Shown: piece after piece, positions 1-64,000 of the stretch
Numbering within the stretch: the first letter of the stretch is position 1
Layout of the letters: each line of letters begins with the position of its first letter
Virus record (IMG/VR): IMGVR_UViG_3300005076_000002
Coordinates: 96,001-160,000 of that record
Reading direction: 5' to 3' (one strand)
Origin: a virus
Lineage: Duplodnaviria; Caudoviricetes
DNA length: 64,000 nucleotides
The notes under the pieces: generated by a model
Told to the model about the DNA's origin: nothing
Database searches by the model: none
What the model saw: the letters and a program-made list of their open reading frames with translations, nothing else
Program-made: the position numbers and the translations under genes

Positions 1-943
1 CCAGGCCGGTAATCCTGCCATCGAAACCATCCTGGCCCCCATCGCCAAGTTGGCCAAAGATACCACCTATAAGAGCTGGAAGAAGATCACTGGCAAAGTG
101 GCTACCAAGCCGCTGCTGAACTTCTACATCTCCCGCGGTGTGGAGCTGGACGGTGTTGCCTACCAACGTGTAGGTACCCTGGAAATTCCCATCCTGGAAG
201 ATGTGGAAGCCAATGCGGTTCTGACCGGCGTCCCGGTGAACTCGAAGAACGACAAGCAAGCCATTCGTCTGTTGCTCGAGAAGATCCTGGAAGGTGTCCC
301 GATGGAATACGGCACCAACCATACTACGCCGTACTTCTACGCGGTGCTGATGATGTATCATGCGGTTAACAAGCGCCTGAACAAAGTCAGCAAGATCTTC
401 AAGAAGGTCACCGCTGATGAAGTAGTCGACCTGAAATGGTGGGATACGGTTAAGGACGATGGGCTCAAGCAGTTCATGAAGCGCATTCCCCGCCTGCCCG
501 GTAATGAAGGGGTCAAGGAACTCTCCAAACGTGCCAAGTCCATGGCCGATGAAGAGTTGGCTATCATGGAAGATAAAGGTATCAAGCTGCGGACTGTTTC
601 CGCTGCCAATACCCCGCCGTGGAACGACGACGATAATGCTCCGGCCGCGCCGGCTCCTGAGCCCCGCGCTTCTGGCGGTATCTCTCTGACCAGCCTGATC
701 TCGTCCCCGGCATCTACCGGCGCACTGCGTGATCGCTACGGCAATGACCGCGAATATGAAGATGATATTCGTGATCGTGACCGTCGCTATGACCGCAATG
801 ATCGTGACCGTGGTCGTGGACGTCGTGAAGTTGACCTGCTGGGCCATCGTGGTCGGGATGACCGCCGTGATGACCGTAGAGACGATCGTCGTGATGAACG
901 TCGCGGGGGTATTTCTCTGAACGATCTGATCGGGCGGCGATAA
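1..943 (+). CDS. picA: 3' part of conserved chimallivirus protein, probably PicA/Imp1 (phiKZ gp69-like) nuclear protein-import factor; 5'-truncated by window
   Basis: Frame is open from base 2. Motifs YGTNHTTPYFYAVL and IPRLPGNEG. Position just upstream of the gp70-like gene and nvRNAP beta-C/beta'-C matches recalled synteny. RD-rich disordered tail. Confidence 0.55.
   Translation, partial: QAGNPAIETILAPIAKLAKDTTYKSWKKITGKVATKPLLNFYISRGVELDGVAYQRVGTLEIPILEDVEANAVLTGVPVNSKNDKQAIRLLLEKILEGVPMEYGTNHTTPYFYAVLMMYHAVNKRLNKVSKIFKKVTADEVVDLKWWDTVKDDGLKQFMKRIPRLPGNEGVKELSKRAKSMADEELAIMEDKGIKLRTVSAANTPPWNDDDNAPAAPAPEPRASGGISLTSLISSPASTGALRDRYGNDREYEDDIRDRDRRYDRNDRDRGRGRREVDLLGHRGRDDRRDDRRDDRRDERRGGISLNDLIGRR
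857..904 (+). repeat. Four imperfect 12-nt coding repeats (DDRR x3, DERR)
   Basis: gatgaccgccgt gatgaccgtaga gacgatcgtcgt gatgaacgtcgc. Confidence 0.8.
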
Positions 944-945
944 AT

Positions 946-985
946 AAAAAGAGAAGAGGGCTTTCGCCCTCTTTTTTTCTCTCTT
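946..985. terminator. Bidirectional intrinsic terminator
   Basis: A-tract, AAGAGGGC-TTTC-GCCCTCTT, then T-tract, between convergent genes. Confidence 0.9.
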
Positions 986-1312
986 TTATAGCTTTGCTAT
1001 GGAGATGATTTCATCAATAGTAGCGATGCTAGGTATATGCAGTGCCTTCACCGTGGTATCAAAGTCCTCCGGTGAATTCATATCTGATAGCATCAGGATA
1101 ATCCAGTGGAGCTGTGATGGTATTTTGACGGTTGTCAGGTAGCCATATAGGTTGTAGAGATACGGCCTTGCTACTTTAAGGTCTACTGCCATCGAAGTGG
1201 TAGACTCATGCTCACGCAAGTATTTGCGGTGCGTAATAAGTACGTTGCGTAAACGCGGGTTGGCAGCATAATGCGGCAGCGTATACGTGACAAGTTCATT
1301 AACTGAAGCCAT
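986..1312 (-). CDS. Small conserved protein (phiKZ gp70-like), LysM/T4 gp53-like baseplate fold suspected
   Basis: 108 aa; LYGYL...QLHWIILMLSDMNSP...LHIP resembles the gp53/LysM pattern; GGGGA RBS upstream. Confidence 0.55.
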   Translation of the reverse strand: MASVNELVTYTLPHYAANPRLRNVLITHRKYLREHESTTSMAVDLKVARPYLYNLYGYLTTVKIPSQLHWIILMLSDMNSPEDFDTTVKALHIPSIATIDEIISIAKL

Positions 1313-1329
1313 GCTTCCCCCTAAATAAA

Positions 1330-1352
1330 TTCAAGCATATATTATCATAGGG
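1330..1352 (+). promoter_or_regulatory. Early (virion RNAP) promoter
   Basis: TTCAAGCATATATTATCATAGGG; matches four other copies and the phiKZ early TATATTAC motif. Confidence 0.75.
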
Positions 1353-1384
1353 ATGGTATGTAGTTAGTGCGATCAGGAGTAAAC

Positions 1385-3457
1385 ATGATAGCTTATCGGC
1401 CAGACGAGCATTCAGTTCCGTTAAGGACTGAACTGATGGGTGCTGTAACTGAATACATGTTAGCCCCGGATGGAAGTTCCGGTGCACGTGTTCAGATGCA
1501 GGGTGGCCACATGGGCCAAGCTCCCTGCATAGTTGGTAATGAAAAACGCCATCTGTTCACAGGCGTGGAGTTCGAATACGCCAAATACACGTTTAATGTG
1601 AAGGTGCCCGAGACCTGTAAGGTAGAGGCTGTAATAAGCCGTTACCCTGCCGGTGGTATTGGTATTGCACGACCGCTGGAAACAGTAGCGTTCGTACGCC
1701 ATATCGATAATCCAAGACACATTGACGTAATCCACATTCCGATGTTCCAGTCTAACCACCAGTATTTCGGTTATGACATGGTGCTGTCGGAAACCGGCCG
1801 TAACATCAAGAAGGGGATGATTCTCAAGAAAGGAACCATACTGGCAGATACCCCAGGTAATATCGACGGGGAGTATTGTAACGGAACGCACGCCGCGACA
1901 ATCCTCGTGTCGCATCCTGGCTGTATTGAAGACGCGGTAGTGGTCTCACAAGACCTGGCAGACGCAATGATGTCTTACGGCTACAAAACCGTAACGATGT
2001 CTTTCGGCGCCCAAGACTATCCGCTGTTCCCGTACGGTACCGAAGAAAACCCGCGTATCCATCCTGCTATCGGTGACCGTGTTCGCGCCGATGGTATTCT
2101 GATGGCTAAGCGTTCCTGGGATCCGCTCCTTGCCGGTGTAGAGACATCTGTCAAAGCACTGCGCGATATCTGTGGTCATTTCGATGATGTCGTATTCGTC
2201 GATCCCGATGCGGAAGTTGTTGACGTCCGAACCTATAAGGACGACATCCAACGTGGGGTGATGAAGACTTCTGAGAAGATTCAGGAGATGTGTAAAGGGG
2301 ATGTAGAATCCCTGGCCACATTTTACGAACGCATCCGTTCCTATTATGCGTCAATTCGCCGCGAACTGAAAAGCAAGACCAATGCTGCAACGTTGTCGCC
2401 TGCTGCTCACGTTCTGATTCGTACGGCGATTGCACACAAGCCCGATGAGTATACTTCCGATGCAATGGCTAAGAAGAAGATCTTCGGGTATGAGCAGATG
2501 GATGACTACCGTATCGAAGTTACGGTGAAGTTCAAGATTCCATTTGACGTAGCCAGTAAGATGACTGACCTCTTCGGCGGTAAGGGTGTTACTGGTGAGG
2601 TTCGGCCAACGGAAGAGATGCCAATCGATGAGTATGGCAACCGCGTTCACCTGATTATGTCCGGTAACGCAATGCTTCGCCGTACCAACTATAACCGGAA
2701 GTTTGAACACTTTGTCAACGCTGCAAGGCGTGATGTGCAAAGTAAGATCGTTGAGATGATCGATCGCGATCGCTATGATGAAGCGTGGGAGTATCTCACT
2801 AACTTCTTCAAAGGTTCAAGCTCTCTGTGGTTGGACGCAATCGAGGTATCCCACCAGACCAAGAAGGAGCAATATGCCTTCCTAGACGAGCTGAGACATA
2901 AGCCGTTGAGAATGCAAATCCCACACGAACGTCCTGAGATGATGTGTGAGATTGAAGATTGGATTGAGAAACATTTCCCACCCAATCGTAGTAAGCTTAC
3001 GCTTACCATGCCCGACGGCAGCAAGAAGCAGACGATTGATGATTTCATCGTAGGCGACCTGTATGTCATACGTCTGGACAAAACTGGCCGAGACGCTTCC
3101 GCAATCTCTGCCGGTAAGTTCCAGCATTTCGGTACGATCAGTAAGCAACATTCTCGTGATCGTAATCGTCGTCCCGTTCGTGAACACCCGATCAAGTTCA
3201 TGGGCGAATCCGAAGCGCGTCATCTGGAGGCATATGTTGGTGACAACATCACCGCCGAGATTCATGACCGTAGTAATAACCCGATTGTAGCCGATGAGGT
3301 GGTTAAGTCTATTCTGATGACTGATACGCCTACAAACATCGTAGAGGCGGTAGACCGGAAACGGTTCCCGCTTGGCAACAACCGCGCTATGGCAATCCTG
3401 TATCACGTTCTCGAATGTGAGGGTTGTGGGTTCACTACGGAGATGATTGACGGATGA
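1385..3457 (+). CDS. Non-virion RNA polymerase beta subunit, C-terminal part (phiKZ gp71/73-like), uninterrupted
   Basis: IEDAVVVS, SKMTDLFGGKGV and FMGESEAR beta motifs; AGGAG RBS favours ATG 1385. Confidence 0.9.
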   Translation: MIAYRPDEHSVPLRTELMGAVTEYMLAPDGSSGARVQMQGGHMGQAPCIVGNEKRHLFTGVEFEYAKYTFNVKVPETCKVEAVISRYPAGGIGIARPLETVAFVRHIDNPRHIDVIHIPMFQSNHQYFGYDMVLSETGRNIKKGMILKKGTILADTPGNIDGEYCNGTHAATILVSHPGCIEDAVVVSQDLADAMMSYGYKTVTMSFGAQDYPLFPYGTEENPRIHPAIGDRVRADGILMAKRSWDPLLAGVETSVKALRDICGHFDDVVFVDPDAEVVDVRTYKDDIQRGVMKTSEKIQEMCKGDVESLATFYERIRSYYASIRRELKSKTNAATLSPAAHVLIRTAIAHKPDEYTSDAMAKKKIFGYEQMDDYRIEVTVKFKIPFDVASKMTDLFGGKGVTGEVRPTEEMPIDEYGNRVHLIMSGNAMLRRTNYNRKFEHFVNAARRDVQSKIVEMIDRDRYDEAWEYLTNFFKGSSSLWLDAIEVSHQTKKEQYAFLDELRHKPLRMQIPHERPEMMCEIEDWIEKHFPPNRSKLTLTMPDGSKKQTIDDFIVGDLYVIRLDKTGRDASAISAGKFQHFGTISKQHSRDRNRRPVREHPIKFMGESEARHLEAYVGDNITAEIHDRSNNPIVADEVVKSILMTDTPTNIVEAVDRKRFPLGNNRAMAILYHVLECEGCGFTTEMIDG

Positions 3458-5487
3458 TTAATAAAACTGTACCACGTATGTCCTATCACGTCCGTGATCT
3501 GTTGGATTTTGATGAGGATGAAATCTGGGACCTTCCACGTCCAGGGATAGTCGCCCTGACTTATGACGATGGTCAGCTGATTCACACCAATACTGTAGAC
3601 ATTTGCTTTAGTTGGTATCTTTGGCAAATCGTAGACAGCTATCGTGAACTCCAGATCACTCCGAAACTGTGTACTAACGGCCGGCCCCTTACAGACAAAC
3701 TCTATCGTGAGATGTTGTGGGCTGCCATTGAAGACACGGTCGATATGGACATCAACAAAGAAGACGTCTGGCTGCTGGCGTATAAGCGTTGCTACAACGA
3801 ACTGTATGTTGCGCTGTCTACACGTCTCCTTCCTTATATTGACACGATCTCTGCCCCTGAGGTATTGGAGATCCTTAATGATGAGGAGATCACCGCTGCT
3901 AACGAAGCAGTAACTGACGCGATGCCGACTATCGACAACGCGTACGCGGTTATCAAGAAAGTGTTCAACTCAGGAAAGTATAAGAACAACCCGATTGTTC
4001 GTGCTGCTCTGAACCGCACCGTACCGATGCCGCAGATACTCCAGTCCTTCGGCCCTAAAGGCCTGAGTACGGATATCGACTCGGTTATGTATGTCAAGCC
4101 AATCCGTCGTGGCTTTGCAATGGGTCTGGGTGATACCAACTCGTTTGCAAAAGAAACGCGGTCAGCTTCTAAGGCGCTACTCTTTAACAAGGATCCGGTA
4201 GCAGATGCGGAATATTTTAACCGTAAGCTGCAATTGGTATGTAGCGTGCTGGAGCGCGTTGTCAAAGGCGACTGTGGTACTCGTGATGCTCACGAAGCCA
4301 TGATCCCTGAAGGCAGTGCAGGCGAAGCATTAATCCGTTCCATGGCAGGTCTGTATCAAGTCCTGCCGTCTGGCAAACTCCATGAAATCTTACCAACAGA
4401 CACCCATCTGTTGGGGCAACGCATACGCTTCCGTACGACGAACTGCTGTCAGTATCTGCACGAGCAGGAAGTGTGTGAAGTCTGCTACGGTAAGACATCT
4501 TATGCATTGCCGCATGACACTAACCCAGGACACGTTAGTTCGACCTCGTTGAACAAGCGGTTCACTCAGATCATTATTTCCACAAAACACTTGGACTTCA
4601 TCGTCCACAAGTTTATCGTGGCATTGCGTGGTACTGAGGGTCGTTACTTGGCCATCAAAGAAGGTGACAAGGAATCCCTCTACCTGAATAGCGTTCTGAA
4701 GGGTAAGTCAGTCAAGCTGCGTATCTCTGCACAAGAGGCCGCTCATCTCGTAGACATCAACTACGTGAAGAACCTGGCCAACATGGATATCAGCCGTGCA
4801 AGTCAGCTGACCTCCGCTGAGTTCTATACAGTGGATGAGAATCAGGTCTACCAAGACCAGCTCCAGGTCAACTTGGTGAAGCAAGCCACCAAAGCTTCGC
4901 TCTCCACCGAGATGCTGCGTTATTTGCAGACTGAGAAATGGATTGCCAACGGCAGTTCCTACTGGATCGATCTGGCCAACTGGGACGTCAAGAAACCGTT
5001 GTTTGTATATCCGCTCAAACACGAAAACATGTCTGAGTTTGCGAGTAAAGCGGAAACGTTGTTCCGCTCGGCCCGCTCTGCGTCCGAACACGATGAAACT
5101 TACACTGCTGAGACATCGAAGAAGACGGTGAAGAATAAAGCTGCCATGCTGGTAAGCTACCGTGATGTGGATGACGCTCTTATGGATGCGTACTACCTCA
5201 TCTCCGAGAAACTGGACGATATTCACCTCGGCCATATCTCCACGGTAATTGCCACGTCTCGTGTCACTGATACGAGAATCGGTGATTGTGCAATGCCAAA
5301 CGGTCTGTACTCTGGTGTATTCCGTTCACACGATGAAATCATTCGTCGTCGGTCATTGTCTGTTGCCATGCTCTACCAGAGACAGAATGAAGTCTTTGAA
5401 GACGTAACTGCGTATATCGATCACGATCGTTGTACCAGTATCATGGATAGCTTGGTCTATATCGAGCCCGCAAACGCCAGACGCTAA
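3454..5487 (+). CDS. Non-virion RNA polymerase beta' subunit, C-terminal part (phiKZ gp74-like)
   Basis: Bridge helix AEYFNRKLQL, DCGT, CEVCYG zinc site, QIIISTKH trigger loop; 677 aa. Confidence 0.9.
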   Translation: MINKTVPRMSYHVRDLLDFDEDEIWDLPRPGIVALTYDDGQLIHTNTVDICFSWYLWQIVDSYRELQITPKLCTNGRPLTDKLYREMLWAAIEDTVDMDINKEDVWLLAYKRCYNELYVALSTRLLPYIDTISAPEVLEILNDEEITAANEAVTDAMPTIDNAYAVIKKVFNSGKYKNNPIVRAALNRTVPMPQILQSFGPKGLSTDIDSVMYVKPIRRGFAMGLGDTNSFAKETRSASKALLFNKDPVADAEYFNRKLQLVCSVLERVVKGDCGTRDAHEAMIPEGSAGEALIRSMAGLYQVLPSGKLHEILPTDTHLLGQRIRFRTTNCCQYLHEQEVCEVCYGKTSYALPHDTNPGHVSSTSLNKRFTQIIISTKHLDFIVHKFIVALRGTEGRYLAIKEGDKESLYLNSVLKGKSVKLRISAQEAAHLVDINYVKNLANMDISRASQLTSAEFYTVDENQVYQDQLQVNLVKQATKASLSTEMLRYLQTEKWIANGSSYWIDLANWDVKKPLFVYPLKHENMSEFASKAETLFRSARSASEHDETYTAETSKKTVKNKAAMLVSYRDVDDALMDAYYLISEKLDDIHLGHISTVIATSRVTDTRIGDCAMPNGLYSGVFRSHDEIIRRRSLSVAMLYQRQNEVFEDVTAYIDHDRCTSIMDSLVYIEPANARR

Positions 5488-5492
5488 CTAAG

Positions 5493-5522
5493 GTACGGGG
5501 AGGATTCTCCCCGTATTTTTTT
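5493..5522 (+). terminator. Intrinsic terminator
   Basis: TACGGGGAG-GATT-CTCCCCGTA followed by T-tract. Confidence 0.8.
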
Positions 5523-5531
5523 GGAGCATAA

Positions 5532-7088
5532 ATGGCTATTGTAGACATTGTGCGCCACAGGACGGGGTTCTGCGTACGCACAACTGAAGTTGCATTACAT
5601 CATGCGTTAGAGGCATATAACGAATCATTAACCCAACCAAAGATCCAGAGACAGCGTGGTAAGGTATTCACGATTCCTGGTGATAAATACGCAGTACGAG
5701 TTGATAAAGAAAACGCCTTCTACTACATCGATGCGCTGTATGAGCCTGTTCTAACGCTCCTCAAGGAGCGTATAAGCAGACTTATGCGTCGTGACATAAC
5801 CATCAACGAGACGCGACTGAACACGCCTGAAGGGGCGTCTGTCTCGTTTAAAGGGCATGTCCTCAATATGGTAGAGCCAGAAGGAGATTTCTTTTGGCAA
5901 AACGCCTGTGTGGAACGTTGTTCTCAAGTAGACCCTTGGCATAACGTTCTTGAAATCGCAACCGGGGAAGGTAAGACAAAGACTGCGCTGAAGATTGCAG
6001 TTACGATGGGTAAGCGCTTCATGGTGTTGACCAAAGCAGCTTATTTGGATAAGTGGGTAGGGGATCTTAAAGAGAACCTTAAACTGCGTCCGGGTGAACT
6101 GTATAAGGTTAAGGACACGAAGGAGCTAGAGATATTGCTACGTGACGGCGACGCGCGCTTAGGCGGCGGTCGCGGCCACAAGGAATGTAAAGCGATTGTT
6201 ATTTCGTCGCACTGTATCGAAAACTATATCAAGGAGTATCTCGGCCGTTATGATAATGCCGTGTCTCCTACTGAACTACTCGAGCGGCTTGGCATCGGTC
6301 TTCTACTTTACGATGAGTCTCATCAGTTCTTCCGAATGAACTATACGTCATTCGTTATGCTCAACCCTCCCCGCGTCATTGATCTGTCGGCCACATTGGA
6401 ACCTGACGACGCCTTCATGAAAGCACGGTACTTGGAACGTTTCCCGCTGCCTACACGGTATACCGGTAATCCCTACGTCCCATTCATCGATGCAATCGGC
6501 CTAAGGTATAGCATCAAAGACCATAAAGTCACATCACGCATGAATAGACTGAGCATGTATAATCATCCAGAGTTAGAAAAGATGATTATGCGCAATAAAC
6601 AAATGCTTAACAACTACATGCATATGTGCGCTGAGATTTTGAAGGTGTGGTATATAAATGAAAAGAAAGATGGTCAGAAAGCACTGATTATCTTTGCCAC
6701 CAAGGCGATGTGTACCACGTTTACTGAATACATGAAAAAGAAGTATCCGACGTTCAATGTCTATCGCTACATCGAAGGCGATATTTACAAGAAGGCTACC
6801 GAAGCTGACATCATTGTGTCAACGCCTGGTAAGTCTGGCACTGCCGTGGACTATGTAGGTCTGGTATTGGCAATCATCACTGTTGCAGTAGATGCCACCC
6901 AAGCCAACCTGCAAATGTTAGGCCGTACGCGTAAGTCGACATTGAAACTCTGGAACATTAACCCAAAGGTGGTCTATCCGATATGTAACCAAATCAAGAA
7001 ACATCATATGTACTGGAATAAGAAAGCTACCAAGTTTAATGGTCGCGTTCGCAAACTCGTGACTATGGGAAGTGCCTTTACTGTCTAG
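5532..7088 (+). CDS. SF2 DExH helicase, UvsW-like (phiKZ gp75-like)
   Basis: IATGEGKT, LLYDESH, LSAT, QMLGRTR. Confidence 0.88.
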   Translation: MAIVDIVRHRTGFCVRTTEVALHHALEAYNESLTQPKIQRQRGKVFTIPGDKYAVRVDKENAFYYIDALYEPVLTLLKERISRLMRRDITINETRLNTPEGASVSFKGHVLNMVEPEGDFFWQNACVERCSQVDPWHNVLEIATGEGKTKTALKIAVTMGKRFMVLTKAAYLDKWVGDLKENLKLRPGELYKVKDTKELEILLRDGDARLGGGRGHKECKAIVISSHCIENYIKEYLGRYDNAVSPTELLERLGIGLLLYDESHQFFRMNYTSFVMLNPPRVIDLSATLEPDDAFMKARYLERFPLPTRYTGNPYVPFIDAIGLRYSIKDHKVTSRMNRLSMYNHPELEKMIMRNKQMLNNYMHMCAEILKVWYINEKKDGQKALIIFATKAMCTTFTEYMKKKYPTFNVYRYIEGDIYKKATEADIIVSTPGKSGTAVDYVGLVLAIITVAVDATQANLQMLGRTRKSTLKLWNINPKVVYPICNQIKKHHMYWNKKATKFNGRVRKLVTMGSAFTV

Positions 7089-7093
7089 GAGGT

Positions 7094-7441
7094 ATGATGG
7101 CTAATTATAACGGGTATAACTTGGCACAGCTTTTGGAGTCTGTGCTTAAAGCGTACCCTGGCGTAGTTCCTGCGCTTGATCTGTTGACCGATGGTTTGTC
7201 ACCGGAGTATGTGGCATTCCATCGTGAGTCTGTTAAGGCCCATACCGGCCTTATCCACTTCAAGCACCGTGGTGTGGTGTACCAGCTTACCCGCGTGTCC
7301 AACATTCGTAATACGAACGGTTACGAGCGTTACACGTACGCTATCTGGGACGATGAACACCAACAGGCAGATGATCCCAACATTGCATACTCGATCTACA
7401 TAGACGAGTTCCTGCCGTGGGTAACAATACCGCTGACATAA
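7094..7441 (+). CDS. Hypothetical protein
   Basis: 115 aa, AGGAGG RBS, ends at terminator. Confidence 0.75.
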   Translation: MMANYNGYNLAQLLESVLKAYPGVVPALDLLTDGLSPEYVAFHRESVKAHTGLIHFKHRGVVYQLTRVSNIRNTNGYERYTYAIWDDEHQQADDPNIAYSIYIDEFLPWVTIPLT

Positions 7442-7477
7442 AGAGAAGAGGGCTTTCGCCCTCCTCTCTTTTTTTTT
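7441..7477. terminator. Bidirectional intrinsic terminator
   Basis: AGAGAAGAGGGC-TTTC-GCCCTCCTCTC followed by T-tract, between convergent genes. Confidence 0.88.
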
Positions 7478-7478
7478 G

Positions 7479-7847
7479 TCAGTTGGTCAAATTTTTCTTT
7501 ACTTCACCAGACAGAGATATCTCCGACTTCAAGGCCCGTTCGGCCTCGGCTTTCAGTTCTTCAATGAATGGACGCGGCATGTCGATATACTGCAAGAGCG
7601 ATATACCGTACTTAGCAATGTCATAATCTCGGAACTCTTTAGCTCGATGAGTAAACAAAGAACCGTTGGATACACGCTCCTCCTCCGCAATACCAATGAG
7701 ATTCGGACCATAGTCCAGATCATAGGTTTCGGCGTAGGCTTCGACCAACATCATCTTAGCCTCAATGTAAGTGGGCTTCACTGAGAGCTTGGTGGTGTCG
7801 GTTCTTAGAAGATCGTCTACCGCAGTAAGGTTCCCCGAATCCGTCAT
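7479..7847 (-). CDS. Conserved protein, tail-assembly-chaperone T-like/T4 gp51-like; probably expressed as a -1 frameshift extension of the upstream gene
   Basis: YGISLLQYIDMPRPFIE motif; no RBS before ATG; frame open upstream to the T8 tract at 7937-7944. Confidence 0.65.
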   Translation of the reverse strand: MTDSGNLTAVDDLLRTDTTKLSVKPTYIEAKMMLVEAYAETYDLDYGPNLIGIAEEERVSNGSLFTHRAKEFRDYDIAKYGISLLQYIDMPRPFIEELKAEAERALKSEISLSGEVKKNLTN

Positions 7848-7882
7848 GTAGTGCTTTCGCCGGTCGGAGAACAGGCCAGACC

Positions 7883-9535
7883 TTATTGACCCTGTTCCAA
7901 CATAGCCAGCATGCTGGTTTTCTGTCTGGTAAGTGTAAAAAAAATCCGGTCAATGGGCATGGGGACGATAGAGCGGAAGCGACCGGTGTCGGTCTCATCC
8001 ACAGTGCCACAGGCTTTGCAGCGCGATGCGGCATAGCCTACAACCACGATAGTGCTGGCTTCGATGAACTCAACAACCTGATCTTGGAACTTGACAAAGA
8101 AGCCGTCGTTCGCAGAGAGGATATCGAGAGACTCGACGATAGTCGCACGATCGACGATGGTCAGCGGGTTGGCAGTATCGGTGTTGAAGATGATCTTCTC
8201 AACGAAGTGGCCGTATTTACGCATGGCACGTGCCTGGATATGGCTGTCCAGGAAGGCCTTCCGCTCCGCATCGGTATTGTAGCTGGACAACGCAACGGCT
8301 TGTTGCTTCTCGATGTCCTCAACCCACTGACGGCCGCTCTCGGCGTATTCAGACAGGCTACCGGTACGCAGATGGATTTCCACGTTGTCGTTGAACTTGA
8401 CGACGCGCTTATCGGACAGCTTGAACTCGGCCTTGTACTCGGCGATCTCAGCATCGGTGATGCTGTTACGCTTCTTAACCAGCATGTCCATCTGTTTCTT
8501 GTTCAGGCAGGTCTTATCGACCCAGGCCATGCGGCTGAAGTGCATGCGAGTCTCATGCTTGTGACCACACTTGGGATTGGCACATTCGATCAGCCACGGG
8601 TAACCGTTCGGATACATCGTCGCCAACATGGTGTTGATCAGGGTCGGATAGTCCATCGGATCAATGCGATCCATCAGTGACTGAACCATGCCGTCGGACA
8701 GGTTGGCCACGTTGGTGGAGGTGACATAGCTCAACGCAAATGTTGCCAGCTCACGTACAAAGATAGAGCTAGTCGCAGACAGCAGCAGACCAGAGGTAGA
8801 CATGCCGACCGCAGCACGCTCCATGGCCAGACGGTAGTCGAGGTTGATCAGGTCGGTGTCCGGCGGACAGGACATCTCGATATAGATACCGGAGTGATAG
8901 AGCGGTTGCAACAAAGAAGTGCCCAGGTTGGATGCACGACGCAGCAGGGTCAGTGCAGCGCTACCCTTAACGATATTACCGCTAGCCTCGAGCCGAGGCT
9001 GTGCAGTACCAACACGCTCACCGCCGTTATCCAGGCTCTGTACCCACTGGCTGTCTTTCTCGGCCAGACGCATGGAATGCAGTGCATGCGGAGTATAGTT
9101 GGCAATCAGTCGGGTTTCGTGATCACCAAACTGACCACCGTTGCGAACTTGGGTGTACATCATGTCCGCAAAGGGGAGGTTGAAAGAATGGCCAGGCAAA
9201 CCAAATACCGGCTTGGTATTGGAGTTGTCCAGGGTCTTACGCTCCTCGACGTAATTGATGGAGACGCCGACCAGACCACGGTCTTCCAGCTCCAGCGCCA
9301 GTCCCTCACGTTCTTCGATGGTGGAAGGAACGGTCGGACCGTCCTGGTCGCCAGTATTGCCAGCGTCAACTTTAGCAGTTGTCGCATCGGTCGCTACTTC
9401 TGTAGTTACCGCAGCCGCCGGCTCAGCTACTACTGTCGGTTCTACTTCAACAGTTGCTTCCGGCATGGTCTCGACGACCGGCTCAGTTGCAGAGATAGGA
9501 TCCACGGTAGGGAGGTCATCAAATTGATCAGACAT
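7883..9535 (-). CDS. Conserved core protein (phiKZ gp77-like), T4 gp26-like hub/tail assembly protein
   Basis: 550 aa; CANPKCGHK and CKACG zinc knuckles; ends RIFFTL; AGGAG RBS. Confidence 0.75.
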   Translation of the reverse strand: MSDQFDDLPTVDPISATEPVVETMPEATVEVEPTVVAEPAAAVTTEVATDATTAKVDAGNTGDQDGPTVPSTIEEREGLALELEDRGLVGVSINYVEERKTLDNSNTKPVFGLPGHSFNLPFADMMYTQVRNGGQFGDHETRLIANYTPHALHSMRLAEKDSQWVQSLDNGGERVGTAQPRLEASGNIVKGSAALTLLRRASNLGTSLLQPLYHSGIYIEMSCPPDTDLINLDYRLAMERAAVGMSTSGLLLSATSSIFVRELATFALSYVTSTNVANLSDGMVQSLMDRIDPMDYPTLINTMLATMYPNGYPWLIECANPKCGHKHETRMHFSRMAWVDKTCLNKKQMDMLVKKRNSITDAEIAEYKAEFKLSDKRVVKFNDNVEIHLRTGSLSEYAESGRQWVEDIEKQQAVALSSYNTDAERKAFLDSHIQARAMRKYGHFVEKIIFNTDTANPLTIVDRATIVESLDILSANDGFFVKFQDQVVEFIEASTIVVVGYAASRCKACGTVDETDTGRFRSIVPMPIDRIFFTLTRQKTSMLAMLEQGQ

Positions 9536-9557
9536 TGTCTTACTCCTGACATAAATG

Positions 9558-9580
9558 AATGGGCGGTTTCCCGCCCACTT
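9558..9580 (-). terminator. GAAA-tetraloop hairpin between two minus-strand genes
   Basis: Minus strand AAGTGGGCGG-GAAA-CCGCCCATT, then CATTTATG and RBS. Confidence 0.55.
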
Positions 9581-9591
9581 ACGGTTAGCGA

Positions 9592-10056
9592 TTAGGATTT
9601 AATGTCGAGCATCAGCTCGTTTACGGACATCATGTTGAGGCTGTAGCGATGGGCGTGATCGTCACGCATGCGCTCGAGGCCTTCGCAGATACCGATGGAC
9701 TTCTGAGTCCAGGCGATGTAGTCGCCGCTCTTGTCATTGACAAAAGCTTCGCCTTCATCTTTGAGCTGTTTGAAGCCGGCTTTGAGCTCGTCGCTATCGC
9801 TCTTGATCTTGTCCAGTACGTTAACCAGGCTATCCACGACTTCCTTCGGACCTTGTACGAGGTCATTACCAAACATGTTGGTGTATTGCTGGAGGACAGC
9901 GTCGGCCATACCGGTCAGCGGTTCGGTGACGCGGATTTGTTTCAAGACCTCGCGGTCGTGGTTAGCTTTGATAGTCAAATCCATCCCCTTATTGCGTGCA
10001 CGGTTAGCCGCTTTCTTTTTCATTTTTGCCCGAAGGGCACGTTTAGATTGTTGCAT
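9592..10056 (-). CDS. Hypothetical protein with basic N-terminus and coiled coil
   Basis: 154 aa, AAGGA RBS, biased codons. Confidence 0.78.
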   Translation of the reverse strand: MQQSKRALRAKMKKKAANRARNKGMDLTIKANHDREVLKQIRVTEPLTGMADAVLQQYTNMFGNDLVQGPKEVVDSLVNVLDKIKSDSDELKAGFKQLKDEGEAFVNDKSGDYIAWTQKSIGICEGLERMRDDHAHRYSLNMMSVNELMLDIKS

Positions 10057-10141
10057 GACTCGTCCTTATTGATAGAACATATTCTATGGAGCCTTCGTAA
10101 TATGGCAAGGCGTATAAAAAATAACCTGAAAGAGAGAAACC

Positions 10142-11011
10142 ATGAACGACTTATTAGTCAGTGTCTTGCATGAAGCACGCCATGAAAGTCGGGCAAACTC
10201 CATCATTGGCCTGACCCAGTGTCTTTACGATACTGGATATGGAGATGGTCTCGAATTAGGCATCACCAGCATCGTCGCGAAATATGATTCGTCGGCAGAA
10301 GCACTGCTCGAATTGGAGGGATACATCTATAAGAATATAATGGACTTAGTTGCAACGCTTGGTCTCGAGGTCGACTTTGATGAGTGCTATCGTCGCCCTG
10401 ACCATCTCTTGGACATCATCACCGTAATCCTCGAAGAGATCGAGACTTATGACGACTTCGATTCTCTGCTGACTATCGTAGATAGCGGTGAGCCGAGAAA
10501 CATTATCGTCGGAAATTTGACAGCGTTCATCAAATCCACCTCCGCTGCTAATTACCATGCGTTGATCAACGATGCTTCTGAAAAGCTGCACAAGACTATT
10601 CGCGGTGCTCTTGTAGCGCGCCAAATGATAGACGACAGTTACGAGCTTGACTATAAGCCCGAGATTGTCCGTAACGTCGTGGCGTTCTGTAGAAAGTTCC
10701 CGACCAGTCCAGTCCTTGCACTATTTGAGAACTACGGCTATACCAAAACCGTCGACGAATTGGTCGCCCAAGCCTCAGTGGAATTTGACAGCAACAGGCC
10801 AGATAAGTATCCGGCCGACGTGGGTCAAGTTGTAGCTGGTATCTTGCTCACCAAATATACCGACTATGACGAAGCCTATGAAGCGAAGGATGCGCTCGTT
10901 GCACAGATCATGGATGACGAACACAAGGCCGGTTACGAGGTGGCATTGCGTTATGCCAACGCTGCATTGGAAACGATCTTTGAACAGGTGAAGAACGATG
11001 AAGAAGCTTGA
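10142..11011 (+). CDS. Conserved hypothetical protein (phiKZ gp79-like)
   Basis: 289 aa; overlaps the start of the vRNAP subunit; ATTCTATG late motif at 10081. Confidence 0.8.
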   Translation: MNDLLVSVLHEARHESRANSIIGLTQCLYDTGYGDGLELGITSIVAKYDSSAEALLELEGYIYKNIMDLVATLGLEVDFDECYRRPDHLLDIITVILEEIETYDDFDSLLTIVDSGEPRNIIVGNLTAFIKSTSAANYHALINDASEKLHKTIRGALVARQMIDDSYELDYKPEIVRNVVAFCRKFPTSPVLALFENYGYTKTVDELVAQASVEFDSNRPDKYPADVGQVVAGILLTKYTDYDEAYEAKDALVAQIMDDEHKAGYEVALRYANAALETIFEQVKNDEEA

Positions 11012-12320
11012 TCTGTTTATCGCTGGCTGTAAGGCTGGCCGATGGAAGTGGAGATCATGGCGCATCAGCCTGTTCTCCGTGGCCGAACTGCCCTTAGCCG
11101 GCAGTGAGATGGCGGTTGATGTAGAGTTCACTCCACATGAACCTGAGCCATTTGATATCAACTATACCGAGGAAGGTACGTTTTGGTATAACGGCGAGAG
11201 CGGCCAGTGGGAACCGGTGGAAGATGCCGTCGCTGGCGAGGCTCTTTACGATAACCGCGGTCTGGCTGATTTCCCAGCCGACAGCATTCCCAATCACCCT
11301 GAACCCATCACTACTACCTATGGCCGGATGCTCTTTAACTGGCTGGTGATGGTCTACGCCTTTGGTAACAAACTGCCATTCCAAGAGAAGGCTACGTCTA
11401 AAGGTATCGTTAAGCTGTTCTGTGAACGCGTCCTGGATGATGACGAGGAACCGCCCAAGGACGGCAAGACGTATTTTACGGCCACCGAGGTACAGCGCTT
11501 TGTAAAGGCTATGTACGAGCTACCAAGCCTTTGCCAGTACATCACACCTACTGGTACCGAGAAGACGCTCACAACGCATCCTGACATGGTTAAGCGACGT
11601 ACTGAGTTGCTTGAGAAGTATAAGGACAATCTGACGCCGGCAAATATTGCTGCCATACAGAACGAACTTATTGCTCTTGATAAAGAGTGGCTCAAAGACG
11701 ACGAGGCCATGGACTATTACCTGAGCGGCAAAGCATTCTCGGTTAAGCGTAAGAAGATGTTTGTTATGCACGGCATCGAAGCCTCCTTCCAAGAGGACGG
11801 GAAGTTCACACTTATCCCGACTTCCTTGAATGAAGGTGGCGACCTTAAGAACATGGTTGCCAAAAACAACTCCATTCGTGAAGGTTCTTACGACCGTGGT
11901 GCTGACACGGCAAAGGGCGGTGAAAAGGTTACGTTCCTCCAGCGGGTTTATCAGAACACGAAGATTATTCCCGGTGATTGCGGAACTAAACTCACCTACA
12001 AGTTTATCATCACAGAACACAATGCTCACGCCTACCTCGGCCTCAACATGGTCGATGCTGGCAAGCTGGTTGTTCTTACCCCGGATTTGGCCAAGGCCAA
12101 CTACGGTAAGATGATTGCAATACGGCGTCCATTACTATGTCAGGCCAGCCACACCGACTACTGTGAGTGCTGTACAGGCCCTTCACTGGCAAAATCTCCT
12201 CGCGGCGTAGCCTCTGAGATAGCCGCTGTAGGTTCTGACATCATGTATGCGTTCATGCAGTCAATGCACGGTACTGAACTGGCCGTTGCCCATTTCGACT
12301 TCAACACCCATCTGAACTAA
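10998..12320 (+). CDS. Virion RNA polymerase beta' subunit, middle/C piece (phiKZ gp80-like)
   Basis: TTYGRMLFN, REGSYDRGADTAKGG, DCGT, RRPLLC, CECCTG, FMQSMHG. Confidence 0.88.
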   Translation: MKKLDLFIAGCKAGRWKWRSWRISLFSVAELPLAGSEMAVDVEFTPHEPEPFDINYTEEGTFWYNGESGQWEPVEDAVAGEALYDNRGLADFPADSIPNHPEPITTTYGRMLFNWLVMVYAFGNKLPFQEKATSKGIVKLFCERVLDDDEEPPKDGKTYFTATEVQRFVKAMYELPSLCQYITPTGTEKTLTTHPDMVKRRTELLEKYKDNLTPANIAAIQNELIALDKEWLKDDEAMDYYLSGKAFSVKRKKMFVMHGIEASFQEDGKFTLIPTSLNEGGDLKNMVAKNNSIREGSYDRGADTAKGGEKVTFLQRVYQNTKIIPGDCGTKLTYKFIITEHNAHAYLGLNMVDAGKLVVLTPDLAKANYGKMIAIRRPLLCQASHTDYCECCTGPSLAKSPRGVASEIAAVGSDIMYAFMQSMHGTELAVAHFDFNTHLN

Positions 12321-12329
12321 GGAAACAAC

Positions 12330-12923
12330 ATGTCTACTGAAAAAAACACCGCCCCTATTACCGAGAAGCCGGCTACCGAAGTTAAGGTAGACGTTTCTGG
12401 TGCAGCAGATAAGCCGACCGTTGCTGAAAAGCTGGTTGCTGAACTCGACGCCGCTCCGGCCGACCTCTTTGCCAAGCAGGGTGACACCTCTTCCAACCCG
12501 ACGCGTGTGAACGTCTGTATTGCTCACGTCAAGGCCTTTGCCGAGACCGTAGTTCCCGGTCAAACCAACGACGAAGCCGTCGCAACTGCCACCAACAACA
12601 TGTCCACCATGTTCGGTCTGCTGGAGACCCTGAACACTGCCGACGTGACCAAGGTGCTGGACGCCGTCATGGAAACCGTTACCGGTGGTGAAAGCCGCAA
12701 CTTCTGCAAGGCCTTCGACAAAGCCTACGCCTTCATCGGCCTGGCCGCTATCAAGTCCTCTGCCGAGCGTGAGCGTTTCGTACGCATGATGAACCTGATC
12801 TCCACCTACGCCAAGCTGCGTGACAAGTCCAAGCTGGAAACCCGTGTATCGGTCTCCTACTCTCTGGACCTGGTGAAGAACGAAGCTGGTCGCAAAGCGA
12901 TCCATGCTTACTTCTCCAAGTAA
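12330..12923 (+). CDS. Hypothetical, strongly codon-optimised (likely abundant virion protein)
   Basis: 197 aa, AAGGA RBS. Confidence 0.8.
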   Translation: MSTEKNTAPITEKPATEVKVDVSGAADKPTVAEKLVAELDAAPADLFAKQGDTSSNPTRVNVCIAHVKAFAETVVPGQTNDEAVATATNNMSTMFGLLETLNTADVTKVLDAVMETVTGGESRNFCKAFDKAYAFIGLAAIKSSAERERFVRMMNLISTYAKLRDKSKLETRVSVSYSLDLVKNEAGRKAIHAYFSK

Positions 12924-12936
12924 CAAATAAAGTATT

Positions 12937-12965
12937 AGGCTGGGGGCAATGCCCCCAGCCTTTTA
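12937..12965. terminator. Bidirectional terminator
   Basis: AGGCTGGGG-GCAATG-CCCCAGCCT TTT between convergent genes. Confidence 0.85.
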
Positions 12966-13784
12966 TGCCTTTCCGTCAAGGAAGGACATGTCGTGCGCAA
13001 TCATGTTGTAATGGACTTCGTAGAGCGACTGGATCAGCTTACGCTGAGCCGGGTCTTGGGTATCGCTGTACAGCAGCTCGTCATATTCAAACGGAATCTT
13101 ACTGACAACATCATCGTCTTCCAAGGCTGCGTTAGTTACTTCCAGCTCAACCTTGGCCCACGGATGGAAACCTTCGACAGAGGGGCTGAAGTACAGATCG
13201 AGCTCCCAGCATAGAAACCCAGTTCCACGGCGAGGGATCTTCTTACCGTCACGGTTAAGCAGCGGGATCTTGATCCGAACGCGCGAAGTGATCGACGTAG
13301 AACCCCAAGCCATCGAGATGAAGTTTTCATTCGATATTTCGGAATTGTACTCGCGCTTCTTTTTTTCTCCGATGTGAACTTTTGTGGTCAGCTCACAACG
13401 AGTGACTCGACCGTCATTGTAGTATTGTCTGGCCCGTACTTTACGCTCCTTATTGGCGCAAGGGATCTTAACTTCGATGAAAGCATAGTTATCGCAGTCG
13501 TGGAATTTCTCCATGATTGCTTTAATCTGCTCAGGACTGAGTTTAACGAAGAAGCTATACTCAATCTCATCTTCCCCATTATCACTCAGGTTAAGACCAC
13601 TGAAGATATCACCGAAGATCTTACCGAACGGAGTGTTGCCACCAACCTCCGTCTGGCCAAGGTCTTCCTTAAGGTTACGGTGGAAGTCTTCAGCTGTCCC
13701 CCACTGCTTACCCTCCGACTCCATCCCCACGCTTTGCTGATGTTTTTCAGCTATCTCCTGCGCTACTCGTTTCAGTAATGACAT
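12963..13784 (-). CDS. CYTH / triphosphate tunnel metalloenzyme domain protein with N-terminal propeptide-like segment
   Basis: EDEIEYSFFVK (ExE), VRAR, ELTTK, KREYNSEI, WELDLY, VELEV; VGMES at residue ~20. Confidence 0.7.
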   Translation of the reverse strand: MSLLKRVAQEIAEKHQQSVGMESEGKQWGTAEDFHRNLKEDLGQTEVGGNTPFGKIFGDIFSGLNLSDNGEDEIEYSFFVKLSPEQIKAIMEKFHDCDNYAFIEVKIPCANKERKVRARQYYNDGRVTRCELTTKVHIGEKKKREYNSEISNENFISMAWGSTSITSRVRIKIPLLNRDGKKIPRRGTGFLCWELDLYFSPSVEGFHPWAKVELEVTNAALEDDDVVSKIPFEYDELLYSDTQDPAQRKLIQSLYEVHYNMIAHDMSFLDGKA

Positions 13785-15548
13785 TTATACTCTCCCGGCA
13801 GCAATATCCTCGTTGAATGCATCGAGCAGTTCGTCGATGTAAGGCATCTTGAGAATATCGTTGCATATTTCAATGGCGTTAGTCTTACCACCCGTCAGGT
13901 TAATGCCAGCACGACGTCTCGCATCCTCAGATACGCCCTCGATGCTACATACCTCAATGAAGGTGGTCTCTTTGGAGATGTTAAGAACGACTTCACCAGA
14001 AGGATATGCTTGGAGAATGTCCGCGTCGATTGTCTGACGTCTGAACATAGTTCGCTGTTCTGGAATCTCAGCGATACAGCGCAAGCCGTTATCTTCTACG
14101 GCATATGCCGGAAGAGTAACAATCCAACCAGTCATGTCGATAACATCGTCATCTAGCTCTGACGTGATATCACTGCCAACACAGCCGGCAATTTTCCCAC
14201 GTTCTTCATAGAAAAAGTGCAAGATGTCGACAAGACGTTTTGGCAAGCTCGGGAATATCGCGTAATCACTGATGTCAGCCAACGAAGACATGGTCATGCC
14301 CAAATCATTCGTTTTCTCATCAAGCAGCTCAATCGAGATACAGTCAAACAAGTTATAGATCACATATTCAGCAGGATAGTTCTTCTGCATGAACACGTGC
14401 CATTTCAGACGCTTGAGATGGTCAGCTTCTTTGAACTTAAGCTTACCAATACCCAGGTGACGATGGAGTACACCATCCAAGTTGTAGTCTGGCTCGTTAC
14501 CCTTAGCAACACGAATCTTCTTAAAGAGACACATTGCGTCTACAACGTAGAAGCCCGCCATGCAGTAGAGTACATGCCAAAGGTCAGCAGGGTGCTGTGA
14601 GATTGTCTTGGAGTTCGTCTCACGCTGCGCCTTGGCTTGCTTATAGCGAACTTTACGGTATTTTTGTGGGACGGATGGATCACAGAACACGTCTTCGGCA
14701 GGAATGCCGGCTTTGTCCAATGCAGCTAAGATTTGTGGAATATCGTAGTCCATGTTCCAGATAGTCAAGAAGTCTGGCTGTAGTTCATGAACGCGTTTCA
14801 TCACCGCTGCAATTGCGAGACCGGGATTGTCACAGATATGTATTTCGATGTCACCGCCCCGCTCTTTAATAAGGTCGGTGTTAACGATTATGTTCTCATA
14901 CTTACCGGTGACTTCATTCTTCTTACTTTTCTTTAGGTCAACGCTACTGAGATACTCCGCATACTTGCGATGGATAGTCTCATGGAAATCAGGGATTCGA
15001 TCAGCCCACCACTTAACGACACCTACGATTCTGGTCTTACCCATTGTCACGGAAGTCAGGATAGTTTCGTTGGTACCGAACGTAACGTCCCGCTCCGTAT
15101 CGAGTACGGCTACGCGACTACGAGATACCAGACCTGGCCACTTCTCTTTATAGCGGTGTTTGAGCAGTGCCTGAGGCCCCATGTCCGCATAGTAGACGTA
15201 GGGACTCTGACATACATCACGCAACTGCTTCTTGGGATCAGGATAAGTACGGCCGAGCGCTTGCTGTATTTTCATCGACAGCTCGACCTGAGTACATTCA
15301 AACTTTTGCAGCTTTTCTAACTCTTCGTATTCTTTTTTATCTTGGTGGTTACGGTAGTTTTCCCGAGTAATGTAGAAAGGCCGTTTGAAGTTCTCAACTA
15401 AGCGGATGCGCGGAAAGTGTCCGCCATCTTTTGTATGAATGACCTCTTTAATTAGCAACATGTCGTTAAAAGAACGATCGGTTGCTTCTTGGTATGAGAT
15501 ATTTTTACACTCAACGCCAAGGACGTCATCAGCAGAAATTTTTACCAT
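13785..15548 (-). CDS. Split family-B DNA polymerase, exonuclease/N-terminal subunit (phiKZ gp82-like)
   Basis: ExoI VLDTERD, ExoII WNMDYDIP, YNLDGVL, ExoIII YNLFDC, region II DILQAYPS; start at MVKIS avoids overlap with the next gene. Confidence 0.8.
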   Translation of the reverse strand: MVKISADDVLGVECKNISYQEATDRSFNDMLLIKEVIHTKDGGHFPRIRLVENFKRPFYITRENYRNHQDKKEYEELEKLQKFECTQVELSMKIQQALGRTYPDPKKQLRDVCQSPYVYYADMGPQALLKHRYKEKWPGLVSRSRVAVLDTERDVTFGTNETILTSVTMGKTRIVGVVKWWADRIPDFHETIHRKYAEYLSSVDLKKSKKNEVTGKYENIIVNTDLIKERGGDIEIHICDNPGLAIAAVMKRVHELQPDFLTIWNMDYDIPQILAALDKAGIPAEDVFCDPSVPQKYRKVRYKQAKAQRETNSKTISQHPADLWHVLYCMAGFYVVDAMCLFKKIRVAKGNEPDYNLDGVLHRHLGIGKLKFKEADHLKRLKWHVFMQKNYPAEYVIYNLFDCISIELLDEKTNDLGMTMSSLADISDYAIFPSLPKRLVDILHFFYEERGKIAGCVGSDITSELDDDVIDMTGWIVTLPAYAVEDNGLRCIAEIPEQRTMFRRQTIDADILQAYPSGEVVLNISKETTFIEVCSIEGVSEDARRRAGINLTGGKTNAIEICNDILKMPYIDELLDAFNEDIAAGRV

Positions 15549-15622
15549 GTCTAGTTTACCACGAGTTAGTAAATGACTTAACACATAATGGTCACATGTG
15601 TCTTTATTAAGCGGAGTCGAAT

Positions 15623-16888
15623 ATGTCCGAATTTGATTTTGATCCTGCTGCTCCAATAGGATTTGAGAGCTTCGATGACAGCGCCACCAAACAGGTAGGG
15701 TTGGAGTCACTGAAGGTACATATCCGTCGAGTAGGGATGAACCAAACTGCTTATTATGCAGGTGAGGCTATTGAGCCCGGCCTTTTCAGTAAACTGTCGG
15801 TTAAAGCATTAACCAAAAACCCATCCAAGACCAAACAGTCTATCGCTATGGAGGTGATCACTGAAAAGCAAATGGCATTGGGTGGTGCGGTAGCCGTCGC
15901 TACCGGCGGTTTGGGTTATATGCTCTACCGTTTCTGGAAATGGATTAAGAGCAAGTTCTCATCAGGCGAACTCAGCGATGCCGACATCAGTAATAACGAG
16001 CTGAAAATACCGACGGCTGATGAAGCATTGGCTAAAGGCGAAAAGATTGCAAAGAAGGTGGCTAGCGACGAAGAGTTAGCCGAGAGTCTTAAGCCTTATG
16101 CCTCGTATATCGGGAAACCGGAATACGTCGCCATCGCAATGGGTATCCATGGTGCCAAGAAAGCCGGTCTGTCCAAGAACGAACTGGAGACGCTACTCAA
16201 GAAACTGTCTACGTCCAAACTGGTCAAAGACAAACCCGAGCATGCTATCCCGTTAATTCTTACACGCCACGGAATCGTCCCGATTTATAAAATTGCCAAG
16301 TATGGTAAATTTAACCGGGATTTTGTAAGGCAGCTGACACATTACGCTGATGACCTTGCTAAGCAAGTTATCCTGCTGACTTCCACCGATGGTTCTACCA
16401 AGGACATAAACGAGCTCAAGAATGCCGTTAAACGTCTCGACAGTGCATTCGGCGCCTCTCCAAATATACGAGATGCCGTAAGTGCTTTCGATTCGACTAC
16501 GGAGCTTGGGAAGCTTCTGGCGAGTATTCGCAGTCAGCGGATTGGCTACTTCACTTCCAAGCAGGGAGTGACGATGCTTGACCCTGACGCTGAGGCTAGC
16601 TATTTTGACCTCGTAGCAACCTCACGTCTGTTCGAAGATACCGCCTCGGACACCAAAGAGTTTAACCGCGTCATTGAGAAGATCAATGATAAGTTAAAAC
16701 GTGACAGCATTAAAGAATCTGAAATCTCTCGCTTTAATTCGCTGCCAGCGGAAAACCGTAAAGATCTCAATGAGATCTCCAAGAAAATACAAGAGCATAC
16801 TGGTAACGTTCTGCGTGCCAAGAAGTTCTTCCAATACTGCTACCGCCAGGTCGGCCTTTATAAACAACAAGTAAACGAGGTGGTGTAA
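15623..16888 (+). CDS. Head/ejected protein with propeptide and hydrophobic helix
   Basis: IGFES, VGLES and IAME sites followed by MALGGAVAVATGGLGYMLYRFWKWIK. Confidence 0.75.
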   Translation: MSEFDFDPAAPIGFESFDDSATKQVGLESLKVHIRRVGMNQTAYYAGEAIEPGLFSKLSVKALTKNPSKTKQSIAMEVITEKQMALGGAVAVATGGLGYMLYRFWKWIKSKFSSGELSDADISNNELKIPTADEALAKGEKIAKKVASDEELAESLKPYASYIGKPEYVAIAMGIHGAKKAGLSKNELETLLKKLSTSKLVKDKPEHAIPLILTRHGIVPIYKIAKYGKFNRDFVRQLTHYADDLAKQVILLTSTDGSTKDINELKNAVKRLDSAFGASPNIRDAVSAFDSTTELGKLLASIRSQRIGYFTSKQGVTMLDPDAEASYFDLVATSRLFEDTASDTKEFNRVIEKINDKLKRDSIKESEISRFNSLPAENRKDLNEISKKIQEHTGNVLRAKKFFQYCYRQVGLYKQQVNEVV

Positions 16889-18150
16889 TGATGAATATAG
16901 GTTTTGAGGCGATTGCGTACCAGGGTAAATCAAAACTGGCCGATCGTCTCACCCAACTGATTGATGACTGGCGTGCAAGCCGAATCTTCAATAGCGAAGA
17001 AGCGGCCAGACGGGGGCTGGCAGCTACCGTATTTGAACTGACTGGTATTTCGATCCGTGTGGATGTTGTTGACGTTCCCTACTCCAATGCCTCTGTGGAG
17101 TTGCCGAGCATCGATAAAAACCATCCGCTGGTCAACAACTACCAGCGTGGTTGGTTGGCTAACCGCGACCTGCATAAAGTCCTGAACTTTGTAGGTGGCA
17201 CGTTCTCTGGCATGGTTGATCGCAAAGAAGCCCGTGTATATGGCGACTTCTCCAAGCTCAACTGCCCGACTACTCTCACCACTGGCCTCCTGATGAACCC
17301 GCTGATCGGTAGCCGTGGCGTGGCTGCAATCTTGCTGCATGAACTCGGACACGTATTCACGTTCTTTGAATATATCCTCGATATGTTCAATATGAACTAT
17401 GCAGCCGCTAACGTCTCTCATCGCGTCCTCAAGACCGAGACCGACCAACAACGCATCGAAATCATCAGCGAGTACGAGAAGGCCACCGGCACCGTTATCG
17501 AAGATAAGGAACTGCTGATCCGTCAGGACAAGGCAGACACCATCTTTGTTAAGCTGGTTACCGAAACCGTCAAGAAGCGTCGTAACGTTGAAGGTAATGA
17601 AGTCTACTCCTATCGTGGCTTTGAATCGGTCTCTGACCAATTCGCAGTTCGCCATGGTGTAGGTCGTGACCTGCAACTGGCTCTGGCAGTCATCGAGCGT
17701 GAGAACGGCTCTACTTCCCACTATGGCTGGGTTGTGCATATCTGCGTCGAATACCTGAAGCTTATCGGCTTCATGTTTATGACTGGTATGACCGCTGGCA
17801 TGTTTGCAATCATCATCCTGCTGTGCAGCCGTCCGCTGAACAAGATCTACGATGACCCCAAAGAGCGTGCTGTCCGTATTCGTAATGAAATGCTCGGCGA
17901 GCTCAAAGGTAAACTTACCGACGGACGTCGTAAGGAAATCGTAGCGGACATCCATGCTATTGATGTTTGCATTAAGGAGATGAGCGACAAGAAGACAATC
18001 ATGGAGGCCATCTGGGCTTACCTGATCCCGTCTGGTCGTCAGTCCGAAGCCAAGCGTAAATTCGAGCAACAGCTCGAGGCCCTGGGCAACAACAACTTGT
18101 TCTATGCGAGCTCCATGTTGGAGACCGTAGAGATCCCCAAACACGTATAA
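16888..18150 (+). CDS. Virion protein (phiKZ gp84-like) with HExxH zincin/M48-like motif and TM helix
   Basis: IGFEA at N-terminus; AAILLHELGHVF; ESVSDQFA; hydrophobic YLKLIGFMFMTGMTAGMFAIIILL. Confidence 0.75.
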   Translation: MMNIGFEAIAYQGKSKLADRLTQLIDDWRASRIFNSEEAARRGLAATVFELTGISIRVDVVDVPYSNASVELPSIDKNHPLVNNYQRGWLANRDLHKVLNFVGGTFSGMVDRKEARVYGDFSKLNCPTTLTTGLLMNPLIGSRGVAAILLHELGHVFTFFEYILDMFNMNYAAANVSHRVLKTETDQQRIEIISEYEKATGTVIEDKELLIRQDKADTIFVKLVTETVKKRRNVEGNEVYSYRGFESVSDQFAVRHGVGRDLQLALAVIERENGSTSHYGWVVHICVEYLKLIGFMFMTGMTAGMFAIIILLCSRPLNKIYDDPKERAVRIRNEMLGELKGKLTDGRRKEIVADIHAIDVCIKEMSDKKTIMEAIWAYLIPSGRQSEAKRKFEQQLEALGNNNLFYASSMLETVEIPKHV

Positions 18151-18164
18151 GTGAGACATCCGCC

Positions 18165-18575
18165 ATGTATGAACTTCTCCGTAACTTCCAATCTCGTGCC
18201 GCTGTGGAGTCCGGTGATCGCAACCTGCTCCTGCGGAAGCTGGTAGCCGCCGGCATTGCGTACTCCTCTCCCCTCCCCGTGGGCGAGATGACTGACGCTG
18301 GCGCCTATTTCCGTCAGATGGTCTACAAAGATGCCTGCAAGGTAATCGACGTAGTCAACAGCAAGATCGTCATCGATACCGACGGCGTCCTCGATGACGT
18401 ACGTAGCATCTGGATGGCTCGCTATGAGCTGGTTAACAGCCCGATCATCCCGATCCAGATCTATGACTTCCACGGGAGTCTTTCTACCGCCACGGGTTCC
18501 ATCGTTAACCATTTCAACGCATGGATCACCCCGTTCTCCCAAAGCATCAAAACTTTCATTGAGGGGCAGGACTAA
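18165..18575 (+). CDS. Small virion-cluster protein (gp85-like)
   Basis: 136 aa, coupled to the next gene. Confidence 0.72.
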   Translation: MYELLRNFQSRAAVESGDRNLLLRKLVAAGIAYSSPLPVGEMTDAGAYFRQMVYKDACKVIDVVNSKIVIDTDGVLDDVRSIWMARYELVNSPIIPIQIYDFHGSLSTATGSIVNHFNAWITPFSQSIKTFIEGQD

Positions 18576-20191
18576 TGATCACTTTGCCTGACTTTCCCGA
18601 CTTCGCTGCTGAAGAGAAAGAACTCTTCAAACTGAACTCTGTTATGACGTCCTTGGTGTCTTACGAGAATCAGATACGTGAGACCGGTATGTCGCGGGCA
18701 ATTGGTGTTGGTCTGGAATCTGCCTCTCCGGGTATCCTCGGCGGCCTTAACGTAAACATGCTGACTGAGCTTGGTTCCACCACCAAGCTCTCAGTGGGAC
18801 TTGAGGCCATCGAGTGGCGTAAGATTGCACTGGCCGTATCTGGCACCAGTATTATCGTCGGCTTGCTCATTAAGCTTTACCAATGGCTTAAGGATCGCTG
18901 GGGTGGTTCTGGTGGTGGCTCGTCCTCTGCTATCGCCGCCAAGCAGCGGCAGGTCGATAATCTCAAGCGGGATATGGAAGATGTTAAGAAAGAGATTCAG
19001 GCACGTTTGAAAAAGCATGCCGAGACTCCTATTTCTGAACAGGCTTTCATGAATATCTTCCCGGATGAAGATACGCCGTTCAACCTGCCGTACAAGCTCA
19101 ACCTCGTCGAGCATATCCGCAGTAAGAAAATCAACACCAACCAAGCCATCATTGCGATGGCCCGCATTACCACCATCTCGCGTCATTATAACCTGTACGA
19201 CCCTGCCCAGATCGGCTCCCTGATTCTTTATCAGGCCACCAAAGATCTGACGAAGCCGGTTGATCTATCGTGGGTTGTGTTCTGTGACGAACTGCGCTAC
19301 TGGCCAGCTTTCTTTGGAAAGGAAGGCTACAATCGCGGTGCTCGCATGGAAACTATCTTTAACGGCATCACGATGCACTACGTTCAGGGTATGATGTCTG
19401 CAACGACAATGATGACCGAAGAGTTCAGCCGGTTGATGAAGATGAACAACGCCCGGATGAATTCCAAAGAGCCAATCACCGAGCATGAGCGCGATGAGTT
19501 CCACGCATATACCACGAACATGCTCGAACGCGTCCACGCTCTCATCAATGACGCTGGGTTCATGGCTGATAATAAAGTATTCGGGACTTTGTACAAAAAC
19601 AGCGCCCCGAGTCCGACGATTATCAATCGGAAACATCAACGCTATCTTCCGCCGGCGATCATCCTGACGGAATATATCAAGCTGTTCCCGGCTATCGTTA
19701 AAGAGCTCTCGTTGGGACTTAGCGTCTATAACCCACGTGCTGAAAACCGCGAGAACGAAGAAGAGTGGATCTCCCTGCTCAATATTCGCCTCACTCCGCT
19801 GAAGCATATCCTTAGCCGCTTCGATCTCGATGACGTCATTACGAACCACCGCGCTGTATTCAGCTCGTCTACCGACAAAGCTGTTACTGCACAAGCGGAT
19901 GAGATTCTTAGCCGTCTGAAAGATATGAAGAAGGAACTGGACACGGTCGAGGCTAGCTTGCAGTCCGGTAAGGAAATGCTGTTTTCTGGCGTAGAAGGTG
20001 CTCGCAAGTATAAGTTGAAAAATCATGTGTTGGATATCGACGGTGAAAACATCGACCATCTGTACATGATCAATGGCTGGATTCGTTATATCAGCGACGT
20101 CTCCAAAGCCCTCCAGCTTTACTATAGCACCGGCACGCGTGCAGAGCTCGGTCTGTTCCGTTTGCAAGAACTGATGAAGAAACATAAATAA
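18575..20191 (+). CDS. Head/ejected protein (gp86-like) with propeptide and TM helix
   Basis: VSYEN, VGLES and VGLEA, then IALAVSGTSIIVGLLIKLYQWL-GGSGGGSSS. Confidence 0.78.
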   Translation: MITLPDFPDFAAEEKELFKLNSVMTSLVSYENQIRETGMSRAIGVGLESASPGILGGLNVNMLTELGSTTKLSVGLEAIEWRKIALAVSGTSIIVGLLIKLYQWLKDRWGGSGGGSSSAIAAKQRQVDNLKRDMEDVKKEIQARLKKHAETPISEQAFMNIFPDEDTPFNLPYKLNLVEHIRSKKINTNQAIIAMARITTISRHYNLYDPAQIGSLILYQATKDLTKPVDLSWVVFCDELRYWPAFFGKEGYNRGARMETIFNGITMHYVQGMMSATTMMTEEFSRLMKMNNARMNSKEPITEHERDEFHAYTTNMLERVHALINDAGFMADNKVFGTLYKNSAPSPTIINRKHQRYLPPAIILTEYIKLFPAIVKELSLGLSVYNPRAENRENEEEWISLLNIRLTPLKHILSRFDLDDVITNHRAVFSSSTDKAVTAQADEILSRLKDMKKELDTVEASLQSGKEMLFSGVEGARKYKLKNHVLDIDGENIDHLYMINGWIRYISDVSKALQLYYSTGTRAELGLFRLQELMKKHK

Positions 20192-20226
20192 AGTCTAGGG
20201 GCCCGAAGGCCCCTAGCTTTTTATTT
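20190..20226. terminator. Bidirectional terminator
   Basis: CTAGGGGCC-CGAA-GGCCCCTAG TTTTT. Confidence 0.88.
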
Positions 20227-23142
20227 GTCATGCTTGGTAAATGTGGTAATGATGTCGTCAACGATCGAGATAGTATTGTCGGGGTTAACCCGAGCTTTCT
20301 TCTTGAGCGTCAACTTATCACTGTTGTCCAGAACACTATAAATGTACTGGTCTTGATTAACTCCCCAGCCGGCCATCTCAACGTCAATGACATCGTCGCC
20401 GATCCGCGCCCGCAGGTCAGCCAAGATAGAAGACGCGGACAGTGTCTTCTTACCGAGGTTTGCTACGATAACTTCACGAGTGATGTTGTTGATGTTAGAC
20501 AGCAAGTTCGTATTGCGTCGCACTTCATTGGTGACGTAGTAACGAACTGTGAAGCCAACTTCCGAATCAACTTTGGCAATCGTGCTATCGGCAAGACGTA
20601 CGCGAACCAACCCGAACGTGTTCTTCGGATAGACGAACAGTTCGGTCTTATCACGCAGCTGACCACCGATAGCTGGAATGTCAGACAGGATCGCCTTAGT
20701 CAACGCGGCGGTAACAGTTTCAACATGCGGTGCGATTTCCACAGCATCAGCAATCGCATAGCGTCCGTCGAACAGGAACATCTCAATACGTCGCAGAACA
20801 CTACGCGGATTCTTAATGATCGGTTCACGGTCTTCACCGTAAATGATCGAACCGGCTTCGTGCTCGATGTAGGGAGTTCCATCAGGGTTCTTCATCTGCT
20901 CACCGCGATAATGCGCTATCTTGAGCTGTGGCTTACCATTAACCACCTCAATGACCGGCATGTTATCGACCGGGTTAACCGCATAGACGTTACGATCATA
21001 GACGCCAATGACATCTTTTTCGTAACGCATGTAATCAACACTTCCGACGACCGACCTGGCATTAGCCCAAAGGGCTGGCAGATAGTTACCGAGGTTGAAA
21101 CGCAAACGTTCGTGAGTTATACCTTTACTGGTACGGTTTTGTCCAGCAGCAACCTTATCAATGCTAGACGGTCGGTATTCAGGTGTGGTGTAATTGTTGA
21201 CCAGGAAGATGACCTCAATATCGGCATTGAGCTGCATTGGAATCGGCGTAGGCTTATCCCCAAAGAGGATGAAGCTTTCCACGATGATATCGTGGTTACG
21301 GTCGACGTCCATGTTGCAACTGATAAAGAACTCGTAGAGACGCTCCTTATCGTCATTTCTACTGATCAGCTTGCCGTCGAGACGAGCATAGTCCTCGCTA
21401 TAACCACGCGGTGTGAAACAGATCTGTGCTTCACACTGATCGTCACGCAATGAACGATACGTCTCACCCGAGCGAGTCAGTACCAGCAATCGGTAACCGC
21501 CATCCACCTTTTCCAAAGCGTAGTCGCCTACACCGACATCCAGATTGAGTTTGGTGTTGGTGTGGACAAACCGCTTGTTATCTACCGTCGGCTTACTCAG
21601 GTAGTAAGGCCTGGCTTCAAACACGTTCGCGTTGTTGTCCAAGACGTAATGGAACGGCGTGAACAGCAAACGGCGACTGTTGATAATACGCGCTCTTTCG
21701 CCCGGAGAGAGCATCTTGTAATAATCCACATTACCGAGCGTGTCGAGGTAAACTCTGCCGTCACGCTCCTCGTAGAGTGTTTTAGGAGTGATCGTGAGAC
21801 GGTTGCCGTTGTCATGAACGCTGGGCAGTTTAGCCAGTTCATTGTACGACGTCTGGAAGATACCGTTAATAGTACCGATCGGCGTCGACAATTCAGGAAT
21901 GGTGGATGGCAACAGCTCAGACGAAGCGTGATAGATACGGTCGGTAACAAAGTCAACCGACTTGGTCACATCGTAGCCCATATCGTTCAATGTCGACTTA
22001 AGCTGCTCGTCACTGATTGGTAACAGGCGACCGCCAAGAGCGTTGTCAATAACACGCCGGCGAAGATCAGCAAAGCTAAGCTCGTTACGGCCACCAGACA
22101 CCACATTATTACAGAAGACCTGTTTAAACGTAATGACTTCCAATGGTGATACGTATTCTGACGGCGTCTCGCCATTAAGGTCGCGGAATTTGATTTCATA
22201 CTCGGAAGCATTGGTATATGCCCTCAAGTCAAGATCAAGTTTACCTTTAGTGAAATAGATGTCGGTTCTGATTTCACCGGAGGCAAGTCCATTGCGAACA
22301 TAGATGTCTGGGATATAGACATCCATAACGTTATCGCGTACACGAAGCTGCGCAGTTACTTCATTAGCGTCGATGACTTCCTGACTGTGGGTAGTTTTCA
22401 ATTCCACCCATTTCAGTCCCTTACGCATCCAGACACGAGCATAGAAGAACTTATCGGGGTAAGCGTAGGTTTGTCGGAAGCTGGTGCCGGCAACAATCTG
22501 ACTGCTATTGGTGACGATGTCGTATTGCATCGTCGGAATCTCGATCTGGATGAACTCCAGCGGGATGCCGTCTTTAGGCACCGTTCGAACGGTCCATTGC
22601 AACGTATTGGAAGACAGCGTAGCGATCGGGGACGGTACGTCGGTATTATAGATTATCTGAATACCGCCATAGGGCAGTACACGTAATTCAATTGCATACT
22701 GGAGTGTGAATGGATAACCTCCGATAGTGATGCGCGAATCGCGAGAGATAACCAGCCGCCTGGTTTCACGGGATACCAGTGGGACCGCTTTGTTCTTGAG
22801 TTCGTCTAGACCAATTACAAAAGTAAACGGTACGGTAGACGGAAGCGCAAAACGGTCAAGATAGTCGACGTCCGACATATGACCATAAAGATCGTTATAG
22901 TCTTCAGCCGCCTGAGGGTAGGCTTTACGAAGACAAGCGTAGTCGTGCTCTATCGCCGCAGCGGCGGTAACTACCGACGCCTCCAGACTGAATACGACCG
23001 GATCACTGGGATCAAGAATCTCGATATCGTCAGGACTACCCATCGCCGTCTTCAAACCGTCGAGCATCCGCTCTTGAATTGCCAGCGGGTTATAACGGTA
23101 AGTAGCCAACTCACCCAATATCTCTTTAAGGGTATTAGCCAT
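20221..23142 (-). CDS. Large baseplate wedge protein (phiKZ gp87-like; T4 gp6/J-like)
   Basis: 973 aa; N-terminal RYNPLAIQ...DPSDPVVFSLE, GGRNELSFADLRRRV. Confidence 0.72.
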   Translation of the reverse strand: MANTLKEILGELATYRYNPLAIQERMLDGLKTAMGSPDDIEILDPSDPVVFSLEASVVTAAAAIEHDYACLRKAYPQAAEDYNDLYGHMSDVDYLDRFALPSTVPFTFVIGLDELKNKAVPLVSRETRRLVISRDSRITIGGYPFTLQYAIELRVLPYGGIQIIYNTDVPSPIATLSSNTLQWTVRTVPKDGIPLEFIQIEIPTMQYDIVTNSSQIVAGTSFRQTYAYPDKFFYARVWMRKGLKWVELKTTHSQEVIDANEVTAQLRVRDNVMDVYIPDIYVRNGLASGEIRTDIYFTKGKLDLDLRAYTNASEYEIKFRDLNGETPSEYVSPLEVITFKQVFCNNVVSGGRNELSFADLRRRVIDNALGGRLLPISDEQLKSTLNDMGYDVTKSVDFVTDRIYHASSELLPSTIPELSTPIGTINGIFQTSYNELAKLPSVHDNGNRLTITPKTLYEERDGRVYLDTLGNVDYYKMLSPGERARIINSRRLLFTPFHYVLDNNANVFEARPYYLSKPTVDNKRFVHTNTKLNLDVGVGDYALEKVDGGYRLLVLTRSGETYRSLRDDQCEAQICFTPRGYSEDYARLDGKLISRNDDKERLYEFFISCNMDVDRNHDIIVESFILFGDKPTPIPMQLNADIEVIFLVNNYTTPEYRPSSIDKVAAGQNRTSKGITHERLRFNLGNYLPALWANARSVVGSVDYMRYEKDVIGVYDRNVYAVNPVDNMPVIEVVNGKPQLKIAHYRGEQMKNPDGTPYIEHEAGSIIYGEDREPIIKNPRSVLRRIEMFLFDGRYAIADAVEIAPHVETVTAALTKAILSDIPAIGGQLRDKTELFVYPKNTFGLVRVRLADSTIAKVDSEVGFTVRYYVTNEVRRNTNLLSNINNITREVIVANLGKKTLSASSILADLRARIGDDVIDVEMAGWGVNQDQYIYSVLDNSDKLTLKKKARVNPDNTISIVDDIITTFTKHDK

Positions 23143-24280
23143 TCATAAGCTCCTTATAACGACGGTTATAGTCGTCAGCATAAACCCACCACTGGAATTC
23201 ATAAGTGTTAGGGTCGATTTGCGGATAACCGTTGAAGTTCATCATGCCTGCAATCTCAGGTGTGAGCATCACCATCGAGTTATACGCTCGCGGCAGATAC
23301 TCAAAACCAGTTGGATCGTAGGGCTGCATATCTGGGTTAAAGATACGAACGAGGTCATTGAACTCCTGAATAATGATCGGATCATTATAGGAGGCCACGT
23401 TCGCCTGGAACTGGATGCTAAGCTGGTCGTTGTCCGTAATGAGGGGTTGTGAACCAGAGATGTTCATAATCATCCCCATCGAGTCGTTGGTCGGGAAGAG
23501 GGCATTGGCGATACCATACTTACGCACATAACGACGTGTCGGATCGAGGATGAAGCGATAACAACGCATCTGGTAATCGATAGTGTTAGTGAACATGTTA
23601 ATCGGACGTGGCAAGAACAGGCCCGTACGCACCCCAGCAGCGTATTCTAACATTAAGCCAATCAATGACGTGATAACGTCGCCATCAACGTTACGGAATG
23701 TAGCGTTGAGGTTAAACGCGGAGTTAGGTTGGTAGGTGGAGTCGACCATACTCCATTGTTCGCGCACCATGCCTTCTTCGGAAGTATAGACGTCAAGGGT
23801 ACTGTCGGGGAACCCGCTCAGCGATACAAGCAGATTCGACAGAACTGGAATAAAAGCACAGCGATTGTCAAACCCTACTTCGTGATGGAACGTGTTGCCA
23901 AAACCGACTAGACCCTTAGACGCTGAAAGCATCTCACAGAAAGGATCCAACATGCCAATCAATGCAGCCATCTGAGAATTACGTTTACCTCGGAGCATCT
24001 CCAACATCCGTCTGGATTGGTTGACGTTATCCTCATTAAAGTTCATATCGGGTCGGGTCCAAAATACATACCCTGTACCGTCAACGTTCTTCGGCGCATA
24101 AAGAGGCGCCATTCTATGATTAAACCCAGTGAGCAGGTTTGACGTGGATTCTTGCGGACTTCCGCGCCCATTTCTTATGTTGGCGTTCTGTACCCGAGTC
24201 TTAAATAGCGAAAGCGTTTGCTCGTCTACTGATGTCTCGTAAGGCACATCGACACCTTGCTTCGGTGTATCATTTGACAT
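23135..24280 (-). CDS. Virion structural protein (gp88-like; tube/baseplate initiator fold suspected)
   Basis: GYVFWTRPDMN, LSGFPD, YNDPIII; GAGG RBS favours ATG 24280. Confidence 0.72.
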   Translation of the reverse strand: MSNDTPKQGVDVPYETSVDEQTLSLFKTRVQNANIRNGRGSPQESTSNLLTGFNHRMAPLYAPKNVDGTGYVFWTRPDMNFNEDNVNQSRRMLEMLRGKRNSQMAALIGMLDPFCEMLSASKGLVGFGNTFHHEVGFDNRCAFIPVLSNLLVSLSGFPDSTLDVYTSEEGMVREQWSMVDSTYQPNSAFNLNATFRNVDGDVITSLIGLMLEYAAGVRTGLFLPRPINMFTNTIDYQMRCYRFILDPTRRYVRKYGIANALFPTNDSMGMIMNISGSQPLITDNDQLSIQFQANVASYNDPIIIQEFNDLVRIFNPDMQPYDPTGFEYLPRAYNSMVMLTPEIAGMMNFNGYPQIDPNTYEFQWWVYADDYNRRYKELMNG

Positions 24281-24306
24281 AAAGACCTCTGTTCTGGAGA
24301 AGCGAC

Positions 24307-25425
24307 ATGATAATTGACAACGCAGGACCACTCCTTACTGGTGTGGTTTCTAAGCTGCCAGAATTATATCGCGGAGGGAAAAGCGACTCACTCATCGAGT
24401 TCTCTCGTCCCGCCCGTAATGAATTTCTGACGCTCGTTGAGAGTAAACTCGTTCCACTACCTTTCATGAGTGATGTTGTCCAGTCGGCACTTACTCTGGT
24501 ATCGGGTTACTACCTCAGCGCCCTCACTCTGTTGATCGACGTTCCTGGCCTTGAAGTGGTCAAGACCCTGGACCAGCTCAACACCAAACGTGATCCCATC
24601 GAATCCATGCTGGGTACTGGCGCCTCTATCTACAAGTTTGTAGGTACCGAGAGCTACCAGCATGGTCTGCCGAAACCCGAGCACTCTCTGTTTGGTTTCG
24701 AAGCCGACGGCGATGAGACCACCATCCTCGACGAGAATGGCAACGCGACCAGCGGTCGTCTCGGCCGTGAAATCCAGTCGTCCATCAAAGAGCTGTCCAA
24801 CCTCTCGGTCGGTAAACAGTTTGAAGTCATCTTTGCCCGCGACGGCAACGAGCAGCCGGTACAGCTTCAGATTCGCCTGATGGTAACTGATACCGACAGC
24901 AAGTCCATGATGACCATTCTGTCCATGGGTTCTATCAAGAACACCTTCAAGGAGCGCTTCTTCCGTGCCAAGGCCGGAGAACTTTCCTACATCAAAGATC
25001 TGGTACTCTGCCAGGATCTGATCGATGAAGCTCGTGCTACTCGCATACGCGATAAATCCGGCTTCTTTGAACATATAATGCGCAAGCGCTCCGGGAACTT
25101 CCTGTCCGGGTTGTTCACGCTGCGTCCGTCCATCAACAACGCTTCCGCAGTCATCATTATCAGTAAAGAGACTGCCAAACAGCTGGAGTTGGAACTGGGT
25201 GGTAAGCTCAGTCAATTCGCTGTGCGTGAGCAGGTGTTCAAGTCCACCTACGCCATGTTGTTGATCGTAATCGACGAGTGGGAAATGGTAACCTTCTACC
25301 ACCGCTCCATCGATACACCGACTGAAATGCGCGCCTCTGAGCTTAAGCGTGCCAACAAGTCCACCGGTTCTGACGTCGAAGATATCCTGCGGGCATACTC
25401 TTCCTTCAGTGCGCCGACCTTGTAA
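24307..25425 (+). CDS. Inner-head protein (gp89-like)
   Basis: VGTES and FGFEA sites, NLSVGK motif. Confidence 0.72.
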   Translation: MIIDNAGPLLTGVVSKLPELYRGGKSDSLIEFSRPARNEFLTLVESKLVPLPFMSDVVQSALTLVSGYYLSALTLLIDVPGLEVVKTLDQLNTKRDPIESMLGTGASIYKFVGTESYQHGLPKPEHSLFGFEADGDETTILDENGNATSGRLGREIQSSIKELSNLSVGKQFEVIFARDGNEQPVQLQIRLMVTDTDSKSMMTILSMGSIKNTFKERFFRAKAGELSYIKDLVLCQDLIDEARATRIRDKSGFFEHIMRKRSGNFLSGLFTLRPSINNASAVIIISKETAKQLELELGGKLSQFAVREQVFKSTYAMLLIVIDEWEMVTFYHRSIDTPTEMRASELKRANKSTGSDVEDILRAYSSFSAPTL

Positions 25426-25436
25426 TTGGGGGCAAG

Positions 25437-26354
25437 ATGAAATTCCATAGCTACGTCAAGTCACTCGTGCCGTCATTGGAGACGGCGGATCTGAAGGAGA
25501 ACATCGTCGTAACCAGCGAGCGTATTTCGGAGAGCATTCTCCCGTCGCTGGAAAGTATGATGGTCGTCTTTGATCACAAATACGCCTGGCGGGATGACGC
25601 ACTCAAAGCCATATCGAAGCAGTACCTTCAAAGCATGAAGGGTAACGGGTTTAAACTCCCGCTCGACTCCTCGATGTTGGAACTGGTGCAGCATGTTATG
25701 AAAAACATGCTTGTGACTCTTCCGTTCATCAAAGGTGAAGTTGACAAGACCTTTGGTAAAGTGATCTTCAATGAAGGCCTGACATTTAGTAAGGCTAACA
25801 TTATGAAGTATTGCGAGACGGTAGAGTTCACTGTCAACTATACCAGGATCCTGCTCAACTACATCACGCATGCCGAACTGCAAAAGCTCGACAATCGCCA
25901 CAGTTCCAATAACCTTCCTCCGAAGGACGTTGAGTACCTGCGTGCGAACGTTATGATCTTTGCATCGGCCTGCCGTATCATGGGTATCCCCACCGCACAA
26001 CTGAAGTCGCAACTGAACTCTGTGCCTGACATGCTTATCGAAGCCGGTACTGAAGAAGAAGCCACTCTGTTGATCGGCGGCGGTAAACTCGACCCGGTCG
26101 GTTTTGCCGCGCTGCCTTTCCCTATTTCGGTGATCTACCACGCCCGCCTTCGCTTTGCCAATAAGCAAGTCGAAGAGTACGAGCGGCTGAAAGCCGAAGA
26201 AGCGGTGATCAAGTATCGTCTCATTCTCATCCAGCAAAAGCTGGACGGTGGTGAAGGCGATGCTGCGGCTGAGAAGCTGTTAGGGATCCAGGAAGATCGT
26301 CTGTTCAAGACGCGGCGTAAACTCGCCGAGCTGGAGGAAGAGTATGGGGTCTAA
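25437..26354 (+). CDS. Inner-head protein (gp90-like)
   Basis: 305 aa; KLDPVGF...YHARL motif; C-terminal coiled coil. Confidence 0.72.
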   Translation: MKFHSYVKSLVPSLETADLKENIVVTSERISESILPSLESMMVVFDHKYAWRDDALKAISKQYLQSMKGNGFKLPLDSSMLELVQHVMKNMLVTLPFIKGEVDKTFGKVIFNEGLTFSKANIMKYCETVEFTVNYTRILLNYITHAELQKLDNRHSSNNLPPKDVEYLRANVMIFASACRIMGIPTAQLKSQLNSVPDMLIEAGTEEEATLLIGGGKLDPVGFAALPFPISVIYHARLRFANKQVEEYERLKAEEAVIKYRLILIQQKLDGGEGDAAAEKLLGIQEDRLFKTRRKLAELEEEYGV

Positions 26355-26901
26355 ACGTCAGCTCTCGAAGAATGACGTTGAGATGTTGCGGCGTTTGGCC
26401 GACCTTGCCAAGGGTAGCAGTATTCGCACACGACACTTTGAATTCCTGGATGCGTGTCTGACGACCGCTGCCCGGAACGTCTGGTTGCTGCGCGAACTGT
26501 CCAAGGGCGATTGGGCCAAATATACTATCGGCTCTGCTGATACTATAGTCCGCTATGTCAATGAGACCATTGGCTTCATTCTCGGCGAACCTCGCGTCAT
26601 TTCCGCCCATTCGTGGGAGGCCATCATTGCGGAAGCCATCGCGACCGATGTCGTGGGGCATGAGAAAGTCCTGTCCGGTAATATCGGCGCGGCCATTATC
26701 ACCGCCAATGATATGGGAAAATATAACAACGGCCAGCGTGGCACTTCAAGTGGCCATGTAGTCCGTCGCGACCTCCTGTCGCACACTGAAAGTAGCATTA
26801 TATCTATGTGGACTATGCGTCCGAATGGTGTAGACGACATGATCATCTCGCTTGCGCGTTGTGCTGAGGTCATTTACACGTTCCAAGAGAAAGACGACTA
26901 A
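26344..26901 (+). CDS. Conserved hypothetical virion-cluster protein
   Basis: 185 aa, GGAGG RBS, overlaps the previous stop. Confidence 0.72.
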   Translation: MGSKRQLSKNDVEMLRRLADLAKGSSIRTRHFEFLDACLTTAARNVWLLRELSKGDWAKYTIGSADTIVRYVNETIGFILGEPRVISAHSWEAIIAEAIATDVVGHEKVLSGNIGAAIITANDMGKYNNGQRGTSSGHVVRRDLLSHTESSIISMWTMRPNGVDDMIISLARCAEVIYTFQEKDD

Positions 26902-27025
26902 GTCAGCATGATGTAGTGTCCCCCTTTTGCGTATTACGCTCGTCGACGAGTAGCGCAAATCATGTCTATATACTTTGAGAGTATTAGGCATGCAACCTTT
27001 GGTTAACCGAAACAAGGAAATACAC

Positions 27026-28276
27026 ATGAATAAGCACATGTTCAAACTGGGTCTGGAGTCTCTGGACGATGCAGAAGCCGTAGACGTCTCCGCTCTGGAA
27101 AAGCCGGAAGAAGGCGTTGAAGCGCATCTGGTAGAAGTTGAAGGCCAAGACGCCGACCTGGGCGAAGCTGAGATGGTCGGTGACCAGCTGGCTGCCGATA
27201 CCGAAACCCTGGAAAACCTGGGTGACGTGGTTGAAGATGCCGTTGAGTCCGGCGAAGGCATGGACGAGACTGCTGCTCGTGCCGTAGAAGTGGGCGTTGA
27301 GTCCATTGCTAACCGCTGGGGCTTCAAGGTCCAGAAGCTGGGTGCCGAATCCTTCAACGGTGCCAACCGCGCTCAAGCCACCCGCGTTGCCTACGAAGGC
27401 GTCATGGACGCCGTGAAGGACGCCTGGGACACCTTCCTGAAGTGGCTGCAAGAGATGATCAACAAGCTGCGTGACTTCTGGGTCAAGTACGTGAACGCTG
27501 GTAAAGCCATGCAGAAGCGTGCCGACAAGCTGTCCGATCGTCTGGACAACCTGGGCTCCAAGGTCAAGAACGGCAAAGACAAGATCGGCGGCGGCTGGAC
27601 TGCCAAGCTGCTGCTCGACGGCAAGATCGACCCCGAAGGCGTCATCGCTCTGGCTGGTCCGATCACCTCCGACATCAAGAAGGCTGCCATTGCCGGTCGT
27701 ATGAAGCTGACCTCCGCCGAAGGCTCCATCAAGTCCGGTTCCCGTTCCGGTTCCGATACCCCCGTGGAATTCGGTAAGAAGACCTCCAAGGCCCTGTCCA
27801 AACTGGTTCCGAACAACGCCATCAGTCCGAAAGGTTTCGCTCTGCCGGGCGGCGCCTACTGGGTCGGCTACGAGATGTCCGTCAGTGACAACTCCCCGAA
27901 GGTCCTCGTAGGTGCGTTCGCAGCTGTCCCGGAAAATACCGGCGACAAGAAGATCAGCACTCCGAACTCCAACCAGATGAAGACCGCCATCGGCGCGATC
28001 AACACCTACGGTGCCGCTCTGGAGAAGTCAATCACCGAGTTCCGTCCGGCTCAGGAAGAAATGTCCAAGCTGAACGAAGCCGTTAAGTCTGCCATCTCCA
28101 AGCTGAAAGACGGCAAGGCCGAAGAGAAAGAAGCCAACAAGGCCGCACTGAAAGAAGCTCGCTTCGCGGTCCAGACCAACGTCGCCATGACCCGCGCCGT
28201 TTCCGCTGCCCTGCGCAACGGTGGCTTCGGTCTGATCGGCTACGTCCAAGCCGGTATCGATGCTTACGAGAAGTAA
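27026..28276 (+). CDS. Abundant inner-body/ejection protein (phiKZ gp93-97 family)
   Basis: Acidic propeptide with LGLES, VGVES, LGAES and VAYEG, then amphipathic GVMDAVKDAWDTFLKWL; extreme codon bias; AAGGA RBS. Confidence 0.82.
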   Translation: MNKHMFKLGLESLDDAEAVDVSALEKPEEGVEAHLVEVEGQDADLGEAEMVGDQLAADTETLENLGDVVEDAVESGEGMDETAARAVEVGVESIANRWGFKVQKLGAESFNGANRAQATRVAYEGVMDAVKDAWDTFLKWLQEMINKLRDFWVKYVNAGKAMQKRADKLSDRLDNLGSKVKNGKDKIGGGWTAKLLLDGKIDPEGVIALAGPITSDIKKAAIAGRMKLTSAEGSIKSGSRSGSDTPVEFGKKTSKALSKLVPNNAISPKGFALPGGAYWVGYEMSVSDNSPKVLVGAFAAVPENTGDKKISTPNSNQMKTAIGAINTYGAALEKSITEFRPAQEEMSKLNEAVKSAISKLKDGKAEEKEANKAALKEARFAVQTNVAMTRAVSAALRNGGFGLIGYVQAGIDAYEK

Positions 28277-28316
28277 GCACCGGTAGGCTAAGTTGGTAAT
28301 CCAATAAAGCCGATTT

Positions 28317-28350
28317 AGTGAGGAGGGGAAACCCTCCTCACTTTATTTTT
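28317..28350 (+). terminator. Intrinsic terminator
   Basis: AGTGAGGAGGG-GAAA-CCCTCCTCACT TTATTTTT. Confidence 0.9.
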
Positions 28351-28390
28351 ATTTGTTTTTAGTCTGCGGTCATTTTGTGGAGGTGTACCT

Positions 28391-29998
28391 ATGCCAATGT
28401 TCACAGAAGAGATCCATGACCACGATGGGACGGTAAGAGAACAGTCGATCATTTCAGCGATTAATAACATCCTGAAGATAATCGGCTTGAAAGATACTGA
28501 CTACAGCTTTAGCGAGCCGTACAGTAACTCGAGTCAGCCCGAAGGTACCGTCGGGGTAAAGACGCCCGTCAAAATGGGCGTTAGTCGTCGCGTTTTTATT
28601 GATGTAGATGATATACGCGATCCCGACAACTTGACAGATCGTGGCGTGGGTTATGATTTCCAACCTGCGTTCTTCCATCACCCAGTAACCAAGGTACAGC
28701 TGTGCCCAGCACATGCTAGACATGACCTTAACTTCTCAATGCGTTTTCGTCACGAGTCTCGCGCTGCGTGCCGTAAGTTCCTGAATGAAATACATCGCCG
28801 TGCGTCGCTCCAAGGCGACGTATACGAGATTTCGGTAGACTACCACTACCTTATCCCGCCGACGGCACTATCGTTGCTTAAAGCTACGCAGGAGGCCCAC
28901 AATGCTAAGCTTCCTGAAGCAGAACATATTAGCCTACTTGATTACTTCGTAGCTGGCTTTTCCCCAGCGGTTACGGTGCTAACAAATAACGTAGGTGGTG
29001 GTTCTCAGTACGCCGTACGTAATACCCTCAATCGTGTCATATGTCAGATGGAGGGTCCCGGAGACATTAACCAGGAGAAACAGGTCGAAACTGGACCGTG
29101 GGAAGCGACCATTCGTTTCAAGATCCAGGTTGATTGGCCAGAGGCTGTCTCGGTACATTACCCTGCGATGTATAACAATACATTGATTGGTGATTTCTGG
29201 TGGCAGGAAACTGAAGTACCTGGCGTATCGGATGATGTGGCACTGCGCAACGTCTACGTAACCGCACAGGATAAAATCTCCCAACGCCGCCCCACTCTCA
29301 ATTTGCCTATCTTCATGCCGCCAGTAGACGCGCCAGAAGTTAAGGCTGGTACGAGAGACCCAGGTGAGTTCTCGATGATCATTGGCTATTTGGAAATGGA
29401 TGGTGACCGGCCGTCGCCAGTTCATCTGTTTAGCTTAGCCAATCTCGGTGAGGTATCGTTTGCACCGAAGCATCTGGAATACTTGAAAGCCGCATACGCA
29501 GAGAACCAAGACGGTCGTGACTCAATCTACCGGGTCTATGTGTATGACAACTACAACCAGTTCGACCCACAGTACGTCGGCGTAACGCCAGATCTGGACG
29601 CATACCTTATCCGTGAGGTATTCCTGGAGAAGACGTATCGCTTTGCCATCTCGGTTCGCACTGACTGGAGATACCTGACCGACAAAGGTAAGGAGATCCT
29701 CGGTAAATTCCCAGATGTCATCAAGGACGTCATTGTCGAGTTCCGACCAGACCTCATCCCTAAATACCCAGAGCTATTTGTGCCGCGCATTGACTGGCCT
29801 GGGAGCGAAGGTTTCCCATGGCCGACGCAACCTGGTGACGGTGCCGGTGCCGGTGTTGACTGGGATGATTTGGAACCTGACGATATTGACCGCATCATTG
29901 ACGATTTGACCAGTCCGGGTGAAGGGGATGACGGTAAAAACTACTACCGTTCGATGTTCACCGTACTGAATGGTCGCATCATTGCGAGGAGGACGTAA
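28391..29998 (+). CDS. Virion structural protein (gp98-like)
   Basis: 535 aa, GGAGG RBS, synteny. Confidence 0.72.
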   Translation: MPMFTEEIHDHDGTVREQSIISAINNILKIIGLKDTDYSFSEPYSNSSQPEGTVGVKTPVKMGVSRRVFIDVDDIRDPDNLTDRGVGYDFQPAFFHHPVTKVQLCPAHARHDLNFSMRFRHESRAACRKFLNEIHRRASLQGDVYEISVDYHYLIPPTALSLLKATQEAHNAKLPEAEHISLLDYFVAGFSPAVTVLTNNVGGGSQYAVRNTLNRVICQMEGPGDINQEKQVETGPWEATIRFKIQVDWPEAVSVHYPAMYNNTLIGDFWWQETEVPGVSDDVALRNVYVTAQDKISQRRPTLNLPIFMPPVDAPEVKAGTRDPGEFSMIIGYLEMDGDRPSPVHLFSLANLGEVSFAPKHLEYLKAAYAENQDGRDSIYRVYVYDNYNQFDPQYVGVTPDLDAYLIREVFLEKTYRFAISVRTDWRYLTDKGKEILGKFPDVIKDVIVEFRPDLIPKYPELFVPRIDWPGSEGFPWPTQPGDGAGAGVDWDDLEPDDIDRIIDDLTSPGEGDDGKNYYRSMFTVLNGRIIARRT

Positions 29999-31350
29999 TG
30001 GCTATTGCCGGGCAATTGCCCAACAAACCCCCACAGGGCGATCGTATCTTACCGGTATCGAAGAACCCACAAACAGTCGACCCGATTATCGAGAATGCCC
30101 CGATTGCAGTATCGCGGCCTGACCGTAACGCGTTGGTAGACAGTAACTATGCCCCATCCCAGAACCTCGTCAGTCATATCGAGGGGGCTCCGTGGACGTG
30201 TAACTACTATCGACAAGTATTGGGTAAGGATAATACACCCAAGCCGTTGCAGCCGGGTGTGTCGGCAGTACACCAACAGTATGATGTTTACCGCGACTAT
30301 ATCCTCCGAGTTAATAGCGCAATTACATCAAACCAAGACAGTGATACCAAAGAGTTCACTGCGGTTGGTGAAGCGAGTATGTTCTACGGTCTTGTCCCGA
30401 ACGTTGGCGATATGTTCATCGCCGATGCCGGCGGCGGGGAAGTGGGAATGTTCACGCTGACCGAAGTAGAGCGAATGGGTTACATGAAGCAGGCATGTTA
30501 TCGTGTTAACTTCCAGCTCGTCTGCGTCGGCGACGACCCTCGCTTTGAAATCATCGATAGTCGCATCAATCGCCAGTTTGTATTTGATGTGGAACTTCTG
30601 GAGCTGATGGATAATCCATTCCTCTCCTTGGAAGACCACCTCAAGTTTGAAGGACTGGCCGAACAGTACGAGCGTATCTCCAAATACTTCAAGGCCAAAT
30701 TCTGGTCGGCACAAGTAAACACGTTGAAAGTGCCCGAGCAGGATGAACTGGTGTACGATGGGTTCCATTCTGAATTCTGTCGCTATATCGGGCTTGAGAA
30801 CCCCCTAGAAACGATCCGCGTCCATCAGTTAGGGGGTTTACCGTACGATGGGGTAATAACGCTCTGGAATGCGTTTAAGGAGCTTTCATCACATAATCTG
30901 ATGTTGGCGCATCGTGAGTTCAACCTCATCCTCACCAATTCGTTTGTAAATTATCCGGTATTGCGTGGTATCTACTATACTCAATTCCGTAAGGTGGTTT
31001 ACCCAAGCGGTGACTTTGGTAATGACGACCCCGGCATCCATCGCGAAGTCGGTGAAGTTATGACTCGCAAATCGGTACCTGGGCCGGCTATTTTTGCCAA
31101 TACGTTTAAACCCATCACGGTTGACAGCGCATACGTACTAAGCCAACCGTTCTATGATGAAAACACGGTACTGATGTGTGACTTCGAACGTCGTCTCTAT
31201 GACATGCTCGAACAGAAAGCCGTGGCGGTAGAATCGGTGTCCGACATCGCAGCTAAGTTCTTCAAGCTGCCTTTGTTGGAACAGTATTATTACGGCCCGC
31301 TCATTTTGGTACTTATCAACTACTGCAAGAGGAACCCGCAATGGATATAG
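29998..31350 (+). CDS. Virion neck/head-tail protein (gp99-like)
   Basis: IEGAPWTCNYYRQVLG, PNVGDMFIAD, YYYGPLIL. Confidence 0.72.
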   Translation: MAIAGQLPNKPPQGDRILPVSKNPQTVDPIIENAPIAVSRPDRNALVDSNYAPSQNLVSHIEGAPWTCNYYRQVLGKDNTPKPLQPGVSAVHQQYDVYRDYILRVNSAITSNQDSDTKEFTAVGEASMFYGLVPNVGDMFIADAGGGEVGMFTLTEVERMGYMKQACYRVNFQLVCVGDDPRFEIIDSRINRQFVFDVELLELMDNPFLSLEDHLKFEGLAEQYERISKYFKAKFWSAQVNTLKVPEQDELVYDGFHSEFCRYIGLENPLETIRVHQLGGLPYDGVITLWNAFKELSSHNLMLAHREFNLILTNSFVNYPVLRGIYYTQFRKVVYPSGDFGNDDPGIHREVGEVMTRKSVPGPAIFANTFKPITVDSAYVLSQPFYDENTVLMCDFERRLYDMLEQKAVAVESVSDIAAKFFKLPLLEQYYYGPLILVLINYCKRNPQWI

Positions 31351-31982
31351 CTCTTAGTGACCAGACTGCCGCCTTTCGGCTGTTCCACTATTACTATCTC
31401 TGTCGGATGCCTGCTGCTGAACGTATGGATGTGAACGACCATGAGTTCTATGGTATCACAACCACAATGAACCGTGCTTGGGATGCCGCTTTGGCATCCC
31501 ACATGGACTACCAGCAGCTCACCCCTGCCGAGATGGCCCACTACTGCGCCCAGGGCGTCAAGCTCGAAATTCACGATCCTCAGGATGCGGTAAAGATTTA
31601 TAAGGATATCAACCTCCATCTACAGAACTGGCAGACGCATCTGGCTAACATAATGCGTCCGCTTGAACCGCCATTGGAAGGCCTTAAAGAATTCAACCAA
31701 CTGGCTAAGTTGTTGATCATGATCGCCCGCGGTAATGGGCTGGTTAACAGTCTTGAACGTACCGACCGTAAACATGCTGAGCGGGGCTTCCGTGCATCGC
31801 ACCGTAGCAGGCGTGATCCAATCCTTAGTTCAATTACACATGGTGACATTACCTTTAACAACATCCTCGAGTTGGCCGGCCGCGCAGGCCATAGCATCCG
31901 CAAGTACCAACTCAACGGTGAGTTGCTTACTTCTGCTCGTGAGGCCGAAGGAGGTAGTCATCTATTCAAGGGCTCTATTTAA
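31341..31982 (+). CDS. Conserved hypothetical protein (gp100-like)
   Basis: DAVKIYKDINLHLQNW motif. Confidence 0.72.
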   Translation: MDIALSDQTAAFRLFHYYYLCRMPAAERMDVNDHEFYGITTTMNRAWDAALASHMDYQQLTPAEMAHYCAQGVKLEIHDPQDAVKIYKDINLHLQNWQTHLANIMRPLEPPLEGLKEFNQLAKLLIMIARGNGLVNSLERTDRKHAERGFRASHRSRRDPILSSITHGDITFNNILELAGRAGHSIRKYQLNGELLTSAREAEGGSHLFKGSI

Positions 31983-31994
31983 GGAAGTGTAACA

Positions 31995-33293
31995 ATGGAC
32001 CAAATCGATGTAATAATTAGATCCAACCTCCCGACGTTAAAAGGACTCCCGCAGTTCGAGTACGATATGACGTTGCGAATTGGCAAGATGCAGTTTAATG
32101 TAAGCCGTGTTATCGCCAAGACTACTCGCGAACATTATCTTGCAGCGTTATTTGAAGTGGTCCTTGTTACCGTCATCATGACGCCGTCACAGCTGGCCCA
32201 GTTGGTCCTTCCGGGTCATGCCAATATTCAAGCGACGTTAATCAAGCGTCGCTCGGATGGCAGTAATAAGGTCATTACGAAGTATCGCGCTATCATGACC
32301 GATAATGCTAACCCGATGCTCATGGGTAATAACGCAGACGCCTCACGAACGTCTGAGATGGACATGCAATCGGTCTCGGTAGTGACGTTCCAACTCATCC
32401 GCGCGGTTAATTACGACTTACGCCTGCGTCGCTTCGCAGGTATTGTCTTTAAGAATACAACCCCCATTAAGGTACTCCAGCATCTCCTTGCCGTTAATAT
32501 GCTCAAGGATGAATATGAGCAGACGGAAACCGTAGCCGCCATCTCCACCGAGGAAGGTTTCGTTGAGAAGAAATACCCGTCCATCGAAATCAAAGAAAGT
32601 CTGGAGCTTATGAAGCTGCCTGACATGCTGCAAAACAACTATGGTATTTATAACCAAGGGTTGGGCTGCTACTTCAAAAACAGAAAGTGGCATATCTTCG
32701 CACCTTTCGGTTTAGCCAAACACTCCGCAGCTGGAAACAAGATCGTCATTATAAACGCTCCTGCTAACCGCTGGAGAGGTTCTGAGATAAACTATAAGGT
32801 AGAGGGCCGTACGCTTACGATCCTCGCCACGGGCGAAACCACGCACGTTAAATCGGCAGACCGCGAAGCACTCAACGGAGGCACCGGTGTTCGTTATGCC
32901 GATATCAACTCGTTAGACTACACACCGGAGTCTGATGATCCCAGATCTTCACCCAAAGACTATATGTCGGAGTACGTATCCAGTAACTACGATTCTGGAT
33001 ACCATAACGCCCCGATGATTGATACTGGATTTACCGGTAATCCGGCGGTACATGCCAGTGCATTGGCCGCTCGTGGTGGGGATATCGTTGAAGTAGTATG
33101 GGAGCGTGGGGATATCGATCTACTGACTCCTGGAGCAGCAGTCCGCTTCATTACGCAAAATGGTCCAGGTATTCGTGATCTTCAAGGTACGCTGATTGGC
33201 GCTGAGGAGCACAGTAATGTGCCTGAGGGCGGGATGGTAGAATTACGACACGTAGCCATGGTTAAACTTACACTATTCATCAAGAAAGTGTAA
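31995..33293 (+). CDS. Baseplate hub-like structural protein (gp101-like)
   Basis: LQNNYGIYNQGLGCYF, WERGDIDLLTPG. Confidence 0.7.
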   Translation: MDQIDVIIRSNLPTLKGLPQFEYDMTLRIGKMQFNVSRVIAKTTREHYLAALFEVVLVTVIMTPSQLAQLVLPGHANIQATLIKRRSDGSNKVITKYRAIMTDNANPMLMGNNADASRTSEMDMQSVSVVTFQLIRAVNYDLRLRRFAGIVFKNTTPIKVLQHLLAVNMLKDEYEQTETVAAISTEEGFVEKKYPSIEIKESLELMKLPDMLQNNYGIYNQGLGCYFKNRKWHIFAPFGLAKHSAAGNKIVIINAPANRWRGSEINYKVEGRTLTILATGETTHVKSADREALNGGTGVRYADINSLDYTPESDDPRSSPKDYMSEYVSSNYDSGYHNAPMIDTGFTGNPAVHASALAARGGDIVEVVWERGDIDLLTPGAAVRFITQNGPGIRDLQGTLIGAEEHSNVPEGGMVELRHVAMVKLTLFIKKV

Positions 33294-33344
33294 AAAATAA
33301 CATGGCTGTGCATTATTTGAACAACCACAGAAGAGTACAGAAAA

Positions 33345-34130
33345 ATGATTGAACATGTACTGAATTGCAACATCTTCTCCGACCCGGTAGTGGCTGCCCG
33401 TGTATGGCCCCTCCTTGGTATTGATGCCAAGGCGTTCCATACGCTGCATGCTCTGCATCTCAATGCAGACAACGTAGTCGTGAAAGGAGCACTGAAAGGT
33501 GAAGACGGCAAACCCGGCCGTTCTGGAAAAGAAGTGATTCACTTCACTGACGCTGAAGCGCGTAACGTTTACGTACGCGGTATCCGCATCATTGAAGCTG
33601 CCCGTAACGCACTGTGCGAAGTAGAAACCCGCCAGTTCGTTGACACGGTGATCCTCCAGCTCCTGCAAAACAATCTGCTCATCGAGTATGAAGTAGTAGA
33701 TCTGCTGACTCGTGAAATGATTGCTTCGCAAGATGCCGAAGTAGTTGAGATCTCCGCTCTTTACCCGCTTCACATCCTGCGCCAAGAACATGCCGGTTTC
33801 CGTTGCCTGGATGAACTGATGGTACGCCACTTCTTCGAAGAAGGTGTCGGTACCGGTGAAGAGAAGTTCTATCTGCGCCACTTCCCGGTCGTGATCATCG
33901 GCAACATGATCTCTTTCAACCAGCATCTGCCGGTCCCTACGCTCGCCAGCGACAACGTGCGCTTTGAGCCGGATAACCAGCCTGTACGTACCGGTGCTAT
34001 CAAGTGGGTTGCCAATGGCAAGGCCCGCTGCATCAAGGGTCGTAACAATACCTGGATTGGCTTTGCAGCCGATGGTACCAAGTACACCCTCTCACTCCAC
34101 GGTGCTGTTGCGGACGAAACGTCTAAATAA
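33345..34130 (+). CDS. Hypothetical protein
   Basis: 261 aa, biased codons; no motif recognised. Confidence 0.75.
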   Translation: MIEHVLNCNIFSDPVVAARVWPLLGIDAKAFHTLHALHLNADNVVVKGALKGEDGKPGRSGKEVIHFTDAEARNVYVRGIRIIEAARNALCEVETRQFVDTVILQLLQNNLLIEYEVVDLLTREMIASQDAEVVEISALYPLHILRQEHAGFRCLDELMVRHFFEEGVGTGEEKFYLRHFPVVIIGNMISFNQHLPVPTLASDNVRFEPDNQPVRTGAIKWVANGKARCIKGRNNTWIGFAADGTKYTLSLHGAVADETSK

Positions 34131-34206
34131 AAACAGCGTTGTCTAGTATATGAACGAGAAGGTTCGCTTCTCGAAAACCAACCAAAAAAATCAAAAGGAC
34201 TATGTC

Positions 34207-34677
34207 ATGGGTTTCTTCGACCGTTTGAAAGGTAAAGCAAAAGACACTACCAAAGCTGCCGTTAAGCTGAACAACAAAGATCTGGTAGAGGCACTGACCG
34301 GCTCCCTGGCTCTGATCGTCATGGCCGACGGTACTGCCGACGAGAAAGAAGTTGCCAAGGTTAAAGGCCTGCTGCGCACCAACAAGAACGTTGCCGACTA
34401 CGTCAACGAAGTCGAGCGCATGTTCGACAAGTTCATCGAGCGTCTGCAAGCTGGCTTCCGCACCGGCCGCCAAGAAATCCTGCTGGAGATCTCCCAGGTC
34501 AAGGGCAACAAGTTCGACGCCGAATCCGTTCTGTTGAACGCTATCGAAGTGGCCGAAGCCTCCTGCGACGAGCCGACCGAAGAGAACCCGAACCCGGAGA
34601 AGATCTCCGACGACGAAGTGAAAGTGCTGGAAGCCATCGCCAAGGCACTGGACCTGCGTCTGGAAGACCACCTGTAA
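34207..34677 (+). CDS. terB: TerB-family (tellurite resistance/stress) protein
   Basis: MGFFDRLK, LIVMADGTADEKE, ISDDEVKVLEAIAKALDL; AAGGA RBS favours ATG 34207. Confidence 0.85.
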   Translation: MGFFDRLKGKAKDTTKAAVKLNNKDLVEALTGSLALIVMADGTADEKEVAKVKGLLRTNKNVADYVNEVERMFDKFIERLQAGFRTGRQEILLEISQVKGNKFDAESVLLNAIEVAEASCDEPTEENPNPEKISDDEVKVLEAIAKALDLRLEDHL

Positions 34678-34698
34678 TCCGGCCGGTAACGGTAAAAG

Positions 34699-34726
34699 AG
34701 CCGAGGGGCAATGCCCCTCGGTTTTT
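34699..34726 (+). terminator. Intrinsic terminator
   Basis: CCGAGGGGC-AAT-GCCCCTCGG TTTTT. Confidence 0.85.
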
Positions 34727-34740
34727 ATGTCATATCTTAT

Positions 34741-34832
34741 GTAGGAACTTTCCATGACCTACGGATTCGATTCGAGTCCAGTTGCCTGACATAGTACCGT
34801 TTCCGAGAGGGCGAAAGCCCTCTCCTTTTTTT
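34741..34832 (+). ncRNA. Candidate ~90-nt small RNA or micropeptide mRNA
   Basis: Late motif ATCTTATG at 34734, two hairpins, 11-codon ORF 34754-34789, own terminator 34805-34832. Confidence 0.4.
34805..34832 (+). terminator. Intrinsic terminator
   Basis: GAGAGGGC-GAAA-GCCCTCTC CTTTTTTT. Confidence 0.88.
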
Positions 34833-34850
34833 GTCTTTTATCTAAAATCT

Positions 34851-34875
34851 TTTCAGACATATATTACAATAGTGA
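34851..34875 (+). promoter_or_regulatory. Early promoter
   Basis: TTTCAGACATATATTACAATAGTGA. Confidence 0.8.
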
Positions 34876-34921
34876 CATTGGATATTAATCCTGCTATAAG
34901 CATCTCAATCTAGGAGCTATC

Positions 34922-35032
34922 ATGAAAGTTGTATCTAAGAAACGTGCACGTATTGAAATTATCTGCGGCTTGATGTCTATCCCGGCATCCTTCGGTCTGT
35001 TCTACTGGATGGCTGTACTGGCTACTAACTAA
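34922..35032 (+). CDS. 36-aa early membrane peptide (absent from the ORF track)
   Basis: TAGGAG RBS; MKVVSKKRARIEIICGLMSIPASFGLFYWMAVLATN; stop overlaps the RBS of the next gene. Confidence 0.7.
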   Translation: MKVVSKKRARIEIICGLMSIPASFGLFYWMAVLATN

Positions 35033-35042
35033 GGAGAGAATC

Positions 35043-35378
35043 ATGCTGCAAGTAACCGGTTTTGAAAGTCGCCCAATCGTAGGACGCGGCAACGTCGTAG
35101 TAATGCGCACTATGCTTGTAAGTGAGCGTTGCTTAACTATGATGGAAGGTAAGACCTGTGTAGGCGGGGTGGTGCTCGACAATGTGACTATCGACCGCCA
35201 GCCAGACCTGGGACTTATTGCACTGTTAAAGCGCATTGAGACATTCAAAGATGATCTCAATTCCTCTGACTCTGGCTTAGGCCACCTCTACATGATGGAG
35301 GTTAATAAGCTAGACCGTGCCGACGTAGGCGCGTTTGCTGTAGAGGCAGCCAAACTGTATTACAAATATAAGGGATAA
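35043..35378 (+). CDS. Early hypothetical protein
   Basis: AAGGAG RBS, 111 aa. Confidence 0.75.
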   Translation: MLQVTGFESRPIVGRGNVVVMRTMLVSERCLTMMEGKTCVGGVVLDNVTIDRQPDLGLIALLKRIETFKDDLNSSDSGLGHLYMMEVNKLDRADVGAFAVEAAKLYYKYKG

Positions 35379-35381
35379 AAG

Positions 35382-35948
35382 ATGTATTTAATTCAGGGAT
35401 ATTTCTGGAAAGTTATTGGTGCGTTTCGCACCAAGGTAAGCTTTGATGGGTTTGTAGAGAACAAGCCAGAAGAGGTCGATGGCCACGTCGTCATCGACGA
35501 CATCCCATTCCCAAAAGAGCAGATCACACTGCTCACCGAAGTACAGATCAGCGGTGTTAAGCCGCTGGATCTTTGCAAACTAATGGGTGTGGCTGTACGC
35601 ACGCCCGTGAAAGAGATAGTGAAGGGCACTCTCTTTGATGAAGAATTCAAGGAGATGCGTAAGCGCATTAATGCGGTTATCACTGCCGAGCGCGGTGCCA
35701 AGCGCATCATCGATCGCGACAGTATGATGCAGCGCGTGGATGAGATTATCGACTTTGGCCGTGCGGTCATTGCTAGCGATACCAAGTCCGGCAACTATTC
35801 GACCGCGCGCATTACAGCCGATGGCACGATGGCTAAACTGAACGCGGTCTTAGTTGAGGTATATGACGCCCCAACTAAATCACAAGCACTGCAAGGGTAC
35901 AAGTCGTACTCTGAAGCGATGATGGCCAAAGGCTATAGCTATAACTAA
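35382..35948 (+). CDS. Early hypothetical protein
   Basis: 188 aa, AAGGGA RBS. Confidence 0.75.
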   Translation: MYLIQGYFWKVIGAFRTKVSFDGFVENKPEEVDGHVVIDDIPFPKEQITLLTEVQISGVKPLDLCKLMGVAVRTPVKEIVKGTLFDEEFKEMRKRINAVITAERGAKRIIDRDSMMQRVDEIIDFGRAVIASDTKSGNYSTARITADGTMAKLNAVLVEVYDAPTKSQALQGYKSYSEAMMAKGYSYN

Positions 35949-35989
35949 TTCCGTGCTATAAGCACAATTGCATTCATTAGGAGCGTACC

Positions 35990-36376
35990 ATGAAAAACAA
36001 AACCTTTAAACAAATGATCGCCGATATCAGTTTGTCACCTGTAGTACGGTACAATCGCGCTGCTAGAGCGCGCGGAGCTAAACTGATCGATCGCCTCACT
36101 GCCGACTCAGTCCTGGTGTATAACGCTGGAAGTGGTGTCCCTTCTCTGGAGGGTTATCACAAACCGACCGCCTTCCCGGCCCCCGCATACCTCTACCATG
36201 GTAAGCAATTTAAGGTTAAAGTCTGGCGCCATGAAGGTGCCGAGAGTTGGCCTGTGGTGTTGGATGTTAAGGTCGACATACTCGACCCGACTTCCATGTG
36301 GAGCGAAGCATTGGTCAAGACCAATGAGAAGGAGTTCCGCATCATCCGGCACGGTACATTCTTCAGTCACCTCTGA
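35990..36376 (+). CDS. Early hypothetical protein
   Basis: TAGGAG RBS, 128 aa. Confidence 0.75.
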   Translation: MKNKTFKQMIADISLSPVVRYNRAARARGAKLIDRLTADSVLVYNAGSGVPSLEGYHKPTAFPAPAYLYHGKQFKVKVWRHEGAESWPVVLDVKVDILDPTSMWSEALVKTNEKEFRIIRHGTFFSHL

Positions 36377-36385
36377 GTGACAGCA

Positions 36386-36422
36386 TAAAAAGAAGAGGGC
36401 TTTCGCCCCCTTCTTTTTTTTT
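36386..36422. terminator. Bidirectional terminator
   Basis: AAAAAGAAGAGGGC-TTTC-GCCCCCTTC T9. Confidence 0.85.
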
Positions 36423-36425
36423 GTG

Positions 36426-37955
36426 TTAGAACGACAATCCGCCCAAGAAGTCATCAGTCTCATTAGCGATTTTATCGGCATTGACCGACGGGAGCATTGT
36501 ATCAATGTCCCCTTCCACGTCCCACGGCAGCGTACCAACGTCTGCAAACTTCAATACGCCGTAACGATGCTTGATAGGAGTGTCCACCAGAGTACGGTGC
36601 TTACCACGTTGAATTTCCAGATACGCAGTGTCACCTTTCTCGGTAATGCCGATATACAGTTCCAAGTCAGCTTCGTTATCGATGGTAGTACAGCCATCGA
36701 ACATGCCACGCCCAGGCAACAGTCTGACGTATTTGTCAGGATCCATAGCCTTCAACGCCTTTGCTGCCGGAGAAAGCTGGTGAGGAGAAATAACCACCAT
36801 CTTACGCACGGCGCCAGTGTTACGTGCACGACGATATGTCTCACGAACTTCACTACCTACCGTACCATTCCCCAGACCCACCTTATTGGCAACGCCCAGA
36901 TAGTCAATACGGGAAGCGACCACCTGATAGCCCTGACGCTCATAGAAGTTAACGACCATCTTAAAGGTTTCGATAGAGAAGTCAGTAGAGACGTGACGTT
37001 CGAATACATATTCCCAACCGTTGCGTTGCAGACGCTCGCGAATGAACTTCTCAGCTTCCTGAGGATCAACCTTATGCAGGTCAATCATCTCACCGGACTC
37101 ATACTCCTTGATCATCTTATAGGCCAAGGGGATATTCACCGACAGCTCGTTCTCAAGCGAGATGTCTAAGAACAGACCACGCTTACCTTCTTCAACGAAG
37201 TCCTTGGCATGGTTGAATAGACACATACTGAGGAAGAGAGAAAGCGAGAATGTTGTCTTAGCATTATGCGGCAGTGCAGGAATGATGATCAACTCACCCG
37301 GAGAGATACCGCCCTTGATACCGAGCATTCGGTTCATACCGATCCATCCGGTACGATAGGATGCGCCGGAAAGTTCTTTTTTTGTCTGTTCAAATACGCC
37401 AGCGAAACCACCTTCCCCTGCGGTGCTCACGGCACCCACAAAACTGGACGGACGATCGTTGGTAGGCGGTCGATCAAATACAGCCAGCTGCTCTCTGAGC
37501 TGCGCTACTGCATCCATTGTATTGGTAGAGCCATCATTGTTGCTCAAAGCAAACATGGCCATGTTAATTTGCCGACGGAGGTTAATCCTAGCGGTAAACA
37601 TTTCCAGCTGAGGTACTAGCGATGCAACAGTGGCACGTGCTTCATCAGCTGGGGTATCGACCTCCAATACGTCAGTGATGGATTTGAGAGTACCAGTGTC
37701 AAACGGACAGCTAATACGGAAACCGTTCAAGAATTGCTTCCTGTCCCACTTGGCAGAATTACCGATGATCTCATTGATGTAATGACGAAGATAAACCAGC
37801 GATGCACGGTCATCGCCCTCACCTACGAGATCGGGCAGTTTGATTGCATTAATGACACTTTTTATGAGAGGGTAGTGTGCCCCAACCTCATCTCCGCTGA
37901 GAGATTCGCAGTGGATGATATTGAGGCAGTTAACTAATGCGATTTTTTCTTCCAT
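36426..37955 (-). CDS. dnaB: DnaB-like replicative helicase (phiKZ gp118-like)
   Basis: Walker A ALPHNAKT, ISLEN, RIDYL, PHQLS, IDNEAD, QRGKHR. Confidence 0.88.
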   Translation of the reverse strand: MEEKIALVNCLNIIHCESLSGDEVGAHYPLIKSVINAIKLPDLVGEGDDRASLVYLRHYINEIIGNSAKWDRKQFLNGFRISCPFDTGTLKSITDVLEVDTPADEARATVASLVPQLEMFTARINLRRQINMAMFALSNNDGSTNTMDAVAQLREQLAVFDRPPTNDRPSSFVGAVSTAGEGGFAGVFEQTKKELSGASYRTGWIGMNRMLGIKGGISPGELIIIPALPHNAKTTFSLSLFLSMCLFNHAKDFVEEGKRGLFLDISLENELSVNIPLAYKMIKEYESGEMIDLHKVDPQEAEKFIRERLQRNGWEYVFERHVSTDFSIETFKMVVNFYERQGYQVVASRIDYLGVANKVGLGNGTVGSEVRETYRRARNTGAVRKMVVISPHQLSPAAKALKAMDPDKYVRLLPGRGMFDGCTTIDNEADLELYIGITEKGDTAYLEIQRGKHRTLVDTPIKHRYGVLKFADVGTLPWDVEGDIDTMLPSVNADKIANETDDFLGGLSF

Positions 37956-37977
37956 TGTAGAAACCCAAGGAAATGTT

Positions 37978-38565
37978 ATGGCAGATTTAATTTATGTGCC
38001 AGATTGGATGGATAGCTACTTGTCTGAGCAGGGGCTTTCCTATGATCATCTGGCGGCGATGAATTCTTCTAATCCTATAGTAAATCGACTGGATGTAATT
38101 AATTACCATGTTGCTCAAGTCGAATTTGCTAAATTGTTGGCATATGATACCGCCACTCGCGGTTTGCCCTCAAATGTTGACAATATCTATGAAGATATAC
38201 TCGGTGCGATGAAATTGCATCCGTCGAGGGATGTCGAAACTTCTGTCCAGGTTAACCTTGCGAAAGGTAAGCGTGATATCAACTTTGGCTGTCTTGTACA
38301 AGGCGCCACCGGCCCTAGCAATCTGTCGTTTAAATACGAGGCCAGCTCGACCGGCAAGATTGTTTATATTATAGGGATGTGCTGTGTCCAAGCATCTGGC
38401 GAGGACTGTACGGTTTCTGAGATTTCTCGATCGGTTATGAAAGGGGTTCTGGAGGCTGCTCATGGCAGTCTGCGAGTCTATTCAGGGCAGGTCGATAAGT
38501 CGACGGTACTTCGCGAGAATCCAGTTCTCGCCACATTCTATGTGAACAGTTTGTTAGCAAGCTAG
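37978..38565 (+). CDS. Conserved hypothetical protein (gp119-like)
   Basis: AAGGA RBS favours ATG 37978; lies just upstream of the capsid gene. Confidence 0.7.
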   Translation: MADLIYVPDWMDSYLSEQGLSYDHLAAMNSSNPIVNRLDVINYHVAQVEFAKLLAYDTATRGLPSNVDNIYEDILGAMKLHPSRDVETSVQVNLAKGKRDINFGCLVQGATGPSNLSFKYEASSTGKIVYIIGMCCVQASGEDCTVSEISRSVMKGVLEAAHGSLRVYSGQVDKSTVLRENPVLATFYVNSLLAS

Positions 38566-38616
38566 CGCTAACGTCAACATAGCCCTTACTTAATTAAGTA
38601 GAAAAGGAAACTCCTG

Positions 38617-40813
38617 ATGGCAAAGATCAATAAAACGACCATTCTCAGCAACAACGCCGCGTCTCTGAACGACGAAGGCCTGGTTAAGCACCTGGTCGGT
38701 ATGGAGAACTTCAACGAGTACGCCCCGCGCGCTACCGTTGGCGACTCCATCAGCCAGACCCTGGAATCCACCCTGCACAAAGAGCTCGGCCTGCGTGAAG
38801 GTGGTTTCACCAAGGCACAGCTGGAAGCTGCTTCCATCGTAGCCATGGCCTCTGCTGACCCGGTTGCCTACGCCCAAACCGCGATGAACACCCAGTTCGC
38901 CGGTCTGGAGTCTGGCCAGATCGATGCCCCGATGGTCATTGGCGGTTCCTTCGGCCACGCTGACGTGTTCAGTGGTCAGTCTGTTGGTCTGGAATACTTC
39001 AACGAGACCTCCCTGGATACCCACATGGCTACCTCGCTGGTGTTCAACCTGCAAGCTGCCCGCCAGGACGAGTTCTGCGAAGCGTTCTTCCGCACCATCA
39101 CCATCGACCCGTCCGAGTGTGGCATGTTGGTGGAAATCAACAAGACCATGGTTCACCGCGCCGTTCGCCACGCGATCAACGCCAAGGACAGCCAGCCGTA
39201 CGAGCGTCGTAACGTCCTGGATGCGGCCACCGACTTCTCCGTTCTGGAAGATCGTGCCGTAGACTTCGTGCCCTACTTCAACGTAGACGGCAGCCGTGAC
39301 GACGAGTTCTGCCCGGCCAGCCTGCACCAGCCGGTCGTACGTCGTGTTGAAAACGCACACATCCGTACCAACCCGCTGCGCTTCACCGCGAAAGACAAGC
39401 GCCTGATGGAGCTGTCTGCTCACCCCGGCCTGGTAACTTCCGGTATCCTGGACGAGTCCGACGAATTCGACGGCCGCGTTGCTCTGGAAAACCTGTACAT
39501 CCTGGCCAAGAAGAAAGGCGAAGACGACAGCAAGGGTAAACTGCTGAAGTTCCAAACTGGCATGCTGGCCCGTGCGTCCTTCAACAAGTCCCAGGAAGGC
39601 GATGGTCGCGAGATGTCCCTTCCGTAATGCGCACTTCACCATTACCAAGGACACCAAGGCCGTTGACAACTCCGACGTTCCTGCCCTGGAAGAACTGGGT
39701 GCCAACAAGTACACCCTGATCGTGACCGTTCGCGTGAACGCCAACGTCAACCTCCAGACCGGTATCGAATCCGCCATGGTTTCCAGCGTAACCATCGTTG
39801 GCCTGCGTGACGAAGCTGGTAAAGACATCTCCTGGACCGACGGCGCCGGTAAGCAAATCGTCGATGGTATCGATCTGGCGGGCTACTGCTACGATTACAA
39901 GATGACTCGCTCCAACAGCAACCGTCGTTCCAAGGGCCTGCTGGTTGACTCCGTCACCGAGCGCGAGCGTTACAAGATTCAGCTGGGCTCCCCGATCACT
40001 TCCCGTAAGCCGGTCGGCCGCACTGACAACAACGCTGCTCTGAACGACCTGATCACTACCGCCCGGATGCGCAACAACAACCTGGCCATCACCAAGCTGC
40101 TGAACTACACCGAGCAGCTGGACCAAGTTGTTCAAGGCATCACCAACGATTACGAAATTCCGTCTATCGAAGGTGCCGGTCGTCACTACATCCGCCCGTG
40201 GTTCGAGCGTGTGACCTTTGACGCCCAGAAACAGACCGCTGCACTCCAGTCCGACGACGTGCCGAACGCTCTGCGTGCTGCACTGCTGACCGTACTGCGT
40301 GATCAAGTTGTCCGTGCCTACCAAGAGTCCCGCTTCCAGCCGGCTCTGGAAATGCTCTCCGGTTACACCATCAGCAAGCCCTTGGTGATCATCGGTACCG
40401 ACATCACCACCGGTAACTGGCTGTGGGAGAAAGGCGATCTGCGTACCCTGGGCGACCAGTTCAAGTACAAGATCGTTACCACCACCGACTTCCGCTTCAA
40501 CGGTCGTCTCCAGTGGGTCTTCTCCGTAGGTGAAGAAGGTTACAGCTGCCTGAACTTCGGTAACTTCCTGTGGGTGCCGGAGCTGGTGACCGACACCAAC
40601 CTGACCCGTAACGACGCCGTAGCGAACGAAATCACCGTTCAACCGCGTTGCTACCACGTTGTTAACTGCCCGATCACCGGCGTGATCATGGTTGTAGGTC
40701 TGTCCGACTACGTCACCAGCAAGCCGTCCATCGGTGTTCAGCGCATGACCGCCCTGGGTGGCGTCATCGAAGACAACGTGATCGAAACTCCGGTTGGTCC
40801 TACCACTCCGTAA
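38617..40813 (+). CDS. Major capsid protein (phiKZ gp120-like), frameshifted at ~39619 in this sequence
   Basis: VFNLQAARQDEFCEAFFRTI, RSNSNRRSKG, VIIGTD, VQPRCYHVVNCP; propeptide GLE sites; the two halves share extreme codon bias and join at EMS/FRN. Confidence 0.88.
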
Positions 40814-40841
40814 GATCTACGTCGATGTAAAATAAAAAGAT

Positions 40842-40873
40842 GAGCTGGGGGAAACCCCAGCTCTTTTCTTTTT
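40842..40873 (+). terminator. Capsid gene terminator
   Basis: GAGCTGGGG-GAAA-CCCCAGCTC TTTTCTTTTT. Confidence 0.9.
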
Positions 40874-40941
40874 TGTGTTTTGTCTTATTATTTACAGGGA
40901 TATACATGGTATGTAAACTGCCACCCTCACTTGTAAAAATA

Positions 40942-40965
40942 TTGAAACATATATTATTAAAGTGA
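40942..40965 (+). promoter_or_regulatory. Early promoter
   Basis: TTGAAACATATATTATTAAAGTGA upstream of the operon containing nvRNAP beta-N. Confidence 0.72.
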
Positions 40966-40978
40966 TGGAGGTTGTATA

Positions 40979-41929
40979 ATGATAGAAACTGTCATACCGA
41001 CTATTGCTGTAGCCGACGTTTCCGCAAGACGTGGGCAATTTACACAGCATATCGAATATACCAATCAACTAGGCTACCCCATCGCAGTCATTCTAAAGAA
41101 TGGTATGAACGCAGTAATTCACCCTGCGATGAGTATCCAGACCAATGGTACCTTTACCATAACGGTGACATATTCAGCGAACCACCATAGTACGCTCAAT
41201 CAATTGTCATCCTTCTATAAGGAGAATCCTGACCTATCTAAGAAGTTACGGGAGCTATCGGCTAAAAGTCAAAACTATAAAACCGCCATCATTACGTATA
41301 CGCTAACTGATGAGCAGGTAGATGTAGATGGAGCGGTATATCTAGAAGAACTGGATATAATGCTCAAGACATCGATGGATGACCAAACAGTACATCCAGG
41401 GTCTAGGTTTAACGTCGCTATGACTAAGCCGCCAGATACGGCTGTGTCTATCGAGTTAACCGGTTGTGGAATGGAAGGAGCCGTGTATTTTGTATTGTTC
41501 GGTAATACTGTACTCCGACTACAGAATAAAGGCTTCGGCATAGATAGACCGGTGCTAAATTTCACAATCGATGGCGAGCTATCTGGCGCGCCAATGTACC
41601 TAGATAAAACCGATGTCCACGTAACTGAATCCGATGCGCAAGAAGAACTAAAACTCCGTCAGTCGTCGTATAACGACATTAACGGGGAACTACTTAAAGG
41701 AGTTAAAGCACACGCAGAAGGTCACTATAAGCTCATTAGTGGCAGTTCGAAAGATTTCGTATCTGAGAGTAGCGAACTGGTTGGTTCGGTCAATGATATG
41801 TCTTCTGCAATTGGTAAGTTGGAGAATGAGATCGCCGATGCAAGAGTCCATCAGCGAAAAGTGGCGGGCGAAACAATCAAGCTAGTATCGCCTATTGTAA
41901 CAACAATCGGAAAAGTTGTGGCCCTATAA
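40979..41929 (+). CDS. Conserved hypothetical protein (gp122-like)
   Basis: 316 aa, GGAGG RBS, coupled to the nvRNAP gene. Confidence 0.75.
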   Translation: MIETVIPTIAVADVSARRGQFTQHIEYTNQLGYPIAVILKNGMNAVIHPAMSIQTNGTFTITVTYSANHHSTLNQLSSFYKENPDLSKKLRELSAKSQNYKTAIITYTLTDEQVDVDGAVYLEELDIMLKTSMDDQTVHPGSRFNVAMTKPPDTAVSIELTGCGMEGAVYFVLFGNTVLRLQNKGFGIDRPVLNFTIDGELSGAPMYLDKTDVHVTESDAQEELKLRQSSYNDINGELLKGVKAHAEGHYKLISGSSKDFVSESSELVGSVNDMSSAIGKLENEIADARVHQRKVAGETIKLVSPIVTTIGKVVAL

Positions 41930-43563
41930 TGATCAACGATGCATTAGCAGTAGTGCGTGAAAGAATGCCAAAGTTGAACCCACTTATCTGTGAGGGCATT
42001 GCCTATCACCAGATGAAGTCTGTAGAGTCAGCGGTTAATAACCTGCTAATTACTGCATTCAGACGGGACGGGGAATATAACGGGGAAGGTCTACCGGATT
42101 CATTCCAGTATCTGCGCTTTGAACGGACAACGCCAGATGAAGATTTTCTTGAACGGGTTAAACGAAATAAATCAGGCAGGGGGAAAGCACGACCAGGGAT
42201 CAACATGGCAGAGACAGACACGTATCTCATACGCTGTCATTTCGAAAACGATGGTGAAGGCTTCATTAAGCATATCGCTATCCCATTCGCTCGGCCAGGT
42301 GGACTTATCAACATGCTTGGGACTACATACGGTATTGCGGCCGTACTCAAGACACGCGGTTTGTCCTTAACAACGAAGGGCTATTTCGCCGAATTCCCTC
42401 GTTGCAAAGTAAACTTTGATTGGTTAGCAGACAGTTACTACATCAATGGTACCATCGAGCATGTTTACATGCCGTACAGTACCTCCCTCCATACCAAAGC
42501 AAAAAGGCAGAAGACATACGTGCCGCCGTTGGCATGTTGGCTATTTGCCAAGTACGGGTTATTTGAAACATTCGAAGAGTTCCTTGGTGTCAGCATTGAG
42601 GTCTATGAGACCACCGATCCCAAGCTACTCACCCTTGACACTAACAAGTATTGCGTCTGCCGTGCTACCAAGCCGTTGCGTGGTGCCGAGCCAGAAATAG
42701 CAATCGTAATCAAAAAGGCTGACCTTTCGCCGCAAGCGAAAATCCTCATCGGGACTGTCTTCTATATTGCCCGATCCTATCCCGACCGCGTAGTCAAAGC
42801 GTATGTCGGTGAGCCGAGACTGTGGATGATCATGTTGGGCTTTGCCATCTTTGGTAAAAGTCGCGTGTTCTCCGAAATTCGTATTGTTGATGAGATTCGC
42901 ACGCACTTCTCGAATATCGAACGTGCGCTTGATGTCAACTTCAAGAACGAACTGATTTCTGTCGGTGTTGAATGCAGTACGATTTATGAGTTCCTGTTCT
43001 ACGTCATCAACAAGATGACCGAGCGTACAGGCGGTGAAATGTCGAGTATGGCCAATCTGTGGGGTCGCTATTACACGACCACGGAATACGTCATCCGTGA
43101 TTTGCGTGAAGCAATTTTCAATGCGCACTATGCCATTGTTAAAGCTGCACGTAAAACGGGTGGTGCTCCGGTGTCTACTGCACAGATAGACCACATCCTC
43201 AACAGTCAGCTGAATCAGGACGTCATCAATAACATCAACTCCGGTCACGGAGAGATTACGCCGTTCATGGTAGCTACCGATAACATGTTTATCGGCCTGA
43301 CATCCCACTGTATCGATCAGACTGATGCACGTAAGCGTCCAGGTGGTAAGAAAGTATTCGATACTTCTGACCCCTCACGCCACATGCACGCTTCGTTCCT
43401 CGAAGCTGGTTCTGTAGCCCACCTGCCAAAATCCAATCCGATTGGTCCGTACCGGATCAATGGTCGAGTTAAAATTGACCACTTTGGACGCATTATGGAG
43501 AAGGAAGAGAATGTCAAAGACATGCGACTCCTTCAGCAGGATTTCCGGGCCAAAGGCCTTTAA
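41929..43563 (+). CDS. Non-virion RNA polymerase beta subunit, N-terminal part (phiKZ gp123-like)
   Basis: PKLNPLICEGIA, WLFAKYG, HASFLEAGS..LPKSNP; 544 aa. Confidence 0.82.
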   Translation: MINDALAVVRERMPKLNPLICEGIAYHQMKSVESAVNNLLITAFRRDGEYNGEGLPDSFQYLRFERTTPDEDFLERVKRNKSGRGKARPGINMAETDTYLIRCHFENDGEGFIKHIAIPFARPGGLINMLGTTYGIAAVLKTRGLSLTTKGYFAEFPRCKVNFDWLADSYYINGTIEHVYMPYSTSLHTKAKRQKTYVPPLACWLFAKYGLFETFEEFLGVSIEVYETTDPKLLTLDTNKYCVCRATKPLRGAEPEIAIVIKKADLSPQAKILIGTVFYIARSYPDRVVKAYVGEPRLWMIMLGFAIFGKSRVFSEIRIVDEIRTHFSNIERALDVNFKNELISVGVECSTIYEFLFYVINKMTERTGGEMSSMANLWGRYYTTTEYVIRDLREAIFNAHYAIVKAARKTGGAPVSTAQIDHILNSQLNQDVINNINSGHGEITPFMVATDNMFIGLTSHCIDQTDARKRPGGKKVFDTSDPSRHMHASFLEAGSVAHLPKSNPIGPYRINGRVKIDHFGRIMEKEENVKDMRLLQQDFRAKGL

Positions 43564-43568
43564 TCATT

Positions 43569-43593
43569 TTTCAAGCATATATTACAATAGTGC
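43569..43593 (+). promoter_or_regulatory. Early promoter
   Basis: TTTCAAGCATATATTACAATAGTGC. Confidence 0.8.
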
Positions 43594-43623
43594 ATAAGCA
43601 CAGTAATTCACCCAGGAGTAAAC

Positions 43624-45345
43624 ATGGCTAACATCCGCATCCCGTCGAACTTAGAACAGCGCGACGTAGAAGACATCATTGAGAGTGCTATCTCCGCGAT
43701 GGAATCTTCCAACGATCCGATTGAGCGGGACGTCACGGACCTTTGTGCAGAGAGCCGTTATAACAACCGCACTGCCGACGATTTCTTCCAGATCGTCGTA
43801 AACGTATTTTCGTACGGTGCAGAGCAAGCATTCGATAAGAACATCGATCCGTTCGAAAGTCGTAACTTCAGCAAGCTGGTAGACGGAGGCCTGAATATGG
43901 CCTTCGCTTGCATTGCTCTGGACGATCGCCAAATCTCCCGTGAGTGCAGTCGTGACGAGATCGATGACATGCAAGCGTTGCGCGACGATTACGAGGTTAT
44001 CAAACGTGATGTAGGTGGCTCCCGTGGCGGTGGCCGCCGTGGTGGTCGGGACCGTGGGCGCGATCGTAATGATCGCAATGACCGTCACGAGCGCAATAGC
44101 CGCGGTGGGCGTAGCGGTGGGCGTAGTGCTCGCCGTAGCGGTCGTCGTGGTGACGGGGCTAACAACCAGCCAACTGCGTACCGCACGCGTGAACGCGAGG
44201 AGGAATATGTGGAGGAACGTGAAACCCGCCGCCGCGATACTCCACGCAATAACGTGGTTGATATCTCCGAGCTGCGTAATCGCCAAGTCGTGGCTGTCAA
44301 CAGTCAGACCGGTACCGGTCATGTATACAACCCGTCCAATACGATCGTTGCTGCGATCGAAGAAGACGGCAAATTCATCGAGGTATTGAAAGCCGTGGAA
44401 GACTACAGCAAACACGAACTGCGGCGTTCACTGCTCACACATGAGCAAGATCGCCGTGTAGTACCGCTGGTGAAGTTCAAGGATACGTCTGAAAACGTAG
44501 TTGCCGAGAACGATGACCCGGTAGAAGTGTATGTGGCACCGAACGCCATCAAGATCGATCTCCCGCTGATCAACTTTGATCCGCTGATGATCGCAGTAGC
44601 CGCGCATCCTGTCATGTCCGAGCACAGTGCCAAGATCAATCTGGTGCAAGCGATCTTCCAGGCCAAGTTCACGCTGCCGTATGACTTGGCCGGTATTGTG
44701 ACCACCCTGACCGACTTCAACACGTTTGAAGGCTGGTACAAGGTACTCAATGCTATGCGTAGCTTCGCCGTAAACAAGGACACGCCGGAAGAAGATACTG
44801 TGCACATCATGACCGAGGTTACTCGCCTCGATCAGATGCTAGCAGCTCTGTTCAACGGCTATATGACTACGCTGGGCTATCCGAAGGTTAAGCTCACCAA
44901 GTTCATCGAGTCCTGGTCTGATGCATCGGAGTGGCTGAGTCATCGGGATCAAGCAGATTTGAATGACGAATTCACTGAATTCGAAACCAAGCTGTTTGCA
45001 TCCAACATGAAGGTAGCGCTGCCGTCGCTGCGGGCAGTAGAAGATGGTGAAGATAGCGTGCCGGTAACTGTACCGACATTCTTCATCGAACGTTCTGCCA
45101 TCCTGGTACAGTACGTAGGTAGCATCGTTGGCGATGAGGTAGAGTTCTCCCGTACTGGCGAACCGTGCACTATCACCTTCGACGACACCCCCGACTTCTA
45201 CACTTCCTGCAATCGCCTGGCCAAGCGTCGTAAAGATCGCTTCTCCATGGCAGACATCTACATGACCGATTCCGTCGGTCGCCTGATCGTCGTAGGTGTG
45301 CGTGAAAACAACAGTGGTCCCATCCGGGCTACCATGTACCGCTAA
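43624..45345 (+). CDS. Early protein with internal RG/RD-rich disordered region
   Basis: 573 aa, AGGAG RBS, EDYSKHEL motif. Confidence 0.8.
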   Translation: MANIRIPSNLEQRDVEDIIESAISAMESSNDPIERDVTDLCAESRYNNRTADDFFQIVVNVFSYGAEQAFDKNIDPFESRNFSKLVDGGLNMAFACIALDDRQISRECSRDEIDDMQALRDDYEVIKRDVGGSRGGGRRGGRDRGRDRNDRNDRHERNSRGGRSGGRSARRSGRRGDGANNQPTAYRTREREEEYVEERETRRRDTPRNNVVDISELRNRQVVAVNSQTGTGHVYNPSNTIVAAIEEDGKFIEVLKAVEDYSKHELRRSLLTHEQDRRVVPLVKFKDTSENVVAENDDPVEVYVAPNAIKIDLPLINFDPLMIAVAAHPVMSEHSAKINLVQAIFQAKFTLPYDLAGIVTTLTDFNTFEGWYKVLNAMRSFAVNKDTPEEDTVHIMTEVTRLDQMLAALFNGYMTTLGYPKVKLTKFIESWSDASEWLSHRDQADLNDEFTEFETKLFASNMKVALPSLRAVEDGEDSVPVTVPTFFIERSAILVQYVGSIVGDEVEFSRTGEPCTITFDDTPDFYTSCNRLAKRRKDRFSMADIYMTDSVGRLIVVGVRENNSGPIRATMYR

Positions 45346-45349
45346 TAAA

Positions 45350-45379
45350 GCTAGGGGCTTCGGCCCCTAGTTTTTTTTT
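45350..45379 (+). terminator. Intrinsic terminator
   Basis: CTAGGGGC-TTCG-GCCCCTAG T9. Confidence 0.9.
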
Positions 45380-45390
45380 GCCGTGACGCA

Positions 45391-45415
45391 TAAAAGAGGA
45401 GGCCGAAGCCTCCTC
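45391..45415 (-). terminator. Intrinsic terminator for portal
   Basis: Minus strand GAGGAGGC-TTCG-GCCTCCTC TTTTATG. Confidence 0.88.
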
Positions 45416-45419
45416 GGTA

Positions 45420-48257
45420 TTATGCATTTTCGTCAGTATCAGTTTCGTTCCCATCGGTAGTTTCTTCGGTGGGTTCTTCAGTTTCTTCGGGTTCGGTAGA
45501 TTCACCGTCGTCCGTTTCTTCAGTCTCTTCAGTCTCTTCAGTTTCCTCCTCTTCGGAGTCACCATCAGAGCCATCCCCTTCACCATCCCCGTCGAAGTTG
45601 AACTCGTCATCCCCGTCCTCACCGCCTTCTTCCCCGTCGCCGAAGCCGCCCTCGCCATCATCGAAGCCGCCACCGCCGCCGGTGTCGCCAGAGCCTTCCA
45701 TATCCATTTGCTTAGCCAGTGTCTCCATACGACCAGTGAATCGTTTGAAGATTTGCATAGCAATCTTGGAACGGTCAACCATATTGCTCGAGAGCTCGGT
45801 GACAATTTCAGAGACATCTTCAGAAGTGAGGAATTCGAGCATGTCAGGTTCGACGTCGTTCTCAACCAGCCATTGCGTAATGACAAAGCTGCGAACCAAC
45901 ATACGAATCTTGCTTTCCTGACCGTCGATTTCAGTTCCCTCGAACATACCATCGGCCCACCAGTTTTCAAGGATCTTATCAAGACCTTGAATCTTCTCTT
46001 CCATAACCTGCATTTGAGAGTTAAGGGAAGAGGTATCGGGAGCAGGCAATGTCACTTCCAGATGCGCAATGAAATGACTGATGATTTTCTTGATCAGGTC
46101 TTTCAGCGCACCGCCAGTAGGAACACCTTCGATAGAAACCGCAGCACCTTCAGAGAAGATTTCATAGCCAATGGTGTCGTCGGTTACAACACCCTCGTCA
46201 TCGCCTCCCTCGTTGACATCTACACCCATCTCACCCTCACCCGCGGCATCCATAGCAGCTTTCTGCTCGGCGGCCTTACGCGCAGCTATACGCTGCTTGA
46301 TGAGGTCTTCGTAGTATTTCTCACAAATGGTAGCCAAGCGATCGATAAGAATCGGGTCGCTATAGATGTAAGTACGAATGTGATGAGACATAAATGGAGA
46401 CAAGGCCAGCTGGTCCTGAATGTAGCGCTTTGCAGTCAGCAAGTCCTTCGACGTTACCTGAGTTGCAAATTCGATAGCTTGCGGAGTGATGATCAAATCA
46501 GGATCAGCACCCAGCTGACGATACTGTCGCTTAGCCATCGACTCATCCAATGTTGCATCGGGAACCTTGTAGTCAGGAGAGTTATCAGAAACATCTACCT
46601 TCGTACTCGGATAGTAGTCGTTACCTTGGATGTTAAACTCGATACCGGCATTCTTGATATACGCCAGCATGTCGTCGGGAGTACCGGTGAACGGAATGCG
46701 GTTAGCAAACTGTTCCATCATCAGGTGTTGTACCTGCTCGATACGCTTCTCTGGCTCACGGTCTTCAGGAGCCAGCTCGATATCGATCTTGATGTTACGG
46801 GTGGCATTCAACACAGTGGCTTGCATGGTAGCCATCAGGATGGCTGCACGGACACCGGAGATAGTACGCCCTTTATCCAGACGACTACGACCAATACCTT
46901 CTTTGGTCCAGTCCATCGCGTAATAGACAAACTGCTCAGCTGGCACATACAGAATCTGCGTACCCTTCTTAGCCAGCGCACGAGCCAACATGATCTGATA
47001 GACCTGTTGGGGACGTACGAGGTTCAATGCCTCACTACCGCCGCCATTCTTCAGAGCGGTGATCAGCTTAGCCTCCACAAGCTCGCTAAACGAGTCTTGC
47101 AGACGTGCCATCGTCCAGTCCTTGGTATCCCCCAGCCCAAGCCCCAACGCAGCATCAGAGATCATCTGAGAGGTCGGATTACCCATCATCCAACTCATAG
47201 CGGTAGAGTTGTAAAGATTAGAGTTACGACTGATCGGGTTGCCAACTTCATCGAGCATGATGAAGAAGCCCACCGGTGCGTTAAACGTGCCGGGGGTGTG
47301 GATAGGAATAATAGCTTCGGAAGGAATGTGCTGCACTAGCGGATGGCCAATGCTCCGGCGACCAGCATTTTCTACCGTCTTAATCTCCTCTACTGCTTTC
47401 ATCGAGAAGGTCTTGGATTTGTAAACGTCGGTGTCGTAATACTCGAAGTCGTTCATAGCTCTTTCGAGCCCGAAGCGGCCACTATTATATGTACGTTCGA
47501 CCGCGCTTTTACTGATCCTGGCCTGAACTTTCGGCAGCTTCAATACATCGATATTATCGGTGAGATTGAAGGTTGCTGTTATTTTTTTGTCGTCCGGTAC
47601 GTCAGTGGCCGGAGCGCCGATATTGAAACGGTATCCGCCGTTACTCGCTGTCCCAGCGACAGGCTTAAAGGCCAAGCTTTCAAAACCAAAACCGTTCATA
47701 TCGGTAGTGGTATTGGGGTCGCCGAGGATACCTTTTACAGCAAAAAGATGTTCTACCTTTTTGGCATAGCTCTCCACGCCGATCTTCCCACCTTCGTTGA
47801 TGATCGCATCAACGGAAGATTCAGGAATGATCGCAGCGCCCCACGAACCGGTGCGGAACAACGTATCGTGAACGATCTCACGCATGTAGTTCTTGAGCGG
47901 GTAAACAGTGGTGAAGAACTCTTTGATCTCAGCCACCAGTTGGGCCCGAAGCCCCAGCTCAATCTTTGTGCTGTTAACAGCAAAGATAGGGGCGATGGTG
48001 ATGAGGTCTTTACTGGACAGAATGCCGGAGACAACAATGTCCGCCGCAAAGTCTATATCCGGTAACATCTCAATGACGTTTTCAGCATCCAGATTGCGCT
48101 GCATGCTTTCACGAACGAGCGGCATGAGCTCGTGCTGACCCGGAGAAGTGATCTGGTTAGGATTACTCTTGGACATGTTGCGCGGGCTATGCAGTTTATT
48201 GAGTACCGCGTTATTGAGCAGATTGTTGGTGGTACCCCAGGTCGATCTTGAGCTCAT
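45420..48257 (-). CDS. Portal protein (phiKZ gp129-like) with acidic C-terminal tail
   Basis: MLPDIDFAADIVVSGILS, GHPLVQHIPSEAIIPIHTPG, LDEVGNP, VTLPAPD; GAGGG RBS favours ATG 48257. Confidence 0.8.
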   Translation of the reverse strand: MSSRSTWGTTNNLLNNAVLNKLHSPRNMSKSNPNQITSPGQHELMPLVRESMQRNLDAENVIEMLPDIDFAADIVVSGILSSKDLITIAPIFAVNSTKIELGLRAQLVAEIKEFFTTVYPLKNYMREIVHDTLFRTGSWGAAIIPESSVDAIINEGGKIGVESYAKKVEHLFAVKGILGDPNTTTDMNGFGFESLAFKPVAGTASNGGYRFNIGAPATDVPDDKKITATFNLTDNIDVLKLPKVQARISKSAVERTYNSGRFGLERAMNDFEYYDTDVYKSKTFSMKAVEEIKTVENAGRRSIGHPLVQHIPSEAIIPIHTPGTFNAPVGFFIMLDEVGNPISRNSNLYNSTAMSWMMGNPTSQMISDAALGLGLGDTKDWTMARLQDSFSELVEAKLITALKNGGGSEALNLVRPQQVYQIMLARALAKKGTQILYVPAEQFVYYAMDWTKEGIGRSRLDKGRTISGVRAAILMATMQATVLNATRNIKIDIELAPEDREPEKRIEQVQHLMMEQFANRIPFTGTPDDMLAYIKNAGIEFNIQGNDYYPSTKVDVSDNSPDYKVPDATLDESMAKRQYRQLGADPDLIITPQAIEFATQVTSKDLLTAKRYIQDQLALSPFMSHHIRTYIYSDPILIDRLATICEKYYEDLIKQRIAARKAAEQKAAMDAAGEGEMGVDVNEGGDDEGVVTDDTIGYEIFSEGAAVSIEGVPTGGALKDLIKKIISHFIAHLEVTLPAPDTSSLNSQMQVMEEKIQGLDKILENWWADGMFEGTEIDGQESKIRMLVRSFVITQWLVENDVEPDMLEFLTSEDVSEIVTELSSNMVDRSKIAMQIFKRFTGRMETLAKQMDMEGSGDTGGGGGFDDGEGGFGDGEEGGEDGDDEFNFDGDGEGDGSDGDSEEEETEETEETEETDDGESTEPEETEEPTEETTDGNETDTDENA

Positions 48258-48286
48258 TGTCATTCCCTCTAGTTTCTGGTGCGCAT

Positions 48287-50455
48287 ATGAACGCTTACTA
48301 CAAAATTTATCTCGAAGAGAACATCGAACTTGCAAAGTCGATGATCATTAAATCTGAAGTGACGGCTCGCCTCATGAATAAGGAGGTCGAGGGCCTTGGC
48401 TATAGTATATCAACTGATCAAAGTCAGTGGAGATATTACAAGCACCTGAACGGTGACTATTTCCACCTTGACGAACCAATGAAAATCATCTCGCTGGATA
48501 CCGGGGTGAAGATCACCTTTAACAAGGAAACGTTAGCCGTTCACAAAAAGACACGTAACGTCTATCTCAATACCCGTAGCTACGTCTCTAAGTTGAAGCA
48601 GCGTTACCCTACCCAGTGTATCCTAATCGATGGCATACTGCGCCCTACGCCGCCTAAGGTGGCGATAGATGCATTGGATATGACGATACTTCACCACGAT
48701 CCCAAATATGTGGAAAAGCAGGAGTATTCGCTGATCGCTTCTATTGAGAAGTGGATGCGCGGTTTCATGTATCGTTACATGATGGAGAGTTATCTTCACA
48801 CGAATGATCTGTTCGCTGCCGACATCTTTGGTAAGATGTTCGTCCACCTGCCGAAGAAGATAATGAATATCCGACAAGCGATGGTTAAGACGTCTCAGAC
48901 GCATACCTTCCATATTCGGATGTATCTTGCATCCCATAACCGACTCGATGAGTTCATGCCGTACTTCACGTACGAGCAGCTGCGATACTTCTACATGAAT
49001 ATCGCCTACCTGGAACGGCATACCGGGATGCAAAGCAACTTCGATGCCCTCATCCATAACTTGATGTCGGTACGAAACCTACCCGTCTATGATTACAAAC
49101 TCCAGCAGCAAGCGCTGCGTGTAGAAGACGGTGAGCTCTATCCTGATGCGGTATTTATTCGTACGCCTCTTAACCTCAACACTAACGTGCTGAGCCGGGG
49201 CGTCGATGAGGCCCCCATCTCTGAGATCATCTATAAAGAAGTACCTGACGCTAAACATAACGTTGAGCATGTTGGCGAATACCTGGCCAAAACTGAAACG
49301 GCCATGGGCATTAGTCAAATCAGTAAGCTTCCTACGAAGATCATCGAAGCCTCTGCAATTGACCCAGAGGACGTGGCTATCGTTAAACAGTTAGATATGC
49401 TGGTTAACCATTGGGCTTATTTGGCCACGACGGGAGCGTATACCGCGACTGTTGAAGTGCTAAATCCGATTAGTGGTGACCTGATGAAGCTGACGATGAA
49501 AGAGCTGTTTACGCTCTACATTTATGCTTTCTATATCGGACGTTACGGCCACGAGATGAAAGGTATCCCTGAGTATCTCGCTATCGATATCACCAAAATG
49601 CGGTGGATCGATTATGCGGAGTATGCCCAAGTCGTACCCAAAGACAAATGGGGTAAGTGGGATCCTGACATCGACTACTTCCAACAGACGTATATCGACC
49701 AATACCCGTCGTATACCTCTGCCGACGAGTTTGTTGACTTCTGTGAGAAAGTTACGGAGCTTAAACGACTACGTCACATGTTCACCTATCAGCCACAGCG
49801 GTTTGAACAAAAGGCTGTTCGTGAATCACTTTACCGCTACAGTTACACCAACATTAAGTGTGACTTGAAAACGCGGCGATATAAGACGTACGATGAGTTC
49901 TTTACCTATCTCGGTTTTGATCGTACGCTGATGTATGCAGAGAGCTGGACTGACCTGGCCCTGACCTGTTTGGATTTGGCTACGCTGATCACATCGCGCA
50001 ACGCGATGAGTCTGCGCGAGATTCAAGCCGCGATGGTTAAGGTATTCAAGCGACTGAGCAGTTACACGGTTCAGATTGTTGAAGAGATCATAAGCTCCGA
50101 TACGATCGTTACGAACAATCTGATGGCGATTACCAATGAAACTCCCGGTAGTACCTTAGATAAGAACACGTCGGATATGCCACCCGTCGATGTGATTACG
50201 TGTACTGGCAGGTCGCTGGAGACTACGTCTAAGCAAACATGCCATGTCAAAGCATTTAGTGTGACCGAGATCGTAGACAACCACTATGACGTCAATGTAG
50301 TGATCGGGGCTACTGCAACCGGGACAGAGCGTACTGTTACGATACTGACCATGGACGCAACTACTGCTGTTAAGATAGACCGGATTAGCGATGATCCGAT
50401 CCCTCTGATGGCCGCCTCGGGACACGATATGTGGGAGTTGATGACTACCGGTTAA
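48287..50455 (+). CDS. Baseplate/structural protein (gp128-like)
   Basis: WRYYKHLNGDY, HTFHIRMYLASH, LSSYTVQ. Confidence 0.75.
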   Translation: MNAYYKIYLEENIELAKSMIIKSEVTARLMNKEVEGLGYSISTDQSQWRYYKHLNGDYFHLDEPMKIISLDTGVKITFNKETLAVHKKTRNVYLNTRSYVSKLKQRYPTQCILIDGILRPTPPKVAIDALDMTILHHDPKYVEKQEYSLIASIEKWMRGFMYRYMMESYLHTNDLFAADIFGKMFVHLPKKIMNIRQAMVKTSQTHTFHIRMYLASHNRLDEFMPYFTYEQLRYFYMNIAYLERHTGMQSNFDALIHNLMSVRNLPVYDYKLQQQALRVEDGELYPDAVFIRTPLNLNTNVLSRGVDEAPISEIIYKEVPDAKHNVEHVGEYLAKTETAMGISQISKLPTKIIEASAIDPEDVAIVKQLDMLVNHWAYLATTGAYTATVEVLNPISGDLMKLTMKELFTLYIYAFYIGRYGHEMKGIPEYLAIDITKMRWIDYAEYAQVVPKDKWGKWDPDIDYFQQTYIDQYPSYTSADEFVDFCEKVTELKRLRHMFTYQPQRFEQKAVRESLYRYSYTNIKCDLKTRRYKTYDEFFTYLGFDRTLMYAESWTDLALTCLDLATLITSRNAMSLREIQAAMVKVFKRLSSYTVQIVEEIISSDTIVTNNLMAITNETPGSTLDKNTSDMPPVDVITCTGRSLETTSKQTCHVKAFSVTEIVDNHYDVNVVIGATATGTERTVTILTMDATTAVKIDRISDDPIPLMAASGHDMWELMTTG

Positions 50456-50513
50456 TAAAAAGACGCAGGTCATTTTATGGGCACGGTGCTTCAACTAACT
50501 CCGAGGAAATATC

Positions 50514-51017
50514 ATGAGCTATATGGTAGATATGTCGCTACCGCCTGCCGAGCTGCTTTTGGGTTTGATCAACCAAGAAAACCCAAAAGCAAACTTCACC
50601 TTTCAAACGGTGCAGTTCGATCCAGGCGGTCCGTCGAACACGACGCTCTACGGCAAAGACACGATGATATATCTGTTGCCGTTAAAGGGCGCTGGGTTCT
50701 TCGGCAAGAAGGCCTTCTATTACAACCGGATTAACCTGGCCGATTTCTTAGGTTCGTCCGGCGTAAAGATCGAGCCCGACAAGTACACCGAAACGGCTGA
50801 ACTTCTTCCATTGGTTATGAGTCAACTCGGCATTAACTTGACGCGTGGGGATATTTACAACGACTACATCATTCCTTTAACCAAGGATACGCAGTCGAAG
50901 ATACGTATCTCGGTAAGATCGATTATGTACAAAGGGTATGTTCCAGTCCACCTGGGGCCGCAGTCTATCTTTGCAGGACTGAAGAACCGGCTGTTGGACG
51001 GGTTCCATAAACCCTAG
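50514..51017 (+). CDS. Tail-tip paralog family member (YxRxxL N-terminal module)
   Basis: LINQEN...YYNRINL...LLDGF. Confidence 0.72.
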   Translation: MSYMVDMSLPPAELLLGLINQENPKANFTFQTVQFDPGGPSNTTLYGKDTMIYLLPLKGAGFFGKKAFYYNRINLADFLGSSGVKIEPDKYTETAELLPLVMSQLGINLTRGDIYNDYIIPLTKDTQSKIRISVRSIMYKGYVPVHLGPQSIFAGLKNRLLDGFHKP

Positions 51018-51040
51018 CCGTTAAGCAACGAGGTATTACT

Positions 51041-51942
51041 GTGGGAAATTCCATTTACGAAGCCAAGCGTACCACGAATACGCTGACCTCAGGTCGTATC
51101 CAGACCGCCAAGTTCTTTGGCGTTCCGGTAACGTATCTACGGTGAACGAAGTCTTGAAAGTGCTTGAGGGTCGTTACCCTGATGCCGACCAAGACCCGGA
51201 TACCAAGTACCTGATCTTGGGTAACAAGGGTCATGAAATTGATCTGACCGATGACGGTCCCGGTGCACCGGTACCGCTCGAACACTTGCCGACAGACGTA
51301 ATGCCGTGGGGGATCATTCCTCTGGTACTGCGTCCTGTTGACAAAGATCTGCCGGATGATGTTCGTGAGCGCTATGCGCTTCGTATCCTGGAAGAACACA
51401 ACGGTCTGCGCTACTGGGCGTATTACGCCAAGCGTTTGTCTCATCGTGGCAAGAAAACCCAAGACTATTTGGTCAAGGTTCGTGACGGGGTTAAAACCGT
51501 TACTGAATTCCGCTACGACGATACCAACCAGTATCCGGTACCGCCGAAGCTTCCTGATTACAACTACGATACCGTCTCTCAAGCGGTGTTGTCCGATGGT
51601 GATTACGTTTACTCGGCAATGACCATCAGTGTAGTGCTGGATCAGTTCGACATCGATGAACTTACCAACATGGCTCGTATCAAATACAAGTCGCCCCTCA
51701 AGGCAGTTATCTCTGAATTCTGCCTGGCGTCTGGTGTTGACATTATGACCCAAGGTGAGTCCATGGTCGGCTCTCCGTTCCAGTACCTGGAAGTGATCGC
51801 GTGCCAGATCAACGTGTTCATGACCACCTTTAACAACGCAGCGTTCTCCAACGGTCAGATTGCCTACGATATCCAAGTAGGTCAAACCGAACCGCTGCCG
51901 CTGTTGACCGGTGCCGTCAACCCCAATGTGGTAAATGTTTGA
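51041..51942 (+). CDS. Virion structural protein (gp139-like), frameshifted at ~51136 in this sequence
   Basis: GAGG RBS and GTG 51041 open MGNSIY...IQTAKFFGVPVTY; the -1 frame continues STVNE...GNKGH, YWAYYAKRL, AVISEFCLASG, GQTEPL. Confidence 0.7.
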
Positions 51943-52594
51943 TTTAGCAGCAGCGCCGCCAAACTGTATCCGTGTTATGGGCATTGACCCCGGCACAGAT
52001 ACTCTCGGGATAGCCATCGTCGATTTCGATCTGGATACCAAGAAAGCGAAACTGATGTATGGCCATACGTTCCATGCATCAAAGTACGTTAACTACTATC
52101 CTGAGATGACGGCGGTTCGTGGTTCGAGGGACGTTCGATTGATGGTTCTTAGAAAGAAACTCATCGAAAGCTTCATGATGGCCGAACCCGATCTCATCGC
52201 TGCCGAATCACCATTTCTACAACGGGGCAAAGTCAGTGCCTTCGAAGCCCTTGTCGAATGTTACGCGATGATGCGTGATGCGGTATGGGCATATAGCTCG
52301 CAGATAACACTCCAACGCGTAGATCCGGTCACGGTAAAAAATTATGTTGGCGTAAGCCACAAAGGTACGGACAAGAGCGACGTACACAAAGCAGTGAATA
52401 GCATCTACCGCGAACACTGTGATGAATGCGTTGACCTTAGTACGTTTGATGAACACGCAAATGACGCCGTTGCGGTTTGTCATGTGATTGTACGTAATCG
52501 TCTCCTCGGCGAGGTCGTGGAATCCACTCGGAAAAAGAAGGCGAAGCGAAGGAGTAAAAATGAACGTAGAAGAGGTGCTAAAGCAGTCAGCTGA
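51935..52594 (+). CDS. ruvC: RuvC-like Holliday junction resolvase (gp140-like)
   Basis: VMGIDPGT, IAAESPF, DEHANDAVAV. Confidence 0.88.
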   Translation: MFDLAAAPPNCIRVMGIDPGTDTLGIAIVDFDLDTKKAKLMYGHTFHASKYVNYYPEMTAVRGSRDVRLMVLRKKLIESFMMAEPDLIAAESPFLQRGKVSAFEALVECYAMMRDAVWAYSSQITLQRVDPVTVKNYVGVSHKGTDKSDVHKAVNSIYREHCDECVDLSTFDEHANDAVAVCHVIVRNRLLGEVVESTRKKKAKRRSKNERRRGAKAVS

Positions 52595-53057
52595 AAAAGC
52601 TTTGCGTAGTACGCCCGCAGGGGGCGTCATCGCGGATCAGCTCGAGGTACTCACAGGTACCAATGTCGACAGTGCGCTTACCGGGAAAGGTGTCAATGAG
52701 ATGCTGGAGTCTATTCCGGCCGACCTCAAGAAACGATTCCTCGGCCAGACCATTGACGACAAATTCGTCGCGTATAAATCGTGGAATGAACTCCGCGAAG
52801 CCATTGCCAACGACCCTGACGCCAAGAGCAAACAAAAGGCCTTGACCGCCATCACTTTCGTGATGATGTCCTTGACCATGTTCTTTGGTGGGGTTTTGGG
52901 GATGGAGTACGTTAAGAACGGCATCGTGCCCACCGCTGATCAGCTGCTGACCGTTTTTGGACCCCTGGGCCTCTCTCTTCTGCTTCAGTTTAGTTTCGGA
53001 CGTGAGATGGTGGCTAACGCCGCAATCGATTATCTGGCTAAACGTGTGGGCAAATAA
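52560..53057 (+). CDS. Membrane protein with two C-terminal TM segments (holin-like topology)
   Basis: AAGGAG RBS favours ATG 52560; ALTAITFVMMSLTMFFGGVLG and LLTVFGPLGLSLLLQFSF. Confidence 0.7.
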   Translation: MNVEEVLKQSAEKALRSTPAGGVIADQLEVLTGTNVDSALTGKGVNEMLESIPADLKKRFLGQTIDDKFVAYKSWNELREAIANDPDAKSKQKALTAITFVMMSLTMFFGGVLGMEYVKNGIVPTADQLLTVFGPLGLSLLLQFSFGREMVANAAIDYLAKRVGK

Positions 53058-53065
53058 GCTACAGC

Positions 53066-53094
53066 GTGGTTGGGGAAACCCAACCACCTTTTTA
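53066..53094 (+). terminator. Intrinsic terminator
   Basis: GTGGTTGGG-GAAA-CCCAACCAC CTTTTT. Confidence 0.88.
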
Positions 53095-53142
53095 TTTGTT
53101 TTTATTTACATCGCAGTTATTTTGTGAGCTGAGGAGAATGCC

Positions 53143-53616
53143 ATGCCTAACCAAGAAACTAATACCACCCTTTTCGATATCACGAAAATCTATCGTAAGT
53201 ATTCGCCGCACGAATTGTTACAAAAGGCCTCTGAACCGATCACGCCGGTCATAATCTACGAACTGTTCAAACTGCTCCATGCCAAGACCTCCCCAGAAAG
53301 TCGGACGTGGATGGCCGTATCATCTATACCAAAGTTTATTCTTCCACATCTCGCGCCGTACTTTGGCATCTATAGCGTAAGAGATCCCCTGGTAGAGCTC
53401 AAACGTCGATTGCCTATGGTGTACCGTGAGCTAGTACCACACATTGAGAACTTGTCGGTTATAGTGCGGGAGTATTATGAACAAGTCCCGTCTGACTTTC
53501 ACGACGGTACCTATCGTTTTGGTCTAACTGAAGTGCATACCAAGACGTGGGGCGTAAAACATTTCCTAATATACCAGCGCAACGTAGAGACGCTTAAATG
53601 GCCACAAAAGTTATAG
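53143..53616 (+). CDS. Hypothetical protein
   Basis: GAGGAG RBS, 157 aa. Confidence 0.72.
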   Translation: MPNQETNTTLFDITKIYRKYSPHELLQKASEPITPVIIYELFKLLHAKTSPESRTWMAVSSIPKFILPHLAPYFGIYSVRDPLVELKRRLPMVYRELVPHIENLSVIVREYYEQVPSDFHDGTYRFGLTEVHTKTWGVKHFLIYQRNVETLKWPQKL

Positions 53617-54077
53617 AAGTAAATGGTGAGTATGTCGCTAAGTGGGGTTTGGAGCAATTCCTTAAAGAGCGCCCAGGTACTCGCGCATTTGTAGCTATCG
53701 ATGAGGAAGATGCGGTAGGTTCGCTTCTCTTCACGGATGGCTATATTACTCACATTCATGTGAGCGAGGATTATCGACGGGGCGGATTTGGTACTAAGCT
53801 GCTGGAGTACGCCGCCAACGTCATCGCCAAGGATAAGACACTTAAAGCCGTAGTGGGTGACCACAACCCTGACGCACAAGCGTTCTTCTTAAAGAACGGC
53901 TTCCGCTATGCTGGCCGCTCTGTATTGAATCGCAGTTCAGCGGCTCTTATGGAGAAACGTATCTTTATTGATCGTGGTACTGATCATGCAGATCGTGAGG
54001 TAATTCTCTCCACTGCGCTCGATGCAATGCTTCAGGCAATGTACACCGTAGAAGTTGCGCCCATCCACGTTAAATAG
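53598..54077 (+). CDS. GNAT-family acetyltransferase
   Basis: ITHIHVSEDYRRGGFGTKLL (motif A), NPDAQAFFLKNGF (motif B). Confidence 0.88.
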   Translation: MATKVIEVNGEYVAKWGLEQFLKERPGTRAFVAIDEEDAVGSLLFTDGYITHIHVSEDYRRGGFGTKLLEYAANVIAKDKTLKAVVGDHNPDAQAFFLKNGFRYAGRSVLNRSSAALMEKRIFIDRGTDHADREVILSTALDAMLQAMYTVEVAPIHVK

Positions 54078-54106
54078 CGAGTAGGGGGAAACCCCTACTC
54101 GTCTTA
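54078..54106 (+). terminator. Terminator-like hairpin
   Basis: CGAGTAGGGG-GAAA-CCCCTACTCG TCTTATG. Confidence 0.75.
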
Positions 54107-54128
54107 TGCTGCCGGTCTAGTAAAAAAC

Positions 54129-54154
54129 TTTTCAGATATATATTATCCTTGTGC
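54129..54154 (+). promoter_or_regulatory. Early promoter
   Basis: TTTTCAGATATATATTATCCTTGTGC. Confidence 0.72.
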
Positions 54155-54190
54155 AGATCAATCTTAATCTGTGTTATCAGGAGTATAATA

Positions 54191-54367
54191 ATGAAAAACT
54201 TTGTGGCTTATCAAGGTAGTGGTGACAATCTCCACGACTGGTTTTACAGGAACGAGAATAGTGAGGTCATCGGTGCCTTTTCTTCTTGTGAAGAGTGTAC
54301 TGCGGCGGCGTATGCCGCTAAGCGCGAATACACCCGCCGTTCCAACGACGGCCCTAACCCCAACTAA
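54191..54367 (+). CDS. 58-aa early protein
   Basis: AGGAG RBS, MKNFVAYQ... Confidence 0.7.
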   Translation: MKNFVAYQGSGDNLHDWFYRNENSEVIGAFSSCEECTAAAYAAKREYTRRSNDGPNPN

Positions 54368-54414
54368 TCTACAGGGGACTATAAGTCCCCTCATTTCCCC
54401 ATTTAGGAGTTAAC

Positions 54415-54639
54415 ATGAAAATCGCAGATGTACGCAGTATTGTCTACTACCACACCAACTTCTTCCGCGTTAACGTATCGGTCACGCCCGAAGGTCTGCT
54501 GGTGATTACTGGCTATGACGGTAAAGGCGGTGAGCGCGACTTGCTCAAATACGGGATCAAAGCACGCAAGGCCTACATTGGCCGTCTCAGTGCCATTGGT
54601 CTGGACAAACACGAAGACGAGCTCCAAAAACTCATCTAA
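54415..54639 (+). CDS. 74-aa early protein
   Basis: TAGGAG RBS. Confidence 0.72.
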   Translation: MKIADVRSIVYYHTNFFRVNVSVTPEGLLVITGYDGKGGERDLLKYGIKARKAYIGRLSAIGLDKHEDELQKLI

Positions 54640-54649
54640 GGAAGTTCCT

Positions 54650-55645
54650 ATGAAATACGTATCTATTGATGCAATGGTCCGCGCCGTCGGCGAGGAAGAA
54701 AACCTTCGCGCAGGTTGGACCAACCTTCATCTGGACCTGCGTACCATGCAGGAGAATACCGAGAAAGCCAAAGCAGAATTCATAGGCAATCTCAATCCGC
54801 GCATTGAGGCCATGCTTCAAGATAAGCAGGTCACCGTCATCGATGAAGATGACGTGTATGATGCCTGGAAAAGGCACGGTCTGTCAGTCCCTGGTAACGT
54901 CATGACTCCAATGGCCCTGACCACTCCAATGCCGGATGGCAGTCACGTTATCTTGTTTAACAACAAGGGGCTGCGTGATCAGGGGCCAGTCGAGTTGGAA
55001 CAAGTGACGGTGCATGAGATTACCCACCTTGACCAACTGGTTTCTGGTCGTCTGGTAATATCCGACAAAGAAGTGACCTGGGACGGTAAAGCCTACTGCT
55101 CCGCAACCCATATGCAGCAGACCCTGGTAGGCGAGGGTGTATTTGGTACTGCGTTCTTGCAGTGCTTACTGCCCTGGGAGTTGGAAGCGTATGAGGCCGC
55201 GTATAGCCACGCGGTTGAATATGATGTCGATTCGAGTAACCGTCGTCTTGGCGTGGTGCTGGCAGCAGCGCGAGCTTACCACAGGTGGCGAGAAAACGCC
55301 ATCGTCCCATGTTGTGACGTTACCTATGACAACCAGGTACTTTCGCCGTATGGTCAAACCAGAATGTCGATCGTACCGCGGGAGGTGCTGCGCAACGCGC
55401 TCCTTAGCGACGTAACGGACATGGCCCACGAACTTGGTCTGTCGGTGGATATCCTCGGCCGGGAAATTATGCATCCATTCCTGACCATGGATATGGAAGC
55501 TATCTTTCGCATAGTCTTGGGCTATGCACAGTTCGACAGTAAAACAACCGGCTTCTTCACCAAGTTCTTTAATGCCTTTACTAGCGACGTCTTCGACGAC
55601 CGTACCAACTGCATTATCCGCCAACTGGTGGATGCAGACAAATAA
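54650..55645 (+). CDS. Early HExxH zincin-like metallopeptidase
   Basis: VTVHEITHLDQ...LPWELEAY; AAGGA RBS favours ATG 54650. Confidence 0.75.
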   Translation: MKYVSIDAMVRAVGEEENLRAGWTNLHLDLRTMQENTEKAKAEFIGNLNPRIEAMLQDKQVTVIDEDDVYDAWKRHGLSVPGNVMTPMALTTPMPDGSHVILFNNKGLRDQGPVELEQVTVHEITHLDQLVSGRLVISDKEVTWDGKAYCSATHMQQTLVGEGVFGTAFLQCLLPWELEAYEAAYSHAVEYDVDSSNRRLGVVLAAARAYHRWRENAIVPCCDVTYDNQVLSPYGQTRMSIVPREVLRNALLSDVTDMAHELGLSVDILGREIMHPFLTMDMEAIFRIVLGYAQFDSKTTGFFTKFFNAFTSDVFDDRTNCIIRQLVDADK

Positions 55646-55647
55646 GA

Positions 55648-55674
55648 AAGAGAGGGTCCTGCCCTCTTTTTTTT
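55648..55674 (+). terminator. Intrinsic terminator
   Basis: AGAGGG-TCCTG-CCCTCT T-tract. Confidence 0.78.
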
Positions 55675-55769
55675 GTGTTTTGTCACTTTAGTTCCGAAAT
55701 ACTATGTAGCTATCACTACAACGTTGACTTAGGTCGGCGTCTCAATAATCAACGCTAAACGGTGGAAAC

Positions 55770-56570
55770 ATGTCGATTCTCGATATTACCCATGAGCGTT
55801 TTGTAAAGGCTGTTAACGTAGCCAATAACACTACGCTGACTTTAGCAGATGCTGTTTTTTCTCGCGCTCGGGAAAACGGCTCTGCTATCCATCCAGGCGA
55901 TTCCCTCATCCGCATCAAGTCACGCGATGACCGTAAACTGATCGGCAGTACGATCTGCGGCTACAACCGGATTAAGATTCCAGTGATCCACGCGGCGCTC
56001 GGCGGCGTCATTGCGTGTCCGGCCGAAGCCGTTACGTTGGCACAGATCATCCCCTACCTCTACATCAATTATGGTATTCGTACCAGCGCTGATGAGTTTG
56101 TGGATGCAAGTGCCGAAGATGCTGGCGAAGGTAATCGTAAGATTACCCTGACTGCCAAAGTCGACTCCGCTTTCTTCACGGAAAGTGCCGAGTTCTCGCT
56201 TGTCAATTGCCCTGCTGAAGATGTTGCTGTTTTCTATGACGGTAGTGCACACACTGAAGATGACGGCCGGTCCTTTGCCGAGACGTATAAATGGATTTTG
56301 AACGCAACTAGCGAGAAGGCTATCGTTAGCACTATCACTACTGCGACCGTCGACTTTAAGGCACTGTCTGAAGCACTGACGCGACTGACCGGCAATCAGT
56401 GGGAGTGGGAGAGCGCGGCCCAATATAGCCTCAAAGGGGCTGTCGTGCGCCGTGCCGGTCTCACCGACGCATTGTGGGGTACGAACAAGTCGTACGCCTA
56501 CGCCATCGTCGTAGAGCTGTCTTCGGCCTGTACTGGTCTTCAGGGCAACCTGTACATCCACTTCAACTGA
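55770..56570 (+). CDS. Tail-tip paralog (N-module plus C-terminal FHYN module)
   Basis: GYNRIKI; YSLKGAVV...CTGLQGNLYIHFN. Confidence 0.75.
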   Translation: MSILDITHERFVKAVNVANNTTLTLADAVFSRARENGSAIHPGDSLIRIKSRDDRKLIGSTICGYNRIKIPVIHAALGGVIACPAEAVTLAQIIPYLYINYGIRTSADEFVDASAEDAGEGNRKITLTAKVDSAFFTESAEFSLVNCPAEDVAVFYDGSAHTEDDGRSFAETYKWILNATSEKAIVSTITTATVDFKALSEALTRLTGNQWEWESAAQYSLKGAVVRRAGLTDALWGTNKSYAYAIVVELSSACTGLQGNLYIHFN

Positions 56571-56580
56571 GGATAAGAAC

Positions 56581-56934
56581 ATGGTTGATTTTGTTTACAC
56601 TCCTCAAGAAGACGCGGTCAATTATCTGTACAACATTGACTTTGCCTCTTCTAAAGAAGTGCTCGAGAGCATCGGCACTGAGCCCAATGAAGACCTTCAA
56701 ATCCTGCTCTCCGGCGTAGGCGGTCATCCTTGGGTACTCGAAGGTGTATCTGAATACAGCCTCGAGGGTGCTAAGCGTATCGCCAAAGGCGACGTGGCTA
56801 CGCTGCGTGCTGACGGCCTGCGCTGCTGTGACTGGTTTGAAGAGGTCTATGTATTTGCCCTTTCCGAATCCTGCACCGCACTCAAGGGCAACATCGTATT
56901 CCACTTAGGCCGCAAGGAGGTCGTGAATGAATAA
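56581..56934 (+). CDS. Stand-alone C-terminal module paralog
   Basis: YLYNIDF...YSLEGA...CTALKGNIVFH. Confidence 0.72.
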   Translation: MVDFVYTPQEDAVNYLYNIDFASSKEVLESIGTEPNEDLQILLSGVGGHPWVLEGVSEYSLEGAKRIAKGDVATLRADGLRCCDWFEEVYVFALSESCTALKGNIVFHLGRKEVVNE

Positions 56935-57931
56935 CATGCGCGCCTTCAATGTCCCGCCGGTACGTGCCTTCTGGCAATTCGTACGCGAAGCTAACCCCGG
57001 TCAGCTGAAGTACATCCATCCTGAATATTATACTGTTGTGGGTATTCAGGATCTGGGTGCTACCGCAAACCCGAATACGCTGGTAACACTGCGCGGGGAC
57101 AACCTCAAAGTAACCGGCCAGACCAAGATGGCGTATAGCCGTCTGAACCCTAAGAACACGTTCAATAAGTTCGGCGACGTTCTCAAACGTCCTACCGTAC
57201 TCGTCCATTGGAAGAACGTTCCGGTCGGCGCTCAAGCCACTACAGTGGGTACGGTGATCGCCAGCCTTAACCGTTCGCTCGGTCTGGCTTTTGACACCAG
57301 CTCTACCCACAAAGACTTCGACGGTACCAAAGCAGTTACGTTGCCGGTCGACGGCGCCACTGTCGATGTAGACATTCCGGTGTCTATGGCTAACAGCCTT
57401 CGCTTCCGTCCCGATGCGACTAACCCTCTGAAGGTTAAACTGAAGATGGTTGGTTATGAGGTATTTGGCGCTGTCTACGGTCGCGATATCCGCCCACTGA
57501 TGGGTAGCGTGAATGCAATCCCTCTGAACAACGGCGGGCTCATCAACACCACCGACGGTAAGCGCAATGTCAACATGGCGCTCTACAACGTCGAGTTTGA
57601 CGATATCTTCTCTGGCCTGGTCTATGAGACAGACATCGCACCCCATGCCGACGCCACTGGGTTTGGCGGTCCTGTGAAGGATCTCATCAATGAACGTCTC
57701 ACCCAACTGGGTCTGGATGTTCAAATTACGGATAAGGTAGTTCTTGCAAATGGTGTTGCTCCGCAAGATATCTTCCTGGCTGCCCCGGACAAAACAGCCG
57801 GTGGTAACCCTCGCATGGCAGGCGGCATTGTCGTCGAACAGTCAGCCTTCTCCCAAGGCGTGACCAGTGCGGTTACAGGTAAGATTATTCTCCACCTGAG
57901 AAATAAAGGTTCCTGGGCCGATCCCAGTTAA
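56927..57931 (+). CDS. Tail-tip/fibre paralog
   Basis: NTLVTL...AYSRLNP. Confidence 0.75.
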   Translation: MNNMRAFNVPPVRAFWQFVREANPGQLKYIHPEYYTVVGIQDLGATANPNTLVTLRGDNLKVTGQTKMAYSRLNPKNTFNKFGDVLKRPTVLVHWKNVPVGAQATTVGTVIASLNRSLGLAFDTSSTHKDFDGTKAVTLPVDGATVDVDIPVSMANSLRFRPDATNPLKVKLKMVGYEVFGAVYGRDIRPLMGSVNAIPLNNGGLINTTDGKRNVNMALYNVEFDDIFSGLVYETDIAPHADATGFGGPVKDLINERLTQLGLDVQITDKVVLANGVAPQDIFLAAPDKTAGGNPRMAGGIVVEQSAFSQGVTSAVTGKIILHLRNKGSWADPS

Positions 57932-57946
57932 TAACAGGAGTCAGTA

Positions 57947-58810
57947 ATGGCATACATTGTTGATTTTAACAAAGCGCCAGACACTCTCCTGCGTGAATTG
58001 ATCAACTACGAGAACTCGATTGACCTGACGGCCGATCAGATCACGTTTGTTAACTTACGCCCTGCAAATAAGCCTGGTTTCAACACCATGGTTGACGTGT
58101 GGTGGAAGTCGACTGCGGATATGGTAGGTAAGGTCACCGTTTCCTTTAACCGTATCGACCTCCCTAACCTGTTCAGTCTGGTTAAGTTGGCCGTGCGGGA
58201 AGTAGACATCAATACGCAGGACGGCCGGCCCGTACTTGACCAAGCGCTGTTTGATGAGATCAGACGGCGTTACAACATTACCTTTGCTATGGACGATTAC
58301 ACGTTCACGCCTGGAAAGGGAAAATGGGTCATGTCGGCCGGTGCAGATAACGTTGCCTACCAGGGCACTGTAGATCTGCTGATGGAAGCTTCACTGGCTT
58401 CACGTGCACCGAGCAATATTCTGGATGGCTTCTGGATTCTTCCGCCAGACGATATCGGTTATTTCTTGACCGAAGAGTACGTCGGTGATCCGTTCTATCC
58501 GGTGCAAATCCCACGTGGGATGATCAGTGCCGAGATGGTAACGCGCTCCATCGACTGTACCGATTTCAAATCGTTCCTGGCCCTTGATACCGTTAACAAC
58601 GTATTCAAGGCCGCGAGCTGGCCCACGCTGGTCAGCACTTACCTCGCTCCGCTTGGTATCCCGCCCTTCGAGAACGTTGGGCCGATTGTCGATCTCCCGA
58701 CCTCGAGCGTGCCTGGCTCGTTGCCTGGCTACAACCGAGTCGTGGTTATCGAGAACGTCGTATCAGAGACCATGGCAGGTCGCGCACTCTTCCATTACAA
58801 CACGATTTAA
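57947..58810 (+). CDS. Tail-tip paralog
   Basis: LINYEN...SFNRIDL...ILDGF...ALFHYN. Confidence 0.75.
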   Translation: MAYIVDFNKAPDTLLRELINYENSIDLTADQITFVNLRPANKPGFNTMVDVWWKSTADMVGKVTVSFNRIDLPNLFSLVKLAVREVDINTQDGRPVLDQALFDEIRRRYNITFAMDDYTFTPGKGKWVMSAGADNVAYQGTVDLLMEASLASRAPSNILDGFWILPPDDIGYFLTEEYVGDPFYPVQIPRGMISAEMVTRSIDCTDFKSFLALDTVNNVFKAASWPTLVSTYLAPLGIPPFENVGPIVDLPTSSVPGSLPGYNRVVVIENVVSETMAGRALFHYNTI

Positions 58811-58821
58811 CGAGGTAACAA

Positions 58822-59691
58822 ATGGCAATTATGACTGCAACCCTGGCTGGTATCGTCACTGCGATCAACGCCAAGAACCCGACCCTGGGGCTGACCATGG
58901 CCGAAGCCACCTATTCCAAGCCGCGTGCTAACGACGATACTTGGGAAGGCGAGTTGCTCTCCGGCAACACCCTGATGCGTGTTACTCCGAACGAAACCTC
59001 CAAGTACAGCGGCACTACGCTGATCGGTTACGACCGTCTGGACGTAGGCGTGCTGGGTGCCCTGCTGGGCGGTAAGATCTCCCTGCCGGAGACTCTGACC
59101 AACTCCATCGAAGCTATCCCGTACTTCGATAGCCTCTATGCTATCCAGGCCCACCCGGAAGACTTCGAGCTGACCCAGCTGACCGACAACGGCGATGGTA
59201 CCCGTTCCATGGTGCTGACTGCCAAGGCTGATGCTATCGCGTGGCTGGGCGGTACTTCCACCACCTTCACCGTGCGTGCGGCTCCGGTACCGATCGCTAA
59301 CGTCATCACCACTACCGTACTGGATGGCTACAAGTACATCTCCGACAGCGTGAAGGGTTTCGCTGAAACCTATTCCTACCCGATCGACTTTACTGCCCAG
59401 TTCGATACGCTGTCCCTGATTACCGACCAGACCACCGACTTCACTGGTCTGGCTGCTGCCCTGGCCTCCGCCACTGGCGAAGCATGGGTTGCCTCCGGTG
59501 CTGGCAAGTTCACTCTGGAAGGGGCCGTAGTCACTCACGCCGGTATCAACGAAGAAGAGTGGCCGACCAACCAGTCCTACAAGTACGCAATCCTGGTACA
59601 GCTGGGCGCTGCCTGTGAAAACCTCGAAGGTACCATGGTGATCCACTACAACGATCCGGTTGAAACTTTCAACCCTGGCACCGTTGATTAA
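58822..59691 (+). CDS. Tail-tip paralog, highly codon-optimised (probably high copy)
   Basis: AINAKN...GYDRLDV...VLDGY...FTLEGAVV...CENLEGTMVIHYN. Confidence 0.78.
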   Translation: MAIMTATLAGIVTAINAKNPTLGLTMAEATYSKPRANDDTWEGELLSGNTLMRVTPNETSKYSGTTLIGYDRLDVGVLGALLGGKISLPETLTNSIEAIPYFDSLYAIQAHPEDFELTQLTDNGDGTRSMVLTAKADAIAWLGGTSTTFTVRAAPVPIANVITTTVLDGYKYISDSVKGFAETYSYPIDFTAQFDTLSLITDQTTDFTGLAAALASATGEAWVASGAGKFTLEGAVVTHAGINEEEWPTNQSYKYAILVQLGAACENLEGTMVIHYNDPVETFNPGTVD

Positions 59692-59721
59692 TCGCCTATC
59701 TCAATAACCTAGAAGGAAAGA

Positions 59722-60039
59722 ATGATGGCACAGCCTAAGCGCGCGTTTAACTACCTGTATCGTTACGACTTCACCAAACATGCTGAGTTCCTCAAGAGCC
59801 AGCCTGTTGGCGAACAGCCGTCCGACGAGCTGGTAGCATTGCTCAAAGAAACCACTGGCGATGACTGGAACAAGACTTCTCTGGAAGGCTTCTCCCTGGT
59901 CGACGCAGTTGTCGAGTACAACGGTCTGAATGACAAGACTTATAAGCTGACCAACAGCCGCTATAAGCACATCCTGACCATCAAACTCGGTAGCACCTGC
60001 ACCGAACTGCGTGATCGGATGTATTTCCATTACAACTGA
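59722..60039 (+). CDS. Stand-alone C-terminal module paralog
   Basis: YLYRYDFT...FSLVDAVVEYNG...CTELRDRMYFHYN. Confidence 0.75.
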   Translation: MMAQPKRAFNYLYRYDFTKHAEFLKSQPVGEQPSDELVALLKETTGDDWNKTSLEGFSLVDAVVEYNGLNDKTYKLTNSRYKHILTIKLGSTCTELRDRMYFHYN

Positions 60040-60070
60040 TTAACGGTTGCCAATCGTCTTTGATACCAAC

Positions 60071-60107
60071 GTTAGTAGCTGGCGCATGCCAGCTACTAAC
60101 TATTTTT
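60071..60107 (+). terminator. Perfect 13-bp hairpin with T-tract
   Basis: GTTAGTAGCTGGC-GCAT-GCCAGCTACTAAC TATTTTT. Confidence 0.75.
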
Positions 60108-60120
60108 AAAGGAGCACAAA

Positions 60121-61125
60121 ATGTTAACCGGTTCCACTAATCCCATCGATGACATCATTGCGATGGTAGCGACTGCTAACGGGAAACCCGAGCTCAAGCC
60201 CGGCATGCTTATTCCGTACAAGCTTGCCATTGCTTCCGACCCGACCGATGGTAATACGGTAATTAGCGTATATGGTAACCCCGACGCCGGCATCCAGGGA
60301 GCTATGCAGCTAAAGTATGATCGTCAAGAACTTACTCGTATTTATAACGAGTACGGCGACGTCACACGTAAGCCCGCAATTTCACTGTCTGGCCAGCCGG
60401 GTGGGAAAGTAAAGTTTTTTTCACTTCTGCCCCAAATTAAAGCAGCTCTGGGCGTAGAGATTATTACCGACGGCAGTTGGGCCGATGCTGGGGATTTTGA
60501 CATCACAATCCCCAATAAAGATCAATACCAGGAGTTCGCGATTGTTATTGCTGCGAATAGCTTGCAATACGTGCCTGGTAAAAACCCAGTATTGCGTTTG
60601 CTTAATACTGGGATAACCATTGGTACGGTTGCCATTGATCGTGTCCTTGAACCGTATCTGCGCGCAAACCGTACGCTTGTGTTGAATGGTCCAGCCTACA
60701 ACGTAGACACTGAACAACGTCTGATACCTGCAATAGTTTTACGTAGCCATGACTTCACTAACGTGTGTCTGCGGCCGCTTGGCGAAATCCTCCGTCGTCA
60801 CGACTTCTATGTCGCTAACCGTAACTGGACAAACTGGTACTTCCAAGACGCCTTCGTTGATAAGGTCAACGCAGCGCTGGCAGAGATTACCGGTGTTCCT
60901 GGTAACATGCCGAAGGGACAAGTCTTACGTTCTTGGGGTCCGGATCTTTATTACGATAACTTTACCCATGAAAAGGTCTGGGCAACGGTTGCAAAGGTAG
61001 CCACCGCATACAGTATCGAGAACGTTAACCGCAATATGTTTACGCATGCTTTGACGGTTAATATTCCCAACGCCGCCGGTTTCCTTGGCACGCAATTGTA
61101 TCTACCCTATAACCAGTTCAGCTGA
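60121..61125 (+). CDS. Tail fibre/tip paralog with variable C-terminus
   Basis: GNTVISV...KYDRQEL. Confidence 0.75.
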   Translation: MLTGSTNPIDDIIAMVATANGKPELKPGMLIPYKLAIASDPTDGNTVISVYGNPDAGIQGAMQLKYDRQELTRIYNEYGDVTRKPAISLSGQPGGKVKFFSLLPQIKAALGVEIITDGSWADAGDFDITIPNKDQYQEFAIVIAANSLQYVPGKNPVLRLLNTGITIGTVAIDRVLEPYLRANRTLVLNGPAYNVDTEQRLIPAIVLRSHDFTNVCLRPLGEILRRHDFYVANRNWTNWYFQDAFVDKVNAALAEITGVPGNMPKGQVLRSWGPDLYYDNFTHEKVWATVAKVATAYSIENVNRNMFTHALTVNIPNAAGFLGTQLYLPYNQFS

Positions 61126-61170
61126 TGAACTTAAGTTGGGGAGATCAAACATCATCATAGGGAGCTATGT

Positions 61171-62241
61171 ATGCAAACGATTGACAACCTGCTCCAGGAA
61201 GATGACCCGGTAGATATGGTGCTGGCTGAGCTTTTTAGTCAGCATCCTAATCTGGCCACCTTTCCAGCAGGTACTTTTACGGTTAGTAAAATCAAACCGT
61301 ACGCGGGCTCTCGTAACACGGAGGCTGTGATTACAGCCTCCGTAGTCGCCGGCATTAAAGGTAAGACATCGATCTTTTATGACCGTGCTGACCTTGGGCG
61401 CGTTTTTAACAGCTTTGGCGATACTACTATCATTCCTGCTGTTTACATTGCTGCTGATGTTGGCAGTGTACTCTCCGTCAATGACATCCTCGACCAGCTG
61501 AACAATGCTCTGGGGATTAAGCTTAAGACCACCGGCAGCTTTTTAGACGTTACGTCTTTCAATTTTACTGCGGCTGCCAAAGGCGACATGACGGTCATTC
61601 AGCTCAGTGGTAAAGCTGGTACCGCTGATGGGACACCGCCGGTATCTGCGCGTATATTGCCAGGCAAACCGATTCGGCTGGAAATCCACAACCGTGGTAG
61701 TCACATCAACAAGAAAGCGATCAATCGCAGTATCACTCCGTTTATCAAGACGGATGGTAGCCTTAATTGGGGCGGGGAAACTATCTATGTGGCCGCCCCG
61801 AAGAAATCGCTACTTCTTGCACTGCGCACTACTGACTTTAGCGACATCTTCAACAGTATGTCGTCAGGGTCATGGCTGTATTATGCAGGCTATGGTTTCT
61901 CGGTTCATAAGTGGCTGTTCAATGCGGAGCTTAGCGCCGCTATCAAAGCACGCTGCGTAGAACTCGACATTCCGGTAATTGACTTCTCAGTGGCGCAGCA
62001 AACTGGCCGGGCTGCGACTGGTCAGGCACAAATGGAAGGGTTGGTATTTAGGCTTACTAGCAACTATCCGGGCGATACTGCCGTAAGTCGTAGATATACC
62101 AAAGCTGTTACACTGGGTGACTCGTTTACTGCAATCAGCTCCCCAGTAGGTCAGACTGCCATAGTTAAGCCTAGCATCGAGGCTCGCCTTGACTGGGCTA
62201 CTGACTTTAACAACTATCCGATCCACTTCAACACGGTCTAA
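61171..62241 (+). CDS. Tail fibre/tip paralog
   Basis: GSRNTE...FYDRADLG...PFIKTDGSLNW. Confidence 0.75.
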   Translation: MQTIDNLLQEDDPVDMVLAELFSQHPNLATFPAGTFTVSKIKPYAGSRNTEAVITASVVAGIKGKTSIFYDRADLGRVFNSFGDTTIIPAVYIAADVGSVLSVNDILDQLNNALGIKLKTTGSFLDVTSFNFTAAAKGDMTVIQLSGKAGTADGTPPVSARILPGKPIRLEIHNRGSHINKKAINRSITPFIKTDGSLNWGGETIYVAAPKKSLLLALRTTDFSDIFNSMSSGSWLYYAGYGFSVHKWLFNAELSAAIKARCVELDIPVIDFSVAQQTGRAATGQAQMEGLVFRLTSNYPGDTAVSRRYTKAVTLGDSFTAISSPVGQTAIVKPSIEARLDWATDFNNYPIHFNTV

Positions 62242-62251
62242 GGTGTAAGCC

Positions 62252-63358
62252 ATGGCTAATGTAAAAAGCATCTTTGAGGAAGCCACGCCGCTGGACGCTG
62301 TGTGGAACGCAATCATTGAAAAGAACCCAGATCTTGCAAAGTATGGTAAGAATGCATTTACCGTACTGAAGATCTTCCCAGCTACCGGGAGCCGCAATAC
62401 CGAAGTGCGTATGGTTGGTAATGGTAACGTAGGCATTGAGGGGATTATATCCGCGTTCTATGATCGTGCTGACCTCGGTAAATTAAATAAAACCTTTGGG
62501 GCACGGAAGCCTACGATTAACGTCGCTATGGCCCAAGGGACCGTCCTGACGTATGCAAGCCTCCTCCCGCAAATCAACGCCCTCTTGGGTTACAACCTGA
62601 CGCTGGATGGCAAGTGGCCCGACATTCAGGCCGGTTCAGTGACGGTCCCTGCTCGCGGTGGGAAGGTTTCCTTTACACTGCAAAGCGTACCATCTGCCAG
62701 TGGCGGGTTCTATCCGGCATCGGCGAGGACGCTGCCAGGTACGTCGCTGTCAATTGACCTGGTAAACCGTGGCCAGACTATCAATAATGGCGCCTCTAAC
62801 CGTTCGATCAATCCGTTTGTTAAGGCTGACGGTAACTTGAACTGGACGGGCGAGACCGTCTCTGCCGATAAGACCAAGACCCTGAAGTCGTTACTGGTTA
62901 AAATTTACAACGTCGACTTCTCTGACCTTGTCAATGAAGTTACTGAGCGTAGTAATATTTATCAGTGGGGTCTTGCGCCGGACCGCACGCACTGGATTTG
63001 GTACATTCGTCAGGCGCTGGCCGACGGTATCAAGAAACGTTGCCAGGATTTGGATATACCGATTATTGATATTGGTAACCCGGCCAAGCAATCCGGATGG
63101 TCTTTGGAATTGGAGCCCCAGCTCCCAACGCACGCCTATAAATTCTACGACAGCATTTTTAGGACGGTGTCTTCGTTGGGCGCAGTGCCTTGGGCAAACC
63201 CTAGATTTACAAAATGTATCTTGACCGCAGACTCGTTCAAGAACATCTACGGTTTCCCAGTCGCAAGTTATTATCTGCCCACTCCAGGCAAGGTAGAAGC
63301 AAAGGAAGGCTGGGCTACTAGCCTGGCTAACTATCCGATCAACTACAACCTGCCGTAA
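62252..63358 (+). CDS. Tail fibre/tip paralog
   Basis: GSRNTE...FYDRADLG...PFVKADGNLNW. Confidence 0.75.
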   Translation: MANVKSIFEEATPLDAVWNAIIEKNPDLAKYGKNAFTVLKIFPATGSRNTEVRMVGNGNVGIEGIISAFYDRADLGKLNKTFGARKPTINVAMAQGTVLTYASLLPQINALLGYNLTLDGKWPDIQAGSVTVPARGGKVSFTLQSVPSASGGFYPASARTLPGTSLSIDLVNRGQTINNGASNRSINPFVKADGNLNWTGETVSADKTKTLKSLLVKIYNVDFSDLVNEVTERSNIYQWGLAPDRTHWIWYIRQALADGIKKRCQDLDIPIIDIGNPAKQSGWSLELEPQLPTHAYKFYDSIFRTVSSLGAVPWANPRFTKCILTADSFKNIYGFPVASYYLPTPGKVEAKEGWATSLANYPINYNLP

Positions 63359-63363
63359 TGAAT

Positions 63364-63390
63364 GGGAGAGGCTACGGCCTCTCCTCTTTT
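63364..63390 (+). terminator. Intrinsic terminator
   Basis: GGAGAGGC-TACG-GCCTCTCC TCTTTT. Confidence 0.82.
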
Positions 63391-63424
63391 ATGCCGTGAT
63401 CTTATGTAACATAAGGAGAGAGCA

Positions 63425-64000
63425 ATGAAAATCCCCCTATCGAACGTCGAGCCTCTGGCCGAGATCATGGCTATGCTCAAGGAAGAAAACCCGCTGCTTG
63501 ATACGTCAGCGATATCTGCTTACAAGATGACCGCTGGTACTTCGCGCAATACCACACTGTATCTGATAGGCTCTAGTATAGCCGGTATTGCTGGTCGCCT
63601 GACAGTCGATTACGATCGACTGAATCCGGCTGACGTATTCAGTAAGTTTGGCGACCTTACCAAACATCGACCCCTGCGTCTTTACGGCGTCCCTGGTACC
63701 ACGATTAAGATCAGTGACGTGTTGGATCAGATCAACGATCTGCTCGGCATCAAACTGACCATGACCGGCCAGTTCCGCGATATCATCGATAGTACATTTG
63801 TCCTTCCGGCTAAGAACTCTTCGATCGTTGTGGATATCCTGCCGTACGTTTCAGCTACCGGCCAGCTCCCGCTGAACCTTCGTATTATGCCGACAGCAAA
63901 ACTGTCGCTTAATGTCAAGAGCGGCGGTAGTCAACTGGTGGGTCTCAACAAAGTGATCAACCCGTTTGTTAAAGCGGATAAGACCATCAACTGGACACTG
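63425..64000 (+). CDS. Tail fibre/tip paralog, 3'-truncated by window
   Basis: AAGGAG RBS; MKIPLSNVEPL...TSRNT...DYDRLNP...PFVKADKTINW; open to the window end. Confidence 0.75.
   Translation, partial: MKIPLSNVEPLAEIMAMLKEENPLLDTSAISAYKMTAGTSRNTTLYLIGSSIAGIAGRLTVDYDRLNPADVFSKFGDLTKHRPLRLYGVPGTTIKISDVLDQINDLLGIKLTMTGQFRDIIDSTFVLPAKNSSIVVDILPYVSATGQLPLNLRIMPTAKLSLNVKSGGSQLVGLNKVINPFVKADKTINWTL

Follow-up and report, generated by a model that had tools for sequence, protein, structure and literature searches.

The phiKZ gp77 homolog encoded in the 64,000-nucleotide stretch of phage DNA analysed here (the window) is very probably decoded in two ways by a programmed −1 ribosomal frameshift. The "next gene" annotated behind it would then serve chiefly, or exclusively, as a C-terminal extension of gp77. 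A candidate frameshift at this site had been put forward in an earlier note on this DNA and is strongly supported by comparative genomics, through the slippery heptamer, the −1 fusion, the choice of TTT codons and the selection acting on the extension. The genome records consulted present the locus as two unrelated hypothetical genes, the second often with an arbitrary or truncated start. No published description of a gp77 frameshift was found in the literature on phiKZ, jumbo-phage and Chimalliviridae frameshifting, on gp77 and on tail assembly chaperones, a search that covered few papers from subscription journals. The features of the locus are the following:

7883..9535, minus strand: zero-frame gene, phiKZ gp77 homolog giving the short isoform of 550 aa (ORF list; phrog_4585/8054; PHIKZ077 match)
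7937..7943, minus strand (read 7943-7937): slippery heptamer T_TTT_TTT (U_UUU_UUU), with P-site codon 532 TTT and A-site codon 533 TTT (sequence)
7479..7943, minus strand: −1 frame extension ORF, 154 codons including the two Phe codons, stop at 7479-7481 (translation, alignment, AF2, selection)
7479..7847, minus strand: "small gene" according to the ORF finder, 122 aa (phrog_7580; homolog of PHIKZ076.4)
7883..7943, minus strand: dual-coding overlap of the gp77 3′ end (frame 0) and the start of the extension (frame −1) (nucleotide identity, selection)
7897..7917, minus strand: hairpin CCAGCAUG-CUGGC-UAUGUUGG, 19 nt downstream of the heptamer (folding z-score −0.7)
7448..7477, no strand assigned: hairpin flanked on both sides by T/A runs, likely a bidirectional terminator, between convergent genes

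Slip site, reading frames and predicted products

The minus-strand gene reads CGG ATT TTT TTT ACA across a run of eight T at 7937-7944, as direct reading of the sequence bears out. The heptamer sits 18 codons ahead of the gp77 TAA stop, in the zero-frame phase X_XXY_YYZ, where both tRNAs are able to re-pair. The −1 frame becomes open just two codons before the heptamer and reads FFYTYQTENQHAGYVGTGSIRSGLFSDRRKHY-M..., stop-free from the heptamer into the ATG at 7847 and on to the stop at 7479. Translation thus agrees with the earlier claim that this frame runs uninterrupted into 7479..7847. The expected product sizes (550 and ~685 aa) match the computed ones, 550 aa and 531 + 154 = 685 aa, and the predicted junction peptide IFFYTYQTENQHAGYVGTGSIR holds at the sequence level. 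The ATG at 7847 had also been described as devoid of an RBS, and no Shine-Dalgarno-like motif was found 5-16 nt before it. In two 67%-identical relatives (L022 and L024) this ATG is replaced by a His codon (CAC), while the residues upstream of it stay conserved. Past the gp77 stop, the minus strand has no terminator-like site ahead of the extension ORF, and the hairpin at 7448..7477 likely ends the gp77/extension transcript as a bidirectional terminator.

PHIKZ077 is the phiKZ counterpart of the 550-aa gene of the window. The N-terminal ~70 aa of the gp77 homolog are disordered and are followed by a core in which homolog alignments identify four near-invariant cysteines (C318, C323, C506, C509) and the motif FF-T-L at residues 532-535. 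F533 is invariant across the aligned homologs, and the FF pair is conserved at the protein level. The AF2 model of the 550-aa protein has a pLDDT of 86 and a pTM of 0.83. The extension consists of a ~40-residue linker predicted with low confidence and of a helical domain carrying a conserved ...EAY... motif (pLDDT of the AF2 model of the extension, 66).

According to the proposed mechanism, most ribosomes would keep frame 0 and stop at 7883, yielding the 550-aa protein whose last 17 residues complete the C-terminal helix. Some ribosomes would slip back by one base with tRNA-Phe in the P site (UUU 532) and in the A site (UUU 533), because both anticodons re-pair perfectly on U_UUU_UUU. The slipped ribosomes would read Tyr (UAC) and then a further 152 codons, up to the stop at 7479. 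The end of the C-terminal helix would be swapped in the resulting 685-aa isoform for a flexible linker and a small helical domain.

No DNA near-identical to the window was found in the phage collection or in IMG/VR; the stretch is present in 12 public runs (wastewater and related samples), only in the form of Logan contigs, in which rare U insertions would not be visible.

Conservation of the proposed frameshift layout

The layout was compared in 35 loci from isolate genomes, IMG/VR, ENA and Logan assemblies, which include phiKZ, SPN3US, Goslar, PCH45, RSF1, Ea35-70, JM-2012, Vibrio phages and metagenomic relatives; single-protein scans of IMG/VR yielded five loci. A −1 ORF continues from the same Phe-Phe site in all 35 loci, which fall into 21 clusters (<50% protein identity). 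The probability that a −1 relation would arise by chance in every one of the 21 clusters is (1/3)^21, or ~1e-10. The extension is 149-175 aa long in 33 of the 35 loci, the exceptions being a contig that ends early and a frame-broken record. Its first ATG is found anywhere from residue 33 to residue 142, varying by phage (for example 88 in phiKZ, 117 in Ea35-70, 126 in Kwan and 142 in JM-2012), and often lies inside the conserved domain. In phiKZ, residue 88 of the 167-residue extension is the annotated start of gp76.4. Shine-Dalgarno-like motifs almost never precede the "small gene" starts of the homologous loci. In many phages the −1 frame opens just ahead of the heptamer.

At the aligned FF site, 27 of the 35 loci carry T_TTT_TTY as the in-phase heptamer, three carry G_TTT_TTT, two A_TTT_TTY and two CTT_TTT; in four clades the P-site context departs from the canonical one (G_, A_ or CTT). 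Phe in the P site is encoded by TTT in 33 of 33 loci, compared to 34% TTT elsewhere in the 35 homologous genes. The earlier note had contrasted the slip site with a preference for TTC in the remainder of the gene. This is weak within the gene itself (seven TTT and 11 TTC outside the slip site) but strong window-wide, where TTT makes up 35% of the Phe codons and only three of 38 FF pairs have the form T_TTT_TTY, as well as across the 35 homologous genes. Conservation of FF in the protein accounts for part of the T-run, but not for the exclusive choice of TTT nor for the preceding T.

In a four-way comparison, nucleotide identity peaks at 93-96% over precisely the stretch between the heptamer and the gp77 stop, versus 40-55% in the flanks. 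Within this overlap the −1 frame has a synonymous fraction of 0.8, and frame 0 one of 0.18. The part of the linker that has no ATG at all in the relatives has a synonymous fraction of 0.53 in the −1 frame, versus 0.08 and 0.14 in the other two frames; the value is similar to that of the downstream extension domain (0.62). Judged by these fractions, the start-less linker is under purifying selection in the −1 frame only. The homologs thus feature a conserved −1 ORF that is open from the slip site and is under coding selection where it has no start of its own. The earlier note held that TTC codons at this site, or a downstream ORF in another frame, would speak against a frameshift; the alignment of homologs instead shows TTT kept at the slip site and the downstream ORF kept in the −1 frame.

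Alternative origins of the fused frame and RNA context

Public records and gene callers annotate two genes at this locus, the window has an ATG at 7847 and FF is conserved as a protein sequence. The small ORF might accordingly be viewed as a separate gene translated from its own ATG, GTG or TTG, the T-run and the frame relation being by-products of the FF motif and of tight gene packing. Such an arrangement does not explain a −1 relation shared by all 21 clusters, starts that are neither conserved nor preceded by an RBS and often fall within a conserved domain, purifying selection in the −1 frame over the overlap and the start-less linker, the constant P-site TTT, or the opening of the −1 frame just before the heptamer in many phages. 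We consider it very improbable. Still further from credible is that a homopolymer miscall during assembly split a single continuous gene of 685 aa. Homopolymers are error-prone in some sequencing chemistries and the RVTF4 record does have a frame break inside the extension, but 35 of 35 loci from the four kinds of source agree on the frame. The zero-frame tail past FF is moreover conserved (FFTL..QK/R) and forms a confident helix in the model (pLDDT 94). The gp77 family has 1513 representatives at 50% identity, and in the best 150 of these the zero-frame stop follows within ~15 residues of the FF region (within ~60 in two of them), which argues that this stop is universal and not an assembly error.

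A different route to the fused protein would be transcriptional slippage, in which the T-run makes the phage or host RNA polymerase insert one extra U into the mRNA, which ribosomes then read normally. Homopolymer runs can support slippage of RNA polymerase, as in Thermus dnaX and in IS elements; the run is T8 in the window and T7-T8 in most relatives, and comparative sequence alone cannot tell a transcriptional from a ribosomal mechanism. However, several clades have only T5-T6 (A_TTT_TTC in PS119XW, CTTTTTA in the pVa-21 type, G_TTT_TTT in the Phabio type), which is short for efficient slipping by the polymerase, yet allows re-pairing of the A-site tRNA-Phe. The T-run is also always in X_XXY_YYZ phase, though the FF codons alone would impose such a phase. 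Transcriptional slippage is therefore rated as improbable, and we infer that the slippage is ribosomal in nature.

The earlier note had pointed to a possible stem, CCAGCATG/TATGTTGG, downstream of the slip site. The stem exists (7917-7897), but it begins 19 nt past the heptamer, and the folding z-score of the region (−0.7) shows it to be no more stable than shuffled sequences. The stem is kept in the 67%-identical relatives (in L025 one G-U pair has become A-U) and is absent in a 45%-identical relative. It was not adopted as a stimulator because of its distance (19 nt versus 5-9 nt) and its lack of conservation beyond close relatives. A long-range stem spotted by eye, CCAGAC/GUCUGG, was not adopted either, being broken in L022 and L024. 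Downstream of the slip site, folding z-scores range from −2.4 to +1.0 in the 35 loci; the comparison found neither a shared nor a thermodynamically significant structure there, nor was a Shine-Dalgarno-like stimulator evident upstream. A stimulator is dispensable at many phage frameshift sites. With no conserved one found here, the efficiency of ribosomal slippage would be set by the heptamer alone, and for the same reason it may be low.

Relation of gp77 to known assembly chaperones

A −1 frameshift is a conserved property of the tail assembly chaperone genes of long-tailed phages (lambda G/GT, P2 E/E+E′, Mu gp41/42), and P2 E/E+E′ slips on a T-run. The gp77 pair resembles them in that the heptamer lies near the 3′ end of the first ORF and that the next ORF, which has no efficient start of its own, adds a C-terminal domain. 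As in lambda G/GT, two isoforms would share a common N-terminal body and the role is likely to be in morphogenesis rather than in the virion; gp77 is not a modelled virion component. The earlier note went further and took the pair to be the tail assembly chaperone of phiKZ-like phages, of G/GT architecture and unlinked from the tape measure gene. A pair of this type would coat the tape measure protein, to which the T domain binds, and recruit subunits of the tail tube, to which G binds. The decoding layout, a −1 shift near the 3′ end that adds a C-terminal extension, does correspond, and the fold relatives of gp77 are tail or baseplate assembly factors. The family does not correspond. The upstream product is 476-705 aa long in the relatives (550 aa in the window) rather than ~100-150 aa, and its fold is unrelated to that of lambda G. 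No TAC domain was detected by Pfam or PHROG annotation, the gp77 PHROGs being of unknown function. The fold search with the extension turned up no match to T domains; tail or tape-measure chaperones appeared in it only at E ~3 with prob <0.1. The gene is not located between tail tube and tape measure genes: its neighbours, in the window as in all annotated relatives looked at, are a ResIII helicase, RNAP beta-like subunits and homologs of gp78, gp79 and gp80. The fold leads point instead to the T4 gp26/gp51 hub chaperones, which form a different family. A true lambda-type G/GT pair is thus improbable, and it is plausible from the structural models that gp77 is an assembly chaperone of another kind.

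A −1 frameshift late in a long gene that fixes the ratio of isoforms with different C-termini is also known from T7 gene 10 (10A/10B) and E. coli dnaX (tau/gamma), and gp77 shares with both the position of the shift and isoforms that would differ only C-terminally. T7 10B differs in that a short extension is added to a capsid protein, while gp77 would gain a conserved domain of ~150 aa. In dnaX the shift truncates the protein and occurs on A_AAA_AAG with Shine-Dalgarno and hairpin stimulators, whereas no stimulator was found at the gp77 site.

The lead to hub chaperones comes from structure searches. Foldseek against BFVD with the AF2 model of gp77 gave ~15 matches whose names denote a baseplate hub assembly chaperone or subunit, with E 9e-5 to 4e-2, prob 0.7-1.0 and TM by target 0.43-0.54, both sides being predicted models. 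For the T4-like hub assembly chaperones of ~250 aa, E was 9e-5 to 6e-3 and TM by target 0.45-0.54. In the ESM Atlas, PF12322 was carried by 23 of 30 named feature matches, and the structural match had a TM of 0.46-0.47, again between predicted models. Pfam gave no PF12322 match for the window protein. Among 83 gp77 relatives two had a PF12322 hit, at E 0.27 only, and six-frame searches of six phage genomes gave none. Comparison by hhalign of gp77 to an alignment of 26 gp26/gp51 sequences returned a probability of 0.7%. The resemblance to T4 gp26/gp51 is therefore one of predicted structure only and fails every sequence-level test. Foldseek of the gp77 model against the PDB gave nothing at E<=0.001; with VIA-align the best Z among 48,161 chains was 6.4, for helical hairpins only, which is not informative on fold novelty. 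The profiles of phiKZ gp77 and its family matched no PDB chain, though phiKZ and Goslar tail entries are present there. The extension had no sequence match in the PDB and is not in the solved phiKZ or Goslar virion structures, and the Goslar virion preprint makes no mention of gp80-82. Its fold search retrieved its own orthologs only, and the ESM Atlas feature search gave no usable match.

Like T4 gp26/gp51 (Pfam PF12322, T4_baseplate; named gp26 family baseplate hub assembly chaperone at NCBI), gp77 has paired Cys motifs and a C-terminal FF-x-L, and it may likewise be a non-virion protein; T4 gene 26 also has two annotated products, 26 and 26′. The differences are that gp77 is more than twice as long and that the annotation places the second product of gene 26 inside that gene's own ORF and does not list it as a frameshift product; the FF of gene 26 is encoded by TTC TTT, which is not slippery. 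Our tentative assignment, which could quite possibly be right, is that gp77 plays in Chimalliviridae the part of the T4 gp26/gp51 baseplate-hub assembly chaperones, the frameshift fixing the ratio of core to extended form in tail or baseplate assembly. A more specific version, in which the long isoform would be the tail-initiation chaperone still missing from nucleus-forming jumbo phages, a gp26/gp51-type factor with an independently acquired G/GT-style extension, appears rather unlikely. In it, a fixed short-to-long ratio would couple formation of the baseplate hub to recruitment of another component (a tape-measure-like protein or a tube initiator). If it were true, stoichiometry controlled by recoding would extend past the classical TAC family and hold as a general rule for how contractile tails are initiated.

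The recoding signal is kept in every nucleus-forming jumbo phage examined, including phiKZ, SPN3US, Goslar, PCH45 and therapy-relevant Pseudomonas phages. Recognition of the frameshift would correct the annotation of the gp77 core gene family and predicts a new protein of ~685 aa that can be searched for in proteomic and ribosome-profiling data. It also gives those who run essentiality screens or engineer these phages a reason to leave the T-run intact and not recode it. The T4 gp26/gp51-like predicted fold would tie an uncharacterised core gene to tail or baseplate assembly, and the slip site may offer a testable handle on how jumbo phages build their very large tails.

Candidate slip site and -1 frame in the window

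The gp77-like gene, a homolog of phiKZ gp77, carries close to its 3′ end the T-run and slippery heptamer that the earlier note had described. Reading of the minus strand gives the following arrangement.

9535..7883, minus strand: gp77-like gene, 550 codons, with ATT TTT TTT ACA as codons 531-534
7937-7944, minus strand: run of eight T (T8), read from the sequence
7943-7937, minus strand: zero-frame heptamer T_TTT_TTT, read from the sequence

The -1 frame begins open two codons upstream of the heptamer and its translation (FFYTYQTENQHAGYVG...) is stop-free, as claimed, through the ATG at 7847 as far as the stop at 7479. No Shine-Dalgarno (SD)-like motif was found upstream of this ATG, in agreement with its reported lack of an RBS. 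A -1 slip with the Phe-tRNAs on codons 532 and 533 gives a computed product of 531 + 154 = 685 residues, matching the fused protein anticipated in the note. The proposed downstream stem does exist (hairpin at 7917-7897, minus strand) but starts as far as 19 nt downstream of the heptamer. The window's 57 long ATG-ORFs contain two further in-frame T_TTT_TTY heptamers at Phe-Phe dipeptides.

Conservation and probable mechanism of the proposed shift

The layout was compared in 35 homologous loci, including 18 annotated phage records, metagenomic relatives with 96%, 67-68% and 45% identity, further family representatives and five IMG/VR loci, which group in 21 clusters at <50% protein identity. The earlier note had proposed, as a check, a search of homologs for a T-run at the Phe-Phe site and a downstream ORF in the -1 frame. 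In 21/21 clusters the aligned site leads into such a -1 ORF (chance expectation of the same frame in all clusters (1/3)^21, ~1e-10), and T_TTT_TTY is present at that site in 27/35 loci; the other heptamers are G_TTT_TTT (3 loci), A_TTT_TTY (2) and CTT_TTT (2, both pVa-21-type Vibrio phages). TTT encodes the P-site Phe in 33/33 loci, although it accounts for just 34% of the Phe codons in the rest of these genes and 35% of those in the window. From slip site to stop the extension spans 149-175 residues in 33/35 loci, the exceptions being one early-ending contig and RVTF4. In this Pseudomonas phage (locus L007, PQ015378.1, 2637-3160) the conserved linker is in the -1 frame, the ORF breaks after 60 codons, and extension homology resumes in another frame past the break. 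The frame break is most simply an indel in the deposited sequence; other readings are an assembly error there or a genuinely disrupted long isoform in RVTF4.

The closest named relatives (37% identity) are the Vibrio phages pVa-21 (locus L001) and pVp-JHP1101 (L004), in which Leu-Phe (CTT TTT A) replaces Phe-Phe. They keep the -1 motif GYVG, common to the window, and have an A_AAT_TTG heptamer 6 codons downstream of the slip site, so the site may have been relocated or single-tRNA slippage may operate.

Two tRNA-Phe would slip in tandem on U_UUU_UUY, re-pairing perfectly. Neither a conserved or significant downstream RNA structure nor an obvious upstream SD-like element was found; the heptamer probably works alone, as many phage sites do, with modest efficiency. 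An identical fused protein would result from transcriptional slippage on the T-run, a less likely route. Clades with only T5-T6 keep the layout, which favours the ribosomal route. A programmed -1 frameshift, including this transcriptional variant, is very likely.

The downstream ORF as a probable extension

On these sequence comparisons, the downstream ORF does not stand as a gene of its own. Depending on the phage, its frame has the first ATG at residue 33 to 142, often past the Tyr that is invariant in the conserved domain (phiKZ 88, Kwan 126, JM-2012 142, Ea35-70 117). Annotated starts are a mixture of ATG, GTG, TTG and others, at which SD-like motifs are almost never found, and the 67-68% relatives have a His codon in place of the window ATG 7847, with conserved residues on either side. 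The annotated ATG of PHIKZ076.4 (loci L019 of phiKZ and L012 of KTN4) is residue 88 of a 167-residue extension, beyond the conserved Tyr; the annotated 80-aa protein is therefore probably a mere fragment of the real product.

Codon differences among the window and three of the 67-68% relatives were scored for their synonymous fraction. For the 43-codon linker, which follows the gp77 stop and precedes every ATG that the relatives have, the fraction is 0.53 in the -1 frame, similar to that of the downstream domain (0.62), and 0.08 and 0.14 in the remaining two frames. Within the overlap, conservation is stronger in the -1 frame than in frame 0 (0.8 versus 0.18). The four-way nucleotide identity, 40-55% in the flanks, reaches 93-96% exactly over the stretch from the heptamer to the gp77 stop, a peak that, as read from the alignment, is a dual-coding signature. 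The zero-frame stop is also real: of 1513 family representatives, each of the top 150 ends soon after the Phe-Phe region, and AF2 places the zero-frame tail in a terminal helix modelled with confidence. The genome records examined annotate gp77 and the downstream ORF as two separate genes, and no published description of the frameshift was found in the literature searched.

Gene neighbourhood, fold and relation to known systems

The gp77-like protein matches PHROGs 4585 and 8054 and the small protein PHROG 7580, all function-unknown; the Pfam search returned no family for either. Matches to the gp77-like protein were found by tblastn in 223 jumbo-phage records, the phiKZ counterparts being PHIKZ077 and, for the downstream ORF, PHIKZ076.4. 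The parent virus record is 219,689 bp long. In the window and its relatives the flanking genes code a ResIII helicase, RNA polymerase beta-like subunits and gp78/gp79/gp80 homologs; tail genes are absent among these neighbours. A GC-rich hairpin, AGTGGGCGGGAAACCGCCCATT (9558-9579, minus strand), flagged as terminator-like despite its T-poor tail, lies within the 56 nt that separate the end of the gp78-like gene (9592) from the gp77-like start (9535) and may act in transcript attenuation or processing. The hairpin GAGGGC-TTTC-GCCCTC (7448-7477), flanked by A9 and T-rich runs, separates the convergent genes 7094..7441 (plus strand) and 7847..7479 (minus strand) and is probably a bidirectional terminator.

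The AF2 model of the 550-aa protein (83 input sequences) is confident (pLDDT 86, pTM 0.83), with ~70 disordered N-terminal residues, and has neither fold nor sequence match in the PDB. Among predicted viral structures its own orthologs rank first, followed by ~250-aa proteins named baseplate hub assembly chaperone, T4-like baseplate hub assembly protein or baseplate hub subunit (E 9e-5 to ~4e-2, TM by target 0.43-0.54). The ESM Atlas points the same way, both structurally (TM 0.46-0.47) and by language-model features, with PF12322 on 23/30 named matches. This family (NCBI name "gp26 family baseplate hub assembly chaperone") includes T4 gp26 and gp51 and has in common with the gp77 family paired Cys motifs and a C-terminal FF-x-L. 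Because every sequence-level test of the link was negative, the models suggest a fold-level lead, not membership. The extension model is of low confidence (pLDDT 66), with a ~40-residue low-pLDDT linker followed by helices, and matches nothing beyond its own orthologs. No PDB chain matched gp77 or the extension, although the PDB includes tail entries of phiKZ and Goslar; this is consistent with a non-structural role, and gp80-82 are unmentioned in the Goslar virion preprint (10.64898/2026.04.21.720040). For gp77, a role in assembly of the baseplate hub or tail is plausible, if tentative. In T4 (locus L039, 3803-5229) the genes of gp26 and gp51 lie side by side in divergent orientation; since each product matches PF12322, the two are paralogs.

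gp77 and its extension share their decoding layout with lambda G/GT and P2 E/E+E′. The G/GT tail assembly chaperone label given by the earlier note is not supported as family membership, as gp77 differs from that family in size, fold, domain content and gene position. T4 gp26 and gp51 appear from the models to resemble the gp77 protein body but are without frameshift annotation; in gene 26 Phe-Phe is coded TTC TTT, and a second product, 26′, is annotated inside its ORF. With the G/GT layout lacking family membership and the gp26/gp51-like body lacking an annotated frameshift, the closest description is a core gene that resembles hub chaperones and is extended in the -1 frame in the G/GT style.

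What the first reader, a model, noticed from the sequence alone, without database searches (positions are those of the whole stretch)
34892..54391. Covarying (T)ATAA-loop hairpin upstream of the RBS of early genes
Seen: TGC-TATAA-GCA (34892), GTGC-TATAA-GCAC (35953), GTGC-ATAA-GCAC (43590) and AGGGGAC-TATAA-GTCCCCT (54373). The stems differ, but the loop and closing C-G pair are kept. Each lies 9-12 nt before an AGGAG RBS, and I noticed them only in early-promoter-driven units. Inference: an RNA tag for early mRNAs (processing site, protein-binding site for export from the early vesicle or for translational control), or an N4-like DNA hairpin signal for vRNAP.
Basis: partly seen in the sequence, partly recalled or inferred. 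Interest (0 to 1): 0.72.

Follow-up and report, generated by a model that had tools for sequence, protein, structure and literature searches.

The report
UANAA-loop RNA hairpins before early-gene ribosome sites
A nucleus-forming jumbo phage carries about eleven small RNA hairpins with the same five-base loop (U-A-N-A-A) and freely varying stems, each just ahead of a gene's ribosome-binding site and mostly in early gene cassettes; this looks like an undescribed, lineage-specific control tag whose reader is unknown.

Summary
All four hairpins are at the stated coordinates. Three of them (34892, 35953, 54373) belong to a genome-wide family of 11 sense-strand hairpins with loop U-A-N-A-A (10 TATAA, 1 TACAA). 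The closing pair is C-G or, rarely, G-C. Stems are unrelated and 3-11 bp long. The hairpins end 10-18 nt before the Shine-Dalgarno sequence and 19-29 nt before the start codon.

GCTATAAG is the joint most enriched 8-mer upstream of genes. The loop is by far the commonest among hairpins just upstream of a Shine-Dalgarno sequence. All 11 copies point the same way, and G·U pairs occur only on the mRNA strand.

At five of six orthologous sites in relatives the stems change, often by compensatory substitutions, while U1, A2, A4 and A5 stay fixed. At one site the loop is replaced.

The fourth hairpin (43590, ATAA) is a different thing: a 5'-terminal leader hairpin that overlaps the promoter's conserved GTG.

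The family is enriched near early promoters but is not a universal early tag: it occurs behind 6 of 27 early promoters, and one copy lies outside any early unit. It is absent from Vibrio phage pVa-21, from relatives at about 50-58% identity, and from Rfam.

Best reading: a cis-acting RNA operator or processing tag read by an unknown factor. Plain terminators and N4-like DNA hairpins fit worse.

This scan has noted analogous loop-conserved leader hairpins in other phages, but with different loops.

The parts
34892..34902 (+). UAUAA-loop hairpin TGC-TATAA-GCA in the 5' leader of an early cassette; weak (-1.2 kcal/mol)
   Evidence: The orthologue in relative L001 is CACCgGC-TATAA-GCaGGTG: same loop, longer stem.
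35953..35965 (+). UAUAA-loop hairpin GTGC-TATAA-GCAC between cistrons, 4 nt after the stop codon TAA (35946-35948) and 13 nt before the SD
   Evidence: The orthologue in L001 is GCGG-TATAA-CCGC: the stem is replaced, the closing pair is flipped, the loop is kept.
54373..54391 (+). UAUAA-loop hairpin AGGGGAC-TATAA-GTCCCCT between cistrons (-12.3 kcal/mol)
   Evidence: The orthologues in L008 and L009 keep a hairpin at this place but with another stem and the loop CAATGA.
43590..43601 (+). GTGC-ATAA-GCAC. Not a family member: a 5'-terminal leader hairpin whose GTG is part of the early promoter
   Evidence: Orthologues L001, L002 and L004 have GTGC-AATA-GCAC. L005 has no hairpin here.
34830..34874 (+). 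Early promoter: A-tract, CA-TATATTAC core at 34860-34867, GTG at 34872-34874
   Evidence: Position-weight-matrix score 53.2, one of 27 genome-wide sites, all on the + strand.
34880..34891 (+). 5'-proximal leader hairpin GGAT-ATTA-ATCC, directly abutting the UAUAA hairpin
   Evidence: The relative has AGAT-AATA-ATCT, a compensatory change. Contigs of other strains diverge from 34890 onward.
43548..43592 (+). Early promoter, core TATATTAC at 43578-43585
54109..54153 (+). Early promoter, core TATATTAT at 54139-54146, 234 nt upstream of the 54373 hairpin
34912..34924 (+). SD AGGAG (34912-34916) and ATG (34922) of a 36-codon ORF
35979..35992 (+). SD AGGAG (35979-35983) and ATG (35990) of a 128-aa gene with no known relatives
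54405..54417 (+). SD AGGAG (54405-54409) and ATG (54415)
34805..34824 (+). Canonical terminator GAGAGGGC-GAAA-GCCCTCTC followed by a T-run, immediately upstream of the early promoter. Included as a contrast class: its stem type is conserved and its loop is a GNRA tetraloop.

Best explanation
The element is a cis-acting RNA hairpin. It is formed on the mRNA of a subset of early, strain-variable accessory gene cassettes of this chimallivirus lineage. Its identity lies in the apical motif: closing pair C-G (rarely G-C), then the loop U-A-N-A-A. This can also be drawn as an invariant U-A pair capping an A-N-A triloop. The stem only has to pair.

The hairpin sits 3-8 nt after the upstream stop codon, or after the 5'-terminal leader hairpin. 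It ends 10-18 nt before the SD, at the 5' edge of where a 30S subunit would bind.

I infer that the loop is read by a trans-acting factor, phage- or host-encoded, protein or RNA. That factor would set the fate of the downstream cistron, either by translational control from an operator next to the ribosome-binding site or by endonucleolytic processing or stabilisation at that point. This would give a co-regulated set of about 11 genes.

Shown: the family exists, it folds on the sense strand, its stems covary, its loop is under constraint, its position is fixed, it is biased toward early units, and it is restricted to this lineage. Inferred: that a factor reads the loop, and what the outcome is.
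For: 1. Loop constant, stems unrelated. In 16 aligned copies T9, A10, A12 and A13 are invariant. All 7 stem pairs show changes on both sides. 88% of cells are paired against 52% in shuffles (0 of 500 shuffles reach this) and against 28-49% when the partner is slid. These copies were selected because they are hairpins, so this test is not independent.

2. The independent test is position-defined orthologues.
- 130892 and 131953 against L001: stems replaced, TATAA kept.
- Locus C: five different stems (GTAGGGCGGC, GGGGGTGGC, GGGGTGGC, GGGGTAGC, AGGGCGGC 5' arms) with G-C, G·U and A-U exchanges, and loop TATAA or TACAA.
- Locus B: U·G, C-G and U-A exchanges, loop TACAA or TATAA.
- Locus A: loop TATAA, TACAA or TAAAA.
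Only the central loop base varies.

3. Strand and RNA level. Orientation is 11 to 0. At least 14 G·U pairs occur in the sense orientation and no A·C pairs.

4. Fixed position. Hairpins end 10-18 nt before the SD and 19-29 nt before the AUG, both in 5' leaders (53547, 130892, 202871) and between cistrons.

5. The opposite pattern to this phage's canonical terminators. Those keep the stem (CTAGGGGC...GCCCCTAG), vary the loop (GNRA, UUCG and others) and always carry a T-run.

6. The downstream genes are unrelated and have no known relatives, so the motif did not spread by gene duplication.

7. Outside coding sequence, CTATAAG occurs only inside hairpins.

8. Precedent for loop-specific operators beside a ribosome-binding site: the T4 and RB69 gp43 operator hairpin, and the RegA and RegB regulons of T4 early mRNAs (PMC3014915).
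Against: - No partner was identified. No Pfam RegB, RegA, PemK/MazF, Csy4, S1, RNase III, RelE/ParE or CSD domain was detected in six-frame searches of the genome. The RegB and RegA searches also rang in no control genome, so those two blanks carry little weight.
- One orthologous site lost the loop but kept a hairpin. A hairpin alone may therefore suffice at some sites.
- Two members are very weak hairpins (-1.2 and -3.9 kcal/mol).
- Three members look like ordinary terminators with T-runs.
- The early bias is moderate (p = 0.003 against all + strand starts, p = 0.024 against starts with an upstream gap of 35 nt or more). It is not significant under a crude definition of transcription units (7 of 10, p = 0.07).
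- There are no transcript-end or expression data.
Confidence: 0.5

Rival explanations
1. The hairpins are purely structural intercistronic or leader hairpins and no specific reader exists. They would act as weak terminators or attenuators for the phage RNA polymerases, as 3' stabilisers of the upstream cistron, as 5' stabilisers after processing, or as insulators that keep the ribosome-binding site unpaired. The shared loop would reflect a folding or stability preference, or common descent within a pool of exchangeable cassettes.
For: - Three members (54030, 187283, 201619) pass a terminator filter: GC-rich stem plus T-rich tail. Locus A keeps its T-run in all variants.
- phiKZ and 201phi2-1 have conserved terminator motifs with an A/T-rich loop (CCYCCCC-HWWD-GGGRRGG-YTTAT; PMC10914365, PMC11512511).
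- One orthologue swapped the loop for CAATGA yet kept the hairpin.
- Other hairpins upstream of an SD with different loops exist in the genome.
- The cassette holding two members is exchanged as a unit between strains, as with the PeSL cassettes of T4-type phages (PMC2839356).
Against: - Eight of 11 members lack a U-tract.
- Three sit in 5' leaders 32-39 nt after a promoter, where a terminator or a 3' stabiliser makes little sense.
- UANAA is not a known extra-stable loop. This phage uses GNRA and UUCG loops where stability matters.
- Four loop positions are invariant while stems turn over completely, which is hard to explain without sequence-specific selection.
- Stems share no sequence, so recent common descent is unlikely.
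Confidence: 0.3
2. The element acts at the DNA level. It could be an extruded hairpin serving as a promoter or pause signal for a phage RNA polymerase, as in N4, or a site for recombination or cassette exchange.
For: - The position 35-40 nt upstream of start codons would suit a promoter.
- The loop CTATAAG loosely resembles the putative late motif cTATGTAg.
- Contigs of other strains diverge from this genome at 34890, right beside the 34892 hairpin.
Against: - The G·U pairs would be C·A mismatches on the template strand.
- The phage's polymerases are multisubunit beta/beta'-like, not N4 or T7-like.
- Early promoters are a linear 50-nt motif.
- The alternative cassettes that replace 34890-36385 in other strains lack the hairpin, so it is cargo and not the crossover site.
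- Orientation is strictly co-directional with genes.
Confidence: 0.08
3. The hairpin is an antitermination site of the nut or boxB type. It would load a factor onto the transcribing polymerase so that it reads through the canonical terminators inside early operons.
For: - It is a pentaloop hairpin in early leaders and just after the first cistron, as with lambda nutL and nutR (my own knowledge).
- The operon at genome 53508 has two UAUAA hairpins upstream of an internal TTCG terminator that is followed by another gene.
- The 201phi2-1 authors raised antitermination as a possibility in that phage (PMC11512511).
Against: - There are several copies per operon, each tied to a ribosome-binding site rather than to a terminator.
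- No boxA-like linear motif is obvious by eye in the flanks.
- The loop is not of the GNRNA type.
- No homologue of N was searched for or is known.
Confidence: 0.07

Closest known systems
T4 and RB69 gp43 translational operator hairpin; more generally loop-specific operator hairpins such as the MS2 and PP7 coat-protein sites
   Same: A small hairpin lies just 5' of the ribosome-binding site. The loop bases carry the specificity and the stem only has to pair (PMC3014915). The MS2 and PP7 comparison is from my own knowledge.
   Different: Those are single-copy autoregulatory sites with a known protein. Here there are about 11 copies in front of unrelated genes, the loop is UANAA, the hairpin ends 10-18 nt before the SD rather than overlapping it, and no partner is known.
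T4 RegA and RegB regulons of early mRNAs
   Same: One trans-acting factor acts post-transcriptionally on many early mRNAs through a short signal in or near translation initiation regions (PMC3014915).
   Different: RegB cuts an unstructured GGAG, and RegA binds unstructured AU-rich start regions. Here the signal is a structured loop upstream of the SD. No RegA or RegB homologue was detected, although those two searches also found nothing in the control genomes.
PeSL (promoter-early stem-loop) cassettes of T4-type phages RB49 and phi1
   Same: Early promoter plus stem-loop modules flank small genes without known relatives, in variable regions that are exchanged between close strains (PMC2839356). 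This phage has terminator-promoter-leader-hairpin cassettes, and the cassette 34890-36385 is swapped in other strains.
   Different: In PeSL the stem (GGGG...CCCC) is the conserved part and acts as a terminator. The UANAA hairpin has a conserved loop and a free stem, also lies between cistrons within operons, and usually lacks a U-tract.
Start-associated sequences (SAS and ESAS) of cluster K mycobacteriophages
   Same: A lineage-specific, orientation-specific repeat lies immediately upstream of the starts of a subset of non-structural genes of different families. Its function and reader are unknown (PMC3203893).
   Different: SAS is a 13-nt linear sequence containing the SD, 3-7 bp from the start codon. 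ESAS arms are conserved in sequence. Here the SD is ordinary and the conserved part is a hairpin loop 19-29 nt upstream of the start.
Conserved terminator motif of phiKZ and 201phi2-1
   Same: It comes from the same broad virus family. It is a GC-rich hairpin with an A/T-rich loop followed by YTTAT, repeated many times (PMC10914365; PMC11512511). Three of the 11 members here look like this.
   Different: There the stem sequence is conserved, the loop is a loose HWWD, and the 5' arm is C-rich. Here the stems are free, the loop is fixed, and most copies have no U-tract.

Membership tests
Intrinsic (Rho-independent) terminator | U-tract immediately 3' of a GC-rich hairpin | tested here: not met
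   Only 3 of 11 members (54030, 187283, 201619) have 7 or more T in the 10 nt after the stem. The three window copies have the tails TCTCAATCT, AATTGCATT and CATTTCCCC.
Intrinsic (Rho-independent) terminator | Location at the end of a transcription unit | tested here: not met
   Three members lie in 5' leaders 32-39 nt downstream of an early promoter core. The others lie between co-directional cistrons.
N4-type hairpin promoter for a virion RNA polymerase | Hairpin forms in DNA on the template strand | tested here: not met
   At least 14 G·U pairs occur in the sense (non-template) orientation. They would be C·A mismatches on the template strand.
N4-type hairpin promoter for a virion RNA polymerase | Single-subunit T7-like virion polymerase, and hairpins that serve as the early promoters | tested here: not met
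   The polymerases are split beta/beta'-like subunits. The 27 early promoters share a linear motif, A-tract then CA-TATATTAY-N4-GTG.
Lambda-type nut site (boxA plus boxB) | GNRA-like pentaloop and an adjacent boxA; one site per early operon | tested here: not met
   The loop is UANAA. There are up to two or three copies per operon. No shared linear motif is obvious by eye in the flanks. The definition of the family is from my own knowledge.
PeSL cassette | Early promoter joined to a stem-loop with a conserved stem that terminates upstream transcription, flanking exchangeable genes without known relatives | tested here: inconclusive
   The cassette architecture exists here. The UANAA hairpin is not its terminator component: its stems are not conserved and it also occurs inside operons.
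SAS and ESAS of cluster K mycobacteriophages | Conserved linear 13-mer containing the SD, 3-7 bp from the start codon | tested here: not met
   The conserved element is a loop 19-29 nt upstream of the start. The SD regions are ordinary and variable.
Protein-recognised RNA operator hairpin | Loop sequence conserved while the stem covaries | tested here: met
Protein-recognised RNA operator hairpin | A cognate binding protein | not testable with these tools
   No candidate came from eight Pfam family searches of the genome. A pull-down experiment is needed.
Any Rfam 15 family | Covariance-model match | tested here: not met
   No match at gathering thresholds in the window. Only chance-level hits (E of 0.25 or more, elsewhere) in the four other hairpin-bearing loci.

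The most novel reading that the evidence does not exclude
The UANAA hairpin is the operator of a dedicated, still unrecognised RNA-binding regulator or structure-specific endoribonuclease that evolved within this chimallivirus lineage. Through it the phage would switch a regulon of immediate-early accessory cassettes on or off together. This would resemble the RegA and RegB systems of T4, but structure-specific, and possibly tied to how early mRNAs made in the injection vesicle are selected for translation.
Probability: 0.25. Interest if true: 0.75.

Novelty: new variant of a known kind. Interest (0 to 1): 0.55.

Why it matters
Little is known about post-transcriptional control in nucleus-forming jumbo phages. 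Published transcriptome maps of phiKZ and 201phi2-1 describe promoters, terminators and a small RNA, but no RNA operator shared between genes.

A short hairpin with four invariant loop bases, placed in front of about 11 unrelated early genes that have no known relatives, is a compact and directly testable handle. It could serve as bait to find the factor that reads it. It defines a candidate co-regulated set of early genes, probably for host takeover or anti-defence. It could also serve as a portable regulatory part.

The finding also adds to a pattern this scan has seen in other phages: loop-conserved leader hairpins in front of early or accessory genes, each lineage with its own loop.

Tried and rejected
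- Close relatives in public phage records: megablast found none. blastn and tblastn found only Vibrio phages pVa-21 and pVp-JHP1101 at about 41% amino-acid identity.
- IMG/VR protein-pattern scans with two proteins found nothing.
- An IMG/VR scan for the promoter 15-mer TTCAGACATATATTA returned 110 loci. None scores as a promoter with the matrix, so all are chance hits.
- The genome search offers no relatives for a virus record, and the Logan and ENA records behind the loci are not held.
- JGI metagenome scans: a hairpin-adjacent protein found nothing. The nvRNAP alignment found five loci at 49-58% identity, none with the motif.
- The 384-aa gene downstream of hairpin 187283 has no homologues outside its own 90% cluster. 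That hairpin could therefore be compared only with near-identical strains.
- Sequencing runs: no RNA holder is listed, and all runs are kept as contigs, so no transcript ends could be read.
- Read laying: the table of differing letters was cut (1,109 rows not shown), so per-base variation at the hairpins could not be read from it.
- Candidate readers: Pfam RegB, RegA, PemK, Csy4, S1, RNase III, ParE/RelE and CSD gave no hit in the genome. The RegB and RegA models also rang in no control genome, so those two blanks mean little.
- PHROGs gave no family for any of the 10 proteins flanking hairpins outside the window.
- A literature search for a UAUAA hairpin loop found nothing relevant. The id I guessed for Ceyssens 2014 is not held.
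- Ideas considered and set aside for lack of any test: anticodon-loop mimicry (C-U-ANA-A-G); a PemK/Kid-type UAH cleavage site; pairing of UAAG with the 16S rRNA 3' end, which fails for the copies with a G-C closing pair; and a kissing interaction with the early small RNA at genome 167.7 kb, which carries the same-sense UAUAA unpaired in its predicted fold.


Full report
**Context.** The window is bases 96,001-160,000 of a single 219,689-bp virus record with 49.5% G+C, estimated 92% complete by CheckV. It encodes split beta/beta'-like RNA polymerase subunits, a PhiKZ-type major capsid protein and other chimallivirus core genes. Its nearest named relatives are Vibrio phages pVa-21 and pVp-JHP1101, at only about 41% amino-acid identity. 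Metagenome assemblies hold near-identical strains, a lineage at about 91% identity, and lineages at about 50-58% identity; these percentages are amino-acid identity of the non-virion polymerase subunit.

**The observation.** They end 9, 13, 12 and 13 nt before an AGGAG.

The pattern is far from chance:
- CTATAAG occurs 13 times in the window against 5.5 expected, and 0 of 100 shuffles reach 13.
- GCTATAAG is the joint most enriched 8-mer in the 90 nt upstream of genes genome-wide, level with the early-promoter word CATATATT.
- 9 of 301 TATAA occurrences have flanking stems of 6 bp or more, against a background rate of 0.38%.
- Among hairpins ending 25 nt or less before an SD plus start codon, the U-AUA-A loop is seen 11 times (10 of them TATAA) and no other loop more than 3 times.

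**The family.** Genome coordinates equal window coordinates plus 96,000. The members with a TATAA loop and a downstream SD and start codon are at 53547, 54030, 130892, 131953, 150373, 168611, 171457, 187283, 201619 and 203435. A TACAA copy lies at 202871.
- All 11 are on the + strand and co-directional with the gene that follows. None has the reverse loop TTATA.
- Stems are 3-11 bp and share no sequence. Folding energies range from -1.2 to -16.9 kcal/mol.
- The closing pair is C-G in 14 of 16 aligned copies and G-C in 2. The next pair is G-C or A-U.
- Hairpins start 3-8 nt after the upstream stop codon, or follow a 5'-terminal leader hairpin.
- They end 10-18 nt before the SD and 19-29 nt before the start codon.
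- The downstream proteins are unrelated to each other and match no PHROG family.

**RNA or DNA.** G·U pairs are frequent in the sense orientation. I counted at least 14 across own and orthologous copies, for example at 53547, 168611, 203435 and at loci B and C. I saw no A·C pairs. Together with the 11-to-0 orientation, this places the structure on the mRNA.

**Comparative test.** The alignment of 16 copies shows strong covariation: 88% of cells paired against 52% in shuffles, 0 of 500 shuffles reaching this, and 28-49% when the partner is slid. Those copies were chosen because they are hairpins, so this test is not independent.

The independent evidence is orthologues defined by gene position:
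- 130892: TGC-TATAA-GCA becomes CACCgGC-TATAA-GCaGGTG.
- 131953: GTGC-TATAA-GCAC becomes GCGG-TATAA-CCGC.
- 150373: AGGGGAC-TATAA-GTCCCCT becomes TGGCGGGC-CAATGA-GTCCGCCA. The hairpin is kept and the loop is lost.
- Locus A (201619): the same stem and T-run with loop TATAA, TACAA or TAAAA.
- Locus B (202871): U·G, C-G and U-A exchanges in the stem, with loop TACAA here and TATAA in four other strains.
- Locus C (203435): five different stems with G-C, G·U and A-U exchanges, with loop TATAA four times and TACAA once.

At five of the six sites U1, A2, A4 and A5 never change while the stems and the flanking intergenic sequence turn over. Only the central loop base is free. By contrast, a canonical terminator compared between the same strains changed both its stem and its loop (TTCG to TTCA) and kept its T-run. 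Genome-wide, the canonical terminators of this phage share stems (CTAGGGGC...GCCCCTAG) and vary their loops. This is the mirror image of the UANAA family.

**The fourth hairpin.** GTGC-ATAA-GCAC at 43590 begins with the GTG that is a conserved downstream element of all 27 early promoters. Its orthologue has loop AATA, and a more distant relative has no hairpin there. It belongs with the 5'-terminal leader hairpins that many early transcripts of this phage carry, such as GAGATTAG-ATA-CTAATCTC and GGAT-ATTA-ATCC. The latter covaries to AGAT-AATA-ATCT in the relative.

**Link to early expression.** A position-weight matrix finds 27 early promoters, all on the + strand. Their form is an A-tract followed by CA-TATATTAY-N4-GTG.
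- Eight of the ten TATAA hairpins lie within 1.6 kb downstream of one.
- The median distance is 764 nt, against 3,895 nt for other + strand gene starts (Mann-Whitney p = 0.003). Against starts with an upstream gap of 35 nt or more, p = 0.024.
- With a crude rule that runs a transcription unit from a promoter to the first terminator, 7 of 10 fall inside early units that cover 42% of the genome (p = 0.07).
- Only 6 of the 27 promoters have a member downstream. Four of those six are among the six best-scoring promoters.
- Hairpin 201619 has no early promoter within 6.4 kb upstream.

The family is therefore enriched in a subset of early cassettes and is not a universal early mark.

**Cassette exchange.** Contigs of other strains laid on the window diverge from it at 34890 and rejoin at 36384-36387. 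The cassette carrying two of the hairpins is therefore exchanged as a unit behind a shared promoter and leader hairpin, and the replacing cassettes lack the motif.

**Distribution.**
- pVa-21 (232 kb, scanned whole) has only 9 CTATAAG, fewer than the reversed-pattern control, and no dominant loop before its ribosome-binding sites.
- Loci from relatives at 49-58% identity show no such hairpins.
- Rfam 15 has no match.
- The papers searched describe promoters, terminators and one small RNA in phiKZ-like phages, but nothing like this.

**Mechanism.** The element is found both in leaders and between cistrons, and its distance to the SD is constant. This ties it to the downstream translation start rather than to the upstream gene. 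A loop with four invariant bases on stems of any sequence and strength is the signature of sequence-specific recognition of a displayed loop. Known examples are the T4 and RB69 gp43 operator, and the T4 RegA and RegB systems show how one factor can act on many early mRNAs.

I therefore favour an operator or processing tag read by an unknown factor (about 0.5). A purely structural role as attenuator, stabiliser or insulator is the main rival (about 0.3). It is supported by three terminator-like members, by the one loop loss, and by the conserved terminator motifs known in phiKZ. It does not explain the invariant loop or the leader copies. DNA-level roles (about 0.08) conflict with the G·U evidence and with the type of polymerase. 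A nut-like antitermination role (about 0.07) is not excluded.

No candidate reader emerged from eight Pfam family searches of the genome. No RNA data were available.

**Verdict.** This is a real family of RNA hairpins specific to this lineage. I found no match in Rfam 15 and no description in the papers searched. The scan has recorded analogous loop-conserved leader hairpins in other phages with other loops, so the kind recurs while this motif is new.

Noticed in passing
window 38617-40813: The PhiKZ-type major capsid gene is split into two overlapping ORFs (38617-39627 and 39572-40813), whereas relatives have one gene of 748 aa. Contigs from all four public runs laid on the window carry an extra TGGAG after 39619. 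This assembly therefore has a 5-nt deletion and frameshift there, either an assembly error or a defective variant.
   Followed up: partly
window 34890-36387: In other strains the whole early cassette (four small genes) is replaced by different sequence. The breakpoints lie just after the shared promoter and leader hairpin (34890) and at the downstream terminator (36384-36387). This resembles PeSL-like modular exchange of early genes.
   Followed up: partly
genome 167681-167866 (L012:1182-1368): A stand-alone RNA of about 175 nt is driven by an early promoter and ends at its own terminator. It folds into a long rod (MFE -60.5 kcal/mol, z = -4.4) and carries an unpaired UAUAA just 5' of the rod. 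It is near-identical over this stretch in strain L016.
   Followed up: partly
27 sites genome-wide; window 34860, 40950, 43578, 54139 and 1338: The early promoter consensus is an A-tract, about 10 nt, then CA-TATATTAY-N4-GTG. All 27 sites are on the + strand. Most are fused to an upstream canonical terminator and followed by a 5'-terminal hairpin with an A/U-rich loop.
   Followed up: yes
genome-wide, e.g. window 1357, 63403; genome 173750, 53288: TATGTA(g) is enriched upstream of genes (17 upstream regions against 3.5 expected). It probably marks the late or middle promoter, related to the TATG late motif of phiKZ.
   Followed up: partly
genome 165201 and 191845 (outside the window): Two further hairpins upstream of an SD have the loops TACAT (TATAT in strain L016) and TATAT (GTAG in strain L017). 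They may be fringe relatives of the UANAA family or may be unrelated.
   Followed up: no
window 41212 and 41665: Two 4-bp TATAA hairpins lie inside the coding sequence of the 316-aa gene upstream of the nvRNAP subunit. They are kept at the same places in relative L001, one with an apparently compensatory change (GTCG/CGAC becomes CTCG/CGAG). This is probably a coding constraint plus chance.
   Followed up: no
L017:3785-4567: In a near strain, a GIY-YIG/I-TevI-like homing endonuclease gene sits between two thymidylate synthase fragments.
   Followed up: no
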